Part shown: positions 1 through 64,000 of the stretch, piece after piece | How the letters are laid out: each line of letters starts with the position of its first letter | How positions within the stretch are numbered: position 1 is the first letter of the stretch | Assembly: GCA_937877715.1 (NCBI GenBank) | Contig: CALEHW010000023.1 | Span: 21,290-85,289 of the forward strand | From: an uncultured Methylophaga sp. | GTDB taxonomy: Bacteria > Pseudomonadota > Gammaproteobacteria > GCF-002020875 | Direction: 5' to 3' | DNA: 64,000 nt | The notes under the pieces: generated by a model | What the model saw: only the letters and a program-made list of their open reading frames with translations | Told to the model about the DNA's origin: nothing | The model's database searches: none | Program-made: the position numbers and the translations under genes

Positions 1-617
1 GTAAAAAAGAGGTTCAGGTCACCATTAACGGCAAACAGATATGTGTCCCGTCGACACTCTCTGTGATTCAAGCCTTGTGGCATGCTGGATACCCTAGGGT
101 GCAGGGAGTTGGCTGTCTGGAGGGTGTCTGCGGCTCATGTCGCGTTCTGGTGCGCCGCTCCGACACCCAGGAGGTAAGCATGGAGATGGGGTGCCAGACC
201 CTGGTTGAGGAGGGAATGGAGGTGATGTTTCTGGTCTTCCCCTCCCCATCACAGCACACCTACACTCTGGAGCAGATTCCCAACTCTTGGGAGGTTCAGA
301 CCGAATTTCATAAGATTTTTCCAGAGGCACAACAGTGCCGCAACTGTCACGGCTGCAGTGTTGCCTGCCCCAAGGGGATCAGTGTGGAAAAAGGGGTAGA
401 GCTCGCAGTCAAAGGGCGCTTCAAGGAGGCTGGTGACCTCTTTGTCGAATGTATTATGTGTGATCTCTGCATGACCGGCTGCCCTGAGCAGATCGCACCC
501 AATCGGGTCGGACTCTTCTCCCGCCGGGTAACAGCCTATTTTCACGCCCGCCCCTCAAATCTGATCAACCGGCTTGAGAAAATCCGTACCGGCGAACTGC
601 AGATCATAAAAGAGTAG
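1..617 (+). CDS. Iron-sulfur subunit, SdhB/FrdB-like. N-terminal 2Fe-2S domain plus two Cys4 ferredoxin motifs. 5' end lies outside the window.
   Basis: Frame 3 is open from position 3 to the TAG at 615-617. It contains VQVTINGK...GCLEGVCGSCRVLV (a 2Fe-2S motif of the type found in SdhB and XDH small subunits), then CRNCHGCSVACPKG and CIMCDLCMTGCP. The CPKG motif is typical of succinate dehydrogenase/fumarate reductase Fe-S subunits. It sits directly upstream of the FrdA-like gene. Confidence 0.7.
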   Translation, partial: KKEVQVTINGKQICVPSTLSVIQALWHAGYPRVQGVGCLEGVCGSCRVLVRRSDTQEVSMEMGCQTLVEEGMEVMFLVFPSPSQHTYTLEQIPNSWEVQTEFHKIFPEAQQCRNCHGCSVACPKGISVEKGVELAVKGRFKEAGDLFVECIMCDLCMTGCPEQIAPNRVGLFSRRVTAYFHARPSNLINRLEKIRTGELQIIKE

Positions 618-620
618 CAC

Positions 621-2258
621 ATGATCGACAGAGCAAATATTGGAACCACATACCGTGAGGCACTAAAAAGATATCGTCCCAGAGATGAGCGCCCACTACC
701 GGAGCCCGGCATCGATGATGAAAAGCTGCTAAATAAATTTCATCCGGACCATATTGCGGAGAGCCTCACCACCCTGAAGGTTGGCATCAACCGTGGAGAT
801 CCGTGCCACAGACAGCTGGCCGATCTATTGCAATCCGATTCGCGAATCAACGAGGCCGACCTTGCCGGAGCAGCAACTGTAGAGACCGATGTGCTGGTAA
901 TTGGTGGTGGTGGCGCCGGATGTACCGCTGCGCTTATTGCCCAACAGCAGGGTGCCCGGGTTATCCTCGCAACCAAGCTGCGTCTTGGCGATAGCAACAC
1001 AGTAATGGCAGAGGGTGGAATTCAGGCCTCCATCAACAAGGATGACTCGCCCCAGTTTCACTACAATGACACCATCAAGGCTGGACATCATCAATCGGTA
1101 CCTGACCTGGTATCACAACTGGTACTGGATGGACCTGATGTGATCCGCTGGTTAATCCAGCAGGGAATGCAGTTTGATCTGGATGAATTTGGTGACCTGT
1201 TAACCAGACGCGCCGGAGGCACCTCAGCAGATCGCATCTGTTTCTACCGTGACTATACCGGCCTGGAGATGATGCGGGTGCTGCGTGAAGCAGTCCATAA
1301 CAGCAACATAGATGTCTGGGATTACTGCCCCACCGTGGAGCTGCTGGGTGACGACCTTGGTGGATGTTCCGGTGCCGTCATCTCCTCGCTCAAAAACAGG
1401 AAATATATACAGGTCAACGCGAAGGCAGTCATCATTGCAACCGGTGGAATCGGGCGCATGCATCTCAACGGGTTCCCTACCTCAAACCATTTCGGGGCGA
1501 CCGGGGATGGCTTGATACTCGCCTATCGCATGGGTGCGGCCCTGCGCGATCTCGACTCATTCCAGTACCACCCTACCGGTCTTGCCCACCCCTTCCACCT
1601 TGCAGGCAGTCTGATTACCGAGGGGGTTCGCTCCTGCGGAACCTATCTACTGAATAGCAAGGGTGAACGTTTTGTCGATGAGCTCTCGGCCCGGGACATT
1701 GTGGCTGCCTCGGTGATTCGTGAGTGCCGTGAGGGACGCGGAATCGTAACTGACGATAACAACTGCGGGGTCTGGCTCGACATCCCGGGGCTTGAGCTGC
1801 GTCAGCCAGGAATTCTCCAGCAACGCTTTCCAAAACTTATGCGCCTGGGGGAGAAGGCGGAGATTGACCTTACCAAAAAACCCCTCCTAATCTACCCCAC
1901 CCTCCATTACCAGAATGGTGGTGTTGTCATTAACGAGAATTGTGAAACCTCAATCCCCGGACTTTTCTGTACTGGAGAGGTGACCGGTGGAATTCACGGC
2001 AGAAACCGCATCATGGGCAACGCCCTGCTGGAGATTATCAGCTTTGGACGCAAGGCGGGAATGGCCGCAGCACAGCGAAGAAAGAAGAAACGGAGCAGTC
2101 AGCTCTCCATTGAACACCTAAACCAGCTGCGTAGGGAGCTGACCAACATGGGGCTCTCTATGGAGACAGAGGGGCCTCTACTATTCCCAGAGTATGCAAA
2201 GTTTGATCTCGACTCGGACTATGCCGGCCTGCGCCGTAACCGCGGGAGCACATCATGA
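621..2258 (+). CDS. Fumarate reductase/succinate dehydrogenase flavoprotein-like subunit. Soluble type with His to Asn at the covalent-FAD position.
   Basis: 545 aa. N-terminal FAD fold VLVIGGGGAGCTAAL. GDSNTVMAEGGI replaces SdhA RSHTVAAQGG. QYHPTG and LITEGVRSCGTYLLNSKGERF closely match the SdhA/FrdA active-site region (LVTEGCRGEGGYLLN..GERF). Confidence 0.8.
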   Translation: MIDRANIGTTYREALKRYRPRDERPLPEPGIDDEKLLNKFHPDHIAESLTTLKVGINRGDPCHRQLADLLQSDSRINEADLAGAATVETDVLVIGGGGAGCTAALIAQQQGARVILATKLRLGDSNTVMAEGGIQASINKDDSPQFHYNDTIKAGHHQSVPDLVSQLVLDGPDVIRWLIQQGMQFDLDEFGDLLTRRAGGTSADRICFYRDYTGLEMMRVLREAVHNSNIDVWDYCPTVELLGDDLGGCSGAVISSLKNRKYIQVNAKAVIIATGGIGRMHLNGFPTSNHFGATGDGLILAYRMGAALRDLDSFQYHPTGLAHPFHLAGSLITEGVRSCGTYLLNSKGERFVDELSARDIVAASVIRECREGRGIVTDDNNCGVWLDIPGLELRQPGILQQRFPKLMRLGEKAEIDLTKKPLLIYPTLHYQNGGVVINENCETSIPGLFCTGEVTGGIHGRNRIMGNALLEIISFGRKAGMAAAQRRKKKRSSQLSIEHLNQLRRELTNMGLSMETEGPLLFPEYAKFDLDSDYAGLRRNRGSTS

Positions 2259-3511
2259 GCACAGATGATCTTAACCAGGTCCTGCTTCACCCGGATCGCC
2301 GTTTTGGTGCAGATCTTGATACCTGGCTGGTTGATATCGGCGGTGACGGCTTGGAGAGTGCCATCCAGAATAGGGAAGAGATTCTGCCAACAATTCACAA
2401 GGCCAATCTGTTGGGGCTTGGGGGGAGCGGATTCCCCACCCATGTAAAGTGGGAATTCGTTGCTAATGAACCATCGGATCAGGACAAATATCTAATCTGT
2501 AATGGCAATGAGGATGAGCCGGGAACTTTCAAAGATCGGATACTTCTCCAGGAGACTCCTCATCAGGTAATTGAAGGTGCGATGATTACCGCCCTGGCCA
2601 CCGGCACCAACCAAATTGTCTTCTATATCAACCCCGAGCAGGAGGGCTCACTCGAGGCGATGAAAGAGGCTACCAACCAGTGGAGTGAGACCGATTACGT
2701 CAGCCAAATCTCCGAACTGCTGGGGCGCCCACTGGAATTTTATATTGTTGCTAGCTCTGGACACTACATTGGTGGGGAGGAGACTGCTGCCATCGAGTCC
2801 ATTGAGGGGAAATTCCCCTTCCCACGTGGCAAGCCACCCTACCCCGCCCAGACTGGATTGTTTGGACTGCCAACACTGATAAACAATGTAGAGACGATGG
2901 CCAATGTCTCTCACATCATCCGTAACGGCTCCGACTGGTTCATCAATCTGGGGCATGGGGAGTCTCACGGAACCAAGATTTTCTCTCTGAGTGGTGACGT
3001 ATTGCGCCCTGGGGCCTATGAGCTGCCAATGGGGACCCCGCTCTCCAACCTGATCTATGAGCACGGCGGAGGAATGCTGCTTGACCGAAAATTGAAGGCG
3101 GTATTCACCGGAGGACCATCCAACACAATTCTCACCCCGAAGGATCTTGATGTACCGCTGGACTTTGAGTCTGTGCAGCAGAGACGCTCCAGTCTCGGGA
3201 CTGGCGCAATGATCGTGATCTCCGAGGGGACCGGTATCGTACGTCGAGTCACGGAGTATGTATCCTTCTTTGCAAACTCCTCCTGTGGTCAGTGCCCATC
3301 ATGCAAGACTGGAACCTTCTATGCCTCACAGTTGCTCACTCGCATCGATAGCGGCAATGGGAATCGTGCCGATCTCGATACCCTGATTAACCTTACCCGC
3401 ATTCTTCCCGGAAGTGGTCGCTGCCACCTACTGGATGGAGCAATGAAACTACTAGACAGCTCACTCTACCACTTTATGGAAGAGTATGAGCAACCGCTAA
3501 AACACTCCTAA
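2255..3511 (+). CDS. NuoF-like (51-kDa subunit family) NADH-binding FMN/4Fe-4S protein.
   Basis: 418 aa. GLGGSGFPTHVKWEF matches the NuoF GRGGAGFPTGLKW motif. The C-terminal SCGQCPSCKTGT matches the NuoF 4Fe-4S motif. Overlaps the upstream gene by 4 nt. Confidence 0.75.
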   Translation: MSTDDLNQVLLHPDRRFGADLDTWLVDIGGDGLESAIQNREEILPTIHKANLLGLGGSGFPTHVKWEFVANEPSDQDKYLICNGNEDEPGTFKDRILLQETPHQVIEGAMITALATGTNQIVFYINPEQEGSLEAMKEATNQWSETDYVSQISELLGRPLEFYIVASSGHYIGGEETAAIESIEGKFPFPRGKPPYPAQTGLFGLPTLINNVETMANVSHIIRNGSDWFINLGHGESHGTKIFSLSGDVLRPGAYELPMGTPLSNLIYEHGGGMLLDRKLKAVFTGGPSNTILTPKDLDVPLDFESVQQRRSSLGTGAMIVISEGTGIVRRVTEYVSFFANSSCGQCPSCKTGTFYASQLLTRIDSGNGNRADLDTLINLTRILPGSGRCHLLDGAMKLLDSSLYHFMEEYEQPLKHS

Positions 3512-3767
3512 AAATCCGGGGAGAAAATACCCCTGACAATCTTCGGTGAAATCCCACTAAAAATCGGGTAACTTCTGGCTATTTTCGTCAAACTAACGCG
3601 ATCAAGCGCCATTATAACCCTCTCCGAACTTGATTTTTGGGTCCCTTTTGTGAGATCATGCGCGGCTATCACGGTTGATTGGTTAAGTATCACACAACGC
3701 CAACTCAACCAATTCATGGCAGAAATGGAAACAACTGCAACAAGCAGAATCTACGAGGGAATCGTTA

Positions 3768-5639
3768 GTGCAACCACAAACCAAACAGGAACATATTGTA
3801 GAAATCGTCAGTGATTCCGGAGAAGGGGCGCAGAAGTGCGGACAGACCTTCGGAACCATCAGTGCAAAGATGGGGAATGGTGTCTGGACAGTAGAGATCA
3901 TTCCCGCTGAGATCCAGCCACCGGCACGAACCCCTTCCGGGGCCAGCGGCATCCGTATCAGACTCGGCTCAAAAGAGATTACTAATGTAGGTAACGAGGG
4001 TGATCTGGTAGTCGCCTTCAATGAGCAGGTTCTCTACTCCAGAATTGCAAATGGTGCTTATAAAGAGGGAACTGTGGTTCTGCTTGATAACCGCTGGGAG
4101 AGTGATCGCTCTACCGAGATTCAGCAGATGTACAAGAAGGCTGTTGCGGAGTTTCGAGACCATGGATTGGTTGTCCATGAACTACCAATCCACGAGGCCT
4201 GCCTAAAAGTTGTCAAAGATCCCCGCAAGGGGAAAAACATGTTTGTCCTTGGTATGCTCTGCCGAATATACAACCGTGACAAAGAGATGGGGCGCAATGA
4301 GATTGCACTCACCTTTGCTGGCAAGGCAGAGAAGATCATCACCAGCAACCAGAAACTGTTTGATGCCGGATACCAATTTGCAGCCGAGCAGCTTGGTGAA
4401 TATTTCTTTGAAATCCCAACTCGTGAAGACCGTAGTGACAGCCCAATGGTGGTCACAAATGGAAATACAGCTGTCGGCCTTGGAGTGATGGCCTCGGGAA
4501 TGGAGCTAGTCTCCATGTACCCGATTACCCCAGCCACCTCAGCCTCGCACTACCTTGCCGATGTGTTTCCAGCCGCAGGTGGCTTTGTCCACCAGGCAGA
4601 GGATGAGATTGCAGCAATCGCCTTTGCCATTGGTGCCTCCTATGCAGGTAAAACTGCCTGCACCATCACCTCCGGACCAGGTATGGCCCTAAAGACCGAG
4701 AATATTGCCCTAGCGGTAATGGCAGAGGTTCCCCTTGTAATTGTCAATGTTCAACGAGGCGGCCCATCCACTGGACTCCCCACCAAGATTGAACAGGGTG
4801 ACCTGCTCTCCGCACTTTATGGCGAGCCGGGTGATGCACCTAAAATTATCCTTGCAGCAGCAACTATCGCAGAGTGTTGCAGTATGGTGGTGCTGGCCAG
4901 AAAGCTGGCAGAGTCATTCCGTACCCCGGTAATTGTATTAACCGATGCCAACCTGGCAACCGGAGTACAGCCATGGGAACGTCCAGAGTTGAGTCGTGAC
5001 ATGCTGGCTCCACCTCTCGACCAATCAGAGTGGAATAGTGATATTCCCGCTTATGACTGGGATGAAAAAACCGGACTCTCACAACGTCCCATCCCGGGCA
5101 TGCCGAATGGTGAATACGTACTTACCGGACTCTCTCACACCAAACAGAGCAAGGTCTCATACGAATCTGCAGAAAACCAGTACAGCGCCACTATGCGTAG
5201 CCGTAAACTGGCCACCCTGCAGAGCACCCTGACCCCACCTAATATCCATGGGGACGAGAGTGGAGATATGTTGGTGGTTGGTTGGGGATCTACCTTTGGT
5301 GCAATCGAGGAGGCAGTCGATAATCTGCGGACAACGGGCGAGAAAATCTCATCAATCCATCTGCGCTTCCTCTCACCTCTGGAGCCTGGATTGACCGAGA
5401 TCTTCTCCCAATTTAAAAAGGTTATAACAATTGAGGTGAACTACAGTGATGACATCAATGCACCGATGATCACCACTGAAAATCGCCGCTATGCACAACT
5501 GGCAATGGTGCTTCGTGTTCAGACCCTGGCAGATGTCGACTGCTGGTCGGCAGTCTACGGCCATCCCCTGCAACCAGAGATGATCGGTAATGTTCTGCAG
5601 GAACGTCTAAACCAACTCAACAAGAAAACAGGAGAATAG
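3768..5639 (+). CDS. korA: 2-oxoglutarate:ferredoxin oxidoreductase alpha subunit (two-subunit Kor type; gamma+alpha domains).
   Basis: 623 aa with a GTG start. N-terminal SDSGEGAQKCGQ (gamma-domain glycine motif). YPITPATSASHYLAD is the hallmark YPITPxS motif of 2-oxoacid:ferredoxin oxidoreductases. Confidence 0.85.
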   Translation: MQPQTKQEHIVEIVSDSGEGAQKCGQTFGTISAKMGNGVWTVEIIPAEIQPPARTPSGASGIRIRLGSKEITNVGNEGDLVVAFNEQVLYSRIANGAYKEGTVVLLDNRWESDRSTEIQQMYKKAVAEFRDHGLVVHELPIHEACLKVVKDPRKGKNMFVLGMLCRIYNRDKEMGRNEIALTFAGKAEKIITSNQKLFDAGYQFAAEQLGEYFFEIPTREDRSDSPMVVTNGNTAVGLGVMASGMELVSMYPITPATSASHYLADVFPAAGGFVHQAEDEIAAIAFAIGASYAGKTACTITSGPGMALKTENIALAVMAEVPLVIVNVQRGGPSTGLPTKIEQGDLLSALYGEPGDAPKIILAAATIAECCSMVVLARKLAESFRTPVIVLTDANLATGVQPWERPELSRDMLAPPLDQSEWNSDIPAYDWDEKTGLSQRPIPGMPNGEYVLTGLSHTKQSKVSYESAENQYSATMRSRKLATLQSTLTPPNIHGDESGDMLVVGWGSTFGAIEEAVDNLRTTGEKISSIHLRFLSPLEPGLTEIFSQFKKVITIEVNYSDDINAPMITTENRRYAQLAMVLRVQTLADVDCWSAVYGHPLQPEMIGNVLQERLNQLNKKTGE

Positions 5640-5641
5640 TC

Positions 5642-6604
5642 ATGTTTGGAATCAAGGCAGACTGGTCCCTAGATATTCAGGAACGTTATTTCACTCTCGA
5701 TGATTATGAGGGCAATGAGGCACGCTGGTGTTCTGGTTGTGGTGATCATGCCGTACTGGCAACAGCCCACCGTATCCTGCGTGACGCACAGCTTCCACCT
5801 GAAAAATCTGTTTTTGTCTCAGGTATCGGTTGCTCCAGCCGTATGCCCCACTATATGGCTACCTATGGGCTACATGGAATCCATGGACGAGCCCTGCCAC
5901 TAGCATGTGGCGTCAAGTCACGCCGCCCTGATCTGGATGTCTGGGTTGCCACCGGAGATGGTGACTGTTACTCTATCGGTGCCGGTCACTGGATCCATGC
6001 TGTGCGATACAATATGGATATGACCGTACTGATTTTTGACAACCAGATTTATGGGCTAACCAAAAAACAGACATCCCCAACCAGTCCAATTGAACTAAAG
6101 ACCAACACCCACCCTGAAGGTGCCTCCCTGGATGCCATGAATCCCAACACAGTAACCCTGGGCATTACCAATGCATCCTTTGTGGCACAGGTGGTTGACT
6201 GGAACCCTCCCCTGCTACACGAGACACTCAAGGCTGCCCATGCCCACAAGGGAGCCAGCTTTGTACGCATCATTCAGCGCTGCCCGGTCTTTGTCGACTC
6301 CATCACCAAGGAGCTACAGGAAGATGCCTCACGTCTGCGGCTACTGACTCATGAGAATGGTATCCCGGTTGCCAAGGGGGTCGAAAAACTGTTCCCGGAT
6401 AGCGTAGAGCATGATCCGTCAGATATGGCAGGGGCACTCAGAATTGCACGAGACGAGACCGAAAAAGGGATTATTCCGGTTGGACTTCTCTACCAGAACC
6501 AGAACATCCCCTGTTACAGCGACCTCTCTGGTCAGGGCGTTGAGACTACAGATGAAGAGAAGATTGCAGCAACCAATGCAGCATTGGATGTATTTGCAAT
6601 ATGA
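5642..6604 (+). CDS. korB: 2-oxoglutarate:ferredoxin oxidoreductase beta subunit (TPP-binding).
   Basis: 320 aa. WCSGCGDH is the characteristic Cys motif. TGDGDCYSIGAGHW...DNQIYGLTKKQ is the TPP GDG...N motif. Lies 3 nt after korA. Confidence 0.85.
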   Translation: MFGIKADWSLDIQERYFTLDDYEGNEARWCSGCGDHAVLATAHRILRDAQLPPEKSVFVSGIGCSSRMPHYMATYGLHGIHGRALPLACGVKSRRPDLDVWVATGDGDCYSIGAGHWIHAVRYNMDMTVLIFDNQIYGLTKKQTSPTSPIELKTNTHPEGASLDAMNPNTVTLGITNASFVAQVVDWNPPLLHETLKAAHAHKGASFVRIIQRCPVFVDSITKELQEDASRLRLLTHENGIPVAKGVEKLFPDSVEHDPSDMAGALRIARDETEKGIIPVGLLYQNQNIPCYSDLSGQGVETTDEEKIAATNAALDVFAI

Positions 6605-9069
6605 GTAGCGCACCCTCCCTTCCTGTTCTCAAGTCAACTCGACCGGACCCAAAGTCCGAGGCCGCCATTCTGCGAACACTCCACCACTTCCATCTGGGAG
6701 ACCCCAGCGTGGAACAGGAGACCAGAGAGATCGGCAGCGACTACCTGCCAGCACTGTTGAATCCATTTCGTGACGCCTCCAAACTACGTTATGACTATCC
6801 ACTGATTCTCTTCTCCAGAGACTCGAAGCAGGATATTGCGCAGCCACTTACCTTATTTCTACAAGAGTCTGTCGCAGAGTTTGCCCCTGGGGAGAATAGT
6901 GCACGCATCCTCAAGGATAATCTCACCTGGCTAGAGCACGCTATTCGCAGCGAAATTACAGATAGTGAGAGACCAATTGGTCTCTCCCCAATCATGCAAC
7001 GTGCAATCGAGGCGCTACAGCAGCACCTATCTCTCTCGGGCGAAAACAAGGATAAACTGCAGAACGATCTTGACCAGCTACAAAAACAGTTTACTGATCA
7101 GGACAAGTTTCTCACCTACAATCGCTACACTGCAATCCATCTGATGATTCATCTGATCCATGGAAGATCAGAGGAACGCTGGGATGAATTTGAGAGCGAG
7201 CTTGAACAGCTACAACAACAACTGTCAAAAATACTGGAGATTGAGCAGAGCAAGTCCAAAGAGGCAATGGGTGCAGATGCTATGCAGAAAAGCGTAGGCA
7301 GCAGCGCATCCCGATTCAATCCTGAGGCTCTCTCATCTATTCTTCCCCATAGTGCCGGCACAGTGGCAATGTCGGATGAACGAAAGGAGCGTATCAGCCG
7401 CGCTGCAGAGACTCTAGACCAATTCAACCGTGACCCCATTCAGGTGCACTTCATCCATACTGGAGACTTCTCTGGGGATTGGAGTGATAGCAGTGTACAT
7501 TTCAAAACCACTATCGACGCAGACCCATGCCACAAGGCAGCGGAACTATTCGATGAGGAGGCCAATAATCTGGCAGAACTGTTCAGTGCCTGCAGGATTG
7601 CGCGCCTAGAAATAAACAACAGCTATGATCCCATTGTGCATGATCCATGGTTTGCCAATTTTAACTGGGAGGCCTTCTCTGAAGAGGAGTTATTGCTGGT
7701 TCCAGCAATTGTTGCCTTGGAGCCTGCCGATAGGCTGGGACATGAAGGACTAAACTCGTTTTCTCAGTTATTGGGGTCGGGCAGGCCAATTCAGATCCTC
7801 AGCCGAGTCAAGGGGCACAGCAACCCGGCAGCCACTGAAGATGAATCTCCATTTCATGATTTCCGTCTGGAGCTGGGATACCTCGCAACAGCCCACCGCC
7901 AATGTTATGTCGCCCAGACCTCAGCAGCACGTTACCAGCATCTAATGCAGGGCTTCCTTGAAGCGACAGAGATACCACGGACCGGGGTACATCTAATTAA
8001 CACTGGAATTCAGCATGCCGATGACGACTTCCTGATGGACCCATGGATGGTTGCCAGTGCAGCCCTCGAGGGACGTGTACACCCCTTCTTCCGGATGAAT
8101 CCAGAACGGGGAGACACCTTTGCAGAGCGCATGGATTTCAGCATAAATCCGCAGCCGGAGAGAGACTGGGCGACCCACCCTTTCAGTTACAAAAACGAGT
8201 CCGGTGAGGTTACCCATACCGAATTCGCATTCACCTTTGCCGATTACGCACTACTGGTTCCACGCCTACAAAACCATTTTCGCCTGATTCCAGATGACTT
8301 TGAATCAGACTCTCTAACCCCTATTGCAGAGTATCTTGACTGCTCCAATGAGGAGAGTTTCTCACTAGTACCGTTTGTCTGGGCCATCAATGAGGACAAT
8401 ATTCTTCACAGGGCAGTAGTCTCACGCGAACTAATCCTTGCCTGCAAGGACCGCCTCAACTACTGGCACACCCTGCAAGAGCTATCTGGAGTTCGGAACC
8501 TACATGCAGAGCAGGCCGTAACTGAGGCTCAGCTGCTTATGGAGGCAAAACAGAACAGTGTAATCAGCGAACTAAATGCCGCACATGATAAGGAGATCAA
8601 CCAACTCAGAGCCGATGCAACAACCGAGGTGATGGGGAAACTGGCCCAAGTATTGATGGGAATGAATCTTGGGGCAAGATCGAGCGACCTTGAACATGGA
8701 TTCTCCTCTCCTCCCCCCACAGAGGCAGTCCTCCAAACTCCAGATAGTGAACCGACCAAGGTAAGTAAGGAGGAGGCCAAGGATCAGGTTACGGAAGAGG
8801 AGCCTGAAGCAGAGATTTCGGAAGACCCATGGATTGAGTCTATTCTATGCACTACCTGCAATGACTGTACTGACATGAATCCTCAGATGTTTGTCTACAA
8901 TGATGACAAGCAGGCCTATATTGCCGACCCTAATGCCGGAACCTATGAGGAGCTGGTCGAGGCAGCAGAGATATGTCCCTCACGCTGCATCCATCCCGGC
9001 CTTCCGCTCAACAGTAGTGAGCCCAACCTAGATGAGCTGATCGAGAGAGCAGCCCCCTTCAATCAGTAG
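6601..9069 (+). CDS. Large uncharacterized protein. N-terminal approx 330 aa are unknown and helical. The central region resembles PFOR domain VI but has no GDG motif and no proximal-cluster Cys. The C-terminus is a single [4Fe-4S]/[3Fe-4S] ferredoxin domain.
   Basis: 822 aa. Overlaps the korB stop as ATGA. The region ...YVAQTSAARYQHLMQGFLEATEIPRTGVHLINTG...HPFFRMNPERGDTFAERMDFSINP aligns by eye to the PFOR C-terminal region (YVAxVSMG...PGPSLxIAYSPC...WPLYRYNPxxxxxGKNPFxLDS). The C-terminal CTTCNDCTD...FVYNDDKQAYIADPN...CPSRC is the pattern of single-cluster ferredoxins (Pyrococcus/Thermotoga Fd type). It shares the helical motif AHDKEINQLRAD with the 1286-aa protein (GHQQEINNLRNQ). Confidence 0.6.
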   Translation: MSSAPSLPVLKSTRPDPKSEAAILRTLHHFHLGDPSVEQETREIGSDYLPALLNPFRDASKLRYDYPLILFSRDSKQDIAQPLTLFLQESVAEFAPGENSARILKDNLTWLEHAIRSEITDSERPIGLSPIMQRAIEALQQHLSLSGENKDKLQNDLDQLQKQFTDQDKFLTYNRYTAIHLMIHLIHGRSEERWDEFESELEQLQQQLSKILEIEQSKSKEAMGADAMQKSVGSSASRFNPEALSSILPHSAGTVAMSDERKERISRAAETLDQFNRDPIQVHFIHTGDFSGDWSDSSVHFKTTIDADPCHKAAELFDEEANNLAELFSACRIARLEINNSYDPIVHDPWFANFNWEAFSEEELLLVPAIVALEPADRLGHEGLNSFSQLLGSGRPIQILSRVKGHSNPAATEDESPFHDFRLELGYLATAHRQCYVAQTSAARYQHLMQGFLEATEIPRTGVHLINTGIQHADDDFLMDPWMVASAALEGRVHPFFRMNPERGDTFAERMDFSINPQPERDWATHPFSYKNESGEVTHTEFAFTFADYALLVPRLQNHFRLIPDDFESDSLTPIAEYLDCSNEESFSLVPFVWAINEDNILHRAVVSRELILACKDRLNYWHTLQELSGVRNLHAEQAVTEAQLLMEAKQNSVISELNAAHDKEINQLRADATTEVMGKLAQVLMGMNLGARSSDLEHGFSSPPPTEAVLQTPDSEPTKVSKEEAKDQVTEEEPEAEISEDPWIESILCTTCNDCTDMNPQMFVYNDDKQAYIADPNAGTYEELVEAAEICPSRCIHPGLPLNSSEPNLDELIERAAPFNQ

Positions 9070-9076
9070 CAAACTG

Positions 9077-9940
9077 ATGAATAGCTTGCTTGCCTCTCCA
9101 GCCATCATGATGGGAATTGGCCTCTTCTTTGGGGTGATTCTTGCTGTGGCCTACCGCCTGCTAAAGGTGGACGAAGACCCAAGAATTGATGAGACCGAGG
9201 AGATGCTGCCCGGCACCAACTGTGGCGCCTGTGGTGTCCCGGGCTGCCGCGCCTTTGCCGAGGAGCTGATCAGGGGCACTGCCGAACCGAGTCAGTGCAC
9301 GGTTGCCCCCAAGGATGAGATCGTGGAGATTGCAGATTTTCTCGGAGTTGATGCAGGATCACAGATCAAGCGGGTTGCCCGCCTCCACTGTGCCGGCGGC
9401 AAGGCCGAGGCCTGGCAGATTGCAGAGTACCGGGGGTTTGACAGCTGCCGTGCGGCCGCCGTGGTATCCGGTGGCGGCAAGGGGTGTTCCTGGGGATGCC
9501 TTGGGCTGGCCGACTGCGAGATAGCCTGCAATTTCGATGCTATCCATATAAACAGTAATGGACTACCTGTAGTAGATCCGGAGAAATGTACAGCCTGTGA
9601 GGATTGTGTTGTTGCATGCCCCAAGGATCTCTTCAAGATCCATCCTGTCAACGAACACCTGTTTGTGCAGTGCAGTGCCCCTCTGGAGGGGGACGCCATC
9701 CTCTCTCTTTGCAGTGCCGCCTGTGACAGCTGCAGCCGTTGTGCCTCAGACTCCAACCCTGGCCTAATAGAGATGGTCGACGGACTACCCGTTGTTGACT
9801 ACAGCAGCGGGGCCGAAGAGAGTCCCGATGCTACCTGGCGCTGCTCAACCGAGGCCATTATCTGGCTTGATGGTGGACAGTTTGATCAACAAAACCAAAA
9901 CATGACCGAAGGTCAGAAACGTTATGCCCAGCTTCGCTGA
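9077..9940 (+). CDS. rnfB: Rnf electron transport complex subunit B (polyferredoxin).
   Basis: 287 aa. N-terminal membrane anchor followed by LPGTNCGACGVPGCRAFAEEL, the RnfB signature. Multiple CxxCxxCxxxCP motifs downstream. Confidence 0.85.
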   Translation: MNSLLASPAIMMGIGLFFGVILAVAYRLLKVDEDPRIDETEEMLPGTNCGACGVPGCRAFAEELIRGTAEPSQCTVAPKDEIVEIADFLGVDAGSQIKRVARLHCAGGKAEAWQIAEYRGFDSCRAAAVVSGGGKGCSWGCLGLADCEIACNFDAIHINSNGLPVVDPEKCTACEDCVVACPKDLFKIHPVNEHLFVQCSAPLEGDAILSLCSAACDSCSRCASDSNPGLIEMVDGLPVVDYSSGAEESPDATWRCSTEAIIWLDGGQFDQQNQNMTEGQKRYAQLR

Positions 9941-12900
9941 AATTGCCAACCGCATCTATCGTAAAGTTCTCGGTGTAGATGGCACCGTGGGGGAAGACAA
10001 GAACAGCATCTCTGTGCTGCTCGATGGTGCCACCGCAGTGGCCACTGTCGAGGCGATACTCTCCGAGGCTGCAGCCAGTGGCGAAACCTTCCCTCCAGAG
10101 AGGGGATCAAGTGCCTGGCGTAGCGAACAGCAGCGCCAGCAGGTAAACCTGTTCGGAAAACCACTGCTACAGATGGAGAGTAACACCCCTCGCGGCTCTC
10201 TCTCTGCCGCCATGGGTCTTGCAATGGCTGGCAGACGAGCTTTCTGCAGCCTCTGGTCGAGCGATCTTGCCGCCTCACAAGATCTGGTTCGCAGAGCAGT
10301 TGGCCGCCACCTGCCACTGGTTATCCATACCATTAATCGTGCACTCCCTCTAAACGGAGAGAGCCTTGGCGGAAGTGATGAGGGAATCCACCAACTGACA
10401 AATAGTGGGGCATTCATCCTCTTTGCCGAGAATGGTCAACAGGCAGTTGATTTCACTCTGATCGCCCGTGCCGTTGCAGAGCGAGCCCTGGTTCCCGCAA
10501 TCGTGGTCATGGATGGTGACGAGACTGCATTTGCATCTCAACAGATCGATCTCCCATCTCCTGAACTGATTGAAAAACTTATCGGCAACAGCTCCGACCC
10601 CATATCAATTGCTGACCCGGCACAGCAGCTGCTGTTTGGTGATGAACGCCGCAGGGTGCCGGGCTGGTACAGCCTGGACCACCCCACCCTGCAGGGGAGT
10701 TATCGTGACCGCCACAGCTTTGGAACTGGAGCGGTCTCTCACACCACCTTCTTTGGAAAACAGGTTAAGGGAATTCTGCATGAAATCTTTGGTGAGTTTG
10801 CAGACTTAACCGGAAGAAACTACAGCTCCCTTAACTACCATGGTAAAAAAGGTGCAAGGAAGATAGTAATCACCCAGGGAGCCATTACTGGACGCTGCCG
10901 CACAATTGTCGATCTATTGCAGAAGAGAGAGAAGATCTCGATCGCGGTTGTTGGAATAGGGACTACTGCCCCCTTCCCTGCCGCAGAGCTGGGAGAAATT
11001 CTACAAAATTGCCAGGAGATCACCCTGTTCGATCGCAGCGAACCTCTGCTAAACGAGCTCCCTCCACTGTACAGTCAGGTGGCCCCACTCATTCCAGCTA
11101 ACTGCAGATCCGCATCCATCATTTATGGGGTTGGCGGAACCCCAGTCAATGATGCCGACCTGATCGCCGCCTGCATGGCTCCACACAACAGATCAGCTGG
11201 TGAAGTCCCCGTCTACCGAATGGGAATAACCACACTAGCCGACAATAGCAATCCAAAACAGCAGGTACTCAGGGATCTGCTGGAAAGAAACTATCCACAG
11301 CTGGCAGAGCTGGGAATCAGAGAAGAAGATTCTGCCGCAGAGGAGAGCCCAGCAACACCATCCGTCTTGCGGGCATCCGCAGGAGGCGAAACGCCCACCC
11401 ACCGGACGCCAATGGCGGTACGACACCTTGGCAAACAGGGTGGTGTCGGCCACGCTGGATACCACAACCTGTCACGATTCTGGGATCAGACCGGTCTGCT
11501 CTATCGGGATGGAATGGAGAGTAGACAGGGGGTTGATCCATTTGCTGCCGCTGCTCACATACCACCACTGACATCAACATTTTCCAGCGTTGGGGATGGA
11601 TCCATTCCATTCTTCAATCCGGAAAACTGTAGTGGATGTGGCAGCTGCTGGAGCAACTGCCCAGACAGCGCTATTGGCGCCGTCTCCATACTACCCAGCA
11701 AACTACTGGAATCAGCCCTACAGATGGGAGGAGCAGATGCACTACGCCCACATCTCTCCGAGCTATCCAGGGAAATAAGCCTTACTACCGAAAGTGGAGA
11801 GGCTGGCACTATTATCCGAAAGAGCTGGGATACGATAATGGAACAGTCCCCTCTTTCAGAGGAGAGAAGAGCCAGTGCCGAGGATGCCATAACAACACTT
11901 ATCTCTAATATCGGCGCCCTCCCGGTTGCCCATACAGAACCACTATTCCATCAGCCGGAACGGCTTAAGGCTCAATCAGGTGAACTACTCTCTGTGGTCA
12001 TCAACCCTGATAGCTGTAAGGGGTGCGGAATATGCACCCGCCTCTGTCAGGATGAGTCTAATCGACAGGAGATTGAAAATCCCGCCCTCACCATGATGGA
12101 GCAGGATAGTAAAGATAGAGAGAACAGTTATCACACCTGGAGCATCTGGGAACAACTCCCAGATAGTGCCTCAACCACACTGGTCAATTATGGGACATAT
12201 CCCGATATAGGTCAGCTCAATGCAACCATGCTCTCTCGCTACGCCTCCATGACCATGGCTGGTGGAGATTCTGCAGAGCCAGGCTCTGGAGAGAAGATTG
12301 TTGTTCGTCAGCTACTGGGGATTACTGAATACCATCAACAACCACTTGTTCGTCAACTTCTCAAGGAGATGGATGAGAAACAGAGTGGGCTGGTTGCAGG
12401 GATTCGCGAAAAACTGGCTACAGCATCCCATGCAGATGATCTCTCTCTTCTGGCAGAGGGGCTGGGGAATCTATCCAGTCGTCAGCTTGATCTAACCACC
12501 CTGGCAGAAAAAACTGCTGGTATTGAGGGTGACAGTGTAGATGCCCACGAGCTGAAAGAGTGGGTAGAGCTTGCCGAATCCATTCGCATAGAAAAGGAGA
12601 AGATCGAGAAGGGAGAACACTCTCTGGGACGTGCTCGCTACAGTCTGGCCTTCGCCTCGGGAACCGCTGCCACCTGGGCTGGCACCTTCCCCTACAACCC
12701 ATTCCAGGTTCCGGTAGTAATTGGAGAGGCTGGGGAGATCGGGGCTCTGGCCTCAGGATTGATGGAGGGACAACTAGAGCAGACAACTGAAGTCCACCGC
12801 CTTCTCCGCAAGGCAAAGGCCTTGCTCAAGGGGAGACTTCCTGCCGAGCGCAAGGAGATAGACAAAACAACATGGGGAGACCTTACCGCAGATGAGCTGC

Positions 12901-13784
12901 AACAGTGCCCTCCCATGCTGCTTATTGGGAATGACACTACACTGGGTGCAGGATCTGCCGGTGAGCTCAACTGGATTCTCAACAGCAGGCTCCCCATCAA
13001 GATTATCGTGCTGGCAGAGATGGATCTTGGCTTTAGCGAGGCTCATGCAGACTCCAGATCAGAGCTTGCCATGGCTGCCCTCTCCCAACGCGGTGCATAT
13101 GTGGCCCAGTGCTCCATCGCGGCACCAGAGCAGATGAACCGAGCAATGCGTGAGGCCCTAAACTACCCAGGCCCTGCACTATTGCGGCTCCACGCCCCAA
13201 GCCCACAACGCCACGGATTTGGCCCCGAGATGACTACTGTCCAGGCAGAACGAGCAGTAAATGGACGTGCCTTCCCACTATTCAGTTACAACCCGGAGGC
13301 AACAGGGGTGTTTGGTACCCGCATCAGCCTTGGGGGCAACCCGGAGAGTGAGATCTCCATCGCAGAGTGGGCCTTCCATGAGGGGCGCTTCTCCGGACAA
13401 TTCCAACCCTTATCTCCTGCACTGCAGAGCCAATCTGCAAATCTTGAGGAGTGGCTCAAACTGGATGAGAGGGGGCAAAACAACAAGACACCAATATTCA
13501 ACGAGTATGCAATCGAACCGGATTTTGCACGTCGACTGGGGCAACTTGTCGAACAGTGGCAGATGCTGCAGGAGCTGGCCGGTATCGTCACCCCATTTAC
13601 CGAAGATGTCAGAGAGCAGGCAGACAAGGCAATTGCTGAGAGTCACCAAAGAGAAATTGACGAGTTGAAAAAGGGACACCAGCAGGAGATAAACAACCTG
13701 CGCAACCAACTGGAATCCGAGATTACCCAGAGGATTACCGAACGCCTAGTTGCACTAACTGAAACCCAGAAAAAACCAAACTAA
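9924..13784 (+). CDS. Divergent pyruvate:ferredoxin oxidoreductase (PFOR/NifJ)-like protein. It keeps the two-cluster ferredoxin domain but apparently lacks the proximal-cluster cysteines. It has an insertion of about 170 aa and a coiled-coil C-terminal tail.
   Basis: 1286 aa. Domain-I-like region DGATAVATVEAI...MGLAMAGRRAFCSLWSSDL...LPLVIHTINRAL matches PFOR DGNTAxAHVAYA...HGALAAGALTTTFTASQGL...LPGVFHVSARA. Ferredoxin domain CSGCGSCWSNCP + CKGCGICTRLC (8 Cys). Domain-VI-like region IGNDTTLGAG...YVAQCSIAAPEQMNRAMREALNYPGPALLRLHAPSPQRHGFG...FPLFSYNP. The positions of the PFOR proximal-cluster ligands (GACxGCGE, ATGCSS, SPC) read AGGDSAEPGS, ASGTAATW and SPQ. Confidence 0.65.
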   Translation: MPSFAEIANRIYRKVLGVDGTVGEDKNSISVLLDGATAVATVEAILSEAAASGETFPPERGSSAWRSEQQRQQVNLFGKPLLQMESNTPRGSLSAAMGLAMAGRRAFCSLWSSDLAASQDLVRRAVGRHLPLVIHTINRALPLNGESLGGSDEGIHQLTNSGAFILFAENGQQAVDFTLIARAVAERALVPAIVVMDGDETAFASQQIDLPSPELIEKLIGNSSDPISIADPAQQLLFGDERRRVPGWYSLDHPTLQGSYRDRHSFGTGAVSHTTFFGKQVKGILHEIFGEFADLTGRNYSSLNYHGKKGARKIVITQGAITGRCRTIVDLLQKREKISIAVVGIGTTAPFPAAELGEILQNCQEITLFDRSEPLLNELPPLYSQVAPLIPANCRSASIIYGVGGTPVNDADLIAACMAPHNRSAGEVPVYRMGITTLADNSNPKQQVLRDLLERNYPQLAELGIREEDSAAEESPATPSVLRASAGGETPTHRTPMAVRHLGKQGGVGHAGYHNLSRFWDQTGLLYRDGMESRQGVDPFAAAAHIPPLTSTFSSVGDGSIPFFNPENCSGCGSCWSNCPDSAIGAVSILPSKLLESALQMGGADALRPHLSELSREISLTTESGEAGTIIRKSWDTIMEQSPLSEERRASAEDAITTLISNIGALPVAHTEPLFHQPERLKAQSGELLSVVINPDSCKGCGICTRLCQDESNRQEIENPALTMMEQDSKDRENSYHTWSIWEQLPDSASTTLVNYGTYPDIGQLNATMLSRYASMTMAGGDSAEPGSGEKIVVRQLLGITEYHQQPLVRQLLKEMDEKQSGLVAGIREKLATASHADDLSLLAEGLGNLSSRQLDLTTLAEKTAGIEGDSVDAHELKEWVELAESIRIEKEKIEKGEHSLGRARYSLAFASGTAATWAGTFPYNPFQVPVVIGEAGEIGALASGLMEGQLEQTTEVHRLLRKAKALLKGRLPAERKEIDKTTWGDLTADELQQCPPMLLIGNDTTLGAGSAGELNWILNSRLPIKIIVLAEMDLGFSEAHADSRSELAMAALSQRGAYVAQCSIAAPEQMNRAMREALNYPGPALLRLHAPSPQRHGFGPEMTTVQAERAVNGRAFPLFSYNPEATGVFGTRISLGGNPESEISIAEWAFHEGRFSGQFQPLSPALQSQSANLEEWLKLDERGQNNKTPIFNEYAIEPDFARRLGQLVEQWQMLQELAGIVTPFTEDVREQADKAIAESHQREIDELKKGHQQEINNLRNQLESEITQRITERLVALTETQKKPN

Positions 13785-13816
13785 ACAATATTGAACAGAT
13801 ACAAGGAATGTAATTC

Positions 13817-14995
13817 ATGAACCTCCACGAATACCAATCCAAACAGCTCTTTGAGCAGGTAGGCATCCCCATCCCCAAGGGCAAAACAGTTGAGAGACTG
13901 AATGATGTAGAGCAGGCAGCAGATGAGATTGGCGGCTCTGCATGGGTTGCCAAGGCACAGGTTCATGCCGGCGGCCGCGGCAAAGCCGGGGGGGTCAAAA
14001 TTGCCAGCAGCAAGGATGAGCTTGCTACATTCACCAATGAGATGCTTGGTGGAACCCTGACCACCCCACAGACTCATGGCCGGGCACTACCAATTCAGAA
14101 AGTCCTGATCGAGCAGACCCTGGATATCGGTCGCGAACTCTATCTGGGCGCACTGGTTGACCGCGATCGCGAACAGATTGTCTACATGGCATCCGCTGCA
14201 GGTGGCATGGATATCGAGCAGGTTGCCGCCGAGACACCGGAGAAGATTCTCACCGTACATGCCCACAGCGCTGCCGGTCTACAGCCTTACCAGTGCCGTC
14301 AACTGGCGTTTGGTCTCGGACTGAAGGGAAAGCAGATTGGTGCGCTTACTCGTATCCTCAGCGGACTCCATATCCTATTCATCCATAACGACCTGAGCCT
14401 GGTCGAGATCAACCCCCTGATCGTTACGGTGAGTGGGGAGTTACTGGCACTGGATGCAAAGATTAACCTTGATGACAACGCTCTATATCGCCATCCCAAA
14501 CTGCAGGAGCTGCATGACCCATCTCAGGAGGACGCAAGGGAGCTGGAGGCGGGCAAGCATGACCTCAATTACATTACCCTGGATGGCAATATTGGTTGCA
14601 TGGTAAACGGTGCAGGCCTGGCAATGGCCACCATGGATCTTATCAAGCTCCATGGTGGAGACCCGGCAAATTTCCTCGATGTTGGTGGAGGCACAACCGC
14701 AGAACGGGTAGCTGCCGCATTCAAACTAATCCTCAGTGACTCCAAGGTAGAGGCCATTCTGGTAAACATCTTTGGCGGCATTGTCCGTTGTGACCTTATC
14801 GCCGAGGGGATTATCACTGCAGTAAAAGAGGTGGGAGTAGAGATACCGGTAATTGTCCGCCTCGAGGGGACCAATGCCCCTCAGGGGATGGAGCTATTGA
14901 AAAAGAGCGGCCTTGATATTGATGTCGAAGAGACCCTGACCGGCGCCGCCAAAAAAGCAGTCGCCTCCACCACGTCAACAGGAGAAGGGGCATGA
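13817..14995 (+). CDS. sucC: Succinyl-CoA synthetase beta subunit (ATP-grasp).
   Basis: 392 aa. [12 protein letters not shown]...[17 protein letters not shown] is a near-canonical SucC N-terminus. Confidence 0.9.
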
Positions 14996-15879
14996 GTATC
15001 TTGATCAACGCAGAGACCCGCGTCATCGTACAGGGATTTACCGGAAAACAGGGTACCTTCCATGCCGAGCAATCCATCGCCTATGGCACCAATATTGTCG
15101 GTGGCGTCACCCCCGGCAAGGGTGGCCAGAGCCATCTTGATCGACCCGTATTCAATACCGTAGCTGATGCGGTGACAGAGACTGGTGCAGATGCCACCAT
15201 GATCTATGTCCCCGCAGCCTTTGCTGCCGATGCAATATTTGAGGCCGCCTCGGGTGGAATCAAAACCATTGTCTGCATTACCGAGGGGATCCCGGTTCAG
15301 GACATGATCAAGGTTAAAGCATTCCTGAGCGACTACCCCGATACCCACCTTATTGGACCCAACTGCCCCGGCATCATCACTCCAGGTAGCAACAAAAATG
15401 GCTGCAAGATTGGAATCATGCCAGGAAATATCCACCAGGAGGGCTCCGTAGGAATCGTCTCCCGCTCCGGAACACTCACCTATGAGGCAGTATTCCAGAC
15501 CACCAATGAGGGGCTGGGACAAAGCACCTGTATCGGAATTGGTGGAGATCCGATTCATGGCATGAACTTTATCGACTGCCTGGAGCTATTCCAGCAGGAT
15601 GAGCAGACCAAAGGAATTGTTCTGGTTGGCGAGATTGGCGGCAGCAAGGAGGAGGAGGCTGCCGAATATATCCGCAACAGTGTCACCAAGCCGGTAGTTG
15701 CCTATATTGCCGGAGTTACTGCACCTCCAGGACGAAGAATGGGCCACGCCGGTGCCATCATCTCCGGCGGCAAGGGTACAGCCGAGGACAAGATAGCCGC
15801 ACTCGAGGCTGTCGGGGTAACAGTCTCCCGCTCCCCGGCCGAGATTGGCAAGCACATGGCAGAGCTATTAAATAGCTAA
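14992..15879 (+). CDS. sucD: Succinyl-CoA synthetase alpha subunit.
   Basis: 295 aa. Rossmann CoA-binding N-terminus [12 protein letters not shown]. Phosphohistidine loop [15 protein letters not shown]. Overlaps the sucC stop as ATGA. Confidence 0.9.
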
Positions 15880-15888
15880 CCAGTTGAT

Positions 15889-17238
15889 ATGGGCCTTCTC
15901 TCAAGCTTCAAACGCAGCTTTTCTCACGGTGTACATCCTGCCCACTACAAGGGGCAGACCGAGAATCTCGCGATTCAACGTGTCCCTTTTGGCAATCGCT
16001 ATGTGATGCCACTAGGACAGCACATTGGGGCGCCAGCAATTGCTGTCGTCAACAAGGGGCAGCATGTCGGTCGAGGTGAGCTGATTGCCAAGCCAGGAGG
16101 GTTCATCTCAACAGCACTCCACAGTCCAGTCACAGGAACAGTCACTGAGATCTCCCCGCAACGAACCCTGGATGGATCCTTCAAGCCTACAATTGTGATT
16201 GAGGCAGATCCATTCTCCGCACAGAGAGTTGAGACCACCCCACCCGCCTCATGGGAGGAGTTATCTATTGAGGAGTTCATCGAAACAGTTCAGCAGGCGG
16301 GAATTGTTGGGATGGGAGGCGCCGCCTTCCCCAGCCACGTCAAATACTCGATTCCAGATGGTGCACATATTGATGATCTTCTGGTCAATGGTGCCGAGTG
16401 TGAGCCATTCCTAACCAATGACCACCGACTGATGGTTGAGCGTCCCGAGACGGTAATTCAGGGAACAGAGATCCTGCGGCAGAAACTGGGGGCAAAACGG
16501 GCCAATATCGGGATCGAGAGGAATAAACCAGAGGCGATAAGAGCACTGGAAAAAGTTCTGGAGAAGAGTCCATCCCTGCCTATTACGCTATCCCCGCTGG
16601 AGGTCAAATACCCTCAGGGCGCAGAGAAGATGCTGATCCAGTCTGTCTACCGCAAAGAGGTTCCGGCGGGCCAGCTCCCCAGAGATATTGGGGTTGCCGT
16701 CAATAATGTAGGAACCGTTGTAGCCATTGCAGACCTGTTTGCGACCGGTGCCCCACTCATAGAGCGCGTTGTTACCGTCTCCGGACCGGGAATCGATCAA
16801 CCTGCAAACCTGATGGTGCCACTTGGTACACCAGTTCGTGACCTACTCAGTTTCTGTGGCGGGCTCAACGATAAGACTCGCGAGATCATTATGGGCGGAC
16901 CGATGATGGGGTTTCCCATCACCAGCCTGGATGTACCAATACTGAAGGGCAGCTCCGGAATTCTTGCATTCACCGAAGAAGAGACAGCACGCCCACATGA
17001 ATACCCGTGCATCCGCTGTGGCCGCTGCCTGGAGGCATGCCCCTATTTCCTCAACCCATCTCGTCTGGCGCTGTTGAGCCGTAACCGACGCTACGAAGAG
17101 ACTATGGATTATCACGTAATGGATTGTGTAGAGTGCGGGGCCTGCAGTTTTGCCTGCCCCTCAAATATCCCAATAGCTCAGTTGATCAGAACAGCCAAAG
17201 ACAATCTCAGGCAAAACCCTGTAGAGGAGGCTGCATGA
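15889..17238 (+). CDS. rnfC: Rnf complex subunit C (NADH/FMN-binding, 2x[4Fe-4S]).
   Basis: 449 aa. GMGGAAFPSHVKY (NuoF-like FMN/NADH motif). CIRCGRCLEACP and CVECGACSFACP. Confidence 0.85.
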   Translation: MGLLSSFKRSFSHGVHPAHYKGQTENLAIQRVPFGNRYVMPLGQHIGAPAIAVVNKGQHVGRGELIAKPGGFISTALHSPVTGTVTEISPQRTLDGSFKPTIVIEADPFSAQRVETTPPASWEELSIEEFIETVQQAGIVGMGGAAFPSHVKYSIPDGAHIDDLLVNGAECEPFLTNDHRLMVERPETVIQGTEILRQKLGAKRANIGIERNKPEAIRALEKVLEKSPSLPITLSPLEVKYPQGAEKMLIQSVYRKEVPAGQLPRDIGVAVNNVGTVVAIADLFATGAPLIERVVTVSGPGIDQPANLMVPLGTPVRDLLSFCGGLNDKTREIIMGGPMMGFPITSLDVPILKGSSGILAFTEEETARPHEYPCIRCGRCLEACPYFLNPSRLALLSRNRRYEETMDYHVMDCVECGACSFACPSNIPIAQLIRTAKDNLRQNPVEEAA

Positions 17239-18251
17239 GCAAGAGAGATCCAGACCTTCTCCTACAGTCTGCGCCACTGCTTAAACAGGGGCTGAGTGTG
17301 CCTACCGCAATGCGTGATGTCCTGCTGGCCCTGATGCCGGCACTATTTGCGGGATTCTGGTTCTTTGGCCTCAGCGCCATTCTTGTGGTTGCAGCAACCA
17401 TTCTTGGTGCTATGGCAACCGAGTGGCTCTTCACCCCAAAACAGGAGCGGGCAGTTGCACTTGGTGACGGCAGCGCACTGCTGACCGGTCTACTGCTGGG
17501 AATGACTCTCCCCCCCGCCCTCCCTCTCTGGATGGCGTGGCTTGGCGGTGTGGTTGCAATTGGTCTTGGTAAAACCATCTGGGGAGGGCTCGGCAACAAC
17601 CTCTTCAACCCTGCCATTGTGGGACGTGCCTTCCTGCTGGGAACCTTTCCAATCGCCATGACCACCTGGCATGTGGCCGCAGGACCCGATTCATTCTTCC
17701 AGCTCCACCCCAGCACCCTTGCCCTCCCCTTCATGCAATCCCCCCCAATGGACGGGATGAGTGCAGCCACCCCACTGGGTCTGATGAAATTCGAGCAGAT
17801 CGACTCCCCGATCTTCTCCCTGATGTTTGGGAACAGCTCCGGCTCCCTGGGAGAGACCAGCGGGGTACTGCTGATGGTTGGTGGACTCTACCTGCTCTTG
17901 CGTCGCGCCCTGGAGTGGAGAATTCCCTTGGCAATTTTTATCTCTGCCGGACTCTTCACCCTACTGCTAGAGACCATAGACCCTGCACGCTTCCCCGGTA
18001 TACACTTCACCATCTTCTCTGGCGGAATGATGCTGGGGGCCATCTATATGGCAACCGACCCGGTCACCTCCCCGGTCACCCCCAAAGGGGCCTGGATATT
18101 CGGTTGTGGTATCGGGGTTCTGGTGGTACTGATTCGTAACTTCGGCGGGCTCCCGGAGGGAATACTCTATGCGATCCTACTCATGAATGCCGCCACACCG
18201 CTGATTAACCGCTACACTCAGCCCCGGGTCTTTGGCAGGAGCAGGTCATGA
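17235..18251 (+). CDS. rnfD: Rnf complex subunit D (membrane subunit with covalent FMN).
   Basis: Polytopic membrane protein. SAATPLG contains the FMN-attachment Thr. ATG at 17235 overlaps the rnfC stop as ATGA, so I prefer it to the longer ORF-track start at 17124. Confidence 0.8.
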   Translation: MSKRDPDLLLQSAPLLKQGLSVPTAMRDVLLALMPALFAGFWFFGLSAILVVAATILGAMATEWLFTPKQERAVALGDGSALLTGLLLGMTLPPALPLWMAWLGGVVAIGLGKTIWGGLGNNLFNPAIVGRAFLLGTFPIAMTTWHVAAGPDSFFQLHPSTLALPFMQSPPMDGMSAATPLGLMKFEQIDSPIFSLMFGNSSGSLGETSGVLLMVGGLYLLLRRALEWRIPLAIFISAGLFTLLLETIDPARFPGIHFTIFSGGMMLGAIYMATDPVTSPVTPKGAWIFGCGIGVLVVLIRNFGGLPEGILYAILLMNAATPLINRYTQPRVFGRSRS

Positions 18252-18943
18252 CAGAGCCGGCTGACCAGAGACCAAATAGCACGAATGAGGCTCCACCACC
18301 AGTGGTGATGGAGCCGAGCTCAATCAGACTTATCTCCACCCTGGCAATTGCCGGGCTTGTCTCCGGTATTGCAATTGTCGCCATCTATGAGGCCACCCTG
18401 CAGACCATCACCGAAAACAAGGCTCGAGAGCTGCGCGAGGCCGTATTTAAGGTGCTGCCAGGGGTTAGCAAGATGAAAAAATTTCAGCTTGAGGAAAATG
18501 GCATCCGCTTCCGTGCCGAAGAGGGCAAGGATGAAAATACCATATATGGGGGATACAACCAGCAGGGAGAATTTGTCGGTTATGCCCTCCCCAGTGCCGG
18601 TCCCGGCTTTCAGGACACTATCGGAATACTCTACGGGTACATCCCGGAGTCCCGCAAGGTTGTGGGAATGGAGATCCTGGAGAGCCGTGAAACCCCGGGG
18701 CTGGGAGACAAGATATACAAGGACCTCTCCTTCGTCTCCAATTTTGATAACCTCTCCATCGACCCTGAGATTGTCACCATCAAGAAGGGGATGAAAAGTG
18801 CCGCCAATGAGGTAGATGCCATTACCGGGGCAACCATCTCCTCCAAGGCAGTTGTTCGCATCATCAACGAGGGTAACGAACGCTGGATAAACCAGCTTCC
18901 CACTTATGGGATCCCCCTACCTGAAGAAGGGAGTCCAGAATAA
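18248..18943 (+). CDS. rnfG: Rnf complex subunit G (periplasmic FMN-binding).
   Basis: 231 aa. N-terminal TM helix. ITGATISSKAV is the flavinylation motif. Confidence 0.8.
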   Translation: MTEPADQRPNSTNEAPPPVVMEPSSIRLISTLAIAGLVSGIAIVAIYEATLQTITENKARELREAVFKVLPGVSKMKKFQLEENGIRFRAEEGKDENTIYGGYNQQGEFVGYALPSAGPGFQDTIGILYGYIPESRKVVGMEILESRETPGLGDKIYKDLSFVSNFDNLSIDPEIVTIKKGMKSAANEVDAITGATISSKAVVRIINEGNERWINQLPTYGIPLPEEGSPE

Positions 18944-19596
18944 TGGCAAAAACACCAGAGAGCGTATACCAGGAGATGCTCAAGGGAATCTGGAGAGACA
19001 ACCCGGTCTTTGTCCAGGTACTAGGGATGTGTCCAATGCTGGCGGTCACCAACTCCGCAGTCAATGCACTGGCGATGGGGCTGGCCACATTCTTTGTACT
19101 GGTTGGCTCCAGCCTGCTGGTCTCGATGATGCGCAAGTGGATCCCCAAACAGGTCCGAATCTCCAGCTACATCATTATTATCGCCACCTTTGTAACCATC
19201 ATTGACTACACCCTACTGGCGCTGTTTCCCAAGATCCACAAGGAGCTGGGAGCATTCATTCCACTGATTACCGCAAACTGCCTGATCCTTGGGCGACAGG
19301 AGGCCTTTGCCTCACGCAACAGTGTCCGTTTTGCAGTGATGGATGCGGTGGGCATGGCGGGGGGATTCCTCTTTGCCCTGCTGGCACTTGGTGGGGTACG
19401 CGAGATTCTCGGTGAGGGGGCGCTGTTTGGAGTATCCCTGTTTGGCCCCAATTTTGAGCCCTGGATAATCATGATCCTGCCACCTGGCGGATTCCTTACC
19501 CTGGGGTTAATTCTGCTCTTCTTTAACTGGGTTACAGAGAAGCACAAAGAGGCACAGATGCGTCTGCTACAGCCAGCTGAGGAGAGATCATCATGA
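18943..19596 (+). CDS. rnfE: Rnf complex subunit E (NqrD/RnfE family).
   Basis: 217 aa polytopic membrane protein. VLGMCPMLAVT and LITANCLILG resemble the NqrDE/RnfAE conserved Cys helices. Confidence 0.8.
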   Translation: MAKTPESVYQEMLKGIWRDNPVFVQVLGMCPMLAVTNSAVNALAMGLATFFVLVGSSLLVSMMRKWIPKQVRISSYIIIIATFVTIIDYTLLALFPKIHKELGAFIPLITANCLILGRQEAFASRNSVRFAVMDAVGMAGGFLFALLALGGVREILGEGALFGVSLFGPNFEPWIIMILPPGGFLTLGLILLFFNWVTEKHKEAQMRLLQPAEERSS

Positions 19597-20186
19597 TGAC
19601 AGATGCCGCCTTCCAGCACTTTCTCTGGATATTTATCAGTGCCCTGCTAGTCAACAACTTCGTGCTGGCCTACTTCCTTGGACTCTGCCCCTTCCTGGGC
19701 GTATCCGGAAAGCTTGAGACCTCATTCAGGCTTGGTCTTGCCACCACCTTTGTACTGATCATCACCGCCATCTGTGCCTGGATACTCAACACCTACGTAC
19801 TTCCCCACGCCCCCTACCTGCGGCTGATCAGCTTTATTGTGGTGATCGCCAGCGTGGTGCAGTTTATCGAGATGTTGATCAAGAAGCTGAGCCCGGCCCT
19901 GTTCCGATCACTTGGAATCTTCCTGCCACTGATCACCACAAACTGCGCCATCCTCGGACTCGCCATCTTTGCCACCAATCGTGAATATAGTTTTGCCGAG
20001 AGCATTATATTCGCCCTCGGTGCTGGCGGCGGATTTACCCTGGCGCTGCTGCTAATGGCAGGATTGCGTGAGGAGAGCGAACTCTCCGATGTCCCCACCC
20101 TGATCCGAGGCACCGCTTTCAACCTGATCATTGCGGGAATTCTCTCCATGGCCTTTATGGGCTTTGCCGGACTCTTCTCGTCATGA
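19593..20186 (+). CDS. rnfA: Rnf complex subunit A (NqrE/RnfA family).
   Basis: 197 aa. FLGLCPFLGVS and LITTNCAILG are RnfA-type motifs. Confidence 0.8.
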   Translation: MMTDAAFQHFLWIFISALLVNNFVLAYFLGLCPFLGVSGKLETSFRLGLATTFVLIITAICAWILNTYVLPHAPYLRLISFIVVIASVVQFIEMLIKKLSPALFRSLGIFLPLITTNCAILGLAIFATNREYSFAESIIFALGAGGGFTLALLLMAGLREESELSDVPTLIRGTAFNLIIAGILSMAFMGFAGLFSS

Positions 20187-20365
20187 TGGGATATATCCTC
20201 TCCATTCTTGCACTGATCGCCCTGCTGGTTGGATGGGTACTGTTTCAGCAGTGGCTGAAGAAAAAAGATCCAGAGCAGTTCGGATACAAACCCGGCTGTG
20301 GTGCCTGTGCCAGCAAGGGGAGCTGCTCAACCTCAGGCAATAAGCATCAAAAAAAACACAACTAA
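20183..20365 (+). CDS. Small single-TM protein with a C-terminal GCGACxxKGSC cysteine cluster. Resembles NqrM (DUF539), the Na+-NQR maturation factor.
   Basis: 60 aa. Overlaps the rnfA stop as ATGA. Hydrophobic N-terminal helix followed by KPGCGACASKGSCSTSG. Confidence 0.5.
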   Translation: MMGYILSILALIALLVGWVLFQQWLKKKDPEQFGYKPGCGACASKGSCSTSGNKHQKKHN

Positions 20366-20380
20366 ACAGATAGAGACAGC

Positions 20381-21319
20381 ATGAGTTTACAGACAAGAAA
20401 AATTGCACTCGTTGGTGGTGGCCAGATCGGTACTGCACTGGCCCTAATGATCACCCAGAAAGACCATGCGGAGGTAGTAATTGTCGACCTCCCAGATGCG
20501 GTCGACCCCATCAAGGGCAAGGCTCTCGACATCATGGCACTACGCCCACACGCCGGGGTGGATGTAGAGATCACCGCTACCAGCGACTACAGCGAGATTG
20601 CCGATTCCGAGGTAGTAATTGTTACAGCCGGGATTCCACGCAGGGCCGGCATGACCAGAAATGACCTGCTGGAGATAAATCTTGGGGTTATCAAATCTGT
20701 TGCCAAAGAGGTTGCTACTCACGCCCCCAATGCCTTCGTTGTACTCTCTACCAACCCTGTCGACACCATGTGCCAGGCCTTCCAACACTACTCAGGATTT
20801 CCAAAGAACCGAGTAATTGGACTCTCCGGGGCACTCGATAGCGGTCGATTCCGACTCTTCATTGCGATGGAAACTGGCTTCTCAGCCAAAGATGTTTCAT
20901 GCATGGTGATGGGAGGTCACGGCCCTGCAATGATTCCTCTGACCCGCACCGCAACCGTTGGTGGCATTCCAATCCAGACTCTACTTTCTGATGAAAAGAT
21001 CGAGGAGATCGTCGAGCGTACCCGTCAAGCTGGAACCGAGATCGTGCAACTACTTGGACAAGGCAGTGCCTACATCAGCCCCGCATCAGCAATCATGGAG
21101 ATGGTCGAGGCCTACCTCTACAACAAGAAGCGGCTGATCGCCTCCTCAGTCCTCTGTGAGGGAGAGTATGGAATCGATAACTGCTTTATCGGCGTCCCCT
21201 GCGTTATCGGTGCCGGTGGAGTCGAGCGGATTGTAGAGATGGAGCTGACCGCAGAGGAGCAGGCCCAGCTCAACGAGAACTATCGCTCACTCAGAGAGAA
21301 TATAGAACGGATAGGTTGA
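20381..21319 (+). CDS. mdh: Malate dehydrogenase (LDH-like family).
   Basis: 312 aa. KIALVGGGQIGTALAL NAD fold. GIPRRAGMTRNDLL has the Arg typical of MDH substrate specificity. Confidence 0.9.
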   Translation: MSLQTRKIALVGGGQIGTALALMITQKDHAEVVIVDLPDAVDPIKGKALDIMALRPHAGVDVEITATSDYSEIADSEVVIVTAGIPRRAGMTRNDLLEINLGVIKSVAKEVATHAPNAFVVLSTNPVDTMCQAFQHYSGFPKNRVIGLSGALDSGRFRLFIAMETGFSAKDVSCMVMGGHGPAMIPLTRTATVGGIPIQTLLSDEKIEEIVERTRQAGTEIVQLLGQGSAYISPASAIMEMVEAYLYNKKRLIASSVLCEGEYGIDNCFIGVPCVIGAGGVERIVEMELTAEEQAQLNENYRSLRENIERIG

Positions 21320-21328
21320 TATTTAATA

Positions 21329-21394
21329 CGCTAGTCTCTAATTCCAAGTGCAACACCAATCGTAGGGTGTTGCACTTGGAATTAGAGACTAGCG
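21329..21394. repeat. Perfect 28-bp inverted repeat (hairpin with a 10-nt loop) between mdh and higA. Likely a bidirectional terminator or a REP/MITE-like element.
   Basis: cgctagtctctaattccaagtgcaacac ... gtgttgcacttggaattagagactagcg. The right arm overlaps the higA stop codon. Confidence 0.7.
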
Positions 21395-21682
21395 TGTCTC
21401 GATCATCATTGGTCGCGTATTAGACAAGTTAATAGTTTGGCTGGTTACCCACAATTCATAATTATCCTGCATGGCCAACCAGCTCTCTGGTGTCCTTCCG
21501 AGAACCTTTGATAATCTGAGAGCCATTTCTGGCGTTACAGAACTCCTCTCTTTTAGTACCCGATTCAAGGTTGATGCAGCTACACCAAGATGTCTGGCAA
21601 GATTACGGCCACTAATACCATTAGGCTCCATATAGACCGAGGCAATAAATTCACCGGGATGCGGGGGATTGTACATAGTCAT
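21389..21682 (-). CDS. higA: HigA-type antitoxin (XRE-family HTH).
   Basis: 97 aa. ...LGVAASTLNRVLKERSSVTPEMALRLSKVLGRTPESWLAMQ is the HigA/VapI HTH pattern. Directly downstream of the toxin gene. Confidence 0.8.
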   Translation of the reverse strand: MTMYNPPHPGEFIASVYMEPNGISGRNLARHLGVAASTLNRVLKERSSVTPEMALRLSKVLGRTPESWLAMQDNYELWVTSQTINLSNTRPMMIETR

Positions 21683-21960
21683 TAATGATAGTCCTCATAG
21701 TTCAAAATATAGGCATTACCGTCCCTAAATTCAAAGGTAATACGCCAGTTACCACTCACCGAAATGGACCAAATTCCTGATCGGCCACCTTTTAATTGGT
21801 GCAATCTGAAACCAGGCAGGTCGATATCATCAATCACCTGTGCGGTATCGATAGCGGCTAGTTGCATTCGTAATTTTTTAGAATGCTTGGATTGGACACC
21901 AACCGCTTTTCCGGATCGAAAAAATGTTTCCAGCCCCTTATGCCTGAATGTCTTAACCAC
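21682..21960 (-). CDS. higB: HigB-type toxin (RelE/ParE superfamily, 'plasmid maintenance system killer').
   Basis: 92 aa. MVKTFRHKGLETFF...LKGGRSGIWSISVSGNWRITFEF is a typical HigB. Toxin-first order with a 1-nt overlap to higA. Confidence 0.8.
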   Translation of the reverse strand: MVKTFRHKGLETFFRSGKAVGVQSKHSKKLRMQLAAIDTAQVIDDIDLPGFRLHQLKGGRSGIWSISVSGNWRITFEFRDGNAYILNYEDYH

Positions 21961-22045
21961 CTGGCAAGTGTAGCGTGTTGCGCAACAGGGGTCAATTTTT
22001 TATTCCCACCATTTAGATGTAGCCCTGTAATACCAAATCCGGGAA

Positions 22046-22291
22046 GTGGTCAGGCAATTCATGGATCAACACTATCGACAGGCCCTGGATGAGGCTCTGC
22101 CTATGCTCAACGACCGGACACCTCGCGAGTGCGCCATGGATCCTGATCTACAGGGTAAGGTGGTGCAGTGGATCAAGACACTGGAGAACCAGGACTCCCA
22201 TGCCCAATCCCATGACTTGTCTTCATCGACGGAAGGGTATGACTTCTCGTGGATCTGGGTGGAGCTGGGGCTTGACAAGTACCGTACCTGA
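22046..22291 (+). pseudogene. Possible remnant of an Xre/ParS-type (DUF2384-like) antitoxin C-terminal domain. No HTH and no partner toxin.
   Basis: 81-aa ORF. LNDRTPRECAMDPDLQGKVVQWIKTLEN resembles the C-terminal toxin-binding domain of DUF2384 antitoxins. There is no RES/ART toxin downstream. Confidence 0.3.
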
Positions 22292-22350
22292 ATCTCATCC
22301 CGTACCCTTTAAAGAGACGGGAGACGGCCAAACCCTGGAGGTGAACGGGC

Positions 22351-23739
22351 CTAGATCACCTTAGAGAAGTGCTGTGCCTTCTTTTCGCGCAGGTAGCGGT
22401 CGAATACCATGCAGACATTACGGATCAACAGACGTCCTGATGTGGCCACTGTGATGCCATCACCATCCATGGTCAGCAGCCCATCCTGCTCCATTGCCTT
22501 GAGCTCTTCCAGCTCTACCGGGAAGTAGTCGCTGAAGTTAATATTGTGACGCTCCTCTATTGCACTGTAGCGAAGACGGAAGTTACAGATGATCTCGGTG
22601 ATTACATCCCTGCGCAGCAGGTCGTCTGCATCCAGCTCGACCCCACGGAATATTGGCAGTTCACCTGCGTCAATTGATGCGTAGTAGTCATCTATCCCTT
22701 TCAGGTTCTGTGAATAGGTATTCCCCACTACTCCAATAGATGTAACCCCAAGTCCGATCAGGTCACAGTCACGGTGGGTGGAGTAGCCCTGGAAGTTTCG
22801 ATAGAGGGTGCCCTCACGCTGAGCAACTGCCAGTTCATCATCCGGCAGGGCAAAGTGGTCCATCCCGATATAGAGGTATCCAGCCTCGGAGAGCTGTTGG
22901 TTGGTGCGCTGCAGGATTTCCAGCTTCTGATCTGGCGAGGGAAGATCCACATCATTGATGCGTCGCTGTGGCTTGAATATCTCCGGCAGATGAGCGTAGT
23001 TAAAGACCGAGAGACGATCCGGACGTACCGCCAACACCTTGTCTACTGTCTTCTGGAAGCTGTCTGCTGTCTGCAGAGGAAGGCCGTAGATCAGATCGAT
23101 ACTGATTGACTTGAAACCGGTATCACGTGCGGCATCGAGTACCGCAAAGGTCTCCTCTTCAGACTGGATTCGATTTACCGCCCTCTGTACTGCAGGGTCA
23201 AAATCCTGCAGCCCTAGGCTCATACGGTTGAACCCCTCCTCCCTGAGCAGGGCAATGGTCTCTGCCGTCGCCTCACGGGGGTCGATCTCGATGGAGTACT
23301 CCCCCTCATCATCGGTTCTGAGGTTAAAGTTGTCACGGGTTGCATCCATCAGACGACGAATCTCGTCATGGTTGAGGAAGGTTGGAGTGCCGCCACCCCA
23401 GTGCAGCTGGTCAACAACTCTGGAGTTGTCAAACTGCTCACCCTGAAGCTCAATCTCACGAATTATCCGGTCAAGATAGGGTGGAGATTTCTCTCTATCC
23501 TTGGTTGCGATCTTGTTACAGCCACAGTAGAAGCAGACGGTATCGCAAAATGGGATGTGGAAGTAGAGGGAGAGCGGACGCAGCGGATCTTCTCCGTTGG
23601 TACGGGCAGCCGCAGCCTTGTAGGATTCACGATCAAATCCCTCATGGAATTGAACCGCAGTTGGGTATGATGTGTAACGTGGACCCGCCTTGTCGTAACG
23701 GCGAATCAGCTCCATATCAAAGGTAAGTATCTGCTCCAT
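22351..23739 (-). CDS. hemN: Oxygen-independent coproporphyrinogen III oxidase (radical SAM).
   Basis: 462 aa. YFHIPFCDTVCFYCGCN is the radical-SAM CxxxCxxC motif. N-terminal RYDKAGPRYTSYPTA is typical of HemN. Confidence 0.9.
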   Translation of the reverse strand: MEQILTFDMELIRRYDKAGPRYTSYPTAVQFHEGFDRESYKAAAARTNGEDPLRPLSLYFHIPFCDTVCFYCGCNKIATKDREKSPPYLDRIIREIELQGEQFDNSRVVDQLHWGGGTPTFLNHDEIRRLMDATRDNFNLRTDDEGEYSIEIDPREATAETIALLREEGFNRMSLGLQDFDPAVQRAVNRIQSEEETFAVLDAARDTGFKSISIDLIYGLPLQTADSFQKTVDKVLAVRPDRLSVFNYAHLPEIFKPQRRINDVDLPSPDQKLEILQRTNQQLSEAGYLYIGMDHFALPDDELAVAQREGTLYRNFQGYSTHRDCDLIGLGVTSIGVVGNTYSQNLKGIDDYYASIDAGELPIFRGVELDADDLLRRDVITEIICNFRLRYSAIEERHNINFSDYFPVELEELKAMEQDGLLTMDGDGITVATSGRLLIRNVCMVFDRYLREKKAQHFSKVI

Positions 23740-23755
23740 TCTGACTATTTATCCC

Positions 23756-24649
23756 TCAATCTGGTAATTGTGTTGTGCACCGCTCATGCTCTTTACGAAA
23801 CAGCGACTGGTGTGCATCCAGCGTATTGCGGTCAACCGCAAAGACTCCATGGCCGCCGCGCTCAAATTCGAGCCAGCTCCAGGGGAGCTCCGGGAAGAGT
23901 TGCTCCAGCGCCTCGGCACTGTTCCCCACCTCGCAAATAAGTACGCCATTCTCTTCCAGATGGGCCGGTGATTCCAGCAAAATCTGTACAATCAGGTCAA
24001 GGCCATCCTCCCCGGCCTCCAGCCCCATCCTGGGCTCGGCAAGAAACTCCGCCGGCATCGACTCCAGATCTGCTCTATCTACGTATGGCGGGTTGGTTAC
24101 GATCAGGTCGTAACACCTTCCATTTAGCGCAGAGAAGAGATCGGATTTTTTAACTCGAACCCGATCCCCAACTCCGTGGTTCTCGATATTTATTCTGGCG
24201 ACTGCAACTGCATCCTCGGAGAGATCCACTGCATCAACCATTGCATCAGGGAACCCATAACTGCAAGCTATTGCAATACAACCACTTCCTGAGCCAATCT
24301 CAAGAATATTGTTAACACCATCAGGATCGATCCAGGGGTAGAAGTGCTGCTCGATCAGCTCTGCAATTGGTGAACGCGGAACCAGGACACGCTCATCCAC
24401 ATAGAATGGGAGCCCTGCAAACTGCGCCTTATTGGTCAGGTATGATGCCGGAATCCGCTCCTCAACTCGGCGACGGAAGAGGACAACCAGATGACTCCGT
24501 TCGGTTGGAAGCAGCCTCCCTTCCAGCAGAATATCTGGGCAGTCAGCTGGTAGATGCAGTCCATGCAAAACCAGCTGGAGGGCCTCATCCAGCGCATTGT
24601 CGGTGCCGTGTCCAAAATATAGGTTGCCATCACGCTCTGCCTCCCCCAT
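23756..24649 (-). CDS. prmB: Ribosomal protein L3 glutamine methyltransferase (PrmB/YfcB family). The true start is probably upstream of the first ATG.
   Basis: GHGTDNALDEALQLVL, NKAQFAGLPFYVDERVLVPRSP and VTNPPY closely match E. coli PrmB. Homology (TPRDFIRW) continues about 25 codons upstream of the ATG at 24649. Confidence 0.8.
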   Translation of the reverse strand: MGEAERDGNLYFGHGTDNALDEALQLVLHGLHLPADCPDILLEGRLLPTERSHLVVLFRRRVEERIPASYLTNKAQFAGLPFYVDERVLVPRSPIAELIEQHFYPWIDPDGVNNILEIGSGSGCIAIACSYGFPDAMVDAVDLSEDAVAVARINIENHGVGDRVRVKKSDLFSALNGRCYDLIVTNPPYVDRADLESMPAEFLAEPRMGLEAGEDGLDLIVQILLESPAHLEENGVLICEVGNSAEALEQLFPELPWSWLEFERGGHGVFAVDRNTLDAHQSLFRKEHERCTTQLPD

Positions 24650-24720
24650 TAAAGAGGCACCCCAACGGATGAAATCCCTTGGGGTGAGCAGTGTCTCCTC
24701 TATGGTTACGGTGTCGATAG

Positions 24721-25089
24721 TCAGGCCTTGGACTCCTGCTCCTGAATCTGCTTGCGCACATCCGACATATCCAGCTCCTGAGTCTTGGCAATCAGATCCT
24801 TGAGGCCATCAGCTGGCACCATCCCGGGCTGTGAGAAGATCACGATCTGTTCACGGAAGATCATCAGTGTGGGGATTGAGCGAATCTGGAAGTGGGACGC
24901 AAGCTCCTGTTCGGCCTCTGTATTTACCTTGGCAAAGACCACATTCTCGATCTCTTCAGAGACCTTCTCGTAGATCGGACCAAAGCTCTTGCAGGGTCCA
25001 CACCACGGGGCCCAGAAATCTACCACTACAATATCGTTGCCGCTAATAGTCTCTTCAAAATTGGATCCGTCCAGTTCAACTGTGCTCAT
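24721..25089 (-). CDS. trxA: Thioredoxin.
   Basis: 122 aa. WAPWCGPCK active site. Confidence 0.85.
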   Translation of the reverse strand: MSTVELDGSNFEETISGNDIVVVDFWAPWCGPCKSFGPIYEKVSEEIENVVFAKVNTEAEQELASHFQIRSIPTLMIFREQIVIFSQPGMVPADGLKDLIAKTQELDMSDVRKQIQEQESKA

Positions 25090-25148
25090 AACTCTCTCTT
25101 CCTTGTTTCTAAAACCAAATTAGCTCTAACTACCACACCCTTCCCATT

Positions 25149-25562
25149 TTAGCACCCCTCATCAACCTCTTTGTGGCTCTTTTCATCGCTCATATTCTGC
25201 TCATCCTCCATATCAGACCCCGAATCAAACGAGGATGGCAACATCCTCCAGGGGACAACCTTGGCAACCAGTGGCAACAACAGGGCTCCGCCCGGCAGCA
25301 TGAAGATCCCGAAGGCAGGAACCGTACGTGCCAAATCCTTGGCTTGCTCAAGCGCATCCTGCCGCTCCTCCTCACTGGTCTCCTGCCCCAGCGAGATCTT
25401 GCGCAGGGTTGTCAGCATCATCCCAGTCTGCTGTACTTCCATCCATGTCTTGACACTAATGTCCATGAAGATCCTGCTAACCATATCAGGGTCACGACCC
25501 CTCTCTGCCGTTACCCGTAGCACCTCCCGGGTTCTGGTGACAATTTTTATCTCACTTAGCAA
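25149..25562 (-). CDS. Hypothetical protein.
   Basis: 137-aa ORF between mogA and trxA on the same strand. No recognisable motif. Confidence 0.4.
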   Translation of the reverse strand: MLSEIKIVTRTREVLRVTAERGRDPDMVSRIFMDISVKTWMEVQQTGMMLTTLRKISLGQETSEEERQDALEQAKDLARTVPAFGIFMLPGGALLLPLVAKVVPWRMLPSSFDSGSDMEDEQNMSDEKSHKEVDEGC

Positions 25563-25565
25563 CTG

Positions 25566-26102
25566 CTACTTACCCTTGGGGCGAAAGACCTTGACCACCT
25601 CTGGATGCGCCTCCAGTCTGGGGCCTTCGATCAGATCAACGCAGTAAGGGATTGCGGGGAAGAGTTCGTCTAGGGTCTCGGCAATTGCAGAGGGTTTTCC
25701 CGGCAGATTGACAATCAGGCTATTGCCACGAATACCCGCGGTCTGACGCGAGAGAATGGCTGTGGGTACGTACTTCAACGAGATCTGGCGCATCAACTCA
25801 CCAAAACCGGGCATCATCCGCTCACAGACCGCCTCCGTTGCCTCCGGAGTCACATCTCGTGGCGCGGGCCCTGTGCCACCGGTGGTGACAATCAGGCAGC
25901 ATCCATCCTCATCCGCAAGCGCCCTCAGAGTCTGCTCAATCACTGGCTGCTCATCAGGGATAACCCGTGCAACCGGCTCCCAGTCAGACGAGAGGGCCCT
26001 CTCGAACCACCCCTGCAGCGCAGGGCCGCCCAGATCCTCATACTCGCCGCGACTGGCGCGATCCGATACCGTTACAATTCCAATTTTTGCGCTACTGCCC
26101 AT
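25566..26102 (-). CDS. mogA: Molybdopterin adenylyltransferase MogA/MoaB family.
   Basis: 178 aa. KIGIVTVSDRASRGEYEDLGGPAL matches the MogA N-terminus. GGTG motif present. Confidence 0.8.
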   Translation of the reverse strand: MGSSAKIGIVTVSDRASRGEYEDLGGPALQGWFERALSSDWEPVARVIPDEQPVIEQTLRALADEDGCCLIVTTGGTGPAPRDVTPEATEAVCERMMPGFGELMRQISLKYVPTAILSRQTAGIRGNSLIVNLPGKPSAIAETLDELFPAIPYCVDLIEGPRLEAHPEVVKVFRPKGK

Positions 26103-26172
26103 TACTAAATCCTCAGGTTCTGCGGAACATCTAAAATTGAAAACATTCTATAACAAAAAGTGCCAGTCCCAC

Positions 26173-26200
26173 CTTGAAAAAAGAGAAATGATCCCCACAA
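26173..26200 (+). promoter_or_regulatory. Sigma-32 (heat-shock) type promoter upstream of lon.
   Basis: CTTGAAA-N13-CCCCACAA. The sigma-32 consensus is CTTGAAA-N13-14-CCCCATNT. Confidence 0.5.
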
Positions 26201-26285
26201 CAATCACTCCTTTCCAAAAATTGTAGAGTCAGGGAGAATGCACCCCTGATAGCAGCCAACAAGAATAGAGCAGAACAGACTGACC

Positions 26286-28697
<2,412 letters not shown>

Positions 28698-28716
28698 CGG
28701 ACCGGTAGCTCCCTGA

Positions 28717-30615
28717 ATGAGTCTGCTACAACTCAAGGATATTCAGCTCGCCTACGGTGACCTCCCCCTGCTCGACCACGCCAACCTTGTCGTCGAGCGT
28801 GGTGAGCGCCTCTGTCTGGTCGGGCGCAACGGTACTGGCAAATCTACACTGTTCAAGGTTATCTCCGGAGATGCAATCTCGGAAGATGGCATCATAGAGA
28901 AAGGAACAACAAAAATATCCCGTCTAAAACAAGAGGTTCCAAAAGATATATCAGGCAGTATCTATGATATAACGGCGCAGGGTGTTGGTGAAATAGGGCA
29001 GCTGATTGCCGACTACCACCACCTTGTTGTAGAGCTTGAGAGCGACAGCAGCGAAAGAATACTGGAGCAGATGTCCGCTGTTCAGCAGAAAATCGAGGCC
29101 GCCCATGGCTGGTCAATCCAGCAGCAGATTGAGGCCACCCTTTCTAAAATGGGGCTTGATCCGGAGGAGAGTTTCGAGGATCTTTCTGGTGGCATGAAGC
29201 GTCGAGTGCTGCTGGCACAGGCCCTGGTTCAGAAACCAGATCTGCTCCTGCTGGATGAGCCCACCAACCACCTCGATATCGAATCAATCCAGTGGCTGGA
29301 GGAGTTCCTTCTGGGCAGTCAGACCGCCCTCCTCTTCATCACCCATGACCGACAATTCCTGCGCCGACTGGCGACTCGAATAATCGAGCTGGATCGCGGT
29401 AACCTGGCCGACTGGCCCGGAGATTATGACACCTACCTCAGACAGAAAGAGAAGGCACTGGAGGATGAGGAGAAAGATAACGCCCTCTTCGACAAGAGGT
29501 TGGCCCAGGAAGAGGTCTGGATTCGCCAGGGGATCAAGGCCAGGCGCACCCGTAACGAGGGGCGTGTACGTGCTCTGAAGGCACTGCGTGAGGAGCGCAG
29601 CAGGCGGCGCAACCGCACCGGCAATGTGCGCATGGCTACACAGCAGAGCGAGGCCTCTGGCAAGAAGGTGATCCGCGCCAAAAATCTGCATCACAGTTAT
29701 GACAGCAAGCCACTGATACATGACCTCTCGATAAATATCCAGCGCGGGGATCGTATCGGCATTATCGGACCAAATGGAATCGGCAAAAGTACTCTGCTGC
29801 GTATTCTGCTTGGAGAGACCATCGCAGACGAGGGGACTGTCAAACACGGGACAAAGTTACAGGTCTCCTATTTTGACCAACTAAGAAACCAGCTAAGTGA
29901 GGAACGCTCGGTACAGGACAGCGTTGCAGATGGCAGCGACAACGTCATCATCAATGGCAATAGCAGGCATGTCATCAGCTATCTGCAGGATTTTCTCTTC
30001 TCTCCGCAACGGGCCCGCAGCCCCGTCAGCACCCTCTCCGGTGGCGAACGCAACCGCCTACTGCTGGCACGGCTATTTTCCAAACCATCAAATCTGCTGG
30101 TAATGGATGAACCAACCAATGATCTCGATATAGAGACCCTGGAGCTGCTGGAGGAGCTACTGCTTGAGTATCAGGGCACCCTGCTCCTGGTAAGCCATGA
30201 TCGCGCCTTCCTCAATAACGTTGTTACCAGCACCTTGGTGTTTGAGGGGAGCGGCGTGATCGAGGAATATGTTGGCGGCTATGATGACTGGCTCCGGCAG
30301 CGAAAGAGTGCGCCATCCACCACCAACAAAACCAAACCGGAAAACAACAGCAAGAGCAGTGTAACCAGCAACCAGAACCCCGGCCAGAGAAAGCTGAGCT
30401 ACAAGGAGAGGCGTGAACTTGAGAAGCTCCCCAAACAGATCGAGAAACTGGAGAGTGAACAGGAGGACATTCACCAAAAGCTGGCTGATCCAGCCTTCTA
30501 CCAGAGCGGTGGGGATGAGGTCAGTTCGATAACGGAGCGGTTGAATGAGATTGAACAACTTCTCGTTACCCAGTACGATCGCTGGGAAACGCTTGAGGAG
30601 ATAGAGAATGGATAG
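28717..30615 (+). CDS. uup: ABC-F family ATPase Uup.
   Basis: 632 aa. Two ABC cassettes. KRLAQEEVWIRQGIKARRTRNEGRVRALKA is essentially identical to E. coli Uup. C-terminal coiled coil. Confidence 0.9.
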   Translation: MSLLQLKDIQLAYGDLPLLDHANLVVERGERLCLVGRNGTGKSTLFKVISGDAISEDGIIEKGTTKISRLKQEVPKDISGSIYDITAQGVGEIGQLIADYHHLVVELESDSSERILEQMSAVQQKIEAAHGWSIQQQIEATLSKMGLDPEESFEDLSGGMKRRVLLAQALVQKPDLLLLDEPTNHLDIESIQWLEEFLLGSQTALLFITHDRQFLRRLATRIIELDRGNLADWPGDYDTYLRQKEKALEDEEKDNALFDKRLAQEEVWIRQGIKARRTRNEGRVRALKALREERSRRRNRTGNVRMATQQSEASGKKVIRAKNLHHSYDSKPLIHDLSINIQRGDRIGIIGPNGIGKSTLLRILLGETIADEGTVKHGTKLQVSYFDQLRNQLSEERSVQDSVADGSDNVIINGNSRHVISYLQDFLFSPQRARSPVSTLSGGERNRLLLARLFSKPSNLLVMDEPTNDLDIETLELLEELLLEYQGTLLLVSHDRAFLNNVVTSTLVFEGSGVIEEYVGGYDDWLRQRKSAPSTTNKTKPENNSKSSVTSNQNPGQRKLSYKERRELEKLPKQIEKLESEQEDIHQKLADPAFYQSGGDEVSSITERLNEIEQLLVTQYDRWETLEEIENG

Positions 30616-30826
30616 CCAAACCACAGAACAACGATTGGAGGAGCTGGAGAGCCGTCTCGCCTTTCAGGATGAGCATATAGAGGAGCTAAACGATGTTATT
30701 GCCAAGCTGCAGCTGGAGGTGATGACATTGGGGCAACGCCAGCGAGAGGCGGAGCGGCAGATTCAGCAGATCACCCCGTCGCTTATCAAGTCACTTGCGG
30801 AGGAGACGCCCCCTCCTCACTACTGA
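30608..30826 (+). CDS. slyX: SlyX family protein.
   Basis: 72-aa coiled-coil. EQRLEELESRLAFQDEHIEELN is the SlyX pattern. Confidence 0.75.
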   Translation: MDSQTTEQRLEELESRLAFQDEHIEELNDVIAKLQLEVMTLGQRQREAERQIQQITPSLIKSLAEETPPPHY

Positions 30827-30835
30827 TGTTACATA

Positions 30836-30948
30836 ATGTTCTGACTAACTGTCTCATACAGTACACTCAAGTACATCCATGTACCGCTCGACCGCGGCCA
30901 TCCCTTCCCTAGCCGCAGACGACTGTATGAGCCAGTTAGTCAGAACAT
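30836..30948. repeat. Imperfect 26-bp inverted repeat (25/26 matching) flanking a 61-bp core with internal palindromes. MITE-like or a structured regulatory element.
   Basis: atgttctgactaactgtctcatacag ... ctgtatgagccagttagtcagaacat. The core contains GTACATCCATGTAC. Confidence 0.6.
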
Positions 30949-30956
30949 CTTAAACA

Positions 30957-31643
30957 TTGAGCATGACTGAAAGCGATCGAATTAAACTTGAAGATAGGTG
31001 GAAGCAGGTACTGCTTGCGGAATTCAACGAACCCTACATGGTAGAGCTCCGCAGGTTTCTGCTGCAACGCAAAAAGCAGGGGGCAGCAATATTCCCCCCC
31101 TCCAGCCAGTGGTTCAATGCCTTCAACCATACCCCGTTCGATCGGGTGAAGGTGGTGATTATCGGACAGGACCCATACCATGGAGCAGGACAGGCGCATG
31201 GGCTCTGCTTCTCTGTGCAACCGGAGATCAAAATCCCTCCATCCCTGCTAAATATCTACAAGGAGTTGGCCTCGGATCTCAACATCCAGAACCGTAGAGG
31301 AACCCTCACCCCGTGGGCAGATCAGGGAGTGCTGCTGCTGAATGCAGTGCTAACCGTAGAGGCTGGTCAGGCTGGTGCCCACCAGGGCAAGGGGTGGGAG
31401 GAGTTTACCGATGCTGCAATTGATCACCTAAATCGGGAACGTGAACACCTGGTCTTTATCCTCTGGGGAGCCTATGCGCAGAAAAAGGGTAAACGTATCG
31501 ACCGCAGCAGGCATCTTGTCATCAGCTCACCACACCCATCACCCCTCTCTGCCCACAGAGGATTTTTTGGCAGCCACCCATTCTCGCAGACCAACCACTA
31601 CCTTGTTGAGCATGCGATTGAACCCATTAAATGGCAGCTGTAG
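30957..31643 (+). CDS. ung: Uracil-DNA glycosylase.
   Basis: 228 aa. GQDPYHGAGQAHGLCFSV is the Ung active-site motif. Confidence 0.95.
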   Translation: MSMTESDRIKLEDRWKQVLLAEFNEPYMVELRRFLLQRKKQGAAIFPPSSQWFNAFNHTPFDRVKVVIIGQDPYHGAGQAHGLCFSVQPEIKIPPSLLNIYKELASDLNIQNRRGTLTPWADQGVLLLNAVLTVEAGQAGAHQGKGWEEFTDAAIDHLNREREHLVFILWGAYAQKKGKRIDRSRHLVISSPHPSPLSAHRGFFGSHPFSQTNHYLVEHAIEPIKWQL

Positions 31644-31683
31644 TGGGCATTACTATTCAGCTGCATTATGGTTGCCATTTACA

Positions 31684-33588
31684 TCACTCAATCTCACCAT
31701 ACAGATCGAGCAGCAACTCCTCCCTCTCTTCAATCTGTCGGGTCAGCTCCCCCTTCTCCTGAAGAATCTGCCTAAGCCTCTCTCTGGCGCTATCCTCGTA
31801 GATCTCTGATTGTGCCAACTGCTGTTCCAACTCCAGAGAGCTTGACTCCAGCTCCCCAATCTCGCGCTCCACTCTGTCGATTCTCTTTTTGATTGGTGCC
31901 AACCTCTTTCTCTGTTCTGCCTCAATCCTGCGCTGCTCCTTGCGATTCACTCTCTGACTCTTGCTGCCGGCCTCACTCTCCGCTCTTCCAGAACCATTAC
32001 TGGAGCTCTTGCCTAAGCTATCTGCAGAACGGAGCCACTGCGCATAATCATCAAGATCACCGGAGAATGGCTCCACTCTGTGGTTTGCAACCAGAAGAAA
32101 CTGGTCAGCCACACCCTCCAGCAGATATCGATCGTGCGACACTACCACCAGCGCCCCCTCAAACTCTTGCAGCGCCACCACCAGTGCATGACGCATCTCA
32201 AGATCAAGATGGTTGGTTGGCTCATCCAGCAGCAGCAGATTGGGGCGTTGACGAATAATCATCGCCAACACCAGTCTCGCCTTCTCGCCCCCGGAGAGCG
32301 GCCCAACCGGATCTTTTACCCGATCATCCCTGAAGCCAAAACTTCCAAGATAGCCCCTCAACTCCTGCTCTGTAGCGTCAGGGTGGTTGCGCTGCAGATG
32401 AAGCAGTGGGGTTGCAGCAAGGTCGAGTAGCTCCAGCTGGTGCTGTGCAAAATATCCAATAGTGAGAGCCTTGGACTCTACACGCCCCCCCTGGAGCAGA
32501 GTCTGGGAAGAGGCCAGCAATTTCATCAGGGTAGATTTTCCCGCACCATTACGCCCCAGCAGGGCCATCCGGTCTCCAGGGTTGAGGGTGATCGAGAAAT
32601 CGTCCAGCACAATCGCCTCTCCATATCCGGCTACTGCATGATTAATAGTCAGCAGTGGATGAGGCAGCTTTTCTGGGGGCGAAAAATGAAAGTGGAATGG
32701 TGAGTCTACGTGTGCTGGTGCAATAGTCTCCATCCGCTCCAGTGCCTTGATCCTGCTCTGCACCTGCTTAGCCTTGGTTGCCTTGGCACGGAAACGCTCC
32801 ACAAAACGGTGCATATGCTCTTTCTCGCGCTGTTGCCTCTCCCACGCCGACTGTTGTTGCGCCAGCCTCTCGGCACGGATCCTCTCGAACGCACTGTAGT
32901 TTCCAGGAGTCAGCTCCATCCGCTGATGCTCTATATGGATAATCCCATTTACCACCCTATCCAGCACATCACGATCATGTGATATCAGCAGCAGGGTTCC
33001 GGGGTACTGCTTGAGCCAATCCTCCAGCCAGAAGACGGCATCCAGATCAAGATGGTTGGTTGGCTCATCAAGCAGCAGCAGATCAGAACGAGCCATCAGC
33101 GCCTGTGCCAGATTGAGGCGCATCCTCCATCCTCCAGAGAATGACTCTACCGGAAGATTCTCCTGCTCCACTGTGAAGCCCAGACCCTGCATAAGTTTTG
33201 CCGCACGGTTGCGGGCATTGAAGCCATCAATCGCTTCCATCTCCGCAAATAGTGCCCCCTGGCGCACCCCGTCACCACTCTGTTCTGCCTTGCTCAGCTC
33301 AAGCTGCAGGCGACGCAGCTCATGGTCGCCATCCATCACTAGATCGATTGCGCTGCAGCTCAGAGAGGGGGTCTCTTGGGCAACATGGGCGACTACCCAG
33401 CCAGGTGGAATCCTCAACTCACCCTCATCAACCCCAATCTCTCCGATAACAAGGGCGAACAGGCTAGATTTCCCGCTTCCATTTCCGCCAGTAACCCCGA
33501 CCTTCTGGCCAGGATGGATAGAGAGCGTACTATTTTCAAACAGCAGTCTTGGCCCTCGACGGATCGAGAGAGAGGAGATACGAATCAT
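31684..33588 (-). CDS. yheS: ABC-F family ATPase, YheS-like.
   Basis: 634 aa. MIRISSLSIRRGPRLL... and FSGGWRMRLNLAQAL, LLDEPTNHLDLDA closely track E. coli YheS. Confidence 0.85.
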   Translation of the reverse strand: MIRISSLSIRRGPRLLFENSTLSIHPGQKVGVTGGNGSGKSSLFALVIGEIGVDEGELRIPPGWVVAHVAQETPSLSCSAIDLVMDGDHELRRLQLELSKAEQSGDGVRQGALFAEMEAIDGFNARNRAAKLMQGLGFTVEQENLPVESFSGGWRMRLNLAQALMARSDLLLLDEPTNHLDLDAVFWLEDWLKQYPGTLLLISHDRDVLDRVVNGIIHIEHQRMELTPGNYSAFERIRAERLAQQQSAWERQQREKEHMHRFVERFRAKATKAKQVQSRIKALERMETIAPAHVDSPFHFHFSPPEKLPHPLLTINHAVAGYGEAIVLDDFSITLNPGDRMALLGRNGAGKSTLMKLLASSQTLLQGGRVESKALTIGYFAQHQLELLDLAATPLLHLQRNHPDATEQELRGYLGSFGFRDDRVKDPVGPLSGGEKARLVLAMIIRQRPNLLLLDEPTNHLDLEMRHALVVALQEFEGALVVVSHDRYLLEGVADQFLLVANHRVEPFSGDLDDYAQWLRSADSLGKSSSNGSGRAESEAGSKSQRVNRKEQRRIEAEQRKRLAPIKKRIDRVEREIGELESSSLELEQQLAQSEIYEDSARERLRQILQEKGELTRQIEEREELLLDLYGEIE

Positions 33589-33649
33589 CAGAATTTAATA
33601 GCTAACCAAAAATATGGAGAGATTATATACCCGCAACCATTTGGTTGTT

Positions 33650-34183
33650 CTATTCAGAGATGAACATATTGAACTTATCTGGACCAACCCGATAAGGAAA
33701 TTGCAGATAAAATTCAATCTCAAACGGCTTCTTTACAGGACCAATATTTGCACCTAGTAATACCCCATCTGTAGATGGCCGCAAGAAACGCATAATATCA
33801 TCCTCTTCCTCATCATCAGAAATGACGCGAACCATTCCAAGCAACTGATCCTCTGCATGAACTTCTTGGGTATAGGAGTTATAGAGAATAACCTGCGCCC
33901 CACATTGGGCAGAATAGAGAAGCTCTAGGTGATGGACATTATTTGGGGCATGAAAAAAACTACCCCCATAGTGTGCGGCATGATCAGAATGCGCTATAGA
34001 GAGTGGAGATTTGCAGTAAACCCCTTGACCCATCTTATAACGAGAACCACCACCGACCAGCTCCGCATTGTCATCCACCACAATACCGTAAAGACATGGG
34101 TCTGCGCCAATTGTCCTCTTTTCACCGCCCAGACCAATTATGATTGGCATCACAATAAGTGATATCATCAGAATCCTGATCAT
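33650..34183 (-). CDS. Hypothetical secreted protein (signal peptide).
   Basis: 177 aa. N-terminal hydrophobic leader MIRILMISLIVMPIIIGLGG. Last gene of the putative sco1 operon. Confidence 0.45.
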   Translation of the reverse strand: MIRILMISLIVMPIIIGLGGEKRTIGADPCLYGIVVDDNAELVGGGSRYKMGQGVYCKSPLSIAHSDHAAHYGGSFFHAPNNVHHLELLYSAQCGAQVILYNSYTQEVHAEDQLLGMVRVISDDEEEDDIMRFLRPSTDGVLLGANIGPVKKPFEIEFYLQFPYRVGPDKFNMFISE

Positions 34184-34355
34184 CTCCCCCCTCCTAACAA
34201 AAACTAAGGAATCTAAAGAAGTCGCTTCACAACTTATTCAGAGCTCCCTTGCAAGTTATCTGATTGTGGGAAGGAGAATAAAATAAATGCGTTGTAATAA
34301 GCATAATTCTGTTCCTTCCCCCACCCCCCTCCCACAGAAATTTTTCATGGTACCC

Positions 34356-34853
34356 CTATCTCAGATGAATTGTTTCAAATTCAAATGGCAGTTCGTAAAT
34401 ACTATCTCCCATTTCCACTCTCAGCACGGCAATCCACTCCATAAGGCTACGTATACAGACCGACAGGCTCCCCTCTCCCTGAAAGGTGGCATAGTCCCGC
34501 CCTGCGGCAAGCTCATACTGTAGAAACCCCATATACATATCTTTCCCCTCAAACAGCACCTCTACCCTCTCCGGTTTTGAACCACTAAATTTTGCGGTCA
34601 GCAATATCGATTCTGTTGGAGATGGATTTTTTGGGCTCATCTCAAACAACACCTCTCCCCCATCAGACAAAGTAGCACTACAGGCCTGCAGATGGAGCTG
34701 GCAATCCGCCGCCAGCGACAGACGGGTAACTCTTTTCTCTACTGATAAGGTTGAGAAATAAAACCCCAACCACATCGCCAACATCACAACTACCGCAGCG
34801 AGAAGAGCTCTCCATCTATGCCACAAATGACTGGCCAATAGATTCAGTCCCAC
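34356..34853 (-). CDS. Hypothetical membrane-anchored protein.
   Basis: 165 aa. N-terminal TM helix. Start overlaps the end of sco1 by 10 nt. Confidence 0.45.
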   Translation of the reverse strand: MGLNLLASHLWHRWRALLAAVVVMLAMWLGFYFSTLSVEKRVTRLSLAADCQLHLQACSATLSDGGEVLFEMSPKNPSPTESILLTAKFSGSKPERVEVLFEGKDMYMGFLQYELAAGRDYATFQGEGSLSVCIRSLMEWIAVLRVEMGDSIYELPFEFETIHLR

Positions 34854-35521
34854 GCTCTCTGGATTGTAGCAAGGTCTTTAACCATTACATCAGGATTGTG
34901 TGGAGCGGAGAAGACGGCATGCATGTCACCTTCAGGATTAACCAGGAAGATTGATGCTGAGTGGTTAATTAGATATGAATTCTCTACCCCCTCAGGCACA
35001 CCCTCTTCCTCGTCAATCAACAACTGCTTACCATTCAGATAGTAAACACGTTCATACATTGTACCCATTGCACGAGCCAGGATATCTACGCTCTCCTGCT
35101 CACCAGTTGTTCCAATAAATGATTGGTGATAATAACCCGCATACTCCTGCAGTGAATCAGGGGTATCTCGCTGAGGATCAACAGAGACAAAAACAACCTG
35201 TGGGACCTCAGCTACACTCTCCGGATTTTTTTCAATCTTGCGCATAACCTCACTCAACATAAACAACTCAGTCGGGCAAACATCCGGGCAATGCGTATAA
35301 CCGAAGAAGAATAGTGACCACTTCCCCTTTAGGTTCTCAGCACTGAACTTCCCCATATCTCTATGTTCAAAAATAAACTCCGGCAACTCTTTTGGTGGAG
35401 ACAACACCATTGAACCATCAAGGTTTAACCGTTCAGCAGAACGATCACAACCAGAAAGTACCGCCGACAAACCAAACAACAGCAAAAGTGCCACGCTGTT
35501 TTTTAAAAATATTCTTTTCAC
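34844..35521 (-). CDS. SCO1/SenC family copper chaperone (thioredoxin fold) lipoprotein.
   Basis: 225 aa. Lipobox LSGCD. FFGYTHCPDVCPTEL is the SCO CxxxC copper-binding motif. Confidence 0.85.
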   Translation of the reverse strand: MKRIFLKNSVALLLLFGLSAVLSGCDRSAERLNLDGSMVLSPPKELPEFIFEHRDMGKFSAENLKGKWSLFFFGYTHCPDVCPTELFMLSEVMRKIEKNPESVAEVPQVVFVSVDPQRDTPDSLQEYAGYYHQSFIGTTGEQESVDILARAMGTMYERVYYLNGKQLLIDEEEGVPEGVENSYLINHSASIFLVNPEGDMHAVFSAPHNPDVMVKDLATIQRAWD

Positions 35522-35579
35522 TATTCAATACTCCTTGAGAACGGACGGGGAGAATTCTCTCCCCATCCTCCTCTTGCTA

Positions 35580-36056
35580 TCAGTGATGCATCATCTGATG
35601 ACCACCACCTTTCATCATCATACCGCCTCTGCGTACCTCAGCCATAACCATCTGCTCACTACCATCACTAAAGCTCAGTGTTAGATGAATCTGATCACCT
35701 ACAGTTGGCACCTTGGCAGGGCCAATCATCATGATATGCCAGCTGCCTGGCTTCAGTACGGTACTGGAGTGTGGGGCAACTGGGATGTTCTTTTGCTGAA
35801 TCATCTTCATCATGCCATCTGCCATTTTGGTACGATGCATCTCTACACGGCCCAACTCAGCGGCAGCAGTAACTCCAATCAGTGCAACCTCGGAACCACT
35901 GTGATTTTCCAGACTCATAAATGCAGCCAGTGCAGGGGCATTTGGTGGTGCAGCACGCACCCATGGATCACTCACCATAACCCCCTCTGCACGAACAGAA
36001 AAAACGGTTGCCAATAAAAACAGTGTACTCAGGACACGGGATATATTCATATTCAT
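35580..36056 (-). CDS. Periplasmic copper chaperone PCu(A)C (DUF461) with a Met/His-rich C-terminus.
   Basis: 158 aa. Signal peptide. HxnMxnM arrangement. C-terminal MMMKGGGHQMMHH. Confidence 0.7.
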   Translation of the reverse strand: MNMNISRVLSTLFLLATVFSVRAEGVMVSDPWVRAAPPNAPALAAFMSLENHSGSEVALIGVTAAAELGRVEMHRTKMADGMMKMIQQKNIPVAPHSSTVLKPGSWHIMMIGPAKVPTVGDQIHLTLSFSDGSEQMVMAEVRRGGMMMKGGGHQMMHH

Positions 36057-36195
36057 TCTAAAATCTCTCTATATAATTTCTTGGTATGTTCGGCTCAACC
36101 GAGCCTGATAACCCCCACCCCCCTAATTTTATTACGAGATGGCAGGGTCATACACTCCACCTCTCCCAAGATGAAGTGATATTGAACTGCAGAAA

Positions 36196-36591
36196 CTATA
36201 CAGGTGGTGCCCTACCGAGGAAGCGGGGATAGGAGTGACTTTCCGGAGTCAGTGGAAGTCGCTCAACCCACTCCTCATGATCCTGTAATGTGTGAGAATC
36301 AAAAAGCGAACTGTAGCTATCAATCCAGCCTGTTGCGTTGGCCTGAACAATACATGTTGGACACTCATAGTAACTAGCATCCAACTGATCATCTGCCTGC
36401 TCCTGATCTATACCATCAAAAGCGACGAATACTGTCTTGTAGCCATAGGCTGTACAGATTGTTGTTGTATAGCCATTAACAGGTCCGGCTGTTGCAATCT
36501 GGAAATAGGGAACAATGGAGTGAAACAGGAAGGTGAAAACCCCAACCAGAAGGATGGAGCGCCTACGCTGCCCTGTTCTATCTCTTGACAT
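36196..36591 (-). CDS. Hypothetical exported or membrane protein. Start uncertain; the ORF track extends to a TTG at 36675.
   Basis: The ATG at 36591 gives MSRDRTGQRRRSILLVGVFTFLFHS, a signal-like sequence, followed by a Cys-containing mature part (YECPTC). Confidence 0.4.
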   Translation of the reverse strand: MSRDRTGQRRRSILLVGVFTFLFHSIVPYFQIATAGPVNGYTTTICTAYGYKTVFVAFDGIDQEQADDQLDASYYECPTCIVQANATGWIDSYSSLFDSHTLQDHEEWVERLPLTPESHSYPRFLGRAPPV

Positions 36592-36723
36592 TATATTAGT
36601 GACTAATGATTTGATTTCATTATGTAATGTTGAATAATAGCCACCCTTTTTACCTTTAACATTGATTGAAGTCAACCCGTAAGATTACAGTCGAAGTGCA
36701 ATTGTAATGTTATCCTTTGCCCC

Positions 36724-38559
36724 ATGATCCAACCACGCCTTCAAGCCAATGCCCTTGTTCTCTACAAGAGCGGCCCCGCCCGTATCACTGCCATCACCGA
36801 CAAAATCGAAATCCAGCTCCCCAACAGTAAGGGCAAGCGGGTGCGTGACAAGGATATCTTGCTACTCCACCCAGGTCCTATTCGATCCCTAACAGAACTG
36901 GAGCAACCCATTGAGGGAGAGGTTGAGGAGGCATGGGAACTATTGGGCGATGAGTCCACTACACTCGATGACCTGAGTGAACTGATTTTTGGCGAAATCA
37001 CACCGCATACTATCTGGGCTAGCTGGAAAATTGTTGCCGATGACCTCTATTTCCATGGGAGACCAGAGGATATCCGGAGCTACCCGGCAGAACACATCGA
37101 AACCGTACGCAACGAAAGAGAGTCCAAGGCACGGGCAGCAGAAGAGAAGGCCGCCTTTCTGGAGCGCCTAAAAAGTGGTGCCCTCATTCCTGATGACCAT
37201 GCCCAGCTGAGTGATGTGGAGATGGTCGCCCTCAAACGTAGTGGGGTAAGCCGAATCCTGCGTGATCTTGGAAGAGAACAGCGCCCGGAAAATGGCCACC
37301 ACCTGCTACTCGAGACCGGTTACTGGGATGAAAACCATAACCCCCACCCTCACAGAATGGGGCTGGAGACTACACCTCCACAAGGTGAGGTTCCAGACCT
37401 CCCGGATGAGGAGCGAGTTGATCTAACCCACCTCACCGCATGGGCTATTGATGATGAGGGCAACCGTGACCCCGATGACGCCATCAGTCTGGATGGAGAG
37501 AATATCTGGGTCCATGTGGCCGATGTTGCGGCACTGGTCAAACCAGATAGTGAGCTGGATCTGGAGGCACGTACCCGTGGGGCAAACCTCTACATACCAG
37601 AGGGCACACTGACCATGCTTCCCCCAAAGGCAACAGAGCTGCTTGGTCTGGGGCTGCAAGAGCGCTCACCAGCACTCTCCTTCAGCTTCATCCTGACAGA
37701 GAATGGAGAGGTAGATAATGTCGAGGTAGTGACCAGCTGGGTCAAGGTGACCCGAACCACCTATGGTGAGGTGGACAAACAGATTGAAGAGCCCCCCTTC
37801 GCATCACTCTACGAGAAGGCACTGCAGTATCAGCGGCGACGAATTAGCCAAGGCGCCATCCGTCTCGATCTTCCTGAGGTGAAGATTCGGGTAGTGGAGA
37901 ATGAGATAATCATCACCCCACTCCCCCGCCTACGCAGTCGTGATCTGGTGACCGAATTCATGTTGATGGCAGGAGAGGCTGCGGCACGCTTTTCACAGAA
38001 CAACAACATCCCCTTCCCCTACTCCACCCAGCCACCACCGGAACCGGATGAGAATGGGGAGTCCTGGCCATTGCCAGAGAGCCCATCCGAGATGTTTGGC
38101 TTCCGTCGCCGTTTTCAGCGCAGCCAGTTAAAGAGTATTCCAGGACCCCACTCTGGGCTGGGGATGGAGCAGTATAGCCAGGTAACCAGTCCGCTTAGAC
38201 GCTATCTTGATCTGGTTGCCCACCAACAGCTGCGGGCATGGATTCAGAAGAGGCCAATACTGGATAGCGATGAACTGACCGAGCGGGTTGGGGCTGCCGA
38301 GGCTGTGATTGGCAATGTGCGCCGTGCCGAGCGCTTCTCCAACCGTCACTGGACCATGGTCTGGCTACAGCGTAATCCAGAGTGGAGAGGAGAGGGGGTT
38401 TTGGTCCACACCATGAAGCAGCGCGGAACCTTCCTGATCCCGGAGCTGGCGCTGGAGTGCAAGGTGCGTCTGAAAGAGCCAACTGAACTAAACTGCAGCG
38501 TTCAGCTAAAATTATCAGAGGTGGATCTACCGGAACTGACCGCCTACTTCCGCAGCTAG
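36724..38559 (+). CDS. rnb: Exoribonuclease II / RNB-family 3'-5' exoribonuclease.
   Basis: 611 aa. RNB catalytic motif DLTHLTAWAIDDEGNRDPDDAISL. Confidence 0.8.
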   Translation: MIQPRLQANALVLYKSGPARITAITDKIEIQLPNSKGKRVRDKDILLLHPGPIRSLTELEQPIEGEVEEAWELLGDESTTLDDLSELIFGEITPHTIWASWKIVADDLYFHGRPEDIRSYPAEHIETVRNERESKARAAEEKAAFLERLKSGALIPDDHAQLSDVEMVALKRSGVSRILRDLGREQRPENGHHLLLETGYWDENHNPHPHRMGLETTPPQGEVPDLPDEERVDLTHLTAWAIDDEGNRDPDDAISLDGENIWVHVADVAALVKPDSELDLEARTRGANLYIPEGTLTMLPPKATELLGLGLQERSPALSFSFILTENGEVDNVEVVTSWVKVTRTTYGEVDKQIEEPPFASLYEKALQYQRRRISQGAIRLDLPEVKIRVVENEIIITPLPRLRSRDLVTEFMLMAGEAAARFSQNNNIPFPYSTQPPPEPDENGESWPLPESPSEMFGFRRRFQRSQLKSIPGPHSGLGMEQYSQVTSPLRRYLDLVAHQQLRAWIQKRPILDSDELTERVGAAEAVIGNVRRAERFSNRHWTMVWLQRNPEWRGEGVLVHTMKQRGTFLIPELALECKVRLKEPTELNCSVQLKLSEVDLPELTAYFRS

Positions 38560-38572
38560 CTAGGAGTCTGTC

Positions 38573-38839
38573 CTAGTTATCTCTCTTATCCCACTGCTCC
38601 ATGGTGTAGGTCTTGATTGCTAGCGCATGGAGTTCGCCGCTAGCCAGCACGTCGCTGACGGTAGTCATCACGGCACGCTGCTGAGCCAAAAGACCCTGCC
38701 CCTCAAAGCTGTCGCTGATAACTGTAGTCTCACAGCTGCAGCCATCCCCCTTCACCACTACTGTTGCGCCCGGAATCCCATCCTCGATTCTCTTCTTTAT
38801 ATCTGCCAGCTCCACTACCTCTTCTCCCTGTCTGCCCAC
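38573..38839 (-). CDS. BolA family protein (IbaG-like).
   Basis: 88 aa. ...HALAIKTYTMEQW matches the IbaG/BolA C-terminal pattern. Confidence 0.7.
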   Translation of the reverse strand: MGRQGEEVVELADIKKRIEDGIPGATVVVKGDGCSCETTVISDSFEGQGLLAQQRAVMTTVSDVLASGELHALAIKTYTMEQWDKRDN

Positions 38840-40308
38840 TCTGCCGCCTTGATCAGCAGCGAGTCGATTCGATTCCTGATCTTTCTCTTTCCTGATGCGT
38901 AGTTGTTGACCAGCACCGCAAAGGTCAGCTCTCTCCCCTTTGGGGTCTTCAAATGGCCTGCAATTGTACGAATGCCGGAGAGTGTGCCGGTTTTTGCCCA
39001 GACCTTCCCCTGCAGTGGAGTCTTGTGAAAACGGTAGCGCAGGGTACCATCGTGGCCCGCACGGGAAAGCGAACTCCTAAACACCCTTGCATCTGAGTGC
39101 CCCCTCATAGAGCTCAACACCTTGACCAAATCCTCCGGACGGAAAAGATTATAGCGAGAGAGTCCCGAACCATCTACCAGATGATAACGGTAGGATTTTA
39201 TCTTGAGCCTCTTGAGAAAACGGTTTATAGACTGCATGCCGCGGTCAACCGATCCCGACTTGATCACCTCACCATCTCTATTGCGCTTCACCCCAAGGGT
39301 GCGGAGCAGGTGCTCTGCCACCAAGTTAATACTTCTCTTGTTTGCCAACGGCAGAATCTCACTCAGTGGGTTGGAGTTGTGGCTCCAAATCAGACCACTC
39401 TGTTTCCTGTAACCCTTGATCTGGTCACTATCCAGCGCATTGCCGGTGACCTCAACCCCCGCCCTAATCACTGCCTCCTTGAAGAGCGCCGCAGCATATA
39501 TAGTAGGGTTATCGACCGTCACCTTGCCAGACATCTTTGGGTTGCGGCGCATCTTTTCTGGAACCGTAACCACAAATTTATTGGTGCCTCGCTCACGGCC
39601 GATCGCAACCCAGCTCTGCTCATCAGTTACCACCACCTCAGACTGCAGATAGTTATTCTCTGGATAGAGATGAATCTGACTCTTACTGAGCCTCTTCTTG
39701 CGGTTCTTCTCAATCCGATATCCCGCAACCCCGCCATGCACTGTCAACCCTGAGGATTGTGCAGAGAAGGCGTGGTTCTCATCATCCCAGGCCCACCCCT
39801 TTCCCAGTGGCTCATCAACAAAGAGGTTATCGATGCCGACAATATTGCCCTCGATCCGCTTCACCCCCTCACTCACCAACTGTCTTGCCCAACGGTCAAG
39901 AACCGTACGCCCCACAGCCCCCTCCGGGGTACCAAGAGTCGGGTCCCCTCCACCAATCAGCTGGAGATCACCACGGATCACCCCATCGGAGTGGATCTGT
40001 CGATGCGGAAACTGAATATGAGTTGTAAAGGTGTAGTCTGGACCGAGTCGGTCAAGGGCCACAGCAGTTGTAATCAACTTGACCACTGAGGCAGGAACGA
40101 ATGGGGTGGCCCCATTGCGTGAGTAGAGCACCTGGCCACTATCACTCTCGATAATGTGAATGCCCCAGTGTGCTGCAGGGGTGCTGGGGGCATCGATAAT
40201 GGCGTCCAGATCAGGTGCCATATTGGCAACTGCCCCTTGTGCCCACAACAGGGCTACAAGAGGCAGCAGAAGAGTGGATACCTGCCTACGCGGGTATGAC
40301 GAGAACAT
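38815..40308 (-). CDS. dacB: D-alanyl-D-alanine carboxypeptidase/endopeptidase (PBP4, peptidase S13).
   Basis: 497 aa. Signal peptide. PASVVKLITTAVAL (SxxK). Confidence 0.85.
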   Translation of the reverse strand: MFSSYPRRQVSTLLLPLVALLWAQGAVANMAPDLDAIIDAPSTPAAHWGIHIIESDSGQVLYSRNGATPFVPASVVKLITTAVALDRLGPDYTFTTHIQFPHRQIHSDGVIRGDLQLIGGGDPTLGTPEGAVGRTVLDRWARQLVSEGVKRIEGNIVGIDNLFVDEPLGKGWAWDDENHAFSAQSSGLTVHGGVAGYRIEKNRKKRLSKSQIHLYPENNYLQSEVVVTDEQSWVAIGRERGTNKFVVTVPEKMRRNPKMSGKVTVDNPTIYAAALFKEAVIRAGVEVTGNALDSDQIKGYRKQSGLIWSHNSNPLSEILPLANKRSINLVAEHLLRTLGVKRNRDGEVIKSGSVDRGMQSINRFLKRLKIKSYRYHLVDGSGLSRYNLFRPEDLVKVLSSMRGHSDARVFRSSLSRAGHDGTLRYRFHKTPLQGKVWAKTGTLSGIRTIAGHLKTPKGRELTFAVLVNNYASGKRKIRNRIDSLLIKAAEWADREKR

Positions 40309-40319
40309 ATCCTAAGCAG

Positions 40320-42278
40320 TTATCCGGCAAGGGTCTGCAGTAATCCATTAAGACGTTTGGTAAAGCTTGCCGGGTCATCAAGCTGACCTCCCTCCGCCAA
40401 CAGCGACTGATCAAAGAGGATTCTGGTCCAGTCGGCAAAACGCTCCTCATCGGCTTCATTCTGCAGGCGCTCCACAAGTGGATGCTCTACATTGATCTCC
40501 ATCACACGCTTGGATGACGGAACCTCCTGCCCCATGCTCTTCATGATGCGCTCCATATTGGCATCCATGGCACCAGAATTAGCAACCAGGCAGGCCGGGG
40601 AGTCAGTCAGACGATGGCTGACACGAATATCCTCAACCTCCTCTCCCAGCACACCCTTCATCTGGTCGATCAGGCCCTTGAAGCTCTCCTCTTCCTTCTT
40701 CTGCTCCTTCTTCTCCTCCTTGTCATCCATCTCACCAAGATCAAGATCACCCTGAGTTACAGATTCCAAAGACTTGCCGTCAAACTCACGCAGGTGGTTT
40801 ACCACCCACTCATCGACATGATCACTAAGCAGCAGAACTTCGATTCTCTTCTTGCGGAAGACCTCAAGATGAGGACTATTCTTGGCCGCATTATAGGTCT
40901 CAGCAGTGATGAAGTAGATCTTATCCTGACCATCCTTCATCCGCTCCACGTAAGTCTCAAGCGAGACATCCTGAGTCGCACTCTCACTCTCGGAAGTAGC
41001 AAAGCGACAGAGCTTGGCAATGCGCTCCTGGTTGGAGGTGTCCTCAATCAGACCCTCCTTGAATACAGGACCAAACTCACTCCAGAACTTGGCATACTCT
41101 TCCTCACCCTTCTTGGCGATCCCATCCAGCAGACCAAGGACCTTCTTGACCGAGCCCTTGCTGATCTGGTCCACCACCTTACTGCTCTGCAGCAACTCAC
41201 GAGATACATTCAGAGGAAGGTCATTAGAATCAACTACTCCCCTAATAAACCTAAGGTAAGTTGGCATTAGTTTTTCGGTATCCTCCATGATGAATACGCG
41301 ACGCACATAGAGCTTGATGCCGTGGGCACGTTCACGATCATTGAGGTCAAATGGGGCCTTTGAGGGAACATAAAGCAGCTGGGTATATTCAAGATTACCC
41401 TCTACCCGAGCATGCACCCACTCCATTGGATCCTGCCAGTCATGACCAACACTTTTGTAGAACTCTTTGTACTCCTCGTCACTGATTTCGTTGCGATTCA
41501 TCGACCAGAGTGCAGTTGCCTTGTTGACCTGTTCCCACGGCTCCATCTCTTTTGGCTCTTCACCCTCCTCTGCAGGAGGTGGTGCATCCGGCTCCATCAT
41601 GATTGGCAGGGTAATATGTTCTGAGTATTTATGAACCAGCGACTTTAGCTTCCAGTTATCGAGGAATTCCCCCTCATCCTCACGCAGGTGGAGGGTAATA
41701 CGGGTACCACGACGCTCCTTCTTAATAGTCTCCAGGGTGTAGTCCCCCTCACCACCCGACTCCCAGCGCACTCCATGTTCTGAGGTGAGGCCGGCACGGC
41801 GAGTCTCGACTGTTACCTTGTCGGCAACAATAAATGAGGAGTAGAAGCCAACACCAAACTGACCAATCAGATGTGAATCCTGCTGCTGATCTCCGGTCAG
41901 CTTCTCGAAGAATGACTTGGTGCCAGAGCGGGCGATGGTACCGATATTCTCCATCACCTCCTGACGATTCATGCCAATACCATTGTCCTCGATGGTGAGG
42001 GTCTTGGCATCCTTGTCTACCGTAATCTCAACCTGCAGATCAGGATTATCCTCATAGAGCGCATCATCAGAGAGCGCTTCAAAACGTAGCTTGTCGCAAG
42101 CATCTGCCCCATTGGAGACCAGCTCTCTGAGAAAGATCTCCTTGTTACTGTACAGTGAATTAATTACTAGCTTAAGTAGCTGCTTGACCTCAGCCTGAAA
42201 CCCCATGGTCTCCTTGTGCGCTTCCGTTTTTGTCTCTGTAACCATTTCCTTTTCTACTCCATTAGCGTTTATTTTCAA
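40320..42278 (-). CDS. htpG: Molecular chaperone HtpG (Hsp90).
   Basis: 652 aa. FQAEVKQLLKLVINSLYSNKEIFLRELVSNGADACDKLR is the canonical HtpG N-terminus. Confidence 0.95.
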   Translation of the reverse strand: MKINANGVEKEMVTETKTEAHKETMGFQAEVKQLLKLVINSLYSNKEIFLRELVSNGADACDKLRFEALSDDALYEDNPDLQVEITVDKDAKTLTIEDNGIGMNRQEVMENIGTIARSGTKSFFEKLTGDQQQDSHLIGQFGVGFYSSFIVADKVTVETRRAGLTSEHGVRWESGGEGDYTLETIKKERRGTRITLHLREDEGEFLDNWKLKSLVHKYSEHITLPIMMEPDAPPPAEEGEEPKEMEPWEQVNKATALWSMNRNEISDEEYKEFYKSVGHDWQDPMEWVHARVEGNLEYTQLLYVPSKAPFDLNDRERAHGIKLYVRRVFIMEDTEKLMPTYLRFIRGVVDSNDLPLNVSRELLQSSKVVDQISKGSVKKVLGLLDGIAKKGEEEYAKFWSEFGPVFKEGLIEDTSNQERIAKLCRFATSESESATQDVSLETYVERMKDGQDKIYFITAETYNAAKNSPHLEVFRKKRIEVLLLSDHVDEWVVNHLREFDGKSLESVTQGDLDLGEMDDKEEKKEQKKEEESFKGLIDQMKGVLGEEVEDIRVSHRLTDSPACLVANSGAMDANMERIMKSMGQEVPSSKRVMEINVEHPLVERLQNEADEERFADWTRILFDQSLLAEGGQLDDPASFTKRLNGLLQTLAG

Positions 42279-42348
42279 CTGGATAATTGAATAAGTTGAA
42301 CTTAAATGTTTTTCTTTAGTGGTGATACCAATGATCTCCCTCTCTCTT

Positions 42349-42376
42349 CATGGGGGCAACCAAGGCTATTTTCAAC
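42349..42376 (-). promoter_or_regulatory. Sigma-32 type promoter for htpG.
   Basis: Minus strand reads GTTGAAA-N14-CCCCCATGA about 25 nt upstream of the htpG ATG. Confidence 0.55.
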
Positions 42377-42384
42377 CCCTGTTA

Positions 42385-42879
42385 TTACCCTTTCTGCAGA
42401 TCTTTTGCGAACCGATAACCACTCTCAAGACAGTGCCTCAGCCAGTGGCTTAGGAAGAGGTTGAGGCGCCAGCGGGCATCCAGATTTTCCATCCCCTCAT
42501 CCACAAGAGAGAGAAACGTAAGCAGTGATTCACCCCGGCTCATTGACAGCACCTCACCCTGCTGACTGTCATGATAAAGACGAATCCGTGCCGAGGGCTC
42601 CTCCTCATGACCAGACTCCTGTCTGAATCGGTGAGTCAGAACCATGGTGGTGGTATAGGGGCTCTCCTCCACAATAGTCAGAAAGAGTGGGAACTCCCCC
42701 TCTGCAATCAAGTCCTGTCTGCAAGGCAATGAGCGTACATCTGGGGCAAGCTGAAAGAAGAGGTCAAAGTTCTCCTCATATAGTGCCATCAAACTCTTTA
42801 GATCATGGCACAGCAGCTTCCTGAGAAACCGCGGTTTCTCGAGGACTCTGCTCTCTTTTACGACTGCCTGCAACATCAC
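42385..42879 (-). CDS. DUF1249 family protein (YqiB-like).
   Basis: 164-aa ORF. Recognised by overall similarity only. Confidence 0.5.
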   Translation of the reverse strand: MMLQAVVKESRVLEKPRFLRKLLCHDLKSLMALYEENFDLFFQLAPDVRSLPCRQDLIAEGEFPLFLTIVEESPYTTTMVLTHRFRQESGHEEEPSARIRLYHDSQQGEVLSMSRGESLLTFLSLVDEGMENLDARWRLNLFLSHWLRHCLESGYRFAKDLQKG

Positions 42880-43033
42880 GCTATTCTACCACTCCCTGCG
42901 CAGACGCTCCCGGTTTGCCGTCAGCCATTGCAGGGCAATAATTGGGGTTGCGGAGTTGATCTCCCCACGCTCGAAAAGCTCCTGTGACATAACCTGTCAG
43001 CAGATATTAACCCATGGTAAAATTCTCCGCCTT

Positions 43034-43110
43034 CTCCCCGTGGCACAACTGGATAGCGCGTGCCCCTCCTAAGGGCAAGGTTACAGGTTCGACCCCTGTC
43101 GGGGAGGCCA
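43034..43110 (+). tRNA. tRNA-Arg (anticodon CCT).
   Basis: Acceptor stem CTCCCCG/CGGGGAG. Anticodon arm TGCCC-CTCCTAA-GGGCA. T-arm ACAGG-TTCGACC-CCTGT. Discriminator G. CCA encoded. Confidence 0.85.
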
Positions 43111-43165
43111 TACAGAGAAAAGAACAGGCTTGTGGTTGGTCTGCTTACCAGCCTAAACGGCAGGA

Positions 43166-43627
43166 CTATTCACTTGCGCAGGCGTCGGCAATTGACTCCT
43201 TGAAGATGGCCTTGTGCACATCACCAAGACTCATCATGCCAAGCAGTTTGTCGCCATCAATTACTGGGATGCGACGGAAGCGATGGCGCACCATGACTGA
43301 GGTTGCCTTGAGAATCGGCATATCCTCTGTCACCCCGATCACCCCAGTTGTCATTAGATCACTGACCTTCAGCCCCAGCACCTGGGAATATTCCTGCTCC
43401 ATGTCCTCGAAATCAATGGTTCGACCTGCATCCATTACCTCCTCCAACGATGGAAACATATGGTGCAGCACATCCTTTTCAGCAATAAAACCCATCAATT
43501 TATCATTATCATCCAATACTGGCAGACCACTAACACGATAGAGTGTCATCGCAGAGACCACCTCGCGCATCGGAGTATCTGGCTTAACGGTACGGATGTG
43601 ACGGGTCATTATATCTTTTACTAGCAT
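43166..43627 (-). CDS. CBS-domain pair protein.
   Basis: 153 aa. VKDIMTRHIRTV ... GLPVLDDNDKLMGFIAEKDVL are typical CBS repeats. Confidence 0.75.
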   Translation of the reverse strand: MLVKDIMTRHIRTVKPDTPMREVVSAMTLYRVSGLPVLDDNDKLMGFIAEKDVLHHMFPSLEEVMDAGRTIDFEDMEQEYSQVLGLKVSDLMTTGVIGVTEDMPILKATSVMVRHRFRRIPVIDGDKLLGMMSLGDVHKAIFKESIADACASE

Positions 43628-43632
43628 GGATC

Positions 43633-44031
43633 TTATCCTCCTGAATTATTGTTACTTTCTGTCACTTCGGCCTGCTTTCTAATAGCGTCATTGTGTTCTT
43701 TGAAACCCGCATGAACCGCTTCGGTAAGCTCTTTCTGTTCGTTCAGTTTACCTCGTTCCAAAGCAAAGGCAACAGCAACCTCAACAATGAAAAGGTGATC
43801 CATGGTCAATCGTGGGGGCTCTTTATCACCCCCATCATCTTCCGCCAACTTGTTGTCAGGCTCATCCTGTGAATAGACTTGCAACAGACCATTGAGAAGG
43901 TCATAGACCTCCCCCACCTTTTTAAACTCAGAGGCATGGTATGCACCATTTAGGCTAGCCATCCCGATCAACCGCAGTGCAGCAACAAAATACTCGTCAG
44001 GAATGGTTGGTACCTCAAATTTCTCACTCAT
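43633..44031 (-). CDS. Hypothetical protein.
   Basis: 132-aa ORF between cysG and the CBS gene on the same strand. No motif recognised. Confidence 0.4.
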   Translation of the reverse strand: MSEKFEVPTIPDEYFVAALRLIGMASLNGAYHASEFKKVGEVYDLLNGLLQVYSQDEPDNKLAEDDGGDKEPPRLTMDHLFIVEVAVAFALERGKLNEQKELTEAVHAGFKEHNDAIRKQAEVTESNNNSGG

Positions 44032-44050
44032 AATAAAGCCTATGAATTAA

Positions 44051-45475
44051 TCAGAAGACACGCGGCTCACTGCTACGGCGCTCATCTGGCTGGAACCAGT
44101 CAAGACTGTCATGGAGGGTGACCACACTACCAATAATGATCAAGGTTGGTGGCTTGATTTTTGACTCAGAGACAATCTCCGGTAGCGTTACTAGAGTCCC
44201 GATATACTCCTTCTGGTCAGGGGTAGTCCCCTTTTGTACCAGTGCTGCTGGAGTATTGGGATCCATCCCATGCTCAATCAATTTGGCAGTAATGATCTCA
44301 ATACCCTTAAGCCCCATATAGAAGACAATAGTCTGTCCAGGATGGGCCAATGCATCCCAATTAAGATCTGAGGTTCCATCCTTTAGATGGCCAGTTGCAA
44401 AGGTAACGGACTGGGCATGATCCCTATGCGTCAGTGGTATCCCTGCATATGAGGAGATCCCGGATGCTGCGGTAATTCCTGGCACCACCTGGAAAGGAAC
44501 ACCCATCTCTGCCAACAGCTCAATCTCTTCACCACCACGCCCAAAGATAAATGGATCCCCTCCCTTGAGACGCAACACCCTTTTTCCCTCGCCAGCAAGA
44601 TGCGCCAACAACCGATTGATCTCATCCTGTGGCACAGAGTGGTTATTGTTTTCCTTGCCAACATAGATCCGTTCCGCATCGCGACGCGTTAGATCCAGTA
44701 CTGCAGGTGAGATCAGGCGGTCATAAACCACAACATCAGCCTGCTGCATCAGACGCAGGGCCCGGAAGGTAAGCAAATCTGGGTCACCAGGGCCTCCTCC
44801 TACCAGATAGACCTCACCTTGATTGAGATCATCGCCTTCCTTGCTAGAGCAGAGATCAACCATCTCATTCAGTGTCTGCTCAGCCTCTTCCTCACGCCCC
44901 GAGAATATCATCTCGGCAATAGGGCCTTGGAATGCCTTCTCCCAAAAGAGGCGGCGCTGTTTTGGTTGAATTCTTTCTTTGACCTTACCTCGGAAACGGG
45001 CTGCCAATTCTGCCAACTTGCCATAGGCAGATGGAATCATCGATTCCAGTCGTGCGCGAATCAATCTGGCCAGTACCGGGGATGCACCACCCGTGGAAAT
45101 CGCAGCCACAACCGGAGAGCGATCAATAATAGATGGGGTAATAAAGGTACAGAGATCCGGAGTATCAACCACATTTACAGGTATATTCCTCTCTCTCGCC
45201 AGATCAGAGACCTGTTGATTCACCTCATTCTGATCGGTGGCCGCATAGAGCAGAACGTGATCAGCTACCATATCGGGTTGAAACTCCCCCTGGATCCACT
45301 GAACCTCTCCACTCTCATGAAAAATCTCCATGGTCGACCCAAGCCTTGGGGAGACTACCTCAACGGCTGCATTCGCTCGTAACAGCAGCTGAACCTTGCG
45401 TGCTGCGACCTCACCACCACCAACAACCAGGCAACGACGCCCCTGTACATCAAGAAAAATTGGTAAATAATCCAT
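44051..45475 (-). CDS. cysG: Siroheme synthase (multifunctional CysG).
   Basis: 474 aa. N-terminal [27 protein letters not shown] (precorrin-2 dehydrogenase). C-terminal SUMT methyltransferase domain. Confidence 0.9.
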
Positions 45476-45481
45476 AATTAA

Positions 45482-46819
<1,338 letters not shown>

Positions 46820-46862
46820 TTATTCACTCATCAACCGTTCTGCGTACCAATAGACCATATGA

Positions 46863-47240
46863 CTACCCCCACGATATTCTACCGACAATTACACCCAACC
46901 AGGCAGCACCAACACAGACCACTACACTGCCCACCATATTCAATACTGCCCGCACTACCTCGCCACCCTCCAGCAGATTCAGCGTCTCCATCGAGAATGC
47001 GGAAAATGTGGTAAAGGCCCCGAGAAACCCGATCAACAGAAAGGCACGCCACTGTGGCCCCAGAGCCAACCGCTCGGTCAACAGTACAAACAGCAGCCCC
47101 ATCACCAGAGATCCCAGCACATTGACGGTCATGGTTCCCCACGGAAAACCACGCCCCAACCAGCCATAGATTCCGTTGGAGACCAGATAACGCATTACGG
47201 CACCCAAGGCACCTCCTGCGGCAATTGCGATCAGTTGCAT
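46863..47240 (-). CDS. crcB: Fluoride ion channel CrcB/FluC.
   Basis: 125 aa. GGALGAVMRY...GTMTVNVLGSLVMG. Confidence 0.9.
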   Translation of the reverse strand: MQLIAIAAGGALGAVMRYLVSNGIYGWLGRGFPWGTMTVNVLGSLVMGLLFVLLTERLALGPQWRAFLLIGFLGAFTTFSAFSMETLNLLEGGEVVRAVLNMVGSVVVCVGAAWLGVIVGRISWG

Positions 47241-47497
47241 AGCTGCGGATTATACATCACTGTGGGCGGGTTCCATCACTCTCTGGGAGTGATCTCTTGC
47301 AGAGAGCCTTAATAGCTTCTGTTGGTGAAAATACGTAGTTCTACGTATTGCCATTATTGGTGATCCCGGTAGGATTTCAGGTGGGCGGAGTGGCCTGTAT
47401 GATGAGATAAAACTCTGCTGTCAAGTCACTCTGGTCCACTAAATCATCCCATCAATCCTTGTGCGCTACAGTAATCAGTCGCCCAACAGGCGCCTGC

Positions 47498-49177
47498 TCA
47501 GATCAGCTGACTTCTCTCACTAATCTCATGATTGAGGATGCGATCATTCTCACTATAGTCAACAGGAACCTCAACCAGATGGACACCAGGGGTCTGAAAG
47601 CAGTTCTCGATAATCTGTACCAGTGAGTCGACACACGCTACCCGGTGACCCTGCGCCCCATAACTTCTGGCATAGAGGACAAAATCGGGGTTTCCATAGT
47701 CCAGTCCAAAATCCTCAAAGCCCATGTTGCTCTGCTTCCACTTGATCATCCCGTAGGCATCATCGCGCAGCACCAGCACCACAAGGTCAAGTTTCAACCG
47801 CACCGCAGTCTCCAGCTCCTGGGAGTTCATCATAAAACCGCCATCACCACAGATCGCCATCACCTTCTTGTGGGGGAAGACAATTTTTGCGGCAATCGCC
47901 GATGGCAGGCCGGCCCCCATGGTGGCAAGGGCGTTATCCAGCAGCACGGTATTAGACCGATAAGCAAGATAGTTTCTGGCAAACCAGATCTTGTAGACCC
48001 CGTTATCCAGAGTAATTATCCCATCCTCCGGCATCACCATCCTGATGTCAGCTACCAGACGCTGTGGATAGACCGGGAAACGGGGATCATCTGACCCCTC
48101 AAGCAGATGGGCATCAAGACTGACTTTCACATCCATCACCCGGGAGAAATCCCAGCCATCCTGTGGCTTGATTTGGCTGGTGATTCTGGTAAGGGTGTTG
48201 GCAATATCCCCGATAACCCCAAGTTGCGGATGGTATATCGGGTCCACCGCAGCGGTCAGATAGTTGATATGGATGACCGTCGGCCTCTCCTTCTGCATGA
48301 AGAATGGTGGCTTCTCCACCACATCATGGCCTACGTTGATTATCAGGTCGGAGGCCTCAACTGCACGATGGAGGAAGTCATCTGCTGAGAGCGAGGCACA
48401 CCCCAGGAAGCAATGACAGCGCTCATCAACCACCCCCTTCCCCATCTGGGTAGAGAAAAACGGGATGCCAGTCTTGTCGATAAACCTGGTCAGACTCTTG
48501 CTAGTACGTTTACGGTTGGCGCCAGCCCCCACCAGAATCAGCGGGCAGGACGCCTTTTCAATCATCTCTACTGCCATTGAGAGCGACATAACATCGGCAT
48601 CGGGGCGCCGAAACAGGCTCTTGCGAATCAGTGGGGCATCCGTATCCTCACGGGCAATATCCTCCGGCAGCTCCAGATGGGCCGCCCCCGGACGCTCATT
48701 CTCCGCCTGTCGAAAGGCCTCTCGAACCCGGGTTGGAATATTCCCCGCACTCAGAATCTGGTGGGTGGTCTTGGTTAACGGGTGCATCATGTCGACGATA
48801 TCAACGATCTGAAAGTGGCCCTGCTTGCTACTGCGGATCGGCTTCTGCCCGGTTATCATCAGCATCGGCATCGCCCCAAGCTGGGCATAGGCAGCAGCTG
48901 TTACCAGATTGGTGGCGCCAGGACCAAGAGTGGAGAGACAGACTCCTGCCTTTCCTGTAAGTCGGCCATAGGTGGCTGCCATGAAGCCGGCAGCCTGCTC
49001 GTGGCGGGTCAGAATCAGCCTGATCGATGAACCCTTGAGGGCATTGAGAAAATCGAGATTCTCCTCTCCCGGAATCCCGAAGATGTACTCAACCTCCTCA
49101 GCCTCCAGGGCTTTAACAAACAGTGCAGCTGCCTTCATCAACCCCCCCTTTCTACCACTCCCGTCTTTTGACACCAT
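47498..49177 (-). CDS. TPP-dependent enzyme of the acetolactate synthase family (AlsS-like; no regulatory subunit adjacent).
   Basis: 559 aa. FGIPGEENLDFLNAL, TRHEQAAGFMAATYGRLTGKAGVCLSTLGPGATN. Central FAD/TPP domains. Confidence 0.7.
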   Translation of the reverse strand: MVSKDGSGRKGGLMKAAALFVKALEAEEVEYIFGIPGEENLDFLNALKGSSIRLILTRHEQAAGFMAATYGRLTGKAGVCLSTLGPGATNLVTAAAYAQLGAMPMLMITGQKPIRSSKQGHFQIVDIVDMMHPLTKTTHQILSAGNIPTRVREAFRQAENERPGAAHLELPEDIAREDTDAPLIRKSLFRRPDADVMSLSMAVEMIEKASCPLILVGAGANRKRTSKSLTRFIDKTGIPFFSTQMGKGVVDERCHCFLGCASLSADDFLHRAVEASDLIINVGHDVVEKPPFFMQKERPTVIHINYLTAAVDPIYHPQLGVIGDIANTLTRITSQIKPQDGWDFSRVMDVKVSLDAHLLEGSDDPRFPVYPQRLVADIRMVMPEDGIITLDNGVYKIWFARNYLAYRSNTVLLDNALATMGAGLPSAIAAKIVFPHKKVMAICGDGGFMMNSQELETAVRLKLDLVVLVLRDDAYGMIKWKQSNMGFEDFGLDYGNPDFVLYARSYGAQGHRVACVDSLVQIIENCFQTPGVHLVEVPVDYSENDRILNHEISERSQLI

Positions 49178-49371
49178 ACTCCACTCGGATAAAAAGACAA
49201 TTACTATTACATTTTTACATTTCCAGTTTTCTAAAAAAGATCCTGGTACTGCCCATACCCCTCATCCACCAACTTATCACTGGGGATAGTTTGTGATCTT
49301 CTTGCTCAATACTGGTGACTCCTCTAACGCCTATGACCACAGTAAAGGGTGAGAAGTTTCAAAAACCGTTG

Positions 49372-50697
49372 CTATATCTTTTTACCAGCCTCCCAATCTA
49401 GAGAACGCAGATACTTCAGCCTCTCCCCAATCTTGATCTCCATTCCCCGCTCCACCGGATGATAGTACCGCTGCTCCCCCAACTCATCAGGGAAATAAGT
49501 CTCACCGGCCGCATACCCATCCGGCTCGTCATGGGCATAACGATAGTCATGACCATAACCTAACTCCTTCATTACCTTTGTTGGGGCATTACGCAGATGA
49601 ACTGGGACCTCTGCCGACCCCCCTGCCCTCACGTCTGCCAATACACTATTCCACGCCTTGTAGACGGCATTACTCTTGGGTGCAACCGCCAGGTAGACAA
49701 TGGCCTGGGCAATGGCAAGCTCCCCTTCTGGGCTACCCAGCCGTTCATAGGTATCCCATGCGCTCAGGGTAATCTGCAGGGCCCGCGGATCTGCATTGCC
49801 GATATCCTCACTGGCCATCCGCACCACCCGCCGCACCACATAGAGCGGGTCGGCACCTCCGTCGATCATCCGTGCAAACCAGTAGAGAGCCGCATCCGGG
49901 TTGGATCCCCTGACCGACTTGTGAAGGGCGGAGATCTGCTCATAGAAGGCATCTCCCCCCTTGTCGAAACGACGGGAGCCTTCGGCGATTACCGTAGCAA
50001 TCTCCTCTTTGGAGATAACCTTCTGCTCCCCCTGCTGATCAGTAATCTCTGATACGATCTCCAGAATGTTGAGGGCACGACGTGCATCCCCATCAGCAGC
50101 TGAGATAATCTGCCCCATCCCCTCTGCCGAAAGAACCAGATTCTCTCTCCCCAATCCGGACTCACTAGAGCTTAGTGCCTGGTTGATAATGTCCTCGATA
50201 GCCTCATCAGTAAGCGGCTTCAATCGGTAGAGGCGTGCCCTGGAGAGTAGAGCATTGTTGAGCTCAAAGGATGGATTTTCAGTGGTTGCCCCGATAAAGA
50301 TGAAGGTGCCATCTTCCACATGGGGAAGAAATGCATCCTGCTGACTCTTGTTGAAACGGTGCACCTCATCGACAAAAAGGAGTGTACTCTGCCCCAGTTT
50401 ATGAGATTGTTTAGCCTGTTCAATGGCTGCACGAATCTCCCTAACCCCAGAGAGCACCGCGGAGATGGAGAGAAAATTCGCATTGGAGTGGCTGGCGATC
50501 AGTCGTGCCAAGGTGGTCTTGCCTGTGCCGGGCGGCCCCCAGAAGAGCATAGAGTGGAGATGGCCGCTCTCGATAACTCTGCGCAGTGGTTTCCCCTCTC
50601 CCAGCAAATGCTCCTGCCCCATGAATGCCTCCAGCGTATCTGGACGCATACGCTCTGCTAATGGCGTAGCCACAACAGTGGTCTCATGGCAGATCAC
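49372..50697 (-). CDS. rarA: Replication-associated recombination protein A (AAA+ RarA/MgsA).
   Basis: 441 aa. [18 protein letters not shown]. Confidence 0.9.
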
Positions 50698-51313
50698 CTA
50701 CAACATCAACACCATCAGGTGGGGTAAACATAAAGTTGTGTTCAGGAATTGATGGATTGAAGAGTAGGTCCTGCAGCTCAATTCTGGTTCTCTGCCCAAG
50801 GCTGTCCTCTACATCAATCACTTTCAGGCCATCATCATCCATTGCCACCAGCAGGCGTTCATATCCACCATTCTGTTTCTTTGGGATAAGATCAGCCCAC
50901 TCATAGCCACCCTTGTTACCAACTGGGTAAATTATAAATTGCTCACTCAGTGATCCCCGTCTGGTAAGTAGTGATGCCGGGGTATTGGTGAGAGAGTTCT
51001 TCTGACGACGCACAGTTACCTGATCCAGGTCTGGATCATAAATCCATATTCTCGTCCCATCCCCAACAATCTGCTGAACAAACGGTGTTACTGTCTGCCA
51101 GCGAAACTTTCCTGAGCGCTGGACTAGCAGGGTTCCATAACTCTCCTCAACCATCCGTCCATAGCTATCTCTGACCTGCTGGTGAAACCCACCCTGCAGG
51201 CTACTCATCTCTGAGAAATAGTGATCCAGACGGTCAGGCAGATCTGCACTGCCCATAACCATGGTGGGAACAAGAAACAGCAGCCATGAGATATTTTTCA
51301 GCAACTCAATCAA
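50684..51313 (-). CDS. lolA: Outer-membrane lipoprotein carrier protein LolA.
   Basis: 209 aa with a signal peptide. Conserved position between ftsK and rarA. Confidence 0.8.
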
Positions 51314-53639
51314 CTTCTATCGGTGGAGGTGCCAATACCTCACGCTGCCCATTGGAGCCAATCGGTCCAACTACACCAGTAATCTCCATCGCCTCAACTA
51401 GACGTGATGCACGGTTATACCCCACACGCAGTCGACGCTGCACCCCGGAGACAGAGGCCTTGCGGCTCTCCGTAACTATACGTACCGCATCATCATAGAG
51501 CACATCATCCTCGGCATCATCAACTCCACCCCCATTGCCTGCTCCTCCCTCACTACTCTCGCGTGTAGTCAATACCTCCTCTACATATTGAGGCTCACCA
51601 CTACGTTTCAGATGGTCAACCACACGGTGGACCTCCTCATCATCGACAAAGGCACAGTGCACACGTACTGGTAGCCCTGCACCTGCAGGAAGGTAGAGCA
51701 TATCTCCCCTACCCAGCAGATTCTCTGCTCCCATCTGATCAAGAATAACCCTGGAGTCCATCCGTGAGGAGACCTGGAATGCAATTCTGGTCGGGATATT
51801 GGATTTGATCAGTCCGGTAATGACATCCACCGATGGGCGCTGGGTTGCCAGAACCAGATGGAGTCCTGCTGCACGTGCCTTCTGGGCAATACGGACAATC
51901 AGATCCTCCACCTTCTTACCCACCTGCATCATCAGATCGGCAAACTCATCCACAATCACCACAATGTATGGCAGGTGCTCCAGGGTATGCGGGGCCTCAC
52001 CCTCAACCACCTCGTAAAGTGGGTCGGCCAAGGGGGCACCTGCATCAATCGCATCCTGCACCTTCTTGTTGTATCCACCAAGACTGCGCACACCCAGTGC
52101 CGACATCATCTTGTAGCGACGCTCCATCTCAGCCACACACCAGCGCAGGGCACTGGCAGCCTCATTCATATCTGTAACTACCGGAGCTAGCAGATGGGGG
52201 ATGCCCTCATATACCGAAAGCTCCAGCATCTTAGGGTCCACCATGATGATGCGCACATGCTCAGGCGAGTACTTGTAGAGCAGGCTAAGCACCATGGTGT
52301 TTACACTGACCGACTTGCCAGAACCGGTGGTACCAGCCACCAGCAGATGCGGCATCTTGGTGAGGTCGGCAACTACCGGCTGGCCGCCGATATCCTTACC
52401 CAATGCCAGGGTCAGGGCGCCCTTGGAGTGGTCATATTGGTGTGAGGCGAGAATCTCTGAGAGGAATACTGTCTCCCGAACCTCGTTGGGGATCTCCAGG
52501 CCTATAGTTGGTTTGCCTGGAATAACCTCAACCACACGAACGCTCTGCAGACTCAGTGAACGGGCCAGATCATTGGATAGTCCGGTGATCTTGCTTGCCT
52601 TCAACCCCGGGGCCGGCATCAACTCAAAGCGGGTAATAACTGGCCCGGGCTGCACTGCCACTACCTCTACCTCCACCCCAAAATCCTTCAGCTTGAGCTC
52701 AACCTGACGTGATATAACCTGAAGTATCTCATCGGAATAGCCGCCATCCTGCTGTATAGCCTTGCTCAACAACGAGAGTGGTGGTGGAGAGGATCTGTCG
52801 ATCGCGAAAGTAGTGGGGAGCTCCTCGAACAGTGACCCCTGTGTCTCCTTGAGTGCACGCTCACTAATCTCTACCGAGCCAAGCTTTGGCTCAATCTTTG
52901 GCTGCTTCTGTTTGCGTGTCTTCTTGCGCTCTCTTCTCACCTCCTGGTCACGATTCTCCTTGGCCAGACGTGCCGCTTTCCAGTCTCGGATCTGCCCCGG
53001 CAGTGAACGTATCCGCAGCATCCCCTCCAGCACCATGGCCCCAACCCGATCCATCAACGCAAACCATGAGAGATGGGTAAAGATGGAGACTCCCGCAAGG
53101 AATATGGCAAGCAGGAAGACGGTACTACCAAAAGAACCAATAGTGGACTCAAAACCACTACCGACAAGGTTGCCCAGGATTCCTCCTGTCTGCGCTGGGA
53201 AGCTCTCGTCAAAGCGGTGAAAATGGAGATAGGATATCCCTGCACCTCCTATGATCATCATCAGAAACCCCCCAACCCGGATCGCCAGCAGGTGGGGTTG
53301 ATAACGCAGCAATCTGGCCCGATCAATAAATAGCAGCCATCCAATCCACCCCGCAATTGGGGGGATAATCCACGCCATTACCCCGAGAATAGTGAAGAGC
53401 ACATCGGCAAACCACGCCCCTATAACCCCTCCGGCATTACTATAGCTGGAGACCGGTGCACTATAGTTCCAGGCCGGGTCATTCATGCTGAAGGTGAAGA
53501 GCGAGACCAGCAGATAGAGGGTGAGCGCAAGACTGATGAAGAGCGCGCCCTCGCGCAACCCCCGACTCACATGGGCGGTATTGGCAGTTGGACTAGCTCT
53601 CCTTCTACTGTTCTGGCTTTTTTTTCTGGTTGTTGCCAA
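51306..53639 (-). CDS. ftsK: DNA translocase FtsK.
   Basis: 777 aa. N-terminal TM segments. C-terminal motor with GTTGSGKS and a winged-helix gamma domain. Confidence 0.95.
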   Translation of the reverse strand: MATTRKKSQNSRRRASPTANTAHVSRGLREGALFISLALTLYLLVSLFTFSMNDPAWNYSAPVSSYSNAGGVIGAWFADVLFTILGVMAWIIPPIAGWIGWLLFIDRARLLRYQPHLLAIRVGGFLMMIIGGAGISYLHFHRFDESFPAQTGGILGNLVGSGFESTIGSFGSTVFLLAIFLAGVSIFTHLSWFALMDRVGAMVLEGMLRIRSLPGQIRDWKAARLAKENRDQEVRRERKKTRKQKQPKIEPKLGSVEISERALKETQGSLFEELPTTFAIDRSSPPPLSLLSKAIQQDGGYSDEILQVISRQVELKLKDFGVEVEVVAVQPGPVITRFELMPAPGLKASKITGLSNDLARSLSLQSVRVVEVIPGKPTIGLEIPNEVRETVFLSEILASHQYDHSKGALTLALGKDIGGQPVVADLTKMPHLLVAGTTGSGKSVSVNTMVLSLLYKYSPEHVRIIMVDPKMLELSVYEGIPHLLAPVVTDMNEAASALRWCVAEMERRYKMMSALGVRSLGGYNKKVQDAIDAGAPLADPLYEVVEGEAPHTLEHLPYIVVIVDEFADLMMQVGKKVEDLIVRIAQKARAAGLHLVLATQRPSVDVITGLIKSNIPTRIAFQVSSRMDSRVILDQMGAENLLGRGDMLYLPAGAGLPVRVHCAFVDDEEVHRVVDHLKRSGEPQYVEEVLTTRESSEGGAGNGGGVDDAEDDVLYDDAVRIVTESRKASVSGVQRRLRVGYNRASRLVEAMEITGVVGPIGSNGQREVLAPPPIEVD

Positions 53640-53843
53640 CAGGTTATTCCCCTAGCGTATCAATCTACTTGTAATCTTCGTCATTCTAACGGATTTGGCC
53701 AAAACACCGGTTATTTTCTTGACACGTCGAAATCATATCCTATCCTCTCGTGGAGTCTCATCCACATCCGTTCAGTGTAATAATCAGAGGCAGCCAGGCA
53801 CACACGAACCGTATGATGGGTGAGGCTTTTCAGTGCTCGCATA

Positions 53844-54923
53844 CTATTGCTGCATCCCACGCAGTGCATGGTAGACCACCTCCCCGCCCTCTACGTTGAT
53901 TCCCTCTGACAGTGGTCGGCTCTCTCTCCAGTCTGGACGACCCAGCTCTGACACCCATGGAAGAATGGCAGAGGAGAGTGCCTGGGTGGCCGTTCGTGGC
54001 ACTGCACCCGGCATATTGGTTACCCCAAAGTGGGTGACTCCTACCACTGAGTAGGTGGGATTTTCATAGTTTGTCGGGTGGGTGGTCTCAACACAGCCCC
54101 CCTGATCGACTGAGATATCGATAACCACACTACCCGCCTCCATCTGCCTGATCACCTTCTCTGATACCAGCTTTGGCGCACGCTCCCCCTTGATCAGAAC
54201 CGCTCCCACCAGAAGATCCGCCGCGGCTACCTGCTCCTCAATGTTTTCCGGGGTAGAGAAGAGCCCATTAACCCTGGCACCAAGCCCCTCTACCCGATTT
54301 ATATTCTCCTGACTGTGTTCAAGAACAGTAACCCTGGCCCCCAATGCAGAGGCAACCTGAATGGCTGCCGAGCCGGCAACTCCACCACCAACCACAACAA
54401 CATGGCCAGAATTTGCCCCCTCCAGCCCACCCAGCAGCACTCCCTTGCCACCCTCTGGCTGGTGCAGTAGCCTGGTTCCAATCTGAACGGAGAGTTTTCC
54501 CGCAATCAGACTCATTGGGGTCAATAGTGGAAGTCTCTCCTCAACCTCAACAGTCTCGAAAGCAACCGCAGTCAACCCTATCTCACACAGCGCATTCATC
54601 AGCCGCAGATCTGCTGCTAGATGGAGAAAACAGAATAGCAGATGGTCACTGCGCAACAGAGAGAGCTCCTCTGGTTGCGGCTCCTTCACCTTTACAATCA
54701 GTTGCGACATTCCATAGAGTGAAGCTGCATCAGGCAGAACCTCTGCCCCGGCTAACCTATACTCCTCATCACTGAAACCACTCAGGGTACCGGCCCCCTG
54801 TTCAACATGGACTCTATTGCCCCGCACCACCAGAACAGAAACCGCCTCCGGGGTCAGCGCAACCCTCCCCTCAAGGGTCCTTATCTCACGCGGAACACCA
54901 ATTATTGACCCATTCATGTACAA
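53844..54923 (-). CDS. ald: Alanine dehydrogenase.
   Basis: 359 aa. IIGVPREI...RVALTPEAV N-terminus. VVGGGVAGSAAIQVASALGARVTVLE NAD fold. Confidence 0.85.
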   Translation of the reverse strand: MYMNGSIIGVPREIRTLEGRVALTPEAVSVLVVRGNRVHVEQGAGTLSGFSDEEYRLAGAEVLPDAASLYGMSQLIVKVKEPQPEELSLLRSDHLLFCFLHLAADLRLMNALCEIGLTAVAFETVEVEERLPLLTPMSLIAGKLSVQIGTRLLHQPEGGKGVLLGGLEGANSGHVVVVGGGVAGSAAIQVASALGARVTVLEHSQENINRVEGLGARVNGLFSTPENIEEQVAAADLLVGAVLIKGERAPKLVSEKVIRQMEAGSVVIDISVDQGGCVETTHPTNYENPTYSVVGVTHFGVTNMPGAVPRTATQALSSAILPWVSELGRPDWRESRPLSEGINVEGGEVVYHALRGMQQ

Positions 54924-54961
54924 TCCTCATCATAAAATTTGCCCCATAATACAGAATTTAA

Positions 54962-55927
<966 letters not shown>

Positions 55928-55998
55928 GCAGCCCACTGGCGATTAATGTATAATCTCGCACCTTCCAACAGACAGCACACAAATATTTCACGGCAGAC

Positions 55999-56217
55999 AT
56001 GGCAAAAGAAGAACATATTGAGATGGAGGGGACGGTCATTGAGAACCTCCCCAACACCACCTTCAGGGTGGAACTTGAGAATGGACATAAGGTGATAGCC
56101 CATATATCGGGCAAGATGCGCAAGCACTACATCCGTATCCTCAAGGGTGACAAGGTGACTGTGGCACTTACCCCTTATGACCTGAGCAAGGGACGAATCA
56201 CCTTCAGAGCCCGCTAA
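55999..56217 (+). CDS. infA: Translation initiation factor IF-1.
   Basis: 72 aa. [30 protein letters not shown]... is near-identical to the bacterial IF-1 consensus. Confidence 0.95.
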
Positions 56218-56227
56218 GCGAAAGCTG

Positions 56228-58543
56228 TCAGGACTCCTCGGCGGACGACCTCTCTCTGATTTTTCGTCTACTCCGGTCAGGCTTCTCCGCCTTGCGGTAG
56301 GTAAAGTCCAAAGCCCCATCACTTACCGAGACCTCAACCTCTCCCCCGTTCATCAACTCGCCAAACAGCAGCTTCTCTGCCAACGGCTTGCGAATCTCTT
56401 CACGAATCAGACGAGCCATTGGGCGAGCCCCCATACTGGAGTCATACCCCTTCTCTGCAAGCCAGGTCCGGGCCTCATCATCAACAGCAATCTGAACCCG
56501 TTTCTGGTCAAGCTGTATCTCCAGCTCTGTAATAAACTTATCCACAATGTTGGCAATATTGGCCATATCAAGTGAATGGAACTGAATTGTTGCATCCAGC
56601 CGATTTCTGAACTCCGGAGTAAACTGCCGTTTCACCTCAGCCAGGCCATCACTGGAGTGGTCCTGACGAGAGAAGCCAATTGATGGACGATTTATCTTTT
56701 CCGCCCCGATATTGGAGGTCATAACCAACACAACATTTCTAAAATCACTCTTACGGCCATTTGAATCGGTCAGTGAGCCATGATCCATAACCTGCAGCAG
56801 CAGATTAAAGACATCGTGGTGAGCCTTCTCTATCTCATCAAGCAGAAGTACTGCATATGGGCTCTGGTTGACGGCATCTGTTAATAACCCTCCCTGATCA
56901 AACCCCACATAGCCAGGGGGCGCACCAATCAGACGGGAAACGGTGTGGCGCTCCATATATTCAGACATATCAAAACGAATTAGCTCCACCCCCATCTGCA
57001 GGGCCAGTTGACGGGCAACCTCGGTCTTCCCCACCCCTGTGGGACCGACAAAGAGAAATGAGCCTACAGGTCGCTCCTCACTACCCAGCCCGGAACGGGA
57101 GAGCTTGATTGCAGAACCGAGGGTCTCAATAGCCTCGTCCTGTCCAAAGACCACCATCTTCAGATTGCGTTCCAGCTTCTCAAGATGGTCACGATCTGAG
57201 CTGGAGACATTCTTGGAGGGGACCCGGGCAATTTTTGCAACCACCTCCTCAACCTCTCTGACTCCAACAGTCTTGCGTCGGCGCGATGGAGAGAGCAGCT
57301 GATTCCTTGCCCCCGCCTCATCCATCACATCAATCGCCTTGTCGGGAAGATGGCGATCCCCGATATAGCGATCCGCCAGTTCTGCCGCTGTAGTCAGGGC
57401 CTGACGGGTAAACTTCACCTTGTGGTGCTCCTCAAAACGGCTCTTCAGCCCCCGCAAAATCTTGATGGTATCGGGAACGGATGGCTCATTGATATCAATC
57501 TTCTGGAAACGGCGAGCCAGCGCGTGGTCCTTCTCGAAGATTCCCCGATACTCCTGAAAGGTGGTGGAGCCGATACAACGGAGATCTCCAGCTGCCAGTT
57601 TCGGCTTGATCAGATTGGAGGCATCCATGGTCCCACCAGAGGCCGCCCCGGCACCGATAATGGTATGGATCTCGTCGATAAAGAGGATGGTATCTGCAAC
57701 CCCCTCCAGCTGCTTCAGTAGCCCCTTCAGACGTTTCTCAAAATCACCGCGATATTTGGTTCCTGCTAGCAGGGAGCCCATATCTAAGGAGTAGATAGTG
57801 CTCTCAGCAATCACCTCCGGGACCTCGCCATCCACAATTCTGCGGGCAAGCCCCTCAGCAATGGCGGTTTTGCCGACACCAGCCTCCCCCACCAGCAACG
57901 GATTGTTCTTGCGACGACGACAGAGCACCTGAATCGTGCGCTCCACCTCATCCTCCCGCCCTATCAGCGGATCGATTTTTCCCTGTTCGGCCAGAATATT
58001 GAGGTTGGTAGCGTAGCGTGTGAGTGGCCCATCCTCCTCTCCCTCCTGCACCTCGCCACCATGTTCCGGCTGCTCCTTGCCCTCCTCATCCTCCTGGAGA
58101 TATTCACTCTCATGGGAGACGTAGTGGACCACATCTAGGCGGGAGATCTCCTGCTGGGCAAGGAAGAAGACCGCATGTGACTCCTTCTCTCCAAACATTG
58201 CAACCAGAATATTCTCCGCACTAACCTCACTCCTGCCTGCCGACTGCACCTGAAAGATGGAGCGCTGCAGCACCCGCTGAAAACCCAGGGTTGGCTGGGG
58301 ATCACGCTCATCACCATCAACCAGCGGCGGGGTATTCTGCTCGATAAACTCCTCCAGCTGTCCACGCAGAACCTCCAGCTTGGCGCCACACCCCCTCAGC
58401 AGATCTGCCGAGAGCGGATTATCCAGCAGCACCAGCAGCAGGTGCTCCAGGGTAATGAACTCATGACGCTGGTCACGTGCCTGCTTGACTGCGAGTCCCA
58501 GGGAAAATTCCAGTTCCTTGCTTAACATATCTGTAGGCCTCAA
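56228..58543 (-). CDS. clpA: ATP-dependent Clp protease ATP-binding subunit ClpA.
   Basis: 771 aa. Two AAA modules ([16 protein letters not shown]). Confidence 0.95.
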
Positions 58544-58899
58544 ATCCTCTCCAGTGAACTTACCAGCGGATGCTGATGTTCACGTGCATAATCATTGACC
58601 TGCGCCACCTTGGTCTCGGCAATCTCGTGACTGAAGGTGCCACATACCCCCTTGCCGCGAGTATGGACGTGAAGCATCACCTCTGTCGCCTGCTCACCAT
58701 CCATCTGAAAGAAGCGTCGTAGCAACTCAACCACAAACTCCATCGGCGTATAGTCATCATTCAGCAGAATAACCTGGTACCTTGACGGCTCCTGCAGCTG
58801 CGGGCGCGCCTCCTGCACGTCCAGCTCGGTGTGGTGGATGGGGCCTATTTCGTGACTACTCATAACGATCTTATATGGGGCCTCTTCTGCTGTTTTCAA
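58540..58899 (-). CDS. clpS: Clp protease adaptor ClpS.
   Basis: 119 aa. [20 protein letters not shown]. Confidence 0.9.
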
Positions 58900-58998
58900 C
58901 CATCCCCCCTCTCCAAAACCATATAACCTCGGGGATCCTGTATTCTCTCCTCACTACTGAATATACTACCGGATATCATCCCTTCCCAACTTTTTTTC

Positions 58999-59532
58999 AT
59001 GATTATCCTCTTCAACAAACCGTTTAATGTGCTGACCCAGTTCCGTGGCCATGATGGCCGCCCAACGCTGGCTGACTATATCCCGATCAGCAAGGTCTAC
59101 CCCGCCGGACGGCTCGATCGAGATAGTGAGGGTCTGTTGATACTGACAGATGATGGTACGCTGCAGGCTAGAATCAGCCACCCCAGACACAAGATGGAGA
59201 AGAAGTACTGGGTACAGGTTGATGGGATGCCAGACGAGGAGGCACTCCAGCAACTCAGAGAAGGGGTGGAGATAAAGGGCGGAAAAACTGCTCCAGCATA
59301 TGCAGAACATATCGCTCCGCCTCCCGTCTGGCCACGTACACCACCAATCCGGGTGCGCAAGAACATCCCCGACAGCTGGATTGAGTTACGCATTCGTGAA
59401 GGGAAGAATCGTCAGGTACGGCGAATGACCGCTGCGGTCGGCCACCCCACCCTGCGCCTGATTCGTGCAGCCATCGGTCCCTGGAGCCTGGATGGTCTAG
59501 AGCCCGGAGAGTGGCGTAAAATAGAGCAGTGA
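58999..59532 (+). CDS. rluE: 23S rRNA pseudouridine synthase RluE.
   Basis: 177 aa. [13 protein letters not shown]...[35 protein letters not shown] matches E. coli RluE. Confidence 0.85.
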
Positions 59533-60617
59533 ACAGCCACAAAAAAATCATTGTTGGACTCTCTGGCGGGGTGGACTCCTCAGTTGCCGCAAAGCTTCTG
59601 CTGGAGCAGGGGTTTGAAGTTGAGGGGCTCTTCATGAAGAATTGGGAGGAGGATGACGACTCCGGCTACTGTAGCGCAGAGGAGGATCTGGCCGACGCAC
59701 AGAGCGTTGCAGAACAGCTGGGAATCCATCTCCACACCATCAACTTCTCTCACGAATACTGGGAGCAGGTCTTCAGCCACTTTCTTGACGAGTATCGAGC
59801 AGGGCGTACCCCCAACCCGGACATCCTCTGCAATCGGGAGATCAAATTTCGTGCCTTTCTCGACCACGCGCTGGAACTTGGAGCTGATGCCATAGCCACC
59901 GGTCACTATGCACGAATCGAGCAATATGGAGGGGAATTCCAGCTCCTCAAGGGGGTTGATTCAGGAAAGGACCAATCCTACTTTCTCCATCTACTGAACC
60001 AGCAACAGCTATCTCATGCCCTCTTCCCTCTGGGCGGAATGCAGAAAGATGAGGTACGAAAGATTGCAGAAAACAGTCAATTTACCAATGCCGACAAACG
60101 GGACAGCACCGGAATCTGTTTTATCGGGGAGAGAAATTTCCGTGATTTTCTCAGCAACTATCTCCCTGCCCAGCCCGGCGAGATCAGAACTCCAGAAGGT
60201 GACCGCATCGGAGAGCACCAAGGGTTGATGTACCACACTCTGGGGCAACGCAAGGGGCTGGGGATTGGTGGCCTGGCAGGCTACAGTGAGGAGCCCTGGT
60301 ACGCTGTCGCCAAGGATCTCGAAAACAACACACTTATCGCCGCCCAGGAGAAGAACCATCCGCTGTTGATGAGTACAAATATAGAGACCGGCCCCATCCA
60401 CTGGATTGGCACCCCCGTGAAGAGCTTCCCCTTCAGCTGTATGGCACAGAGCCGCTACCGCCAGAGTGACCAGAGCTGTACCATCATATCGGCTGACGAT
60501 AGTGGAGCAGAGATCCATTTCGATACCCCCCAGCGTGCCATCACCCCTGGGCAATCTATGGTTTTCTACCTGCATGATCACTGCCTGGGTGGGGCTGTGA
60601 TAAGATCGTCGAAATGA
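59529..60617 (+). CDS. mnmA: tRNA-specific 2-thiouridylase MnmA.
   Basis: 362 aa. [17 protein letters not shown]-loop. Confidence 0.9.
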
Positions 60618-61111
60618 GAAAACTCGCCTATATAACTCTCTCCCTGTTGCTGTTTACCACCACAATATTTGCAGCAGAGCCTCCTACTCAGGAGATGCTA
60701 GTACAACATTCGGTGGTCAAGATGCGGCTCTCCCCGGCAATCACTATTGAGGATGCAACCGAGGCCATGCTCTCCAAGGCTGTGGAACTTAACCTTGCCC
60801 TGGTTGGCAGGCAACAGATGTCTGCCGCCCTTGGTAGAAGAGGGATTGATTCCTCCCACATTGAAATTTTCCAGTTCTGTAATCCAGAAGATGCAGTAAA
60901 GATGGTGCGCTATGACATAATCTACGCCGCCTACATGCCGTGCCGGATTGCCCTGGTCGAGGATGAGAGTGGATCTCCATGGCTCACTACCCTCAATCTC
61001 AACATGATGATTGAAAAAGACAGGCTACCTGACGAGATCTACCGAATTGCAGTTACCACCAACACCAAAATGATGGCCATCATGACTGCCGGAGCCAACG
61101 GCGATTTTTAG
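60614..61111 (+). CDS. DUF302 domain-containing secreted protein.
   Basis: 165 aa. Signal peptide. [10 protein letters not shown] is a DUF302-like core. Confidence 0.6.
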
Positions 61112-61270
61112 GTTTAGTATTACTGAGGTGGTTCCGCACCACCATCACAACACACTCTCTTAATTGACATATCAATATTATTTGTTAAAGTCAGCAGGTA
61201 GCCAGTAACCCTCTTGGGCTATTTGGTTGTTCTAGATATTAACAAGCAGTGTTGTTGCAGGAGGAGAAAG

Positions 61271-61546
61271 ATGTCAGTAGCTAAATATAATATAGACAGT
61301 TTTGTTGAATTTGGACAGATCCTGGGTGATCATGGCCTGACCGCTCATGTACTGCCTGAGGAGCAGAAGGTAGAGATTTCCGACCAGTATGGAAACAAAA
61401 TCAAGCGAAGATTTTCAGATGTGCTGTATGGCAAGGAGGGGTGCATCCTCTGCATACGCAGGGCTGCCGAACGCTTTGATAAACTCAAATTCCAGAGCAT
61501 GCGTGGAGTAAATGCGGCCAAGGCCGGAAAAATAGCCAATCACTAG
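61271..61546 (+). CDS. Hypothetical protein (91 aa).
   Basis: I prefer the ATG at 61271, preceded by GGAGGAGAAAG, over the ORF-track start at 61214. Confidence 0.4.
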   Translation: MSVAKYNIDSFVEFGQILGDHGLTAHVLPEEQKVEISDQYGNKIKRRFSDVLYGKEGCILCIRRAAERFDKLKFQSMRGVNAAKAGKIANH

Positions 61547-61662
61547 CCACCAAGATCTACCCAGACCTCCCCATCCTCTATGGTGAGTGGGTAGACTTTT
61601 ACGCTCTCCTCAGCCGGATGATCCATTACCTCCAACTCATCAACCAGCAGCAGCCTTCTCAT

Positions 61663-62751
61663 CTATAGGCGTCCAGCGGCTCTACCACTGGAGAGAGTGT
61701 CACGAACCTCTTCAACCCCCCGTTCCAGAGAGTCACAACGCCCCAGATGGTGCAATACAAGAGACGCGCCAAGTAGCAGGGCATCAGAGGTGATTCCCTG
61801 CTCTCCCTGTAGCGCAGCAATGCCCACCTCGGCTGCTCGCTTCGAGATTTCAAGATTACCCTCAGCTCCAACCGGTATGGCTTGGGCTCTAAGATCATGT
61901 TGTATTCCCAGTGCCCCAGGATCAACCTCGACAGCCAACCCCGGCCTCTCTTCAATAAATTGGTAGGTTGTTGATCCCTGTCTCAATGATGCCGTTACCC
62001 CACCCTCAACACCTCTAACCAACAGTGCAGAATTAAACCCTGCATGACGCGCCATCATTGCATAAATTCGTGCATATGGTTTATGAACATAACCTGTCAC
62101 CAGATGGGTTTTCTTAGAACCACGGATTGGGTGGGTCAGAGTCTCAGCAGTGGTTATCACAGTGCGCTTAATCAACTGGTTGCGTAACGGAATTAACTTA
62201 TGCAGAAGTGGGCATGACTGACTCTGATCGAGATAAGCCCACCCCACTGTGGGGTTACTTAACTGTGCAGCAGCCTGCTCTATAGAGAGATCAACATTGA
62301 CCCCTGCCTCACGCAGGATTTGGCGGTGAGTAAAACCAAATTTAGGGGGAACTATCTCAAGGCCCTGGGAAAATGCGGGTATACCTAGCTCAGCCAGTAG
62401 CGGTGCAAGGAATGGGGCAGCTGGTAGAGTCCTGTTATAGCCATTGTAGGGATCAGCTATATCAACCACATCATCCACCTCTGCAGTGGCCGTTTCTGTT
62501 ACATCCTGAATTCCACTAAGAATCCCACAATTCTCTTCATCAGTCTCTCTCTTCACACGCAGAGCAATCAGGAAAACTGCTGCCTGAATGGGGTCTACAA
62601 CCCCTTCCAGAATGGCCCGCATGCCAATTCGCGCCTCCTCCATCTCAATATCCTTACTTAGGGTTGGGCCAGTTGCAATACGCTGGATAATGGATCGCAT
62701 AACCTCTTGTGAATCAGCCACAGAAAGTGGTGGTTGGGCAGACATAGTCAA
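61663..62751 (-). CDS. Glycosyltransferase family 3 / anthranilate phosphoribosyltransferase-like protein (TrpD paralog).
   Basis: 362 aa. EEARIGMRAILEGVVDPIQAAVFLIALRVKRETDEE matches the TrpD N-terminal helical region. Not in a trp operon context. Confidence 0.65.
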   Translation of the reverse strand: MTMSAQPPLSVADSQEVMRSIIQRIATGPTLSKDIEMEEARIGMRAILEGVVDPIQAAVFLIALRVKRETDEENCGILSGIQDVTETATAEVDDVVDIADPYNGYNRTLPAAPFLAPLLAELGIPAFSQGLEIVPPKFGFTHRQILREAGVNVDLSIEQAAAQLSNPTVGWAYLDQSQSCPLLHKLIPLRNQLIKRTVITTAETLTHPIRGSKKTHLVTGYVHKPYARIYAMMARHAGFNSALLVRGVEGGVTASLRQGSTTYQFIEERPGLAVEVDPGALGIQHDLRAQAIPVGAEGNLEISKRAAEVGIAALQGEQGITSDALLLGASLVLHHLGRCDSLERGVEEVRDTLSSGRAAGRL

Positions 62752-62784
62752 ATACTCTCCTCAAGTAGGTTGATGTTGATGATA

Positions 62785-62830
62785 ACAGATAAAAATCTGT
62801 TTTTGATTTTTATCATTTTACGTGTATAAT
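62785..62830 (+). promoter_or_regulatory. Sigma-70-like promoter with an upstream palindromic operator.
   Basis: TTGATT (62803-62808), 16-nt spacer, TGTATAAT (62823-62830, extended -10). ACAGAT-aaaa-ATCTGT abuts the -35. Confidence 0.5.
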
Positions 62831-62872
62831 AACCCGGTAATCAACCACTAAATATTACAAGGAGCATATAGA

Positions 62873-63043
62873 ATGAATGTAGACCAACATCTTAAGGTTG
62901 CACAGTGGCATTTGGAGCAGGCAAGGATGCATGCAGCTAACGGGGATCATAAGTGCGGATGTCCCGCAAATGAACATGATCAAAAGGCAATTAATGCCAT
63001 TGAGAAGGGACTTGTTGAGGAAGAGAAAGCCTGCAACATCTAG
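62873..63043 (+). CDS. Small cytoplasmic protein (56 aa) with an HKCGCP motif. Below the ORF-track size cutoff.
   Basis: AAGGAG RBS 8 nt upstream of the ATG. Open frame ending at TAG 63041-63043. Immediately upstream of the HCxxMCGG membrane protein. Confidence 0.5.
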   Translation: MNVDQHLKVAQWHLEQARMHAANGDHKCGCPANEHDQKAINAIEKGLVEEEKACNI

Positions 63044-63083
63044 ACCGCAGAGGTTGAACAGCTGCCAGGGCTGATCCACACAT

Positions 63084-63821
63084 GTGGCTCAGCCCTTTTT
63101 ATATCTAGCTGTAACTACTACACTCCACCTGATGCTAACCGAATCACTATTTATCTCTGCTTTTTTTATGGGGCTACTGGGTGGAACCCACTGTGTTGGC
63201 ATGTGCGGTGGAATTGTCTCCGGACTTACCATGGGGCTACCTGAAAATGAGCGCAACAAGAGAAATCGACTGCTTACCTATCTGATCTCATATAACAGTG
63301 GAAGGATACTGAGCTATGCCATCGCCGGTGCAGTCGTTGCCACTCTCGGTATGGTTGCAGAAAATATTGGCAGTGGAATGGATGTCCGCAGATGGTTTAC
63401 CCTGATTGCGGCACTGGTAATGATTCTTCTGGGGCTTTACCTAACCGGCTGGTGGACCAGCGCCATTCTGGGTATTGAACGGGCGGGATCAATTGTGTGG
63501 CGCCTAATCGAACCAATGGCCAAAAAGTTCATTCCCATCCGTTCCACCACACAGGCCATGATTGCCGGCATGCTATGGGGATGGCTACCATGTGGGCTTG
63601 TCTACACAGCACTGCTCTGGTCAATGACAGCAGAAAGCTCCCTCCAGGGGGCAATGGTTATGATTAGCTTTGGAATTGGCACCCTCCCCACACTTTTGGG
63701 TCTTGGCTATTTTTCCAACTCCCTAATCAGTAAACTACAGAAAGGATGGGTACGAACCACTATGGGAATAACGGTTGCCGGGTTTGGCCTCTACCAATTA
63801 CAGGCACTCTATCTTTTATGA
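63084..63821 (+). CDS. Polytopic membrane protein with a GTHCVGMCGG motif (DsbD_2/'UreH-like' putative metal transporter family).
   Basis: 245 aa with about 6 TM helices. Conserved HCxxMCGG in TM1. Confidence 0.6.
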   Translation: MAQPFLYLAVTTTLHLMLTESLFISAFFMGLLGGTHCVGMCGGIVSGLTMGLPENERNKRNRLLTYLISYNSGRILSYAIAGAVVATLGMVAENIGSGMDVRRWFTLIAALVMILLGLYLTGWWTSAILGIERAGSIVWRLIEPMAKKFIPIRSTTQAMIAGMLWGWLPCGLVYTALLWSMTAESSLQGAMVMISFGIGTLPTLLGLGYFSNSLISKLQKGWVRTTMGITVAGFGLYQLQALYLL

Positions 63822-64000
63822 AATTTGATATTGATGACAGCGACATCAAGGCCAGCAAGATCCCCCATGAGATCTTCCTGACCAATCTTATCGTCAACCA
63901 CGTACTCTACTTCATATCTGCACTGGGAATGGCCAAATCCCTGCCACAACTGGTCGCAGCAACCCCGATAATCTCCATCGGAGCCTTGGGGTACATAATG
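63818..64000 (+). CDS. Hypothetical membrane protein. 3' end lies outside the window.
   Basis: ATG overlaps the upstream stop as ATGA. Hydrophobic segments. Runs to the window edge. Confidence 0.4.
   Translation, partial: MKFDIDDSDIKASKIPHEIFLTNLIVNHVLYFISALGMAKSLPQLVAATPIISIGALGYIM

Follow-up and report, generated by a model that had tools for sequence, protein, structure and literature searches.

Here we propose, with about even confidence, that an array of 17 genes in a sulfur-oxidising gammaproteobacterium, a relative of Ca. Thiopontia, represents an rnf2 operon fused to reductive TCA enzymes, in which two large proteins, p822 and p1286, would serve as an Fe-S adaptor. The enzymes joined to rnf2, namely malate dehydrogenase, NADH:fumarate reductase and succinyl-CoA synthetase, constitute a reductive TCA branch. 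The degenerate nature of p1286 and p822 appears to be a new point.

Gene order and junctions

The array occupies positions 1-21319 of the window, the whole stretch of 64,000 nucleotides that was analysed. ORF calls together with Pfam and NCBIfam scans placed all 17 genes on the plus strand (Table 1) and bore out the gene order given in the original prediction. The FrdB-like gene is cut by the left edge of the window, with its first ~4 codons outside and frame 3 open from nucleotide 3.

Table 1. Features of the array in the window
Feature	Position	Strand	Evidence or remark
FrdB-like iron-sulfur protein (2Fe-2S N-terminus and 4Fe-4S dicluster)	1..617	+	Pfam, NCBIfam
FrdA/SdhA/TfrA-family flavoprotein	621..2258	+	FAD_binding_2, E 6e-78; TfrA, 353 bits
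NuoF-like NADH/FMN/4Fe-4S subunit	2255..3511	+	Complex1_51K, SLBB, NADH_4Fe-4S; nuoF_fam, 389 bits (below the equivalog cut-off)
Intergenic gap NuoF-korA	3512..3767	.	Sole long gap in the array
korA, alpha subunit of a 2-oxoacid:ferredoxin oxidoreductase of the two-subunit type; domains III-I-II	3768..5639	+	POR, POR_N, PFOR_II
korB, TPP/[4Fe-4S] beta subunit, motif-intact	5642..6604	+	PDB match 6n2n_B
p822, degenerate OFOR beta/domain-VI paralogue, 822 aa	6601..9069	+	
rnfB, long membrane-anchored polyferredoxin type	9077..9940	+	FeS and Fer4 domains
p1286, PFOR-fold pseudo-enzyme, 1286 aa	9924..13784	+	PFOR as top sequence and fold match
sucC, succinyl-CoA synthetase	13817..14995	+	Pfam ATP-grasp_2/Ligase_CoA
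sucD, succinyl-CoA synthetase	14992..15879	+	Pfam CoA_binding/Ligase_CoA
rnfC	15889..17238	+	RnfC_N, Complex1_51K, Fer4
rnfD	17235..18251	+	NQR2_RnfD_RnfE
rnfG	18248..18943	+	FMN_bind
rnfE	18943..19596	+	Rnf-Nqr
rnfA	19593..20186	+	Rnf-Nqr
60-aa protein, one TM helix, Cys-rich tail (GCGAC..SC)	20183..20365	+	ATGA overlap with rnfA
mdh, malate dehydrogenase, final gene of the array	20381..21319	+	Ldh_1_N, Ldh_1_C

Spacing is at most 32 nt at 15 of the 16 junctions, and neighbouring genes overlap at nine of them. Where genes do not overlap, gaps measure 2-32 nt except for the 256-nt gap between NuoF and korA. At least eight ATGA or 4-nt junctions had been claimed. Six of those listed are indeed ATGA overlaps (korB/p822, sucC/D, rnfC/D, rnfD/G, rnfE/A and rnfA/small protein), whereas rnfG/E overlaps by 1 nt (TAATG) and rnfB/p1286 by 17 nt. 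A seventh ATGA overlap, between the FAD and NuoF genes, was missing from that list. The further claim that the overlaps imply fixed stoichiometry found no support; stop/start codon overlaps are present at other places in the window too and those of korB/p822 and sucC/D are absent from locus L001. We regard the overlaps as operon compaction. Scans for consensus promoters and terminators inside the array gave no hits above shuffled sequence. The NuoF-korA gap is probably an internal promoter region for korA to mdh; it contains a cTTGATTt...tGAGAt element common to close relatives, and in the Solemya pervernicosa symbiont a divergent LysR gene lies inside it.

The original prediction also took the rnf genes to be a scrambled rnfABCDGE operon. 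Their actual order, rnfB followed further on by rnfCDGEA, corresponds to the known rnfBCDGEA ('rnf2') type (PMC4287430). The RnfB protein scored 178 bits against the Na+-translocating Rnf subunit B 9eri_B and 161 bits against 7zc6_B, but only 52 bits against 8ahx_B, a 174-aa 'ion-translocating oxidoreductase complex subunit B'. The 60-aa protein had been described as NqrM-like, for which the family models gave no match; a weak FeoB_associated match (E 8e-4) was under the cut-off. Gammaproteobacterial loci and one locus of Myxococcota conserve its position after rnfA.

Conservation of the array

With a profile of the p1286 family we gathered 80 metagenome loci. The big gene is immediately preceded by rnfB in 42/54 and immediately followed by rnfC in 48/60 of the loci; upstream of it lie p822 (25/34) and korAB (19/22). 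These counts support the predicted single conserved functional neighbourhood of Rnf, KorAB and the large proteins. The full order is kept in 'Piscirickettsiaceae'/Thiopontia-like MAGs and in the Solemya pervernicosa symbiont, and the core order also in a Myxococcota MAG, with protein identities of 29-52% between Gammaproteobacteria and Myxococcota. Comparison of the loci delimits an invariant cross-phylum core of korAB-p822-rnfB-p1286-rnfCDGEA and the small Cys-rich membrane protein, to which sucCD, mdh and the frd-like trio are additions in some lineages only. sucCD, originally counted among the defining components of the module, is better described as an insertion that certain lineages carry between p1286 and rnfC: sucC directly follows the big gene in just 3 of 60 metagenome loci, and sucCD has this position also in the clade of the window, the Solemya pervernicosa symbiont and Endoriftia. 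Both the window clade and the Solemya symbiont have mdh at the end of the array, but Endoriftia has it upstream of the frd-like trio.

The variability of sucCD, mdh and the trio would suit a set of accidental neighbours, assembled by genome history, with ordinary compaction overlaps and no functional coupling of rnf to the TCA genes. The same holds for other genes that interrupt the operon, such as the aldo-keto-reductase-like one that separates rnfC from rnfD in L008/L009, LysR (Solemya symbiont) and IVP (Endoriftia). We consider this extremely improbable, and for the core genes it is already contradicted: the core order holds from Gammaproteobacteria to Myxococcota at the protein identities given above, it is maintained in most of the 80 independent loci, and the p1286 start (MPSF...) with its 17-nt rnfB overlap is kept in relatives.

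The arrangement had been considered unrecognised, and a synteny search of databases was suggested as a check. The same order was found in >90 fetched loci and is already published (PMC4287430; PMC6315080, Supplementary Notes 2 and 4, Table S1; PMC11636981), which largely overturns that view. For the Solemya velum symbiont, Dmytrenko et al. described an rnf2 operon (rnfBCDGEA) whose rnfB2 and rnfC2 are separated by 'pyruvate:ferredoxin oxidoreductase' genes; the same genome also has a separate canonical rnfABCDGE (rnf1) (2014, PMC4287430). Furthermore, Rubin-Blum et al. (2019, PMC6315080 Suppl.) and Mitchell et al. (2024, PMC11636981) reported an 'rTCA cycle cluster 2' in Escarpia/Riftia symbionts that comprises gltA, ferredoxin, frdx*, nuoF*, korA, korB, por-like, rnfB, por, sucC and sucD. 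Its genes and their order (L015) match the window from the frd-like trio to sucD; Endoriftia keeps rnfB-p1520 and has mdh upstream and no rnfCDGEA directly after sucCD, whereas in the window sucD is directly succeeded by rnfCDGEA, the small protein and mdh. A role for Rnf in recycling the ferredoxin of OGOR and PFOR was proposed by the tubeworm-symbiont authors (PMC6315080). Neither tubeworm paper, in the text and supplements available to us, analyses the motifs of por or por-like.

KorAB and the fumarate reductase-like trio

KorA scored 500 bits with OAFO_sf, over the cut-off of that model, and its catalytic Glu region QAEDEIAA is present. The top PDB match of KorB is the Magnetococcus OGOR (6n2n_B, E 6e-49), and its alignment and sequence show CxxC, GDGD and the DN motif together with the third and fourth Cys. 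By these motifs KorAB is identified as the sole TPP enzyme of the array. Its substrate specificity is inferred from similarity. Like the Magnetococcus marinus OGOR (6N2N) and Hydrogenobacter 'For', KorAB has two subunits and one [4Fe-4S] cluster and lacks a ferredoxin domain, but its genes lie directly upstream of p822-rnfB.

The upstream trio looks like a soluble NADH-linked fumarate reductase of the NuoF-FrdB-FrdA type, and its domains, family matches and FrdA residue equivalents fit the putative NADH-fumarate reductase that had been predicted. The FrdB-like protein has Fer4 dicluster domains (Pfam) and partial SdhB/FrdB and NuoI matches (NCBIfam); its L001 orthologue, of 208 aa, carries Fer2_4. 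The top PDB matches of the flavoprotein are SdhA/FrdA, and the equivalents of E. coli FrdA H232, R287, H355, R390 and T244/E245 are conserved, which makes it the probable fumarate-reducing subunit. Asn replaces the FAD-linking His44, so that FAD is bound non-covalently. Non-covalent FAD favours fumarate reduction, and therefore this direction appears favoured here as well.

p1286 and p822 lack the catalytic motifs of OFORs

p1286 shares its fold and domain order I-II-(III)-V-VI with homodimeric PFORs from Desulfovibrio africanus (1B0P) and Moorella thermoacetica (6CIN), including both [4Fe-4S] motifs of domain V. Unlike these enzymes, it has a ~100-aa insert in domain V and a long coiled-coil C-terminal extension, its domain VI is degenerate, and the CoA-binding domain III is deleted from short forms including those of the window clade. 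A second, truncated paralogue, p822, holds the ferredoxin tail. The TPP-activating Glu of the PYR domain is missing in 88/88 p1286 members, replaced by P, A, G or T, and the GDG...N Mg-TPP motif is gone, with L or F for the Mg-binding Asn. In the proximal cluster, E takes the place of Cys1 and S that of Cys2 in 87/88 members each, S/T replaces the third Cys, and Cys4 has become S in 88/88. Intact reference enzymes retain these motifs in the same alignment. Just eight Cys exceed 86% conservation among the 88 members, all in domain V, with no compensating Cys at that level outside it; positions 417, 774 and 995 are Cys in 60-85%. TPP and proximal-cluster motifs are likewise absent from 120/120 p822 members, in which the Cys of the single-cluster C-terminal ferredoxin, carried on a disordered ~60-aa tether, are 100% conserved. 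The predicted 'PFOR-like enzyme' as a ferredoxin-consuming catalyst is thus not supported.

A functional pyruvate:ferredoxin oxidoreductase (pyruvate synthase), encoded by the 1286-aa gene alone or together with the 822-aa 'por-like' gene and having its ferredoxin recycled by Rnf, would agree with the top sequence and fold matches, with the por/PFOR annotation (PMC4287430, PMC6315080) and with a motif-intact protein in the same slot of sister loci. Given the family-wide replacement of the Glu, GDG...N and all four proximal-cluster Cys without conserved substitutes, and the loss of domain III in the window clade, we consider it very unlikely. In the S. velum symbiont the inserted gene was taken to encode a functional PFOR that draws its electrons from pyruvate (PMC4287430). 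That operon shares its type and the large PFOR-like gene between rnfB and rnfC with the window, whereas the family studied here lacks the motifs; degeneracy was judged on the S. pervernicosa homologue P0022, which is of the degenerate type.

Both large genes are real, because they have many invariant residues, 1,168 clusters at 50% identity reach E<=1e-30, and transcripts of the genes are documented for Escarpia symbionts (PMC6315080 Table S1). Their origin is suggested by giant fused OFORs, ~1,650-1,750 aa long and ending in a Fer4_13 tail, such as P0090 (Longimicrobiales) and P0092, to which both proteins are homologous. Motif-intact OFORs of 1,700 aa with a ferredoxin tail fill the rnfB/rnfC slot downstream of korAB in five loci (L077, L081, L086, L088, L096); in L084 and L093 an intact OFOR lies between rnfB and rnfC and the contigs stop short of korAB. 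What the giant OFORs have in common with p1286 and p822 is an insertion in domain V, an extended C-terminus and a ferredoxin on a tether, but they are single genes with all catalytic motifs and no p822 partner. Accordingly, p822 accompanies 25/29 pseudo-type but 0/6 active-type big genes, and the ferredoxin tail occurs in 12/13 active but 0/63 pseudo big proteins. Since an intact OFOR fills the slot in sister loci, sequence comparison identifies p822 and p1286 as paralogues that descend, in degenerate form, from a giant fused OFOR.

Proposed role of the array

An adaptor role is deduced from the motifs that p822 and p1286 have lost and the clusters that they have kept. However, the conserved E/S/S pocket and the GGD.AEPGSGEK and HAPSP.RHGF motifs could reflect a new catalytic or ligand-binding function instead of a passive wire. 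The pair might accordingly perform non-TPP catalysis, sense metabolites as a regulator, or assist assembly or oxygen protection of KorAB or RnfB. Besides the strongly conserved replaced positions, ~90 invariant p822 residues outside the ferredoxin domain and faster evolution than that of the neighbours (47% and 40% identity for the two proteins in the Solemya symbiont versus 62-83%) point in this direction, as does p822 occurring alone in some genomes. We nevertheless judge such functions unlikely: ferredoxin-type clusters are the only cofactor motifs surviving in every member, the tethered ferredoxin tail was shifted from the big protein to p822 and not lost, and both genes retain their positions flanking rnfB. 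In core loci there is no free-standing ferredoxin gene, and the p822 tail is the sole ferredoxin-like module. Solitary p822 (Thiocystis violacea, L016), the pair without rnf or kor (Kentron, L013) and the Endoriftia locus with no rnfCDGEA directly after sucCD (L015) sit less easily with the adaptor.

The direction of electron flow is not readable from sequence. Rnf and OGOR are reversible, and the module might run oxidatively, with KorAB replacing 2-oxoglutarate dehydrogenase, Rnf oxidising the Fe-S carrier, pumping ions and making NADH, and SucCD making ATP. The adjoining fumarate reductase-like enzyme, with its non-covalent FAD and NuoF-type NADH module, speaks against this, as an NADH-linked fumarate reductase is thermodynamically unable to oxidise succinate with NAD+. 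The tubeworm authors argued that KorAB may run oxidatively too, because their symbionts lack ogdh and gltA adjoins the cluster (PMC6315080 Suppl. Note 2; L015). In favour of this mode, expression of Endoriftia korAB(3) and 'PFOR-like' diverges from that of the rTCA cluster (PMC11636981). Against it, expression in Endoriftia drops under limitation of sulfide, the energy source (PMC11636981), a pattern consistent with a reaction that consumes energy. On balance we regard the oxidative mode as possible but somewhat unlikely.

Tubeworm symbionts likewise interleave an electron-delivery machine with OGOR and fumarate reductase in 'rTCA cluster 1' (Hdr-Flx/KorABCD/TfrAB), for which direct electron channelling was proposed (PMC6315080 Suppl. 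Note 3). That cluster relies on flavin-based bifurcation, whereas Rnf here would be driven by an ion gradient; the OGOR type and the fumarate reductase differ too. As an adaptor or 'wire', the p822/p1286 pair would dock on the polyferredoxin RnfB and on KorAB, and low-potential electrons would pass between Rnf and OGOR via the pair without a free ferredoxin pool. Most likely, the ion gradient would drive electrons from NADH through the Fe-S clusters to form 2-oxoglutarate from succinyl-CoA and CO2, while NADH would also power the reduction of oxaloacetate to malate and of fumarate to succinate.

Results

Layout and setting of the array

ORF calls and family scans placed 17 successive genes on the forward strand of positions 1-21319 of the window (see table). 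ATGA overlaps occur at seven junctions, rnfG and rnfE overlap by 1 nt and rnfB and the gene of the 1286-aa PFOR-like protein (p1286) by 17 nt, and the other gaps measure 2-32 nt with the single exception of 256 nt ahead of korA. The genes had been described essentially correctly in the original prediction, apart from the rnfB/p1286 and rnfG/E junctions, which were taken for 4-nt overlaps. The prediction had also treated the order as a rearranged rnfABCDGE operon. However, B..CDGEA is a recognised operon type, the rnf2 type of Dmytrenko et al. (2014), who described two rnf operons, rnfABCDGE and rnfBCDGEA, in the Solemya velum symbiont (PMC4287430).

The long gap ahead of korA contains a promoter-like element (cTTGATTt ... 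tGAGAt) that is kept among close relatives, and therefore the frd-like trio and korA to mdh may form separate transcription units. In promoter and terminator scans, matches were no more numerous than in shuffled sequence. In the Solemya pervernicosa symbiont (L004) this gap is filled by a divergent LysR-family gene, whose product may regulate the kor-rnf unit. From 21 to 64 kb the window carries housekeeping genes at an even GC content; an origin as a mobile island was rejected on these grounds, and the array belongs to the core chromosome. A HigB-like toxin and HTH antitoxin pair, absent from the close relative L001, lies between mdh and a convergent hemN-like gene. Across the window, Rfam matched nothing but a single tRNA gene, distant from the array. 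Genes for SCO1/SenC and PCu(A)C copper chaperones stand side by side in the stretch of lowest GC (0.47), which adjoins ORFs without a family match.

Coordinates of the array genes and of other features in the window and in compared loci
Sequence	Feature	Position	Strand
Window	FrdB-like Fe-S protein (first gene)	initial few codons beyond left edge	+
Window	FrdA/TfrA-like flavoprotein	621-2258	+
Window	NuoF-like protein	2255-3511	+
Window	Gap ahead of korA, containing the promoter-like element	3512-3767	
Window	korA	3768-5639	+
Window	korB	5642-6604	+
Window	p822 (822 aa)	6601-9069	+
Window	rnfB	9077-9940	+
Window	p1286 (PFOR-like, 1286 aa)	9924-13784	+
Window	sucC, sucD, rnfC, rnfD, rnfG, rnfE, rnfA	in that order after p1286; true start of rnfD 17235	+
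Window	60-aa membrane protein	20183-20365	+
Window	mdh (last array gene)	20381-21319	+
Window	HigB-like/HTH pair	21389-21960	-
Window	SCO1/SenC and PCu(A)C genes	34844-36056	-
Window	tRNA gene	43034-43107	+
L001	Small membrane protein	20108-20299	
L004	LysR-family gene	2677-3600	-
L004	Small membrane protein	20954-21115	
L008	351-aa ORF	18074-19129	+
L013	p858 and p1582	706-8100	
L014	Small membrane protein	18500-18667	
L015	'23S rRNA intervening sequence protein' gene	12550-12972	+
L016	p836	10001-12511	

Conservation of the gene order

A genome-contig search with a single-protein query returned six close relatives only, and the breadth of conservation comes from a metagenome scan with the p1286 family profile, which yielded 80 loci. 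Counted over loci with sufficient flanking DNA, the big gene was immediately preceded by rnfB in 42/54 and immediately followed by rnfC in 48/60 loci, with sucC in the latter position in 3/60. Further out, p822 was found upstream in 25/34 and korAB in 19/22 loci, and rnfA downstream in 28/35. The complete order, together with the downstream hemN and methyltransferase genes, occurs in Thiopontia-like MAGs ('uncultured Piscirickettsiaceae'; p1286 identity 57-68%), and the complete order was also present in the Solemya pervernicosa gill symbiont (identity 40%). Endoriftia carries gltA, mdh, the frd-like trio, korAB, p831, rnfB, p1520 and sucCD (homologues are named by length). A Myxococcota MAG has korAB-p1316-rnfB-p1433-rnfCDGEA-small protein without sucCD, mdh or frd genes. 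These neighbour counts and cross-phylum orders divide the array into an invariant core, korAB-p822-rnfB-p1286-rnfCDGEA-small protein, and the lineage-specific additions sucCD, mdh and the frd-like trio. For the core genes, proximity by accident is ruled out.

Several loci deviate in single features. Two related MAGs (L008, L009) have between rnfC and rnfD a 351-aa ORF that, judged by eye, reads like a putative aldo-keto reductase; evidently, insertions of redox genes into the rnf2 operon are tolerated, and at several of its junctions. In the Endoriftia contig a '23S rRNA intervening sequence protein' gene separates p831 from rnfB, and no rnfCDGEA follows sucD. Ca. Kentron (L013) carries a p858 and p1582 pair alone, with no rnf or kor neighbours, and Thiocystis violacea (L016) an orphan p836 homologue adjoining TonB receptors. 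In locus L052 a second set of rnfA, rnfE and rnfG lies on the opposite strand directly beyond the first rnfA, so that two rnf operons appear to converge.

The two large proteins

In sequence and fold p1286 is closest to PFOR. Its 2-oxoacid:ferredoxin oxidoreductase (OFOR) fold, with domains I, II, V and VI, was recovered by profile against PDB 6cin_A (E 1e-79) and by comparison of an AF2 model covering residues 1-1200 with the PDB (E 3e-39). For the motifs we aligned p1286 and 87 family members (88 in total) with five references, namely three giant OFORs whose motifs are intact and two canonical PFORs. The TPP-activating Glu of the PYR domain is P, A, G or T in 88/88 members versus E in 5/5 intact references. 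The GDG...N Mg-TPP motif of domain VI is absent from p1286, which reads GND...AEMDLGF; across the family its Asn column holds L, F or a gap, and the Asp is retained in 49/88. The Cys ligands of the proximal [4Fe-4S] cluster are absent too, their columns holding E (87/88), S (87/88), S/T/P/A and S (88/88). What is kept are the two [4Fe-4S] clusters of domain V (C569/572/575/579 and C698/701/704/708; 86-88 of 88 members), and beyond these eight no Cys is conserved above 86% among the 88. With every catalytic signature gone family-wide, p1286 appears not to be a PFOR enzyme. Forms of 1,258-1,291 aa, that of the window among them, have lost the CoA-binding domain III, and forms of about 1,490-1,500 aa retain it. 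Both length classes occur within close relatives (the window versus L007-L009 and L018), which indicates a probably recent deletion.

In Pfam, p822 has a single match, a C-terminal Fer4_13 domain, which in the predicted structure is carried on a segment of about 60 residues with pLDDT <50. The PP-domain fold (OFOR beta subunit, domain VI) is present. Residues 177-821 align with the C-terminal 645 residues of P0092, an intact giant OFOR (E 9e-70), and p822 also aligns with the C-terminal half of p1286 (E 4e-14). CxxCGE, GDG and both the third and the fourth Cys are missing from 120/120 family members; the ferredoxin Cys are invariant in all 120. At E<=1e-30 the family comprises 1,168 clusters at 50% identity. 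Like p1286, p822 would thus not be a PFOR enzyme, and in view of the motif losses it is very unlikely that either protein works as one. A serious alternative is that the pair has acquired a new function that does not involve TPP, and the substituted site is itself conserved (E/S/S, GGD.AEPGSGEK, HAPSP.RHGF).

Both genes evolve faster than their neighbours, both proteins retain dozens of invariant residues, and the pair is judged from these sequences to be under selection. Decaying pseudogenes were rejected, since the ORFs are full-length, many residues are invariant across phyla and the genes are transcribed in symbionts.

An intact counterpart occupies the same place in other loci. Five (L077, L081, L086, L088, L096) read korAB-rnfB, a single OFOR of about 1,700 aa, then rnfC; in two more (L084, L093) such an OFOR lies between rnfB and rnfC on contigs that end short of korAB. 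In 7/7 of these loci the OFOR has CxxCGE, GDG, YSNTGGQ and PCP intact and a C-terminal tethered ferredoxin. This ferredoxin tail was present in 12/13 active versus 0/63 pseudo big proteins. Conversely, a p822 gene lies upstream of 25/29 pseudo-type versus 0/6 active-type big genes, among loci with sufficient upstream DNA. The 1,316-aa p822 homologue of Myxococcota retains an N-terminal OFOR-like half. The simplest reading is that an Rnf-embedded giant OFOR was duplicated and that catalysis was lost in both copies, one of which kept the ferredoxin tail and the other domain V.

KorAB, Rnf and the accompanying proteins

KorB has both its cluster ligands (CxxC...C...C) and the GDG...N TPP motif (WCSGCGD, GIGCSS, GDGDCYSIG, FDNQIYG, QRCPVF) and aligns to 6n2n_B. 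Its best match, a Magnetococcus 2-oxoglutarate oxidoreductase (OGOR), and the OAFO_sf membership of KorA suggest that KorAB may be specific for 2-oxoglutarate. KorAB is without a ferredoxin domain. The array encodes the full set of six Rnf subunits, B, C, D, G, E and A (Pfam FeS/Fer4, RnfC_N with Complex1_51K, NQR2_RnfD_RnfE, FMN_bind, and Rnf-Nqr twice). RnfB combines an N-terminal membrane anchor with a Cys-rich FeS domain and repeats of polyferredoxin type. In the PDB it matches best two chains of Rnf subunit B, 9eri_B (residues 2-223, 178 bits) and 7zc6_B (residues 5-266), and by these features it is a genuine long polyferredoxin RnfB.

In most loci that reach far enough, rnfA is followed by a protein of 53-63 aa that has a single TM helix and ends in a Cys-rich tail, which reads GCGAC..SC or, in Myxococcota, CGGCECGGGSC. 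It had been labelled nqrM-like, a resemblance that ends with the helix and the tail: NqrM (DUF539) was rejected for the 60-aa protein, as PF04400 was unmatched even at E<=10, and the sole family match, FeoB_associated PF12669, is weak (E 8e-4) and below cut-off. Conceivably, the small protein is an accessory or maturation factor of Rnf that has escaped recognition.

In the frd-like trio, the flavoprotein conserves the equivalents of the E. coli FrdA catalytic residues H232, R287, H355 and R390, and its FAD-linking His is replaced by Asn. Non-covalent FAD is a mark of fumarate reduction rather than succinate oxidation. Because L-aspartate oxidase shares the His/Arg/His/Arg residues, the substrate was inferred from the FrdB-like protein and the TCA context. 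The NuoF-like gene (Complex1_51K, NADH_4Fe-4S) overlaps the flavoprotein gene by ATGA, and the 2Fe-2S/4Fe-4S protein is encoded 3 nt upstream. Since a NuoF-like NADH module and a FrdB-like Fe-S protein accompany an FrdA-type flavoprotein, a putative soluble NADH:fumarate reductase is a reasonable reading; its subunit set differs from the five subunits of the Hydrogenobacter fumarate reductase.

Discussion

The same gene order is widespread, its core occurring in most of 80 metagenome loci, in MAGs and in symbionts, and has largely been annotated already (PMC4287430, PMC6315080, PMC11636981), which removes the novelty that the original prediction had claimed for it; the accompanying idea of a ferredoxin hub stands as a hypothesis already in the literature. 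Dmytrenko et al. placed 'pyruvate:ferredoxin oxidoreductase' genes between rnfB2 and rnfC2 (PMC4287430). Rubin-Blum et al. (2019) described in the Escarpia symbiont an 'rTCA cycle cluster 2' of gltA, ferredoxin, frdx*, nuoF*, korA, korB, por-like, rnfB, por, sucC and sucD, showed transcription of every gene, and suggested a role of Rnf in recycling ferredoxin for OGOR and PFOR (PMC6315080, Suppl. Notes 2 and 4, Table S1). Mitchell et al. (2024) reported that 'PFOR-like' and korAB(3) of Endoriftia are jointly down-regulated under sulfide limitation, and classed RNF and OGOR/PFOR isoforms as unknown in function or direction (PMC11636981). Our literature search, whose incomplete coverage makes this absence of evidence only, returned no report of an Rnf-linked 'PFOR' as catalytically degenerate. 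It is thus apparently unreported that the 'PFOR' genes within rnf2 operons encode two conserved OFOR paralogues, both catalytically degenerate, whose origin lies in an intact giant OFOR embedded among the rnf genes.

Encoded in the compact conserved unit are the Rnf complex, a single intact OGOR, a pair of OFOR-derived proteins that have kept ferredoxin-type clusters only, and a small Cys-rich membrane protein; in the lineage of the window these are joined by MDH, a putative fumarate reductase of NADH type and succinyl-CoA synthetase. Because the core contains no free-standing ferredoxin gene, we propose that p822 and p1286 would connect KorAB to the polyferredoxin RnfB in the manner of an Fe-S adaptor. 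An ion gradient would run Rnf backwards and supply low-potential electrons for the conversion of succinyl-CoA and CO2 to 2-oxoglutarate, and the reactions of MDH and fumarate reductase would be driven by NADH; the cluster has no fumarase gene. The reductive direction is a proposal, and oxidative operation of the module is possible, as Rubin-Blum et al. argued for KorAB of tubeworm symbionts (PMC6315080, Suppl. Note 2). A more specific form of the adaptor proposal, which we put forward tentatively and consider rather unlikely, is that the pair forms a dead OFOR-derived heterodimer joining KorAB to RnfB. Electrons would pass via its own three Fe-S clusters, with the tethered ferredoxin of p822 as a swinging arm, in a hard-wired Rnf-OGOR supercomplex in which the ion gradient powers CO2 fixation into 2-oxoglutarate without a soluble ferredoxin pool. 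If true, an Rnf complex into which a dedicated partner enzyme is built and a pseudo-enzyme of the OFOR type would each be a first, and the arrangement would help to explain how microaerobic sulfur oxidisers supply oxygen-sensitive, very low-potential carboxylases.

The cluster is central to published models of carbon metabolism in chemosynthetic symbionts (Riftia, Escarpia, Solemya), and at least two of the papers count the two large genes as PFOR or pyruvate synthase (PMC4287430, PMC6315080). If p822 and p1286 cannot bind TPP, symbiont models overcount pyruvate synthases. The annotated PFOR of Kentron (P0060) is of the degenerate type as well, which may matter for published carbon-assimilation models. 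No function is assigned to the p822 family, whose clusters at 50% identity exceed 1,100. To our knowledge, the feeding of electrons at roughly -500 mV to OGOR in O2- or nitrate-respiring organisms is an unsolved problem of the reverse TCA cycle. With a conserved Rnf operon that brings along an OGOR and proposed Fe-S adaptor proteins, this problem of electron supply becomes directly testable, and the degenerate pair provides a concrete, testable hypothesis for how OGOR may be fed in the bacteria that carry it.

Follow-up and report, generated by a model that had tools for sequence, protein, structure and literature searches.

The window, a 64,000-nt stretch of a contig from an uncultured Methylophaga sp., begins with three co-directional genes on the + strand (positions 3-3511, ORF calls). 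The iron-sulfur subunit gene spans (<1)3..617 (204 aa visible in the ORF translation, the 5′ end being cut by the window start) and is followed by the gene for a catalytic flavoprotein of the SdhA/FrdA superfamily (621..2258, 545 aa) and by the gene for a NuoF-like NADH/FMN/[4Fe-4S] (N3-type) subunit (2255..3511, 418 aa). The ATGA at 2255-2258 combines the flavoprotein's stop with the NuoF-like subunit's start; this is the 4-nt overlap reported in the initial annotation, whose sequence statements on the locus all hold. After a spacer of 256 nt (3512..3767, +), korA and korB (3768..6604, +) encode a two-subunit 2-oxoglutarate:ferredoxin oxidoreductase that belongs to the context and lies outside the enzyme; KorA scores 500 bits against TIGR03710, over its cut-off of 482.75, and KorB scores 230.7 bits against PorB_KorB. 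The gene order 3′ of the triad is korA, korB, a gene for an 822-aa Fe-S protein, an rnfB-like gene, a PFOR-like gene, sucCD, rnfCDGEA and mdh, with sucC, sucD, rnfC, rnfD, rnfG, rnfE, rnfA and mdh occupying 13817..21319 (+, Pfam assignments, also context). SucCD converts succinate to succinyl-CoA, Rnf couples NADH and ferredoxin, and Mdh converts oxaloacetate to malate. Alignment of the spacer with four relatives revealed a conserved CTTGATTT-N13/14-ATGAGAT motif, which may be a separate korAB promoter; a simple promoter and terminator scan of the spacer gave no match, and neither did Rfam.

The triad was initially read as a soluble, anchor-less, NADH-linked fumarate reductase. In agreement with that reading, no anchor genes lie 3′ of the triad in the window: sdhCD/frdCD do not follow the flavoprotein gene, and korAB, rnf, sucCD and mdh genes are found there instead. 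In all three proteins, hydrophobicity stays below what is typical of membrane helices (the KD19 maxima are 1.1-1.5, compared to 2.2 for the RnfB-like control). The suggestion that further partners lie upstream, beyond the window, was not supported. Judged against a 208-aa orthologue (L004), only about five N-terminal codons of the iron-sulfur gene fall outside, and in the closest relative (88% identity) this gene heads the unit, after a divergently transcribed pcnB, indicating that neither sdhCD nor nuoE is located upstream. Upstream sdhC/sdhD genes had been named beforehand as evidence against a soluble enzyme; neither sdhCD-like genes nor nuoE were seen 5′ of the iron-sulfur gene in the relatives examined.

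The flavoprotein consists of a family-specific N-terminal extension (residues 1-85), a FAD_binding_2 domain with its capping domain (residues 90-469) and a short tail in place of the C-terminal helical domain of FrdA, SdhA and NadB. PF00890 is matched at 5.9e-78 and PF02910 is not matched, while Pfam has no match at E<0.1 for either the extension or the tail. The AF2 model (pLDDT 75, pTM 0.78) has E. coli FrdA as its best Foldseek match (E 4e-30), with FrdA and SdhA ranking first and flavocytochrome c3 structures among the strong fold matches; identity to E. coli FrdA and SdhA is 33-34%. The SdhA/FrdA active-site block is intact, as had been claimed, with QYHPTG and LITEGVRSCGTYLLNSKGERF both present in the translation. 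When aligned with E. coli FrdA, SdhA and NadB, the position of the covalent-FAD His (S-H-T-V) carries Asn126 (S-N-T-V), a replacement already noted in the initial annotation and now found to be invariant in 63 family members. The invariant residues are N126, H317, T333, E334, R337, R358, H429 and R463, and every residue that binds or protonates fumarate in E. coli FrdA is invariant (the His of HPTG, T-E-x-x-R, R-D, the HYxxGG His and the NRL Arg). Soluble fumarate reductases, which run reductively, usually bind their FAD non-covalently.

The flavoprotein's best NCBIfam model is TfrA (353 bits, cut-off 718; model positions 5-418 of 546 covered), and the nadB model TIGR00551 (301.2 bits) scores about as high as the sdhA/frdA model (301.7 bits). 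Several public annotations name orthologues L-aspartate oxidase, and NadB has the same dicarboxylate-binding residues and also a non-covalent FAD. An L-aspartate oxidase/dehydrogenase for NAD synthesis would convert L-aspartate to iminoaspartate, and its electrons would reach NAD+ through the Fe-S protein and NuoF. We consider this highly improbable, however, as the TIGR00551 score is far under its cut-off of 452.75, Ala or Pro occupies the position of NadB Glu121 (alignment with E. coli NadB), a residue in contact with aspartate's amino group, and there is no NadB C-terminal domain. Moreover, NadB works without Fe-S or NuoF partners, and the genes nearby belong to the TCA cycle (with fumarase in a sister clade) and include neither nadA nor nadC. 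An L-aspartate oxidase identity of the flavoprotein, which had been named as a counter-indication, was thus negative by score, by the Glu121 to Ala change and by domain content.

The iron-sulfur subunit belongs to a tight family of 393 database proteins. It contains one 2Fe-2S site (C38-X4-C43-X2-C46...C64) and two 4Fe-4S sites (C112/115/118/122 and C150/153/156/160), with the cluster spacing of a compact 2x[4Fe-4S] ferredoxin domain, and none of its 12 Cys varies among 30 orthologues. Pfam matches are Fer2_4, Fer4_9, Fer4_8 and Fer4_17; Fer2_3 and a CCG/HdrB-type domain were absent from the Pfam results. SdhB models score 18-20 bits compared to cut-offs of 228-244, and hhalign gives a probability of 90.8% for E. 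coli FrdB, over the 2Fe-2S region only, and 35.8% for SdhB. The AF2 model is poor (pLDDT 56.6), its only confidently modelled part being the 2Fe-2S domain, and there the N-terminal ~80 residues match the N-terminal 2Fe-2S domain of NuoG/NDUFS1/FdsA/HydA (E ~3e-4). As modelled, this domain resembles the NuoG/HydA/FdsA N-terminal domain more closely than SdhB. Together with the missing Fer2_3 match and the low SdhB scores, this leaves the original label 'FrdB-like' a weak one.

The NuoF-like subunit matches Complex1_51K, SLBB and NADH_4Fe-4S in Pfam and scores 388.7 bits against TIGR01959 (cut-off 558.65). Its best solved relatives are M. smegmatis NuoF and a second bacterial NuoF chain series (7q5y, 6hl2; E ~1e-85). 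GGSGFPT, NEDEPGTFKD, GEETA and the C-X2-C-X2-C...C cluster all align, and the FMN, NADH and N3 motifs are kept. The subunit carries no additional Fe-S domains and is not accompanied by NuoE; a NuoF without NuoE is unusual, which counts against the NADH:fumarate reading. None of the three triad proteins reaches a curated family cut-off, and the triad falls outside the FrdB, TfrAB, NadB and complex I families.

We found the triad arrangement in 80 species-level genomes, and such recurrence shows that it did not arise by chance. Sedimenticola, Thiorhodococcus, Endothiovibrio and Nitrosomonas mobilis are among the carriers that can be cultured. Across these species, the FeS gene lies directly upstream of the flavoprotein gene at 72 of 75 loci, the NuoF-like gene lies directly downstream at 70 of 76, and the family's loci have neither anchor genes nor nuoE. 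The gene linkage and the absence of anchors, like the domain content and the conserved residues, are direct observations. The commonest downstream neighbour is korA, next after the triad at 27 of the 52 species loci with enough sequence (sucC at 3 of 52), and in Endoriftia the unit adjoins two mdh genes and one citrate synthase gene. Several observations count against a fumarate reductase fed by NADH. In six species, no NuoF-like gene adjoins the FeS-flavoprotein pair, indicating that NuoF is not obligatory. Nitrosomonas mobilis and Ca. Nitrotoga carry the triad as an isolated three-gene unit; it is not obvious why these aerobic Calvin-cycle nitrifiers would need to reduce fumarate, and the proposed tie of the module to rTCA autotrophs was not borne out. 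In the Escarpia symbiont, the triad genes are transcribed, which speaks for the reading, but at levels below those of korAB, which speaks against it (log TPM of 0.8-2.0 and 2.7-3.0, respectively; Table S1 of PMC6315080).

A sister clade with 42-49% identity keeps the FeS-flavoprotein pair and replaces NuoF, with Hdr-like genes at NuoF's place at 21 of 80 loci and PyrK/NfnA-like NAD(P)H modules at 23 of 80. Class I fumarate hydratase alpha/beta genes lie at most four genes from the pair at 14 of 80 loci, with the pair directly upstream and on the same strand in, for example, L119, L143, L145 and L154. One member (P0243) is a natural fusion of an FeS homologue and the flavoprotein, which we count as physical coupling of the two proteins in favour of the main reading. 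From the fumarase linkage and the differing Hdr and PyrK modules, the pair seems to be a catalytic core tied to fumarate whose electron inputs can be exchanged.

The same variation between clades, and the six species without an adjoining NuoF-like gene, would also suit an enzyme of this architecture with other chemistry, using NADPH or another donor, reducing a related enoate (mesaconate, itaconate or acrylate-type) or employing NuoF as an accessory to another donor. No curated cut-off is reached, and the flavoprotein forms a separate lineage, as shown by its unique N-terminal extension and the absence of the C-terminal domain. Such chemistry is nevertheless rather unlikely: both carboxylate-binding His/Arg pairs are invariant, and so is the proton-donor Arg, as one would expect of an enzyme for a C4 dicarboxylate, the recurrent neighbours are fumarase, SucCD, KorAB and Mdh, and the NADH and FMN motifs of NuoF are intact.

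We therefore propose, with a probability of roughly 0.6, that the triad is a soluble NADH:fumarate oxidoreductase in which a diaphorase module is joined to a catalytic core and which serves a reductive branch of the TCA cycle. This candidate function, assigned from sequence, is the best explanation of the locus and strengthens the idea of the initial annotation. NADH would be oxidised at the FMN of the NuoF-like subunit, and single electrons would then pass through its N3-type [4Fe-4S] cluster, be relayed over the 2Fe-2S and two 4Fe-4S clusters of the small Fe-S subunit and reach the non-covalently bound FAD of the trimmed FrdA-like flavoprotein, where the conserved His/Thr/Glu/Arg set would reduce fumarate to succinate. 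The complex would be cytoplasmic and assembled from two parts. We infer complex formation, the order of the clusters, the use of NADH rather than NADPH, the substrate and the physiological role, and the electron path is a guess because the iron-sulfur subunit has no confident model. The succinate/fumarate couple lies ~350 mV above NAD+/NADH; consequently, an NAD-linked enzyme can run only towards succinate. The host route would proceed from oxaloacetate through malate, fumarate, succinate and succinyl-CoA to 2-oxoglutarate, feeding the adjacent SucCD and KorAB, with reduced ferredoxin supplied by Rnf. If true, sulfur-oxidising Gammaproteobacteria would possess a quinone-independent fumarate reduction.

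NADH spent on fumarate wastes ~58 kJ/mol (PMC13147460), a loss that raises the question of whether another reaction is coupled and counts against the simple reading. By electron bifurcation, two NADH would be oxidised and the electrons split between fumarate (downhill) and ferredoxin (uphill), feeding KorAB and the PFOR-like enzyme. This is energetically allowed (NADH to fumarate +350 mV, NADH to ferredoxin about -130 mV) and would use a free-energy drop that otherwise looks wasteful. Ferredoxin-dependent KorAB directly follows the triad at 27 of 52 loci, sister-clade pairs are linked to the known bifurcating module HdrA/MvhD at 21 of 80, and PMC6315080 suggests a bifurcating fumarate reductase for another Endoriftia cluster. 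Bifurcation is improbable, however, as the NuoF-like subunit is minimal, without the extra 2Fe-2S/4Fe-4S domains or NuoE-like partner of solved bifurcating complexes, whose HydB and NfnB have 580-630 aa. In addition, Rnf in the same operon already provides a route to reduced ferredoxin, and we found no ferredoxin-docking feature.

The triad's layout is present in genome tables and was never studied in the literature searched, where we found no description of a NuoF-type diaphorase combined with a fumarate reductase flavoprotein. TfrAB, known from methanogens and from the tfrAB/Hdr-Flx cluster of tubeworm symbionts, is soluble, with a non-covalent FAD in TfrA and a partner that carries a 2Fe-2S and two 4Fe-4S clusters. 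TfrA provides the flavoprotein's best curated model, and sister-clade members adjoin HdrB/HdrC-like genes. However, the score reaches half of the cut-off, TfrA has no N-terminal extension and keeps ~130 C-terminal residues missing from the window's flavoprotein, and the Fe-S protein has no CCG/HdrB-type domain, the donor module being NuoF-like rather than thiol-based. With the membrane-bound quinol:fumarate reductase and succinate dehydrogenase (FrdABCD, SdhCDAB), the triad shares the catalytic fold, all active-site residues and a three-cluster Fe-S subunit gene adjoining the flavoprotein gene; it differs in having no covalent-FAD His, C-terminal domain or anchor subunits, in an Fe-S subunit that is no recognisable SdhB/FrdB member and whose third cluster has four Cys, and in a predicted electron partner that is NADH, via NuoF, instead of quinol.

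The triad resembles HoxFU, FdsBG and HydBC in pairing a NuoF-like FMN/N3 subunit with a partner that starts with a NuoG-type 2Fe-2S domain and continues with 4Fe-4S, and it shares with NAD-linked hydrogenases and formate dehydrogenases the modular attachment of a NuoF-type diaphorase to a catalytic subunit. Unlike these systems, it lacks both a NuoE-like subunit or domain and the domain with the His-ligated N5-type cluster, and its catalytic partner is a fumarate reductase flavoprotein. The single-polypeptide soluble fumarate reductases (Shewanella flavocytochrome c3, yeast Frd1/Osm1, and the trypanosomatid and Klebsiella NADH:fumarate reductases) resemble the triad in binding FAD non-covalently, in lacking the C-terminal domain of SdhA, and in solubility and unidirectional fumarate reduction, which for the triad is predicted. 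In these enzymes, electrons enter through fused haem, cytochrome b5 reductase-type or FMN domains, and there is neither a separate Fe-S subunit nor NuoF, whereas the triad has both.

To our knowledge, the NADH-binding subunits of Hydrogenobacter thermophilus FrdABCDE are not of the NuoF type. By its description in PMC13147460 (after Miura et al. 2008), FrdABCDE is a soluble five-subunit NADH-dependent fumarate reductase encoded at scattered loci, whereas the triad consists of three adjacent genes. On that description, both are cytoplasmic and multi-subunit, with an FrdA-type flavoprotein, NADH as donor, no quinone or anchor and a place in the reductive TCA cycle, the triad's donor and role being putative. 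Thus, of the likeness to rTCA NADH-fumarate reductases seen in the initial annotation, the subunit composition (five compared to three) did not stand, while the functional resemblance did.

Three genes on the + strand open the window. The first encodes an Fe-S protein and runs from inside a reading frame open at the window edge to position 617. The second, starting 3 nt later, encodes a flavoprotein (621–2258, 545 codons; database protein P0001 is 100% identical to it), and the third encodes a NuoF-like protein (2255–3511, 418 codons), its ATG lying inside the flavoprotein stop (ATGA). According to Pfam, the first product carries a 2Fe-2S domain (Fer2_4) and a 4Fe-4S dicluster domain, the second carries FAD_binding_2 alone (PF00890, 5.9e-78, residues 90–469), and the third carries all three NuoF domains (Complex1_51K, SLBB and NADH_4Fe-4S). 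The motifs quoted in the initial annotation are found in the window sequence, and its three-gene observation is confirmed.

We compared the unit with its relatives upstream of the window edge, where further partner genes had been suspected. In the closest relative, whose flavoprotein is 88% identical, the Fe-S gene has 208 codons and stands first, with a divergently transcribed pcnB-folK-panBCD block upstream of it; by comparison of N-termini with orthologues, the Fe-S gene in the window is short of about 5 codons. In the Ridgeia/Riftia symbiont (Endoriftia), the triad is preceded by a pair of malate dehydrogenase genes and by a citrate synthase gene in divergent orientation. Upstream sdhCD-, frdCD- or nuoE-like genes are found neither in the closest relative nor in Endoriftia, no sdhCD/frdCD anchor genes follow the triad in the window, and all three proteins are free of hydrophobic segments strong enough for a membrane helix. 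The relatives thus show a closed three-gene unit, which disposes of the suspected partners while bearing out the claim that membrane-anchor genes are absent.

The flavoprotein is a member of the SdhA/FrdA superfamily with, judging by its residues, an intact fumarate reductase active site. We aligned it with E. coli FrdA, SdhA and NadB (sequences from NC_000913) and with members of its own family. The GGGGAG of its N-terminal GxGxxG FAD fold aligns with all three E. coli proteins. H317, T333, E334, R358, H429 and R463 are invariant in these alignments and are the counterparts of E. coli FrdA H232, T244, E245, R287, H355 and R390. The complete fumarate-binding and protonating set (the HPTG His, T333/E334/R337, R358-D359, H429 and R463) is present and invariant in 56–63 family members. 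As the initial annotation had observed, Asn takes the place of the His that forms the covalent 8-alpha-FAD link; it is Asn126 in the alignment with the E. coli proteins and is invariant in the family. The family also has an 85-residue N-terminal extension with invariant positions of its own (H41-P42-D43 and C62-H63), which the AF2 model folds with confidence; neither this extension nor the C-terminal tail has a Pfam match. The C-terminal domain of about 150 residues common to FrdA, SdhA and NadB has no counterpart in the family, and Pfam accordingly reports no match to PF02910, the C-terminal helical domain.

Flavoenzymes of this fold include L-aspartate oxidase, and the nadB model TIGR00551 does match the flavoprotein, at 301.2 bits (cut-off 452.75). 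The position of E. coli NadB Glu121, which we take to be the residue touching the aspartate amino group, is Ala198 in the window protein and Pro in one family member. L-aspartate oxidase is rejected on the TIGR00551 cut-off, this position, the missing C-terminal domain and the gene context, an outcome that favors the reading of the initial annotation. A flavoprotein of membrane complex II (sdhA/frdA model TIGR01812, 301.7 bits, cut-off 567.3; fum_red_Fp, 224.6 bits, cut-off 932.7) is rejected by the lack of anchors, of the covalent-FAD His and of the C-terminal domain. The TfrA equivalog NF004900 scores 353.1 bits over model positions 5–418 of 546, with a cut-off of 718, and no curated NCBIfam cut-off is reached. 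The fold matches of the AF2 model are, in order, E. coli FrdA, mycobacterial Sdh1 and flavocytochrome c3, with NadB in 39th place. Its residues, domain make-up, structural matches and failure to reach any curated model place the flavoprotein in a lineage of its own within the fumarate reductase superfamily, outside NadB, TfrA and the complex II flavoproteins.

The Fe-S protein belongs to a small, tight family (393 database proteins) with twelve invariant Cys, arranged as C-X4-C-X2-C...C followed by two C-X2-C-X2-C-X3-CP motifs 38 residues apart, a pattern that indicates one 2Fe-2S and two 4Fe-4S clusters. Measured against SdhB/FrdB, defined by CX4CX2C...C and then 4Fe-4S and 3Fe-4S sites about 50 residues apart, its 2Fe-2S spacing is SdhB-like, and each of its cubane motifs contains four Cys. 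Resemblance to known proteins is weak on every side. A sequence search of the PDB returned NuoI/NDUFS8 and SdhB, both at E of about 1e-3 to 1e-5; hhalign gave 90.8% to FrdB, confined to the 2Fe-2S motif, and 35.8% to SdhB; the SdhB models NF004616 and NF006391 score 19.9 bits (cut-off 228) and 18.2 bits (cut-off 244); and Pfam reports neither Fer2_3 (PF13085) nor the HdrB-type CCG domain PF02754. The AF2 model has a pLDDT of 56.6 and is unreliable outside the N-terminal beta-grasp. The top 50 Foldseek matches of this low-confidence model are mainly the N-terminal 2Fe-2S domains of NuoG/NDUFS1, FdsA and HydA, with a few small subunits of the xanthine oxidase family and no SdhB. Of the label 'FrdB-like', the cluster inventory stands; membership in the FrdB family does not, with PF13085 missing, SdhB models at about 19 bits and the FrdB match limited to the 2Fe-2S motif. 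A pared-down connector of the NuoG/HoxU type would be an equally good description of the protein.

The NuoF-like protein can be aligned over its whole length with structures of bacterial NuoF (E about 1e-85), and alignment with M. smegmatis NuoF shows that it keeps the FMN loop, the acidic NADH-binding loop, GEETA and all four N3 cysteines. Together with the three NuoF domains and the 4-nt ATGA overlap, this upholds its earlier description as a NADH/FMN/4Fe-4S subunit built into the unit. It scores below the equivalog cut-offs for true complex I NuoF (TIGR01959, 388.7 bits, cut-off 558.65; NF010120, 326.3 bits, cut-off 389), and neither nuoE nor any other nuo gene adjoins the triad in the window or in the relatives compared (the closest relative and Endoriftia). 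A complex I subunit is rejected on these scores and on the lack of nuo context.

We then scanned one genome per species and collected 80 loci with flavoprotein identities of 61–88%. The Fe-S gene lies directly upstream of the flavoprotein gene in 72 of the 75 loci with enough sequence, and the NuoF-like gene directly downstream in 70 of 76. The closest relatives are MAGs labelled Piscirickettsiaceae; other hosts are Thiohalomonadaceae, Sedimenticolaceae (with Sedimenticola), Chromatiaceae (purple sulfur bacteria), Thiomargarita, symbionts of tubeworms (Riftia-, Escarpia- and Lamellibrachia-type) and of lucinids, and the nitrifiers Nitrosomonas mobilis and Ca. Nitrotoga. Among the 52 loci with at least 2.5 kb past the NuoF-like gene, korA comes next in 27, mostly as a full block of korAB, an 822-aa protein gene and an rnfB-like gene; sucC follows in 3, korA stands further off in 2, and unrelated genes follow in 20. 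The triad stands alone in nitrifiers and Thiomargarita. Isolated three-gene triads (N. mobilis, L053; Ca. Nitrotoga sp. BS, L063; and L068) encode proteins 64–65% identical to the gammaproteobacterial ones, which suggests horizontal transfer into the betaproteobacterial nitrifiers and a role outside rTCA carbon fixation. The module is not restricted to rTCA autotrophs.

Six species (L016, L032, L034, L036, L046 and L047) have the Fe-S and flavoprotein genes and no adjacent NuoF-like gene; upstream, all of these loci except L016 carry a divergent 645-aa aconitase-like gene. At the NuoF-less loci, the gene downstream encodes a small membrane-anchored protein with no assigned function. In L034 and L036, genes for alanine dehydrogenase and a thioredoxin-reductase-like protein and ftsK lie just downstream of the pair, and the same set is clustered in the window at 51306–53639 and 53844–55927. 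This arrangement suggests that local synteny is shared by these Gammaproteobacteria.

Past the triad in the window, the same strand carries korA, korB, genes for an 822-aa protein (6601–9069, +), an RnfB-like protein (9077–9940, +) and a 1286-aa PFOR-like protein (9924–13784, +), then sucC, sucD, rnfCDGEA and mdh. The only match of the 822-aa protein is a C-terminal single-cluster ferredoxin domain, and the PFOR-like protein is highly divergent (TIGR02176, 114 bits, cut-off 911). These three genes co-occur behind korAB in about 27 species; the literature gives them the names 'por-like' and 'por' without evidence. In Endoriftia (L001–L003, about 18.8–19.3 kb), a gene for a 23S rRNA intervening-sequence protein (PF05635) lies between the 830-aa and rnfB-like genes, and L001 has the 830-aa gene broken into pieces of 309 and 546 codons. 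The listed RnfC (15889–17238) and RnfD (17124–18251) reading frames of the window overlap by 115 nt, and RnfD probably begins at a codon further on. In the 256-nt spacer before korA (3512–3767), a motif, CTTGATTT-N13/14-ATGAGAT.AT, near 3629–3662, is conserved in four related genomes and may mark a separate korAB promoter. A simple sigma-70 scan of this spacer found no promoter or terminator, and Rfam reported only a distant tRNA. The operon contains no Hdr-like gene, and the remainder of the window (21.3–64 kb) holds housekeeping genes with no tie to the triad.

We next searched exhaustively among representatives at 50% identity, where the window's family forms one representative. The next tier, at 37–46% identity, is a sister clade that keeps the N-terminal extension, lacks the C-terminal domain, retains in all members the catalytic residues and the Asn that replaces the FAD-linking His, and falls below every curated cut-off, that of TfrA NF004900 included. 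One of its proteins, P0243 (727 aa), is a natural fusion of an Fe-S homologue (residues 1–200) to the flavoprotein; its Fe-S part is 29% identical to the Fe-S protein (E 8e-28) and has all 12 Cys. In a metagenome scan that yielded 80 sister-clade loci, the Fe-S homologue lies immediately upstream of the flavoprotein in most, with no NuoF-like gene adjoining the pair. We clustered the genes lying up to four positions from the pair and scanned them with Pfam. Class I fumarate hydratase alpha and beta genes occur in 14 of the 80 loci (often directly upstream on the same strand), HdrC-like, HdrB-like (CCG), HdrA-like and MvhD genes in 21, 4Fe-4S proteins together with a NAD(P)-binding protein of the PyrK/NfnA type in 23, and korAB(G) in 8; sucCD or mdh stands beside the pair in a few. 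Based on this linkage and these neighbour sets, the Fe-S/flavoprotein pair is, in our comparative reading, an ancient and conserved soluble catalytic core with ties to fumarate and its TCA neighbours, whose predicted electron-input modules differ by lineage, the NuoF-like subunit being that of the window's clade. The sister-clade loci (L090–L169) are widespread in sediments and also come from human-gut metagenomes (e.g. L155, L156, L167 and L169). At 8 of them, a small ferredoxin gene and an acyl-CoA dehydrogenase-like gene adjoin the pair.

The domain content, residues and linkage of the triad are consistent with a candidate soluble NADH-dependent fumarate reductase, a reading to which we assign a probability of about 60%. 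The functional idea of the initial annotation stands, with comparative evidence added, while its 'FrdB-like' label, its likeness to the Hydrogenobacter enzyme and its tie to rTCA autotrophs are not supported in the form given. Electrons would pass from NADH to the FMN and N3 cluster of the NuoF-like subunit, through the three clusters of the Fe-S subunit to the non-covalent FAD, and on to fumarate; here, we infer the cluster order and nucleotide specificity. The P0243 fusion and the gene overlap support complex formation. NADH-driven fumarate reduction yields about −58 kJ/mol (Table 1, PMC13147460), which fixes the direction and excludes the reverse reaction, succinate oxidation with NAD+. With mdh, sucCD, korAB and rnf on one strand, the operon would encode a reductive route running from oxaloacetate as far as 2-oxoglutarate; Rnf would make the reduced ferredoxin, and fumarase is encoded elsewhere. 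A complete rTCA cycle cannot be claimed, because the window encodes no citrate-cleaving enzyme.

A bolder proposal is that the triad is a minimal, NuoE-less bifurcating enzyme, in which strongly exergonic NADH-to-fumarate transfer drives uphill ferredoxin reduction, within a core family with swapped NuoF, Hdr/MvhD and PyrK-like inputs. Such an enzyme would supply reduced ferredoxin to the adjacent KorAB and PFOR-like carboxylating enzymes, would make reductive TCA carbon flow cheaper in sulfur-oxidising bacteria and animal symbionts, and would reveal a family of soluble fumarate reductase cores that has so far gone unrecognised. We consider it improbable. The solved bifurcating (Bfu) NuoF-type homologues have 580–630 aa, whereas the NuoF-like protein here has 418 aa with the N3 cysteines only, no extra Fe-S domains and no NuoE-like partner.

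In the reductive TCA cycle, as in the reductive branch at large, fumarate reduction is the step most often left without a clear enzyme. The difficulty is greatest for bacteria with ubiquinone, a quinone too oxidising to reduce fumarate. A 2026 survey, which recognises A subunits of the H. thermophilus type by similarity at e < 1e-200, lists many 'incomplete' A or AB fumarate reductases beside rTCA genes and asks that these, and 'novel forms of fumarate reductase', be verified (PMC13147460). Rubin-Blum et al. named the triad cluster of the Escarpia symbiont 'rTCA cycle cluster 2', with the entries gltA, ferredoxin, frdx*, nuoF*, korA, korB, por-like, rnfB, por, sucC and sucD; the triad is transcribed there (log TPM 0.78, 1.37 and 1.95), and of this cluster KorAB and PFOR alone are discussed (PMC6315080). 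Under sulfide limitation, as reported by Mitchell et al., korAB and the PFOR-like gene of this cluster change in the direction opposite to that of the rTCA cluster. Among open-access papers and preprints we found no NuoF-linked fumarate reductase described or tested; papers on Kentron, Thiomargarita, Nitrospina and PACManus contain no description of the module, and its sole trace is a supplementary table.

The module is kept in at least 80 species. In Endoriftia, where the literature describes tfrAB (in an Hdr-Flx cluster) and the membrane-bound frdCAB, the triad would be a third fumarate reductase, undiscussed so far. If confirmed, it would represent a new, NuoE-free wiring between a NuoF diaphorase and a catalytic subunit, the widespread annotations as 'L-aspartate oxidase' and 'FAD-binding protein' would have to be corrected, and it would open up a wider enzyme family with exchangeable electron-input modules that reaches into human-gut metagenomes. 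Several carriers are culturable, and the hypothesis is therefore open to direct test.

The triad differs in make-up from two known systems. The FrdABCDE enzyme of Hydrogenobacter, to which the triad had been likened, has five subunits (A–E), whereas the triad is a closed unit of three genes. TfrAB has a partner with an HdrB-type CCG domain for thiol oxidation, whereas the Fe-S protein of the triad lacks PF02754. The triad is best filed as a putative soluble NADH-dependent fumarate reductase with a new subunit composition, drawn from an unrecognised modular family.

Follow-up and report, generated by a model that had tools for sequence, protein, structure and literature searches.

Genomic organization of the locus

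The analysed window, a stretch of 64,000 nucleotides from an uncultured Methylophaga sp., contains a run of genes, all on the + strand, where a two-subunit 2-oxoglutarate:ferredoxin oxidoreductase (OGOR), KorAB, is encoded next to the Rnf complex. The alpha subunit gene, korA (3768..5639), codes for domains III, I and II, as found by Pfam, and scores above cut-off with NCBIfam TIGR03710; korB (5642..6604) codes for an intact beta subunit, where the four cluster cysteines (C30, C33, C64, C214) and the GDGD motif are present. The closest solved matches of both are in the two-subunit OGOR of Magnetococcus, 6N2N (E 1.9e-82 for KorA with 6N2N_A, 5.8e-49 for KorB). No Fer4 domain was found by Pfam in either subunit, in agreement with an earlier note on this DNA, according to which KorAB lacks a ferredoxin domain of its own. 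Downstream of korB are found an open reading frame coding for 822 aa (6601..9069), rnfB (9077..9940), the gene of a 1286-aa protein (9924..13784), sucC and sucD, coding for succinyl-CoA synthetase (13817..15879; Pfam), and rnfC, rnfD, rnfG, rnfE and rnfA (15889..20186; Pfam). The membrane-anchored poly-ferredoxin Rnf subunit encoded by rnfB is recognized by its Pfam FeS and Fer4 domains and by NCBIfam TIGR01944 (78.8, cut-off 68.7); at this locus its gene is set apart from rnfCDGEA.

The reading frame at 6601..9069, whose product may be described as a pseudoenzyme of PFOR descent that carries a ferredoxin domain on a tether, is borne out as real, and an identical copy of the protein is found in public data (P0001). 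Its ATG (6601-6603) overlaps the TGA of korB (6602-6604) as ATGA, as already observed in the earlier note. The family is large: 329 word-index matches, 2,583 clusters (50% identity) at E<=1e-3, and at least 559 genomes of GTDB species with a match. The only database label is "ferredoxin", and the orthologue from Endoriftia, WP_006475426.1, is named "PFOR-like ferredoxin" (PMC11636981); beyond such names, the family is so far uncharacterised.

Domain structure of the 822-aa protein

Residues 281–530 (7441..8190) feature the PP (TPP diphosphate-binding) fold of OFOR beta subunits and PFOR domain VI, and mark the protein as a homologue of 2-oxoacid:ferredoxin oxidoreductases. The GDG, the Mg/PP loop and the third and fourth cysteines of the proximal cluster are missing from the fold. 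Where active enzymes carry the TPP/Mg2+ motif GDG-X(~27)-N(T)GGQ, "IGGDGWAYDIG" is replaced by "LEPADRLGHEG" and "DTEVYSNTGGQ" by "RVKGHSNPAA"; the replacement is kept in the family consensus, and no GDG is present anywhere along the 822-aa sequence. The cysteines of the proximal [4Fe-4S] cluster are similarly gone (CxxCGE to TYNRYT, TGCSS to TGDFS, APC(I/P) to INT…G). In both the 822-aa and the 1286-aa proteins, other residues occupy the columns of GDG, of the NTGGQ loop and of the four proximal cysteines; KorB, canonical PFORs and the long-form relatives described below, including P0210, keep these columns intact. Neither the Pyr domain (domain I) nor the CoA-binding domain III was found by Pfam or hhalign, and the NCBIfam PFOR model gives no match at all. 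The earlier description of a degenerate domain VI, devoid of GDG and of proximal cysteines, is therefore upheld.

The PP fold is followed by a C-terminal extension domain, residues 531–633 (…FTFADYALL…PFVWA…DRLNYWHTLQELSGV; 8191..8499), which BLASTP, profile-profile and hhalign comparisons show to be common to the 822-aa protein, the 1286-aa protein and intact long-form PFORs. A single long helix, residues 634–686 (8500..8658), modelled by AF2 at 634–685, contains a AHDKEINQLRAD motif, whose paralogous counterpart in the 1286-aa protein is GHQQEINNLRNQ. An acidic linker, rich in Pro, Ala, Ser and Thr (residues 687–745, 8659..8835), comes next: its conservation is poor and disorder is predicted, with pLDDT of 31–38 over about residues 691–750 and of 54 for 681–690 in the AF2 model. 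In 38 out of 38 relatives its length is 48–67 aa, with 10–16 D/E versus 0–4 K/R.

The linker tethers a mono-cluster [4Fe-4S] ferredoxin domain, residues 746–800 (C750-x2-C753-x2-C756 … C792-P; 8836..9000), predicted to bind one [4Fe-4S] cluster. Residues 749–798 match Pfam PF13370, Fer4_13, with 37.6 bits (cut-off 24.5), and the closest PDB sequence match of the domain is Desulfovibrio africanus ferredoxin I (E 3.8e-5). C750, C753, C756 and C792-P793 are invariant in all 38 relatives; the same holds for C796, an extra, family-specific cysteine, missing from intact PFOR-Fd relatives. The two CxxCxxCxxxCP motifs of an OFOR delta subunit (PorD/KorD, 2x[4Fe-4S], about 70–130 aa) are not found here, as the domain has a single Fer4_13-type motif; PorD-like motifs sit instead in the 1286-aa paralogue. 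The single-cluster C-terminal ferredoxin anticipated in the earlier note is thus present, and its cysteine motif is conserved in the relatives, but the domain is not of the Pyrococcus type, as had been proposed: its ligation is all-Cys, as in the D. africanus and Thermotoga ferredoxins, rather than Asp-containing. The chain is closed by a conserved helix, EPxLDELIERAAPFN, residues 801–822 (9001..9066), also found at the end of intact long-form PFORs; it is a possible docking element.

As read from the sequences, the PP-fold body, the extension, the long helix, the acidic linker and the ferredoxin domain are kept under purifying selection; conservation, expressed as majority fraction, is 0.70 in the PP-like region, 0.78 in the ferredoxin domain and 0.40 in the linker.

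The N-terminal part is less readily assigned. Residues 47–170 (6739..7110) are a putative remnant of PFOR domain V, recognized when the family is aligned to intact long-form PFORs by hhalign. The segment still has the entry motif LPALLxPFRDxSKLRYDYPL, while both domain-V [4Fe-4S] cysteine motifs are missing. The segment is co-linear with long-form PFORs in the full alignment (P 2e-4 when taken alone), and pairs, in profile-profile comparison, with the 1286-aa protein from its residue 545 on. It is followed by a helical insert, residues 171–280 (7111..7440), located between the lost CxxC motif (YNRYTAIHL versus GCGEKTAVHL) and the first PP-fold strand. This insert, defined by alignment and by AF2 helices, is common to the 822-aa protein, the 1286-aa protein and long-form PFORs, and is missing from canonical PFOR and KorB; helices are modelled at 177–274 with pLDDT mostly 80–95, except for about 221–260, poorly modelled (pLDDT about 53–71). 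No match among solved structures was found for residues 1–280. The earlier view of an unrecognisable N-terminus of about 330 aa nevertheless needs changing, as the alignment is co-linear from PFOR domain V onward, although the N-terminus by itself yields a weak match, in two co-linear segments with P of about 2–3e-4 each. Because of this co-linearity with the parent PFOR, residues 1–280 do not look like an unrelated addition: most likely, they are a degenerate domain V, deleted of both cluster motifs, joined to a helical insert within domain VI.

The 1286-aa paralogue

The 1286-aa protein is a pseudo-PFOR, where domains I', II, V and VI' and a tail are recognized by Pfam and alignments. The eight domain-V cysteines (2x[4Fe-4S]) are retained, and are invariant in its family; YPITPS, the catalytic Glu, the proximal-cluster cysteines and GDG are all lost. 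Pfam gives no match to domain III (CoA-binding, POR PF01558), and the NCBIfam score, 113.8 bits, is far below the PFOR cut-off of 911. On sequence grounds the protein is itself a dead enzyme, the domain-V pair being the only clusters left; the two proteins together are therefore not expected to form an active PFOR.

The proposal that the two proteins are paralogous, originally suggested by their related helical motif, is confirmed by BLASTP (residues 355–689 versus 983–1279, E 4e-14, the alignment covering the motif-bearing helix) and, over a longer span, by profile-profile comparison (residues 48–688 versus 545–1278, E 2e-37). That the two may dimerise, as the earlier note suggested, receives indirect support from the complementary parts that they have lost and from the fused, full-length forms found at the 822 position of some loci (see below).

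Relationship to long-form PFORs and to known systems

The closest parallel is provided by long-form PFOR-ferredoxin fusions (PFOR-Fd), proteins of about 1,650–1,750 aa, annotated only as "2-oxoacid:acceptor oxidoreductase family protein" and found, for example, in Longimicrobiales and Gemmatimonadales, where their genes lie between rnfB and rnfC. No experimental studies of them were found in the literature, as far as searched. Residues 313–821 match the intact 1,732-aa PFOR-Fd P0210 by BLASTP (E 3e-73); when the family is compared by hhalign with three long-form PFORs, the probability is 100 and E is 8e-82, with residues 47–822 aligned to 779–1732 of P0210. Homology to these proteins of about 1,700 aa thus extends well beyond the C-terminal half of domain VI, where it had been placed earlier. 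Domains V and VI, the extension, the long helix, the linker, the ferredoxin and the terminal helix are co-linear in the two groups, which share the same insert in domain VI and the same korAB/rnf operon layout. In long-form PFOR-Fd proteins, however, domains I–IV are preserved, along with the two clusters of domain V, the proximal one and the GDG/TPP site, and with all these parts they look catalytically competent. None is kept in the 822-aa protein: of the full set I-II-III-V-VI with its catalytic motifs, domains I–IV are absent and V and VI degenerate. The loss of the catalytic motifs is evident in the alignments, and a protein deprived of domains I–IV, of both domain-V clusters, of the TPP/Mg site and of the proximal cluster cannot be an enzyme, even if its pocket may formally still accept some ligand other than TPP. 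By these comparisons, it is a truncated, dead offshoot of the rnf-operon PFOR-Fd family rather than a functional member.

Canonical PFORs (D. africanus 1B0P, M. thermoacetica 6CIN) and OFOR beta subunits (M. acetivorans PorB 9BT4, M. marinus OGOR 6N2N, H. pylori OorB 8YS5) differ by having the TPP/Mg motif, the proximal [4Fe-4S] cluster and a partner Pyr domain, and by lacking the family helical inserts, the C-terminal extension of about 150 aa and the tethered ferredoxin. Mono-cluster ferredoxins, such as D. africanus Fd I (1FXR/1DAX) and T. maritima Fd (1VJW), share the CxxCxxC…CP pattern and the domain size, but are free proteins of about 60 aa; here the domain ends an 822-aa chain, behind an acidic tether of about 60 aa, and features the additional invariant Cys, four residues past the fourth ligand, and then the conserved helix. 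Pyruvate:NADP+ oxidoreductase of Euglena and Cryptosporidium is a PFOR with a C-terminal electron-acceptor module, an NADPH-cytochrome P450 reductase-like flavoprotein on an active enzyme; the position of the acceptor is similar, but the 822-aa protein carries a ferredoxin on a dead scaffold. For the two-subunit OGOR of Magnetococcus marinus, the partner is reportedly a free ferredoxin (Chen et al. 2019). KorAB belongs to the same type, with 6N2N as best PDB match and no built-in ferredoxin domain, but its presumed ferredoxin, encoded directly downstream, is not small and free: it forms one chain with a large pseudoenzyme body. The M. marinus enzyme is described as (alpha-beta)2 (PMC12337175).

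Gene order in relatives

Genomic context was evaluated at 82 loci, almost every one from a different GTDB species; 80 of them are genome loci, the best-scoring of at least 559 matches, and the sample is therefore biased towards close relatives. Within these limits, the order korA-korB-[822]-rnfB-[1286]-rnfCDGEA is kept in most of the 82 loci, in about 60 species-level genomes: KorB is encoded immediately upstream of the 822 homologue in 66 of 74 informative loci, RnfB immediately downstream in 57 of 71, and 49 of 58 have a 1286 homologue on the downstream side. The tight linkage to korAB and rnf reported earlier is clearly recovered. Co-occurrence, which the earlier note had indicated as a check, is strong but not absolute: Thiomargarita and Thiosymbion feature korAB with the 822 gene, without adjacent rnfB or 1286, while in Thiocystis, Thiorhodococcus mannitoliphagus and some MAGs the 822 gene stands alone amid unrelated neighbours. 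The link to Rnf and to the 1286-aa protein is thus not obligatory, at least in gene order, and korB is the most constant neighbour. In Gemmatimonadota the layout is korA-korB-X-rnfB-PFOR_Fd-rnfCDGEA, with the intact fusion; at some loci, full-length fused intermediates, with degenerate domains I and II, are found at the 822 position.

Possible role

Ferredoxin-dependent carboxylations require electrons at about -500 mV. How these are supplied in microaerophilic sulfur oxidisers, including the symbionts of Riftia, lucinid clams and gutless worms, and which ferredoxin serves both two-subunit OGOR and Rnf, has so far been largely guesswork; the 822 family offers a concrete candidate, a tethered ferredoxin on a dead-enzyme scaffold, encoded exactly between korAB and rnf. 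The reading preferred here, to which a probability of about 0.55 is assigned, is that the protein is a dedicated electron-carrier and adaptor subunit, itself a dead descendant of a PFOR, between Rnf and the ferredoxin-less KorAB. From the features described we infer its complex formation, cluster content and electron path. The ancestor would have been a long-form PFOR of the rnf operon, with its own ferredoxin on a C-terminal tether; the dead body would now act as a docking scaffold, from which the ferredoxin swings between partners, shuttling electrons of low potential between Rnf and the one [4Fe-4S] cluster present in KorAB. On the Rnf side it would be in contact with RnfB and with the pair of clusters in domain V of the 1286-aa protein. 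In these sulfur oxidisers electrons likely flow from Rnf to KorAB: NADH and the ion gradient would drive Rnf to reduce the ferredoxin, and KorAB would convert succinyl-CoA and CO2 into 2-oxoglutarate. Mechanistically, the reverse, where 2-oxoglutarate oxidation feeds Rnf, is just as possible. Speaking against a firm choice of direction, in Endoriftia this set of korAB genes falls under sulfide limitation, while the main rTCA cluster rises.

Alternatively, in hosts that live as microaerophilic sulfur oxidisers with an oxygen-sensitive OGOR, the protein might be a KorAB-specific accessory subunit, which stabilises, regulates or oxygen-protects OGOR rather than mainly wiring it to Rnf, its ferredoxin being a local electron buffer or redox sensor. 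The constancy of korB as neighbour among the best-scoring matches, also where rnfB and 1286 are not adjacent, speaks for this, as do the extra C796 beside the cluster, the way of life of the hosts, and the precedent of D. africanus PFOR, whose domain VII is described as shielding the clusters (PMC12337175). A long, flexible, acidic tether with a docking-like terminal helix, however, fits a shuttle better than a fixed shield, and the same tethered ferredoxin is found on PFORs with an intact catalytic site, whose genes lie between rnfB and rnfC, so that this explanation is held to be unlikely. Even less probable is that the protein works as a soluble ferredoxin of general use, its large body being a legacy of descent, and serves several ferredoxin-dependent enzymes in trans from a merely historical operon position. 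Orphan copies in purple sulfur bacteria and some MAGs, and the plain public annotation, would suit this, but a mere carrier would not need a strongly conserved non-ferredoxin body of about 690 aa, nor would it call for a gene order kept, among the best-scoring matches, in about 60 species-level genomes, with a layout that recurs in another phylum. In Endoriftia, moreover, the gene is co-regulated with korAB: under sulfide limitation logFC is -1.91 for WP_006475426.1, -2.62 for KorA(3) and -2.57 for KorB(3) (PMC11636981, Supplementary Table 5), a joint change that also favours the adaptor reading.

That the 822-aa and 1286-aa proteins together form an active, non-canonical 2-oxoacid oxidoreductase, such as a pyruvate synthase, is very hard to sustain. 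JGI and UniRef names ("pyruvate-ferredoxin/flavodoxin oxidoreductase", "pyruvate decarboxylase") and the still recognisable domains I, II, V and VI of the 1286-aa protein point that way; they are outweighed by the loss, conserved in both families, of the GDG and Mg loop, the four proximal cysteines, YPITPS and the catalytic Glu, by the lack of a Pfam match to domain III in either protein, and by the NCBIfam results given above.

The adaptor reading may be extended, tentatively and with the odds against it, to a single membrane-bound supercomplex of KorAB, the 822-aa protein, RnfB, the 1286-aa protein and RnfCDGEA, where a pseudo-dimeric scaffold of the two dead PFOR paralogues, with three [4Fe-4S] clusters as a built-in wire and a swinging ferredoxin, would let Rnf, driven by the ion gradient, feed 2-oxoglutarate synthase directly, without a free ferredoxin pool. 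If real, it would be an energy-coupled, "ferredoxin-free" CO2-fixing machine, with PFOR-Fd and Rnf of Gemmatimonadota as its catalytically intact counterpart; an Rnf-OFOR supercomplex is, in any case, a testable prediction. On the preferred reading, the two families are a clear case of conversion of an enzyme into a scaffold, via complementary loss after duplication. Genes of the 1286-aa family labelled as "PFOR" are very probably not pyruvate synthases, which matters for metabolic reconstructions where PFOR copies are counted.

Gene string around the 822-aa ORF

The ORF at 6601-9069 (+), encoding the 822-aa protein, lies in a string of genes that are all co-directional, from an Fe-S protein gene (63-617) through mdh. 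The former is followed by genes for a TfrA/FrdA-like flavoprotein (621-2258; best NCBIfam match TfrA, under its cut-off) and a NuoF-like protein, the FMN/NADH subunit (2255-3511), then by korA (3768-5639), korB (5642-6604), the 822-aa ORF, rnfB (9077-9940) and the 1286-aa PFOR-like ORF (9924-13784), which overlaps rnfB by 17 nt. Downstream come, in this order, sucCD, rnfC, rnfD, rnfG, rnfE, rnfA and mdh. The rnf genes are split: between rnfB and rnfCDGEA (15889-20186) stands the 1286-aa gene, joined in this lineage by sucCD. The listed TTG start of rnfD (17124) generates a 115-nt overlap with rnfC, and is probably not the true one. Elsewhere in the window, GC content dips locally at 34001-36000 (0.468 vs about 0.53), where GC skew is strongly negative (-0.23).

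KorA and KorB are closest to 6N2N, the two-subunit 2-oxoglutarate:ferredoxin oxidoreductase (OGOR) of Magnetococcus; KorB retains the GDG motif and the four cluster cysteines, and neither subunit contains a ferredoxin domain according to Pfam. The TGA of korB and the ATG of the 822-aa ORF overlap as ATGA. Base composition of the ORF is like that of the neighbouring genes, and no rival ORF of any size is present at its position on either strand. The observations of the earlier note on this overlap, on the ferredoxin-less KorAB and on a C-terminal ferredoxin domain are all confirmed, the last by a match to the mono-cluster ferredoxin Fer4_13 at residues 749-798.

Domain organization and loss of catalytic motifs

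Fer4_13 is the sole Pfam match of the 822-aa protein: the body matches nothing in Pfam or NCBIfam, an NCBIfam search of the entire protein is negative and, when compared by sequence with PDB chains, only the ferredoxin domain is matched. Structure prediction and profile comparison were therefore needed for the body. The AlphaFold2 model, built on an alignment of 38 relatives (mean pLDDT 73.8), features a mostly helical N-terminal third, an alpha/beta core with six strands (residues ~281-530), a mixed domain and a 52-residue helix (634-685); about 60 residues at pLDDT <40 follow, and then a small ferredoxin fold with a terminal helix.

The C-terminal cysteine motif pointed out in the earlier note is invariant: the ligands C750, C753, C756 and C792 are found in 38/38 relatives. 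A further cysteine, Cys796 (window 8986-8988; CPSRC), four residues past the fourth ligand, is likewise invariant in 38/38, its position being occupied by Ile in the intact PFOR-ferredoxin fusions (PFOR-Fd) P0210 and P0212; it may be redox-sensitive or an alternative ligand. The linker, 48-67 residues long, is unconserved and acidic in every relative (10-16 Asp/Glu vs 0-4 Lys/Arg).

When aligned with canonical PFORs, KorB from the window and intact long-form relatives, the 822-aa protein is found to be substituted at all catalytic elements of the fold. The CxxCGE carrying the first two proximal-cluster cysteines is replaced by TYNRYT, the TGCSS of the third by TGDFS and the APC of the fourth by INT; the TPP/Mg motif GGDG reads EPAD, and the Mg/PP loop DTEVYSNTGGQ reads RVKGHSNPAA. 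The protein is a PP-fold scaffold, catalytically dead and under selection.

Origin from long-form PFOR-ferredoxin proteins

A search with the 1286-aa neighbour identified proteins of 1,650-1,730 aa (P0210, P0212), featuring the complete PFOR domain set, with GDG and cluster cysteines intact, and ending, as the 822-aa protein does, in a linker, a Fer4_13 domain and a terminal helix. By BLASTP, residues 313-821 of the 822-aa protein match residues 1156-1732 of P0210 (E 3e-73); the profile of its family matches three long-form PFOR-Fds (four sequences, two of them nearly identical) across residues 47-822, with E 8e-82. The match begins at the strand leading into the first domain-V cluster, where LPALLxPFRDxSKLRYDYPL is aligned with IPAATSAVRDMTDIRFEVPDF. 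The N-terminus is therefore most likely a degenerate domain-V remnant, followed by a helical domain-VI insert limited to this PFOR lineage: in the motif alignment the 822-aa and 1286-aa proteins and the long forms all show the insert, which canonical PFOR and KorB lack. When analyzed alone by hhalign, the N-terminus weakly matches the 1286 family (P 1.3e-3, probability 19%) and somewhat better the intact long forms, in two co-linear pieces (P 2-3e-4); on these profile scores, its homology to the PFOR lineage is likely, not proven. The earlier description, a novel N-terminus joined to half of domain VI, stands in that the N-terminus is new to PDB and Pfam, but the co-linear match reveals a truncated, inactivated copy of the whole V-VI-extension-ferredoxin module of an Rnf-linked PFOR lineage. 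Family members of 1,120-1,565 aa, in the same operon position, carry degenerate domains I and II ahead of the entire 822-like module, and look like intermediates of N-terminal truncation.

The paralogy between the 822-aa and 1286-aa proteins, already suggested, is borne out by BLASTP (E 4e-14) and by profile-profile comparison of residues 48-688 of the former with 545-1278 of the latter (E 2e-37). The 1286-aa protein retains domains I, II, V and VI, with no Pfam match to POR/domain III, and its NCBIfam PFOR score is 113.8 bits, against a cut-off of 911. Throughout its family domain I is without the catalytic Glu and the YPITPS motif, the cysteines of the proximal cluster are missing (GGDSAEPGSGEK; HAPSPQRHG) and IGNDTT stands in place of GDG; judged by these motifs, this partner is as dead as the 822-aa protein. 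In view of the motif loss, we reject a role of the pair as an active pyruvate synthase. The only cysteines invariant in the 1286 family are the eight of domain V. The redox parts retained by the paralogues are therefore complementary: two predicted clusters in domain V of one, a single predicted cluster in the tethered ferredoxin of the other. The 1286-aa protein and its closest relatives (1,258-1,291 aa) are ~200-250 aa shorter than most members (1,460-1,580 aa), the missing stretch falling between domains II and V, the expected site of domain III.

Distribution and operon context

At least 559 relatives of the 822-aa protein turned up when GTDB species genomes were scanned. The analysis covered 82 loci, namely the best 80 of the at least 559 and two non-redundant loci fetched earlier. 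Of 74 informative loci in this set, 66 encode KorB immediately upstream; RnfB is the immediate downstream neighbour in 57 of 71 loci, and 49 of 58 have a 1286 homologue on the downstream side, with rnfCDGEA usually next. Among the matches listed, carriers are sulfur-oxidising Gammaproteobacteria, including Thiopontia-like MAGs (74% identity), Sedimenticola, Thiodiazotropha, the tubeworm symbionts Endoriftia, Escarpia and Lamellibrachia, Thiosymbion, Thiomargarita and Chromatiaceae. The co-occurrence of the 822 and 1286 genes, anticipated in the earlier note, is thus frequent but not obligatory. The homologue is solitary, with unrelated neighbours, in Thiocystis, Thiorhodococcus mannitoliphagus and a few MAGs, while Thiomargarita and Thiosymbion feature korAB and the 822 homologue with no adjoining rnfB or 1286; a constant association with 1286 and rnf is ruled out by such loci. 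In Endoriftia, a small PF05635 gene (23S-rRNA-intervening-sequence-protein domain) is located between the 822 orthologue and rnfB (contigs L001, 12550-12972, and L002, 10479-10865).

In Gemmatimonadota, an intact long-form PFOR-Fd is found in the layout korA-korB-X-rnfB-PFOR_Fd-rnfCDGEA-apbE (contigs L087, 275-14372; L090, 3336-19044; L091, 2511-18954; L088, 214-10838). The search that found this fusion gave 4,119 matches at E<=1e-50, other PFOR-like families counted in. The ~1,700-aa PFOR has intact catalytic motifs and a tethered Fer4_13 ferredoxin at its C-terminus; such Rnf-embedded PFOR-ferredoxin fusions appear to form a family that is so far unstudied. Since the layout matches, the operon design predates the loss of catalysis; lineage-specific inserts, extension and tethered ferredoxin travel with rnf. 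Protein X, encoded in the korB/rnfB interval, the position of the 822 gene (L087, 3179-4252; L090, 6231-7118; L091, 5436-6677), is 295-413 aa long and has no Pfam match. Its weak co-linear similarity to residues 189-412 of the 822-aa protein (hhalign P 6e-4, probability 28%) suggests that it may be an even more reduced relative, devoid of the ferredoxin domain. In Propionicimonas (L089, 8001-15700), a related long-form PFOR of 1,657 aa (P0215) has no Fer4_13 by Pfam. In place of rnf, the next gene encodes a 909-aa GltD/NfnB-like NAD(P)H oxidoreductase, suggesting that the partner in this lineage is an alternative, NAD(P)-coupled one.

Possible role of the family

The 822-aa protein belongs to a widespread, uncharacterised pseudoenzyme offshoot of the OFOR superfamily that bears a tethered ferredoxin and is mechanistically suggestive. 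No functional study was found in the literature searched, where the family is mentioned only in gene lists, and public names range from "ferredoxin" to "putative pyruvate flavodoxin/ferredoxin oxidoreductase" and "pyruvate decarboxylase". Rubin-Blum et al. 2019 mention only the "dimeric OGOR (korAB)" cluster (PMC6315080). In Mitchell et al. 2024, Endoriftia WP_006475426.1, which we confirmed as the 822 orthologue, is listed as "PFOR-like ferredoxin, possible PFOR"; it adjoins KorA(3) and KorB(3), and all three go down when sulfide is limiting (PMC11636981, Supplementary Table 5).

The protein combines a flexible acidic tether with one conserved predicted cluster-binding ferredoxin domain; its paralogous partner, likewise dead, has two conserved predicted clusters. 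Its gene lies between those of a ferredoxin-less OGOR and those of Rnf, and in one organism it is expressed together with korAB. An electron shuttle, to which we assign a probability of roughly 55%, would join these features: the body would dock to KorAB, to the 1286-aa paralogue (in analogy to the PFOR homodimer) or to both, and the ferredoxin domain would ferry electrons between the cluster of KorB and either RnfB or the clusters of the 1286-aa protein. Dimerisation of the two paralogues is plausible. A subunit serving KorAB only, as stabiliser or for oxygen protection, is rather unlikely. Still less probable is a general ferredoxin carrying a merely historical body; the dead body is conserved almost to the level of the ferredoxin domain (majority fractions 0.70 and 0.78; linker 0.40). 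An active non-canonical enzyme is very improbable, the defining motifs being lost in both paralogues.

As for the direction of the proposed shuttle, mdh, the soluble fumarate-reductase-like module, sucCD and korAB constitute a reductive branch from oxaloacetate to 2-oxoglutarate, which makes Rnf-driven reductive carboxylation the likely physiological direction, the reverse being possible. The three genes upstream of korA (63-3511), found as the same set in Endoriftia and many other relatives, look like a soluble NADH-linked fumarate reductase, for which a bifurcating role is conceivable.

Follow-up and report, generated by a model that had tools for sequence, protein, structure and literature searches.

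A conserved PFOR-fold protein lacking the TPP site and the proximal cluster is encoded next to rnfB in an uncultured Methylophaga

The window is a 64 000-nucleotide stretch of contig CALEHW010000023.1 (positions 21 290 to 85 289 of the forward strand) from an uncultured Methylophaga sp. The genes considered here are ordered korA-korB-pflA-rnfB-pflB-(sucCD)-rnfCDGEA, where pflA and pflB are names used in this work. Their features are as follows (nucleotide positions in the window).

3768–5639, + strand: korA, 2-oxoglutarate:ferredoxin oxidoreductase subunit (Pfam)
5642–6604, + strand: korB, second KorAB subunit; its stop overlaps the pflA start
6601–9069, + strand: pflA, 822 aa, a truncated, equally dead paralog of pflB
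pflA, aa 48–630: core of degenerate domains V-VI-VII
8500–8655, + strand: pflA tail helix (aa 634–685)
8659–8835, + strand: pflA disordered acidic linker (aa 687–745)
8836–9000, + strand: pflA single-cluster Fer4_13 ferredoxin (aa 746–800)
9077–9940, + strand: rnfB, long clostridial type with an N-terminal membrane helix (NCBIfam rnfB models)
9924–13784, + strand: pflB, 1286 aa, PFOR fold without TPP site or proximal cluster
10005–11318, + strand: pflB domains I and II (aa 28–465; POR_N and PFOR_II matches, alignment, Foldseek)
11319–11408, + strand: pflB low-complexity linker of 30 aa in place of domain III (aa 466–495)
11589–12158, + strand: pflB ferredoxin domain (aa 556–745; two CxxCxxCxxxC motifs, Fer4 matches)
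12159–13328, + strand: pflB degenerate domain VI (aa 746–1135; alignment, no TPP_enzyme_C match)
13329–13781, + strand: pflB domain VII and tail (from the FPLFSYNPE region; W..LQELAG motif, C-terminal amphipathic helix of ~55 aa)
13817–15879, + strand: sucC and sucD, succinyl-CoA synthetase (NCBIfam equivalog matches); an insertion that separates pflB from rnfC in this lineage
15889–20186, + strand: rnfC, rnfD, rnfG, rnfE and rnfA (NCBIfam, Pfam; called-gene synteny of locus L001; tblastn layout)

The pflB open reading frame is genuine and begins with ATG, a start supported by an N-terminal peptide (MPSF...A.R.YR) that is kept family-wide. An exact copy of the window's PflB protein was sought in sequence records and none was found; homologs were used instead. 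In public records the gene is annotated as pyruvate:ferredoxin oxidoreductase (PFOR). Its position between rnfB and sucCD, given in an earlier note on this DNA, was confirmed with NCBIfam and Pfam models on the neighbours; the end of rnfB and the beginning of pflB share 17 nt, and the listed TTG start of rnfD (17124) is probably too far upstream. KorB resembles the M. marinus OGOR (6n2n_B, E = 6e-49) and has all of its motifs intact (WCSGCG, GIGCSS, GDGD...DNQIYGLTKKQ and RCP). RnfB matches 9eri_B (E = 3e-51) and 7zc6_B (E = 4e-46) in the PDB. Promoter and terminator consensus scans of 1–23 kb gave no more sites than shuffled sequence did, and no site fell at a gene boundary, so that they say nothing about operon limits.

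Pfam matches in PflB were obtained for POR_N (aa 82–224), PFOR_II (311–408) and Fer4 (563–584 and 691–712). POR/domain III (PF01558), EKR and TPP_enzyme_C gave no match even at E 0.1, and a weak PorB-like match lies at aa 1045–1124. With TPP_enzyme_C missing and the PFOR equivalog model TIGR02176 scoring 113.8 bits, below its whole-protein cut-off of 911.35, the protein is not an ordinary nifJ/porA product. The PFOR domains and YRYNP-type C-terminal region that had been recognized by eye were nevertheless borne out by Foldseek and PDB alignment, in the order I, II, V, VI, VII. With the AF2 model of PflB (pLDDT 85.8), the best Foldseek matches were the PFOR structures 6cin and 1b0p (E ~1e-40); domains I–II gave TM 0.79–0.83 to PorA and the OOR alpha subunit, and the overall OFOR fold (domains I, II and VI) is retained. 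Whole-chain superposition of the monomer on PFOR was poor (TM 0.33, r.m.s.d. ~26 Å), the match holding only domain by domain, and no quaternary inference is therefore drawn from PFOR. When the family profile was run against the PDB, PFOR was best (E = 7e-79) and RnfB was matched through the generic Fer4 motif only (E = 5e-5); the profile favours PFOR, and no homology of PflB to RnfA, B, C, D, E or G was found.

Domain III is absent from PflB, a point overlooked by the earlier note: compared with canonical PFOR and the other family members, ~190 aa are missing, and the replacement linker has pLDDT <50 in the AF2 model. The single insertion of ~170 aa previously placed after the ferredoxin domain proved instead to be two separate ones, namely a helical insert of ~75–95 aa between the Cys motifs of the ferredoxin domain (about aa 590–685) and a hairpin of ~100 aa within domain VI (aa 789–895, nt 12288–12608), helical in the AF2 model and flanked by the positions where Cys2 and Cys3 used to be. 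Both insertions are also seen in catalytically intact relatives. The domain VII/tail region, with its conserved W..LQELAG motif, is common to PflB and PflA. Of the heptad-like helical extension that had been proposed for the C-terminus, the helix stands (~55 residues, amphipathic) and the heptads do not; the conserved hydrophobic positions have a period of ~3.8, and a canonical heptad coiled coil was rejected.

The catalytic positions were compared in a MAFFT alignment of 98 homologs that included canonical PFORs and catalytically intact intermediates sharing PflB's insertions. The columns of the proximal [4Fe-4S] cysteines 1–4 hold E785, S788, T914 and S1093, within the same stretches that the earlier note had named (AGGDSAEPGSGEK, ASGTAATW and HAPSPQRHGF); no shifted proximal Cys was found in this alignment, which is anchored by the intact intermediates. 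The substitutes E785, S788 and S1093 are invariant or nearly invariant within the family. The TPP/Mg site is altered as had been claimed, with GDG replaced by NDT (D1004 kept), DTE by AEM and the Asn of SNTGGQ by F1037. The activating (TPP aminopyrimidine) Glu of domain I is replaced by P89; its column contains P, A, G, S, T, V or I, and never Glu, in the aligned non-catalytic members. All eight Cys of the ferredoxin domain are present (C569, C572, C575, C579, C698, C701, C704 and C708), in agreement with the earlier reading, and are invariant or nearly so across the family. The Arg matching the substrate-binding Arg of PFOR is also still there (HTINR). Judged by these replacements, canonical binding or activation of TPP would be impossible for PflB and the proximal cluster would be absent; the OFOR core fold is kept, as are both [4Fe-4S] sites of the ferredoxin domain. 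At the level of sequence it is well supported that PflB is not a PFOR. Some ligand binding may persist, given the retained Arg and the degenerate domain III of most family members.

The Cys losses are shared by homologs in other genomes: 84 of the 89 loci examined combine none of the four proximal Cys with all eight ferredoxin Cys, and the latter are complete at 88 of them. Relatives of PflB occur in at least 441 species genomes. At least 84 loci have an uninterrupted reading frame (29–68% identity, 41 invariant columns), the nearest ortholog being only 68% identical. Absence of domain III is a trait of the query clade; most other members keep a degenerate domain III-like region, and the family insert at this site is homologous to the domain III found in the intact relatives (E = 1e-21 to 2e-16). 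Cultured carriers include Thiorhodococcus mannitoliphagus DSM 18266 as well as Thiocystis violacea and Sedimenticola, in which PflA is found. As read from the aligned loci, the loss of catalytic residues is a family trait and not decay. PflB has the marks of a pseudoenzyme, being a homolog of an enzyme family that has lost its catalytic residues and is conserved across species.

PflA is related to PflB by BLASTP (E = 4e-14) and hhalign (probability 100, E = 1.6e-40), and OFOR beta subunits and PFOR lead the Foldseek matches of its AF2 model. Its ferredoxin matches D. africanus ferredoxin I (1dax); in the Solemya symbiont the PflA-type ferredoxin is a separate 77-aa gene. P0091 (1317 aa) was considered as a long-form PflA from its length, which equals that of the upstream gene of locus L005; BLAST assigned it to the PflB type and the equal length is a coincidence.

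Synteny was assessed by an order-based gene count at 86 non-catalytic loci (tblastn layout). RnfB lies immediately upstream of PflB at 76 of the 86 loci, PflA precedes RnfB at 66 and KorB precedes PflA at 59; the next gene downstream of PflB is RnfC at 56 and SucC at 17. In the loci read, from several phyla, the start and stop codons along rnfB-slot-rnfC overlap or nearly abut. The rnfDGEA genes are not adjacent at some loci (L004, L006/L081, L030–32), and membrane attachment of PflB is thus not guaranteed. No Rosetta-stone fusion of PflB to RnfB, RnfC or KorB was found in the family search. A 1848-aa PflB–RnfC reading frame at L050 is an assembly artefact whose frame changes across a run of N, and the remaining over-long, fusion-like frames are artefacts of stop-to-stop extension.

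The nearest relative of PflB by sequence (26–27% identity) is a catalytically intact long OFOR of ~1650–1730 aa (~1680) with a C-terminal Fer4_13 ferredoxin, found in Gemmatimonadota, Planctomycetota, Myxococcota and others (for example P0090, P0092, P0311 and P0345). Like PflB, it has both diagnostic insertions as well as the W..LQEL motif and helix of the C-terminal region, and its gene lies between rnfB and rnfC (five of six sampled), with korAB upstream. Unlike PflB, it keeps the activating Glu, the four proximal Cys, GDG...DT...N, domain III and TPP_enzyme_C; the Glu, four Cys, D, D and N positions are present in 119 of 119 members of this sister family and the C-terminal ferredoxin in 117. 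The tethered ferredoxin is carried by the long OFOR itself and, in the gammaproteobacterial operon, by PflA, whereas the other long-OFOR features are lost in PflB. In the catalytic operons, korB and rnfB have between them a gene for a protein of ~332–357 aa, which showed no BLAST or HMM relation to PflA and no Pfam match. No description of the intact long OFOR family was found in the literature searched. The family-wide loss, the dead paralog PflA, the constant partners rnfB/rnfC and the intact relatives in the same slot all go beyond the earlier note.

PflB shares its fold, domain order, 8-Cys ferredoxin domain and YxYNP-type C-terminal region with the single-chain homodimeric PFOR/NifJ (1B0P, 6CIN). 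It differs from these enzymes in having no TPP/Mg motif, activating Glu or proximal cluster and, in its clade, no domain III; in the extra helices inserted into its domains V and VI, its conserved 28-aa N-terminal peptide and its C-terminal amphipathic helix; and in the location of its gene within an rnf operon. KorAB (M. marinus OGOR, 6N2N), of the same superfamily and the active enzyme of the same operon, is its converse, with complete catalysis, one cluster and no ferredoxin domain. RnfB and RnfC-A are orthologous to those of the Rnf complexes of A. woodii (9ERI) and C. tetanomorphum (7ZC6), where no OFOR-like protein is present among the six matched subunits RnfA, B, C, D, E and G. Unlike in those systems, rnfB is here detached from rnfCDGEA and flanked by two OFOR-derived genes.

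The earlier note left a choice between a rewired enzyme and a pseudoenzyme or scaffold. The latter option fits, since every element of TPP chemistry (activating Glu, Mg/diphosphate motif, proximal cluster) and, in this clade, the CoA-binding domain III are gone from a protein that is strongly conserved with the same substitutions, and an intact KorAB is encoded three genes upstream; no support was obtained for rewiring. On balance, PflB is probably a non-catalytic Fe-S subunit descended from a Rnf-coupled 2-oxoacid oxidoreductase encoded between rnfB and rnfC. Gene order and translational coupling support such an association indirectly. PflB would probably pair with PflA, the domain VI/VII cores that the two paralogs share and their similar C-terminal helices making the contact, and together they would provide an OFOR-like platform without catalysis at the cytoplasmic side of Rnf. 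KorAB, which itself has a single cluster and lacks a ferredoxin domain, would perform the interconversion of 2-oxoglutarate with succinyl-CoA and CO2, and electrons would pass between KorAB and RnfB via the ferredoxin on PflA's flexible linker of ~60 residues and the two clusters of PflB. The reaction could thereby be coupled to NAD(H) and an ion gradient without a freely diffusing low-potential ferredoxin, either as reductive carboxylation (reverse Rnf) or in the oxidative direction with energy conservation. The fuller version of this scheme is put forward tentatively: many sulfur-oxidizing Gammaproteobacteria may possess a membrane-bound KorAB–PflAB–Rnf supercomplex in which two dead PFOR paralogs act as scaffold and wire and a tethered ferredoxin as a swinging arm; synthesis or oxidation of 2-oxoglutarate would be coupled directly to NADH and the ion-motive force, free low-potential ferredoxin being dispensed with, and the Rnf-bound active OFOR of Gemmatimonadota, Planctomycetota and others would be the ancestral form. 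The lineages named for this proposal are tubeworm, clam, nematode and ciliate symbionts, Woeseiaceae, Thiomargarita and purple sulfur bacteria.

PflB might instead stand alone as a large ferredoxin, or serve KorAB or Rnf as an assembly or redox-regulatory factor, co-expressed with them and no stable subunit of a Rnf supercomplex. We think this unlikely, though it would agree with the two conserved [4Fe-4S] sites, with the lack of fusions to Rnf or Kor subunits and with the separate rnfDGEA of some genomes; in addition, the C-terminal domains of PFOR modulate oxygen sensitivity in D. africanus. A slot fixed between rnfB and rnfC across several phyla is, however, more typical of a stoichiometric subunit, and 1286 aa would make an unusually costly carrier where PflA already supplies a small ferredoxin. 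An enzyme with rewired chemistry, using a non-canonical TPP or other cofactor or a partner's half-site and passing electrons straight to the median cluster, is very improbable. The well conserved domain I/VI core and fold with many invariant residues, the retention of D1004 and of the substrate-Arg equivalent and the domain-III-like region of most members speak for it; against it, the Glu, the DTE...N motif and the proximal Cys are replaced across the non-catalytic members, the TPP_enzyme_C model detects the intact sister protein yet misses PflB, the CoA-binding domain III is wholly lost in the query clade and an intact KorAB is encoded alongside. Domain VI of PflA is as degenerate as that of PflB, so that PflA offers no donor for complementation in trans. 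That PflB is a functionless, decaying relic is hardly credible and is effectively refuted already by conservation: catalytic residues and, in the query clade, a whole domain are gone, but the intact frames, invariant columns and eight ferredoxin Cys noted above persist, the AF2 model is confident and the gene is transcribed in symbionts.

The non-catalytic subunit reading bears on published symbiont genomes. The tubeworm symbiont 'rTCA cycle cluster 2' holds 'por' and 'por-like' genes, of which 'por' was taken to be a working pyruvate synthase completing the rTCA cycle (Rubin-Blum et al., 2019; PMC6315080), and Endoriftia has a 'PFOR-like' gene (PMC11636981). From the identical order korA, korB, por-like, rnfB, por, sucC, sucD, we infer that 'por' and 'por-like' are pflB and pflA, and that the Endoriftia gene likewise belongs with them. 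In the Escarpia symbiont their transcript levels are similar to those of korAB (PMC6315080, Table S1), and in Endoriftia 'PFOR-like' and korAB(3) shift in the same direction across conditions (PMC11636981). In the literature searched, only these two papers turned up; neither a mechanistic description of PFOR-like/Rnf genes nor a description of direct coupling of a 2-oxoacid oxidoreductase to the Rnf ion pump was found. The symbiont 'por' is predicted to be unable to act as a pyruvate synthase, and in Kentron, for which multiple 'PFOR' copies were counted, some of them are possibly PflB. pflB is probably mis-annotated as a CO2-fixing enzyme, and carbon-fixation models that rest on it as pyruvate synthase need another PFOR or revision. 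An OFOR-derived protein between rnfB and rnfC, active or dead according to phylum, points to direct OFOR–Rnf coupling; if true, such coupling would bear on the long-standing question of how microaerobic autotrophs obtain very low-potential electrons for oxygen-sensitive carboxylases.

The reading frame of PflB (9924–13784, + strand) encodes a 1286-residue protein with the fold of pyruvate:ferredoxin oxidoreductase (PFOR). Pfam matches were obtained to POR_N (residues 82–224), PFOR_II (residues 311–408) and two Fer4 motifs; POR (domain III), EKR and TPP_enzyme_C gave no Pfam match in PflB even at E 0.1, and the score against the PFOR equivalog model TIGR02176 (114 bits) did not reach the cutoff of 911. 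In a phmmer search against the PDB, domains I–II and the final portion of domain VI aligned to the Moorella and Desulfovibrio PFORs. The AlphaFold2 model of residues 1–1200, computed from an input alignment of 56 sequences, was confident (pLDDT 85.8, pTM 0.87). Its top structural matches were PFOR chains (E about 1e-40), and domains I–II matched alpha subunits of the 2-oxoacid:ferredoxin oxidoreductase (OFOR) superfamily with a TM score of about 0.8; the global TM score was only 0.33. Domain III is absent and is replaced by a 30-residue low-complexity linker (pLDDT <50), at which position other family members carry ~190 residues homologous to domain III. The single insertion of ~170 aa proposed in the earlier note was resolved into two, of ~75 aa within the ferredoxin domain and of ~100 aa within domain VI (a helical hairpin, residues 789–895); since catalytically intact relatives have both, neither is connected with the loss of function. 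The long C-terminal helix was confirmed as an amphipathic helix of ~55 residues, but its hydrophobic period of about 3.8 is not that of clean heptads. Residues 1–27 (9924–10004) form a conserved peptide (MPSF...A.R.YR.L.G) that canonical PFORs do not have; it is predicted at low confidence to be helical (pLDDT about 50) and could be a partner-docking segment.

Cofactor residues were assigned from an alignment of 98 homologs. Five of these were canonical PFORs, and three were long relatives with intact catalytic residues, which served as alignment anchors because they have the insertions of PflB. The positions of proximal-cluster Cys 1–4 are occupied by E785, S788, T914 and S1093; this assignment was robust and upholds the earlier reading that the four proximal [4Fe–4S] ligands are missing. 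The three motifs read AGGDSAEPGSGEK, ASGTAATW and HAPSPQRHGF in PflB and are aligned with GGDGACMGCGEK, STGCSSVW and YTPCPVEHGL, respectively. The TPP-activating Glu position is P89, and the suspected alteration of the TPP Mg site was also found, with NDT instead of GDG, AEM instead of DTE and F1037 instead of the Asn of SNTGGQ. All eight Cys of the ferredoxin domain recognized by eye are present.

Whether homologs from other genomes share the Cys losses, a point raised in the earlier note, could be answered from the protein search, in which all noncatalytic homologs (P0001–P0089 and P0091) had the same residue-loss pattern. None of the four proximal Cys and all eight ferredoxin Cys were found in 84 of the 89 loci, a further three being catalytic relatives. 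A scan with one genome per species gave at least 441 genomes with a relative, among them Thiohalomonadaceae, Sedimenticolaceae, Woeseiaceae, the Escarpia and Lamellibrachia symbionts, Thioploca, Thiomargarita, Thiodiazotropha, Thiosymbion and the cultured Thiorhodococcus mannitoliphagus; the closest loci were from MAGs labelled uncultured Piscirickettsiaceae. A decaying gene was excluded because the substitutes E785, S788 and S1093 vary little or not at all and 41 columns are invariant across the family. Catalytic relatives apart, a single locus carries any Cys at the four positions: a 64% identical homolog (L010:7001–10522) has AECT, not AEST, at the second ligand position.

The window is a segment of a gammaproteobacterial chromosome with a GC content of about 53%; at 90% identity, its SucC clusters with that of Candidatus Thiopontia autotrophica. 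Between 63 and 21319 every gene is on the + strand and the genes are tightly packed, as follows.

63–617, +, ferredoxin-like protein
621–2258, +, FAD_binding_2 flavoprotein, 545 aa
2255–3511, +, NuoF-like FMN/Fe–S protein, 418 aa
3768–5639, +, korA
5642–6604, +, korB
6601–9069, +, pflA, 822 aa
9077–9940, +, rnfB
9924–13784, +, pflB
13817–14995, +, sucC
14992–15879, +, sucD
15889–20186, +, rnfC, D, G, E, A
20183–20365, +, 60-aa Cys-rich membrane ORF
20381–21319, +, mdh

PflB lies where the earlier note had placed it, between rnfB (ending at 9940) and sucCD (sucC starting at 13817); it overlaps rnfB by 17 nt, and korB and pflA overlap by 4 nt. KorB is a complete Magnetococcus-type beta subunit of 2-oxoglutarate:ferredoxin oxidoreductase (OGOR, KorAB) with all cluster and TPP motifs, and RnfB is of the long clostridial type with an N-terminal membrane helix. 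The three genes upstream of korA (63–3511), which keep their synteny in L001, L003 and L004, may encode a soluble NADH-dependent fumarate reductase. The listed start of rnfD, a TTG at 17124, gives an overlap of 115 nt with rnfC; the gene probably starts near 17235, since the overlap is only 4 nt in the syntenic locus L001. The ORF directly 3' of rnfA (20183–20365) contains a single membrane helix, ends in a Cys-rich stretch (CGAC...C) and matched FeoB_associated weakly (20 bits, under the cutoff); ORFs of 53–70 aa also directly follow rnfA in L001, L003, L009, L091 and L092.

Operon order was read from the tblastn layout of 86 loci with a noncatalytic PflB. RnfB is directly upstream of PflB in 76 of these, most of the other ten ending at a contig edge, PflA precedes RnfB in 66 and KorB precedes PflA in 59. 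On its 3' side PflB is followed by RnfC (56/86), SucC (17/86) or nothing (11/86). The canonical order is korA-korB-pflA-rnfB-pflB-rnfC-rnfD-rnfG-rnfE-rnfA, with sucCD as an insertion specific to some lineages, including that of the window. As exceptions, rnfB-pflB-rnfC stand together alone in L006 and L081, and rnfDGEA is nonadjacent in L004 and L030–L032. In L004, from a MAG lineage with a 60% identical PflB, rnfC (16664–18003) was called as two pieces of 123 and 317 aa; the split may reflect a faulty assembly or a frameshift, or else the lineage has retained next to PflB just the cytoplasmic components of Rnf.

PflA is a paralog of PflB: residues 355–689 matched PflB residues 983–1279 by BLASTP (E 4e-14), and profile–profile comparison aligned residues 48–688 with 545–1280 (probability 100, E 1.6e-40). 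A W..LQEL.G motif and the long C-terminal helix are common to both, and the closest structural matches of PflA were OFOR beta subunits and PFOR. It lacks domains I–III, the ferredoxin-domain Cys and any TPP motif. The helix is followed by an acidic linker of ~60 residues, disordered in the AlphaFold2 model (pLDDT 31–38), and by a C-terminal ferredoxin with one cluster, of the same type as D. africanus FdI; in the Solemya pervernicosa symbiont this ferredoxin has a 77-aa gene of its own. In the more distant clade of L005, PflA has 1317 residues and still contains degenerate domains I–II. More than 329 cluster representatives of PflA were found, including those of the Riftia endosymbiont, Sedimenticola, Thiocystis violacea and Thiorhodococcus.

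The three distant matches with every catalytic residue are 1650–1730 aa long and contain the insertions and tail of PflB. A search seeded with one of these long OFORs returned a large, apparently undescribed family from MAGs of Gemmatimonadota, Planctomycetota and Myxococcota/Deltaproteobacteria; among the members listed, the Glu, four Cys and D, D, N positions are kept in all 119 and a single-cluster ferredoxin motif stands at the end in 117. Five of the six whose context was read are located 3' of korAB, flanked by rnfB and rnfC (L008:5129–10327; L009:214–5157; L090, L091, L092:7001–~12050), in the order korA-korB-(~332-aa unknown)-rnfB-OFOR-rnfCDGEA-(~59-aa ORF)-apbE, which suggests an Rnf-coupled 2-oxoacid oxidoreductase. 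The protein of ~332–357 aa at the place of PflA (L008:3179–4252; L090:5134–6138; L091:5147–6145; L092:5130–6128) had no Pfam match and no detectable relation to PflA. The sixth, from Propionicimonas (L007), lies outside an rnf operon; a GltD/NfnB-like flavoprotein of 909 aa (L007:12971–15700; Fer4_20, Pyr_redox_2, DHODB_Fe-S_bind) is encoded after it, so that OFORs of this type may have a second, NAD(P)-linked kind of partner. As intact OFORs with a tethered ferredoxin stand there in five of six contexts, the rnfB–rnfC slot was ancestrally held by an active OFOR of this kind. The gammaproteobacterial pair looks like the product of a duplication followed by complementary reduction, in which PflA appears to have retained the tether and ferredoxin and PflB domains I–II and the two-cluster domain, catalysis being lost in both.

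The 'rTCA cycle cluster 2' of the Escarpia laminata symbiont is listed as gltA, ferredoxin, frdx*, nuoF*, korA, korB, por-like, rnfB, por, sucC, sucD (Rubin-Blum et al., 2019; PMC6315080); the genes upstream of korA carry the labels 'frdx*' and 'nuoF*' there. There, 'por' was taken as a pyruvate synthase helping to complete the rTCA cycle, and the supplement reports transcription of both 'por' and 'por-like'. This 'por' is probably PflB, since the gene order is identical in the tubeworm-symbiont loci L030–L032. A 'PFOR-like' gene is mentioned without analysis in a 2024 Endoriftia co-expression study (PMC11636981), in which it declines together with korAB(3) when sulfide is limiting, whereas the main rTCA cluster goes up. 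Several PFOR copies were reported for Kentron genomes (PMC6593406), which hold PflB-family members annotated as PFOR (P0060 and P0064). A literature search of incomplete coverage returned no paper reporting that the TPP site and proximal cluster are lost, that PflA is a paralog or that rnf operons contain an OFOR.

PflB is a new noncatalytic variant in the OFOR superfamily, and its link to Rnf is conserved. It is very probably not a PFOR enzyme, in support of the pseudoenzyme or scaffold option of the earlier note, and a noncatalytic Fe–S subunit working with Rnf and KorAB is the somewhat favoured role; a specific tethered-ferredoxin supercomplex is a tentative proposal. On the evidence of sequence, gene order and structure prediction, PflA and PflB would together make up a catalytically dead, OFOR-like platform in association with RnfB and RnfC. 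The 2-oxoglutarate/succinyl-CoA reaction would fall to KorAB, which contains just one cluster and lacks a ferredoxin domain. Electrons would pass between KorAB and RnfB via PflA's tethered ferredoxin and PflB's two clusters, a path that would couple the reaction to the ion gradient and NAD(H). The sucCD and mdh genes and the putative fumarate reductase of FAD/NuoF type fit a module that would run from oxaloacetate to 2-oxoglutarate or the other way. PflB bears on annotation and on how the 2-oxoacid oxidoreductases of sulfur oxidizers obtain low-potential electrons.
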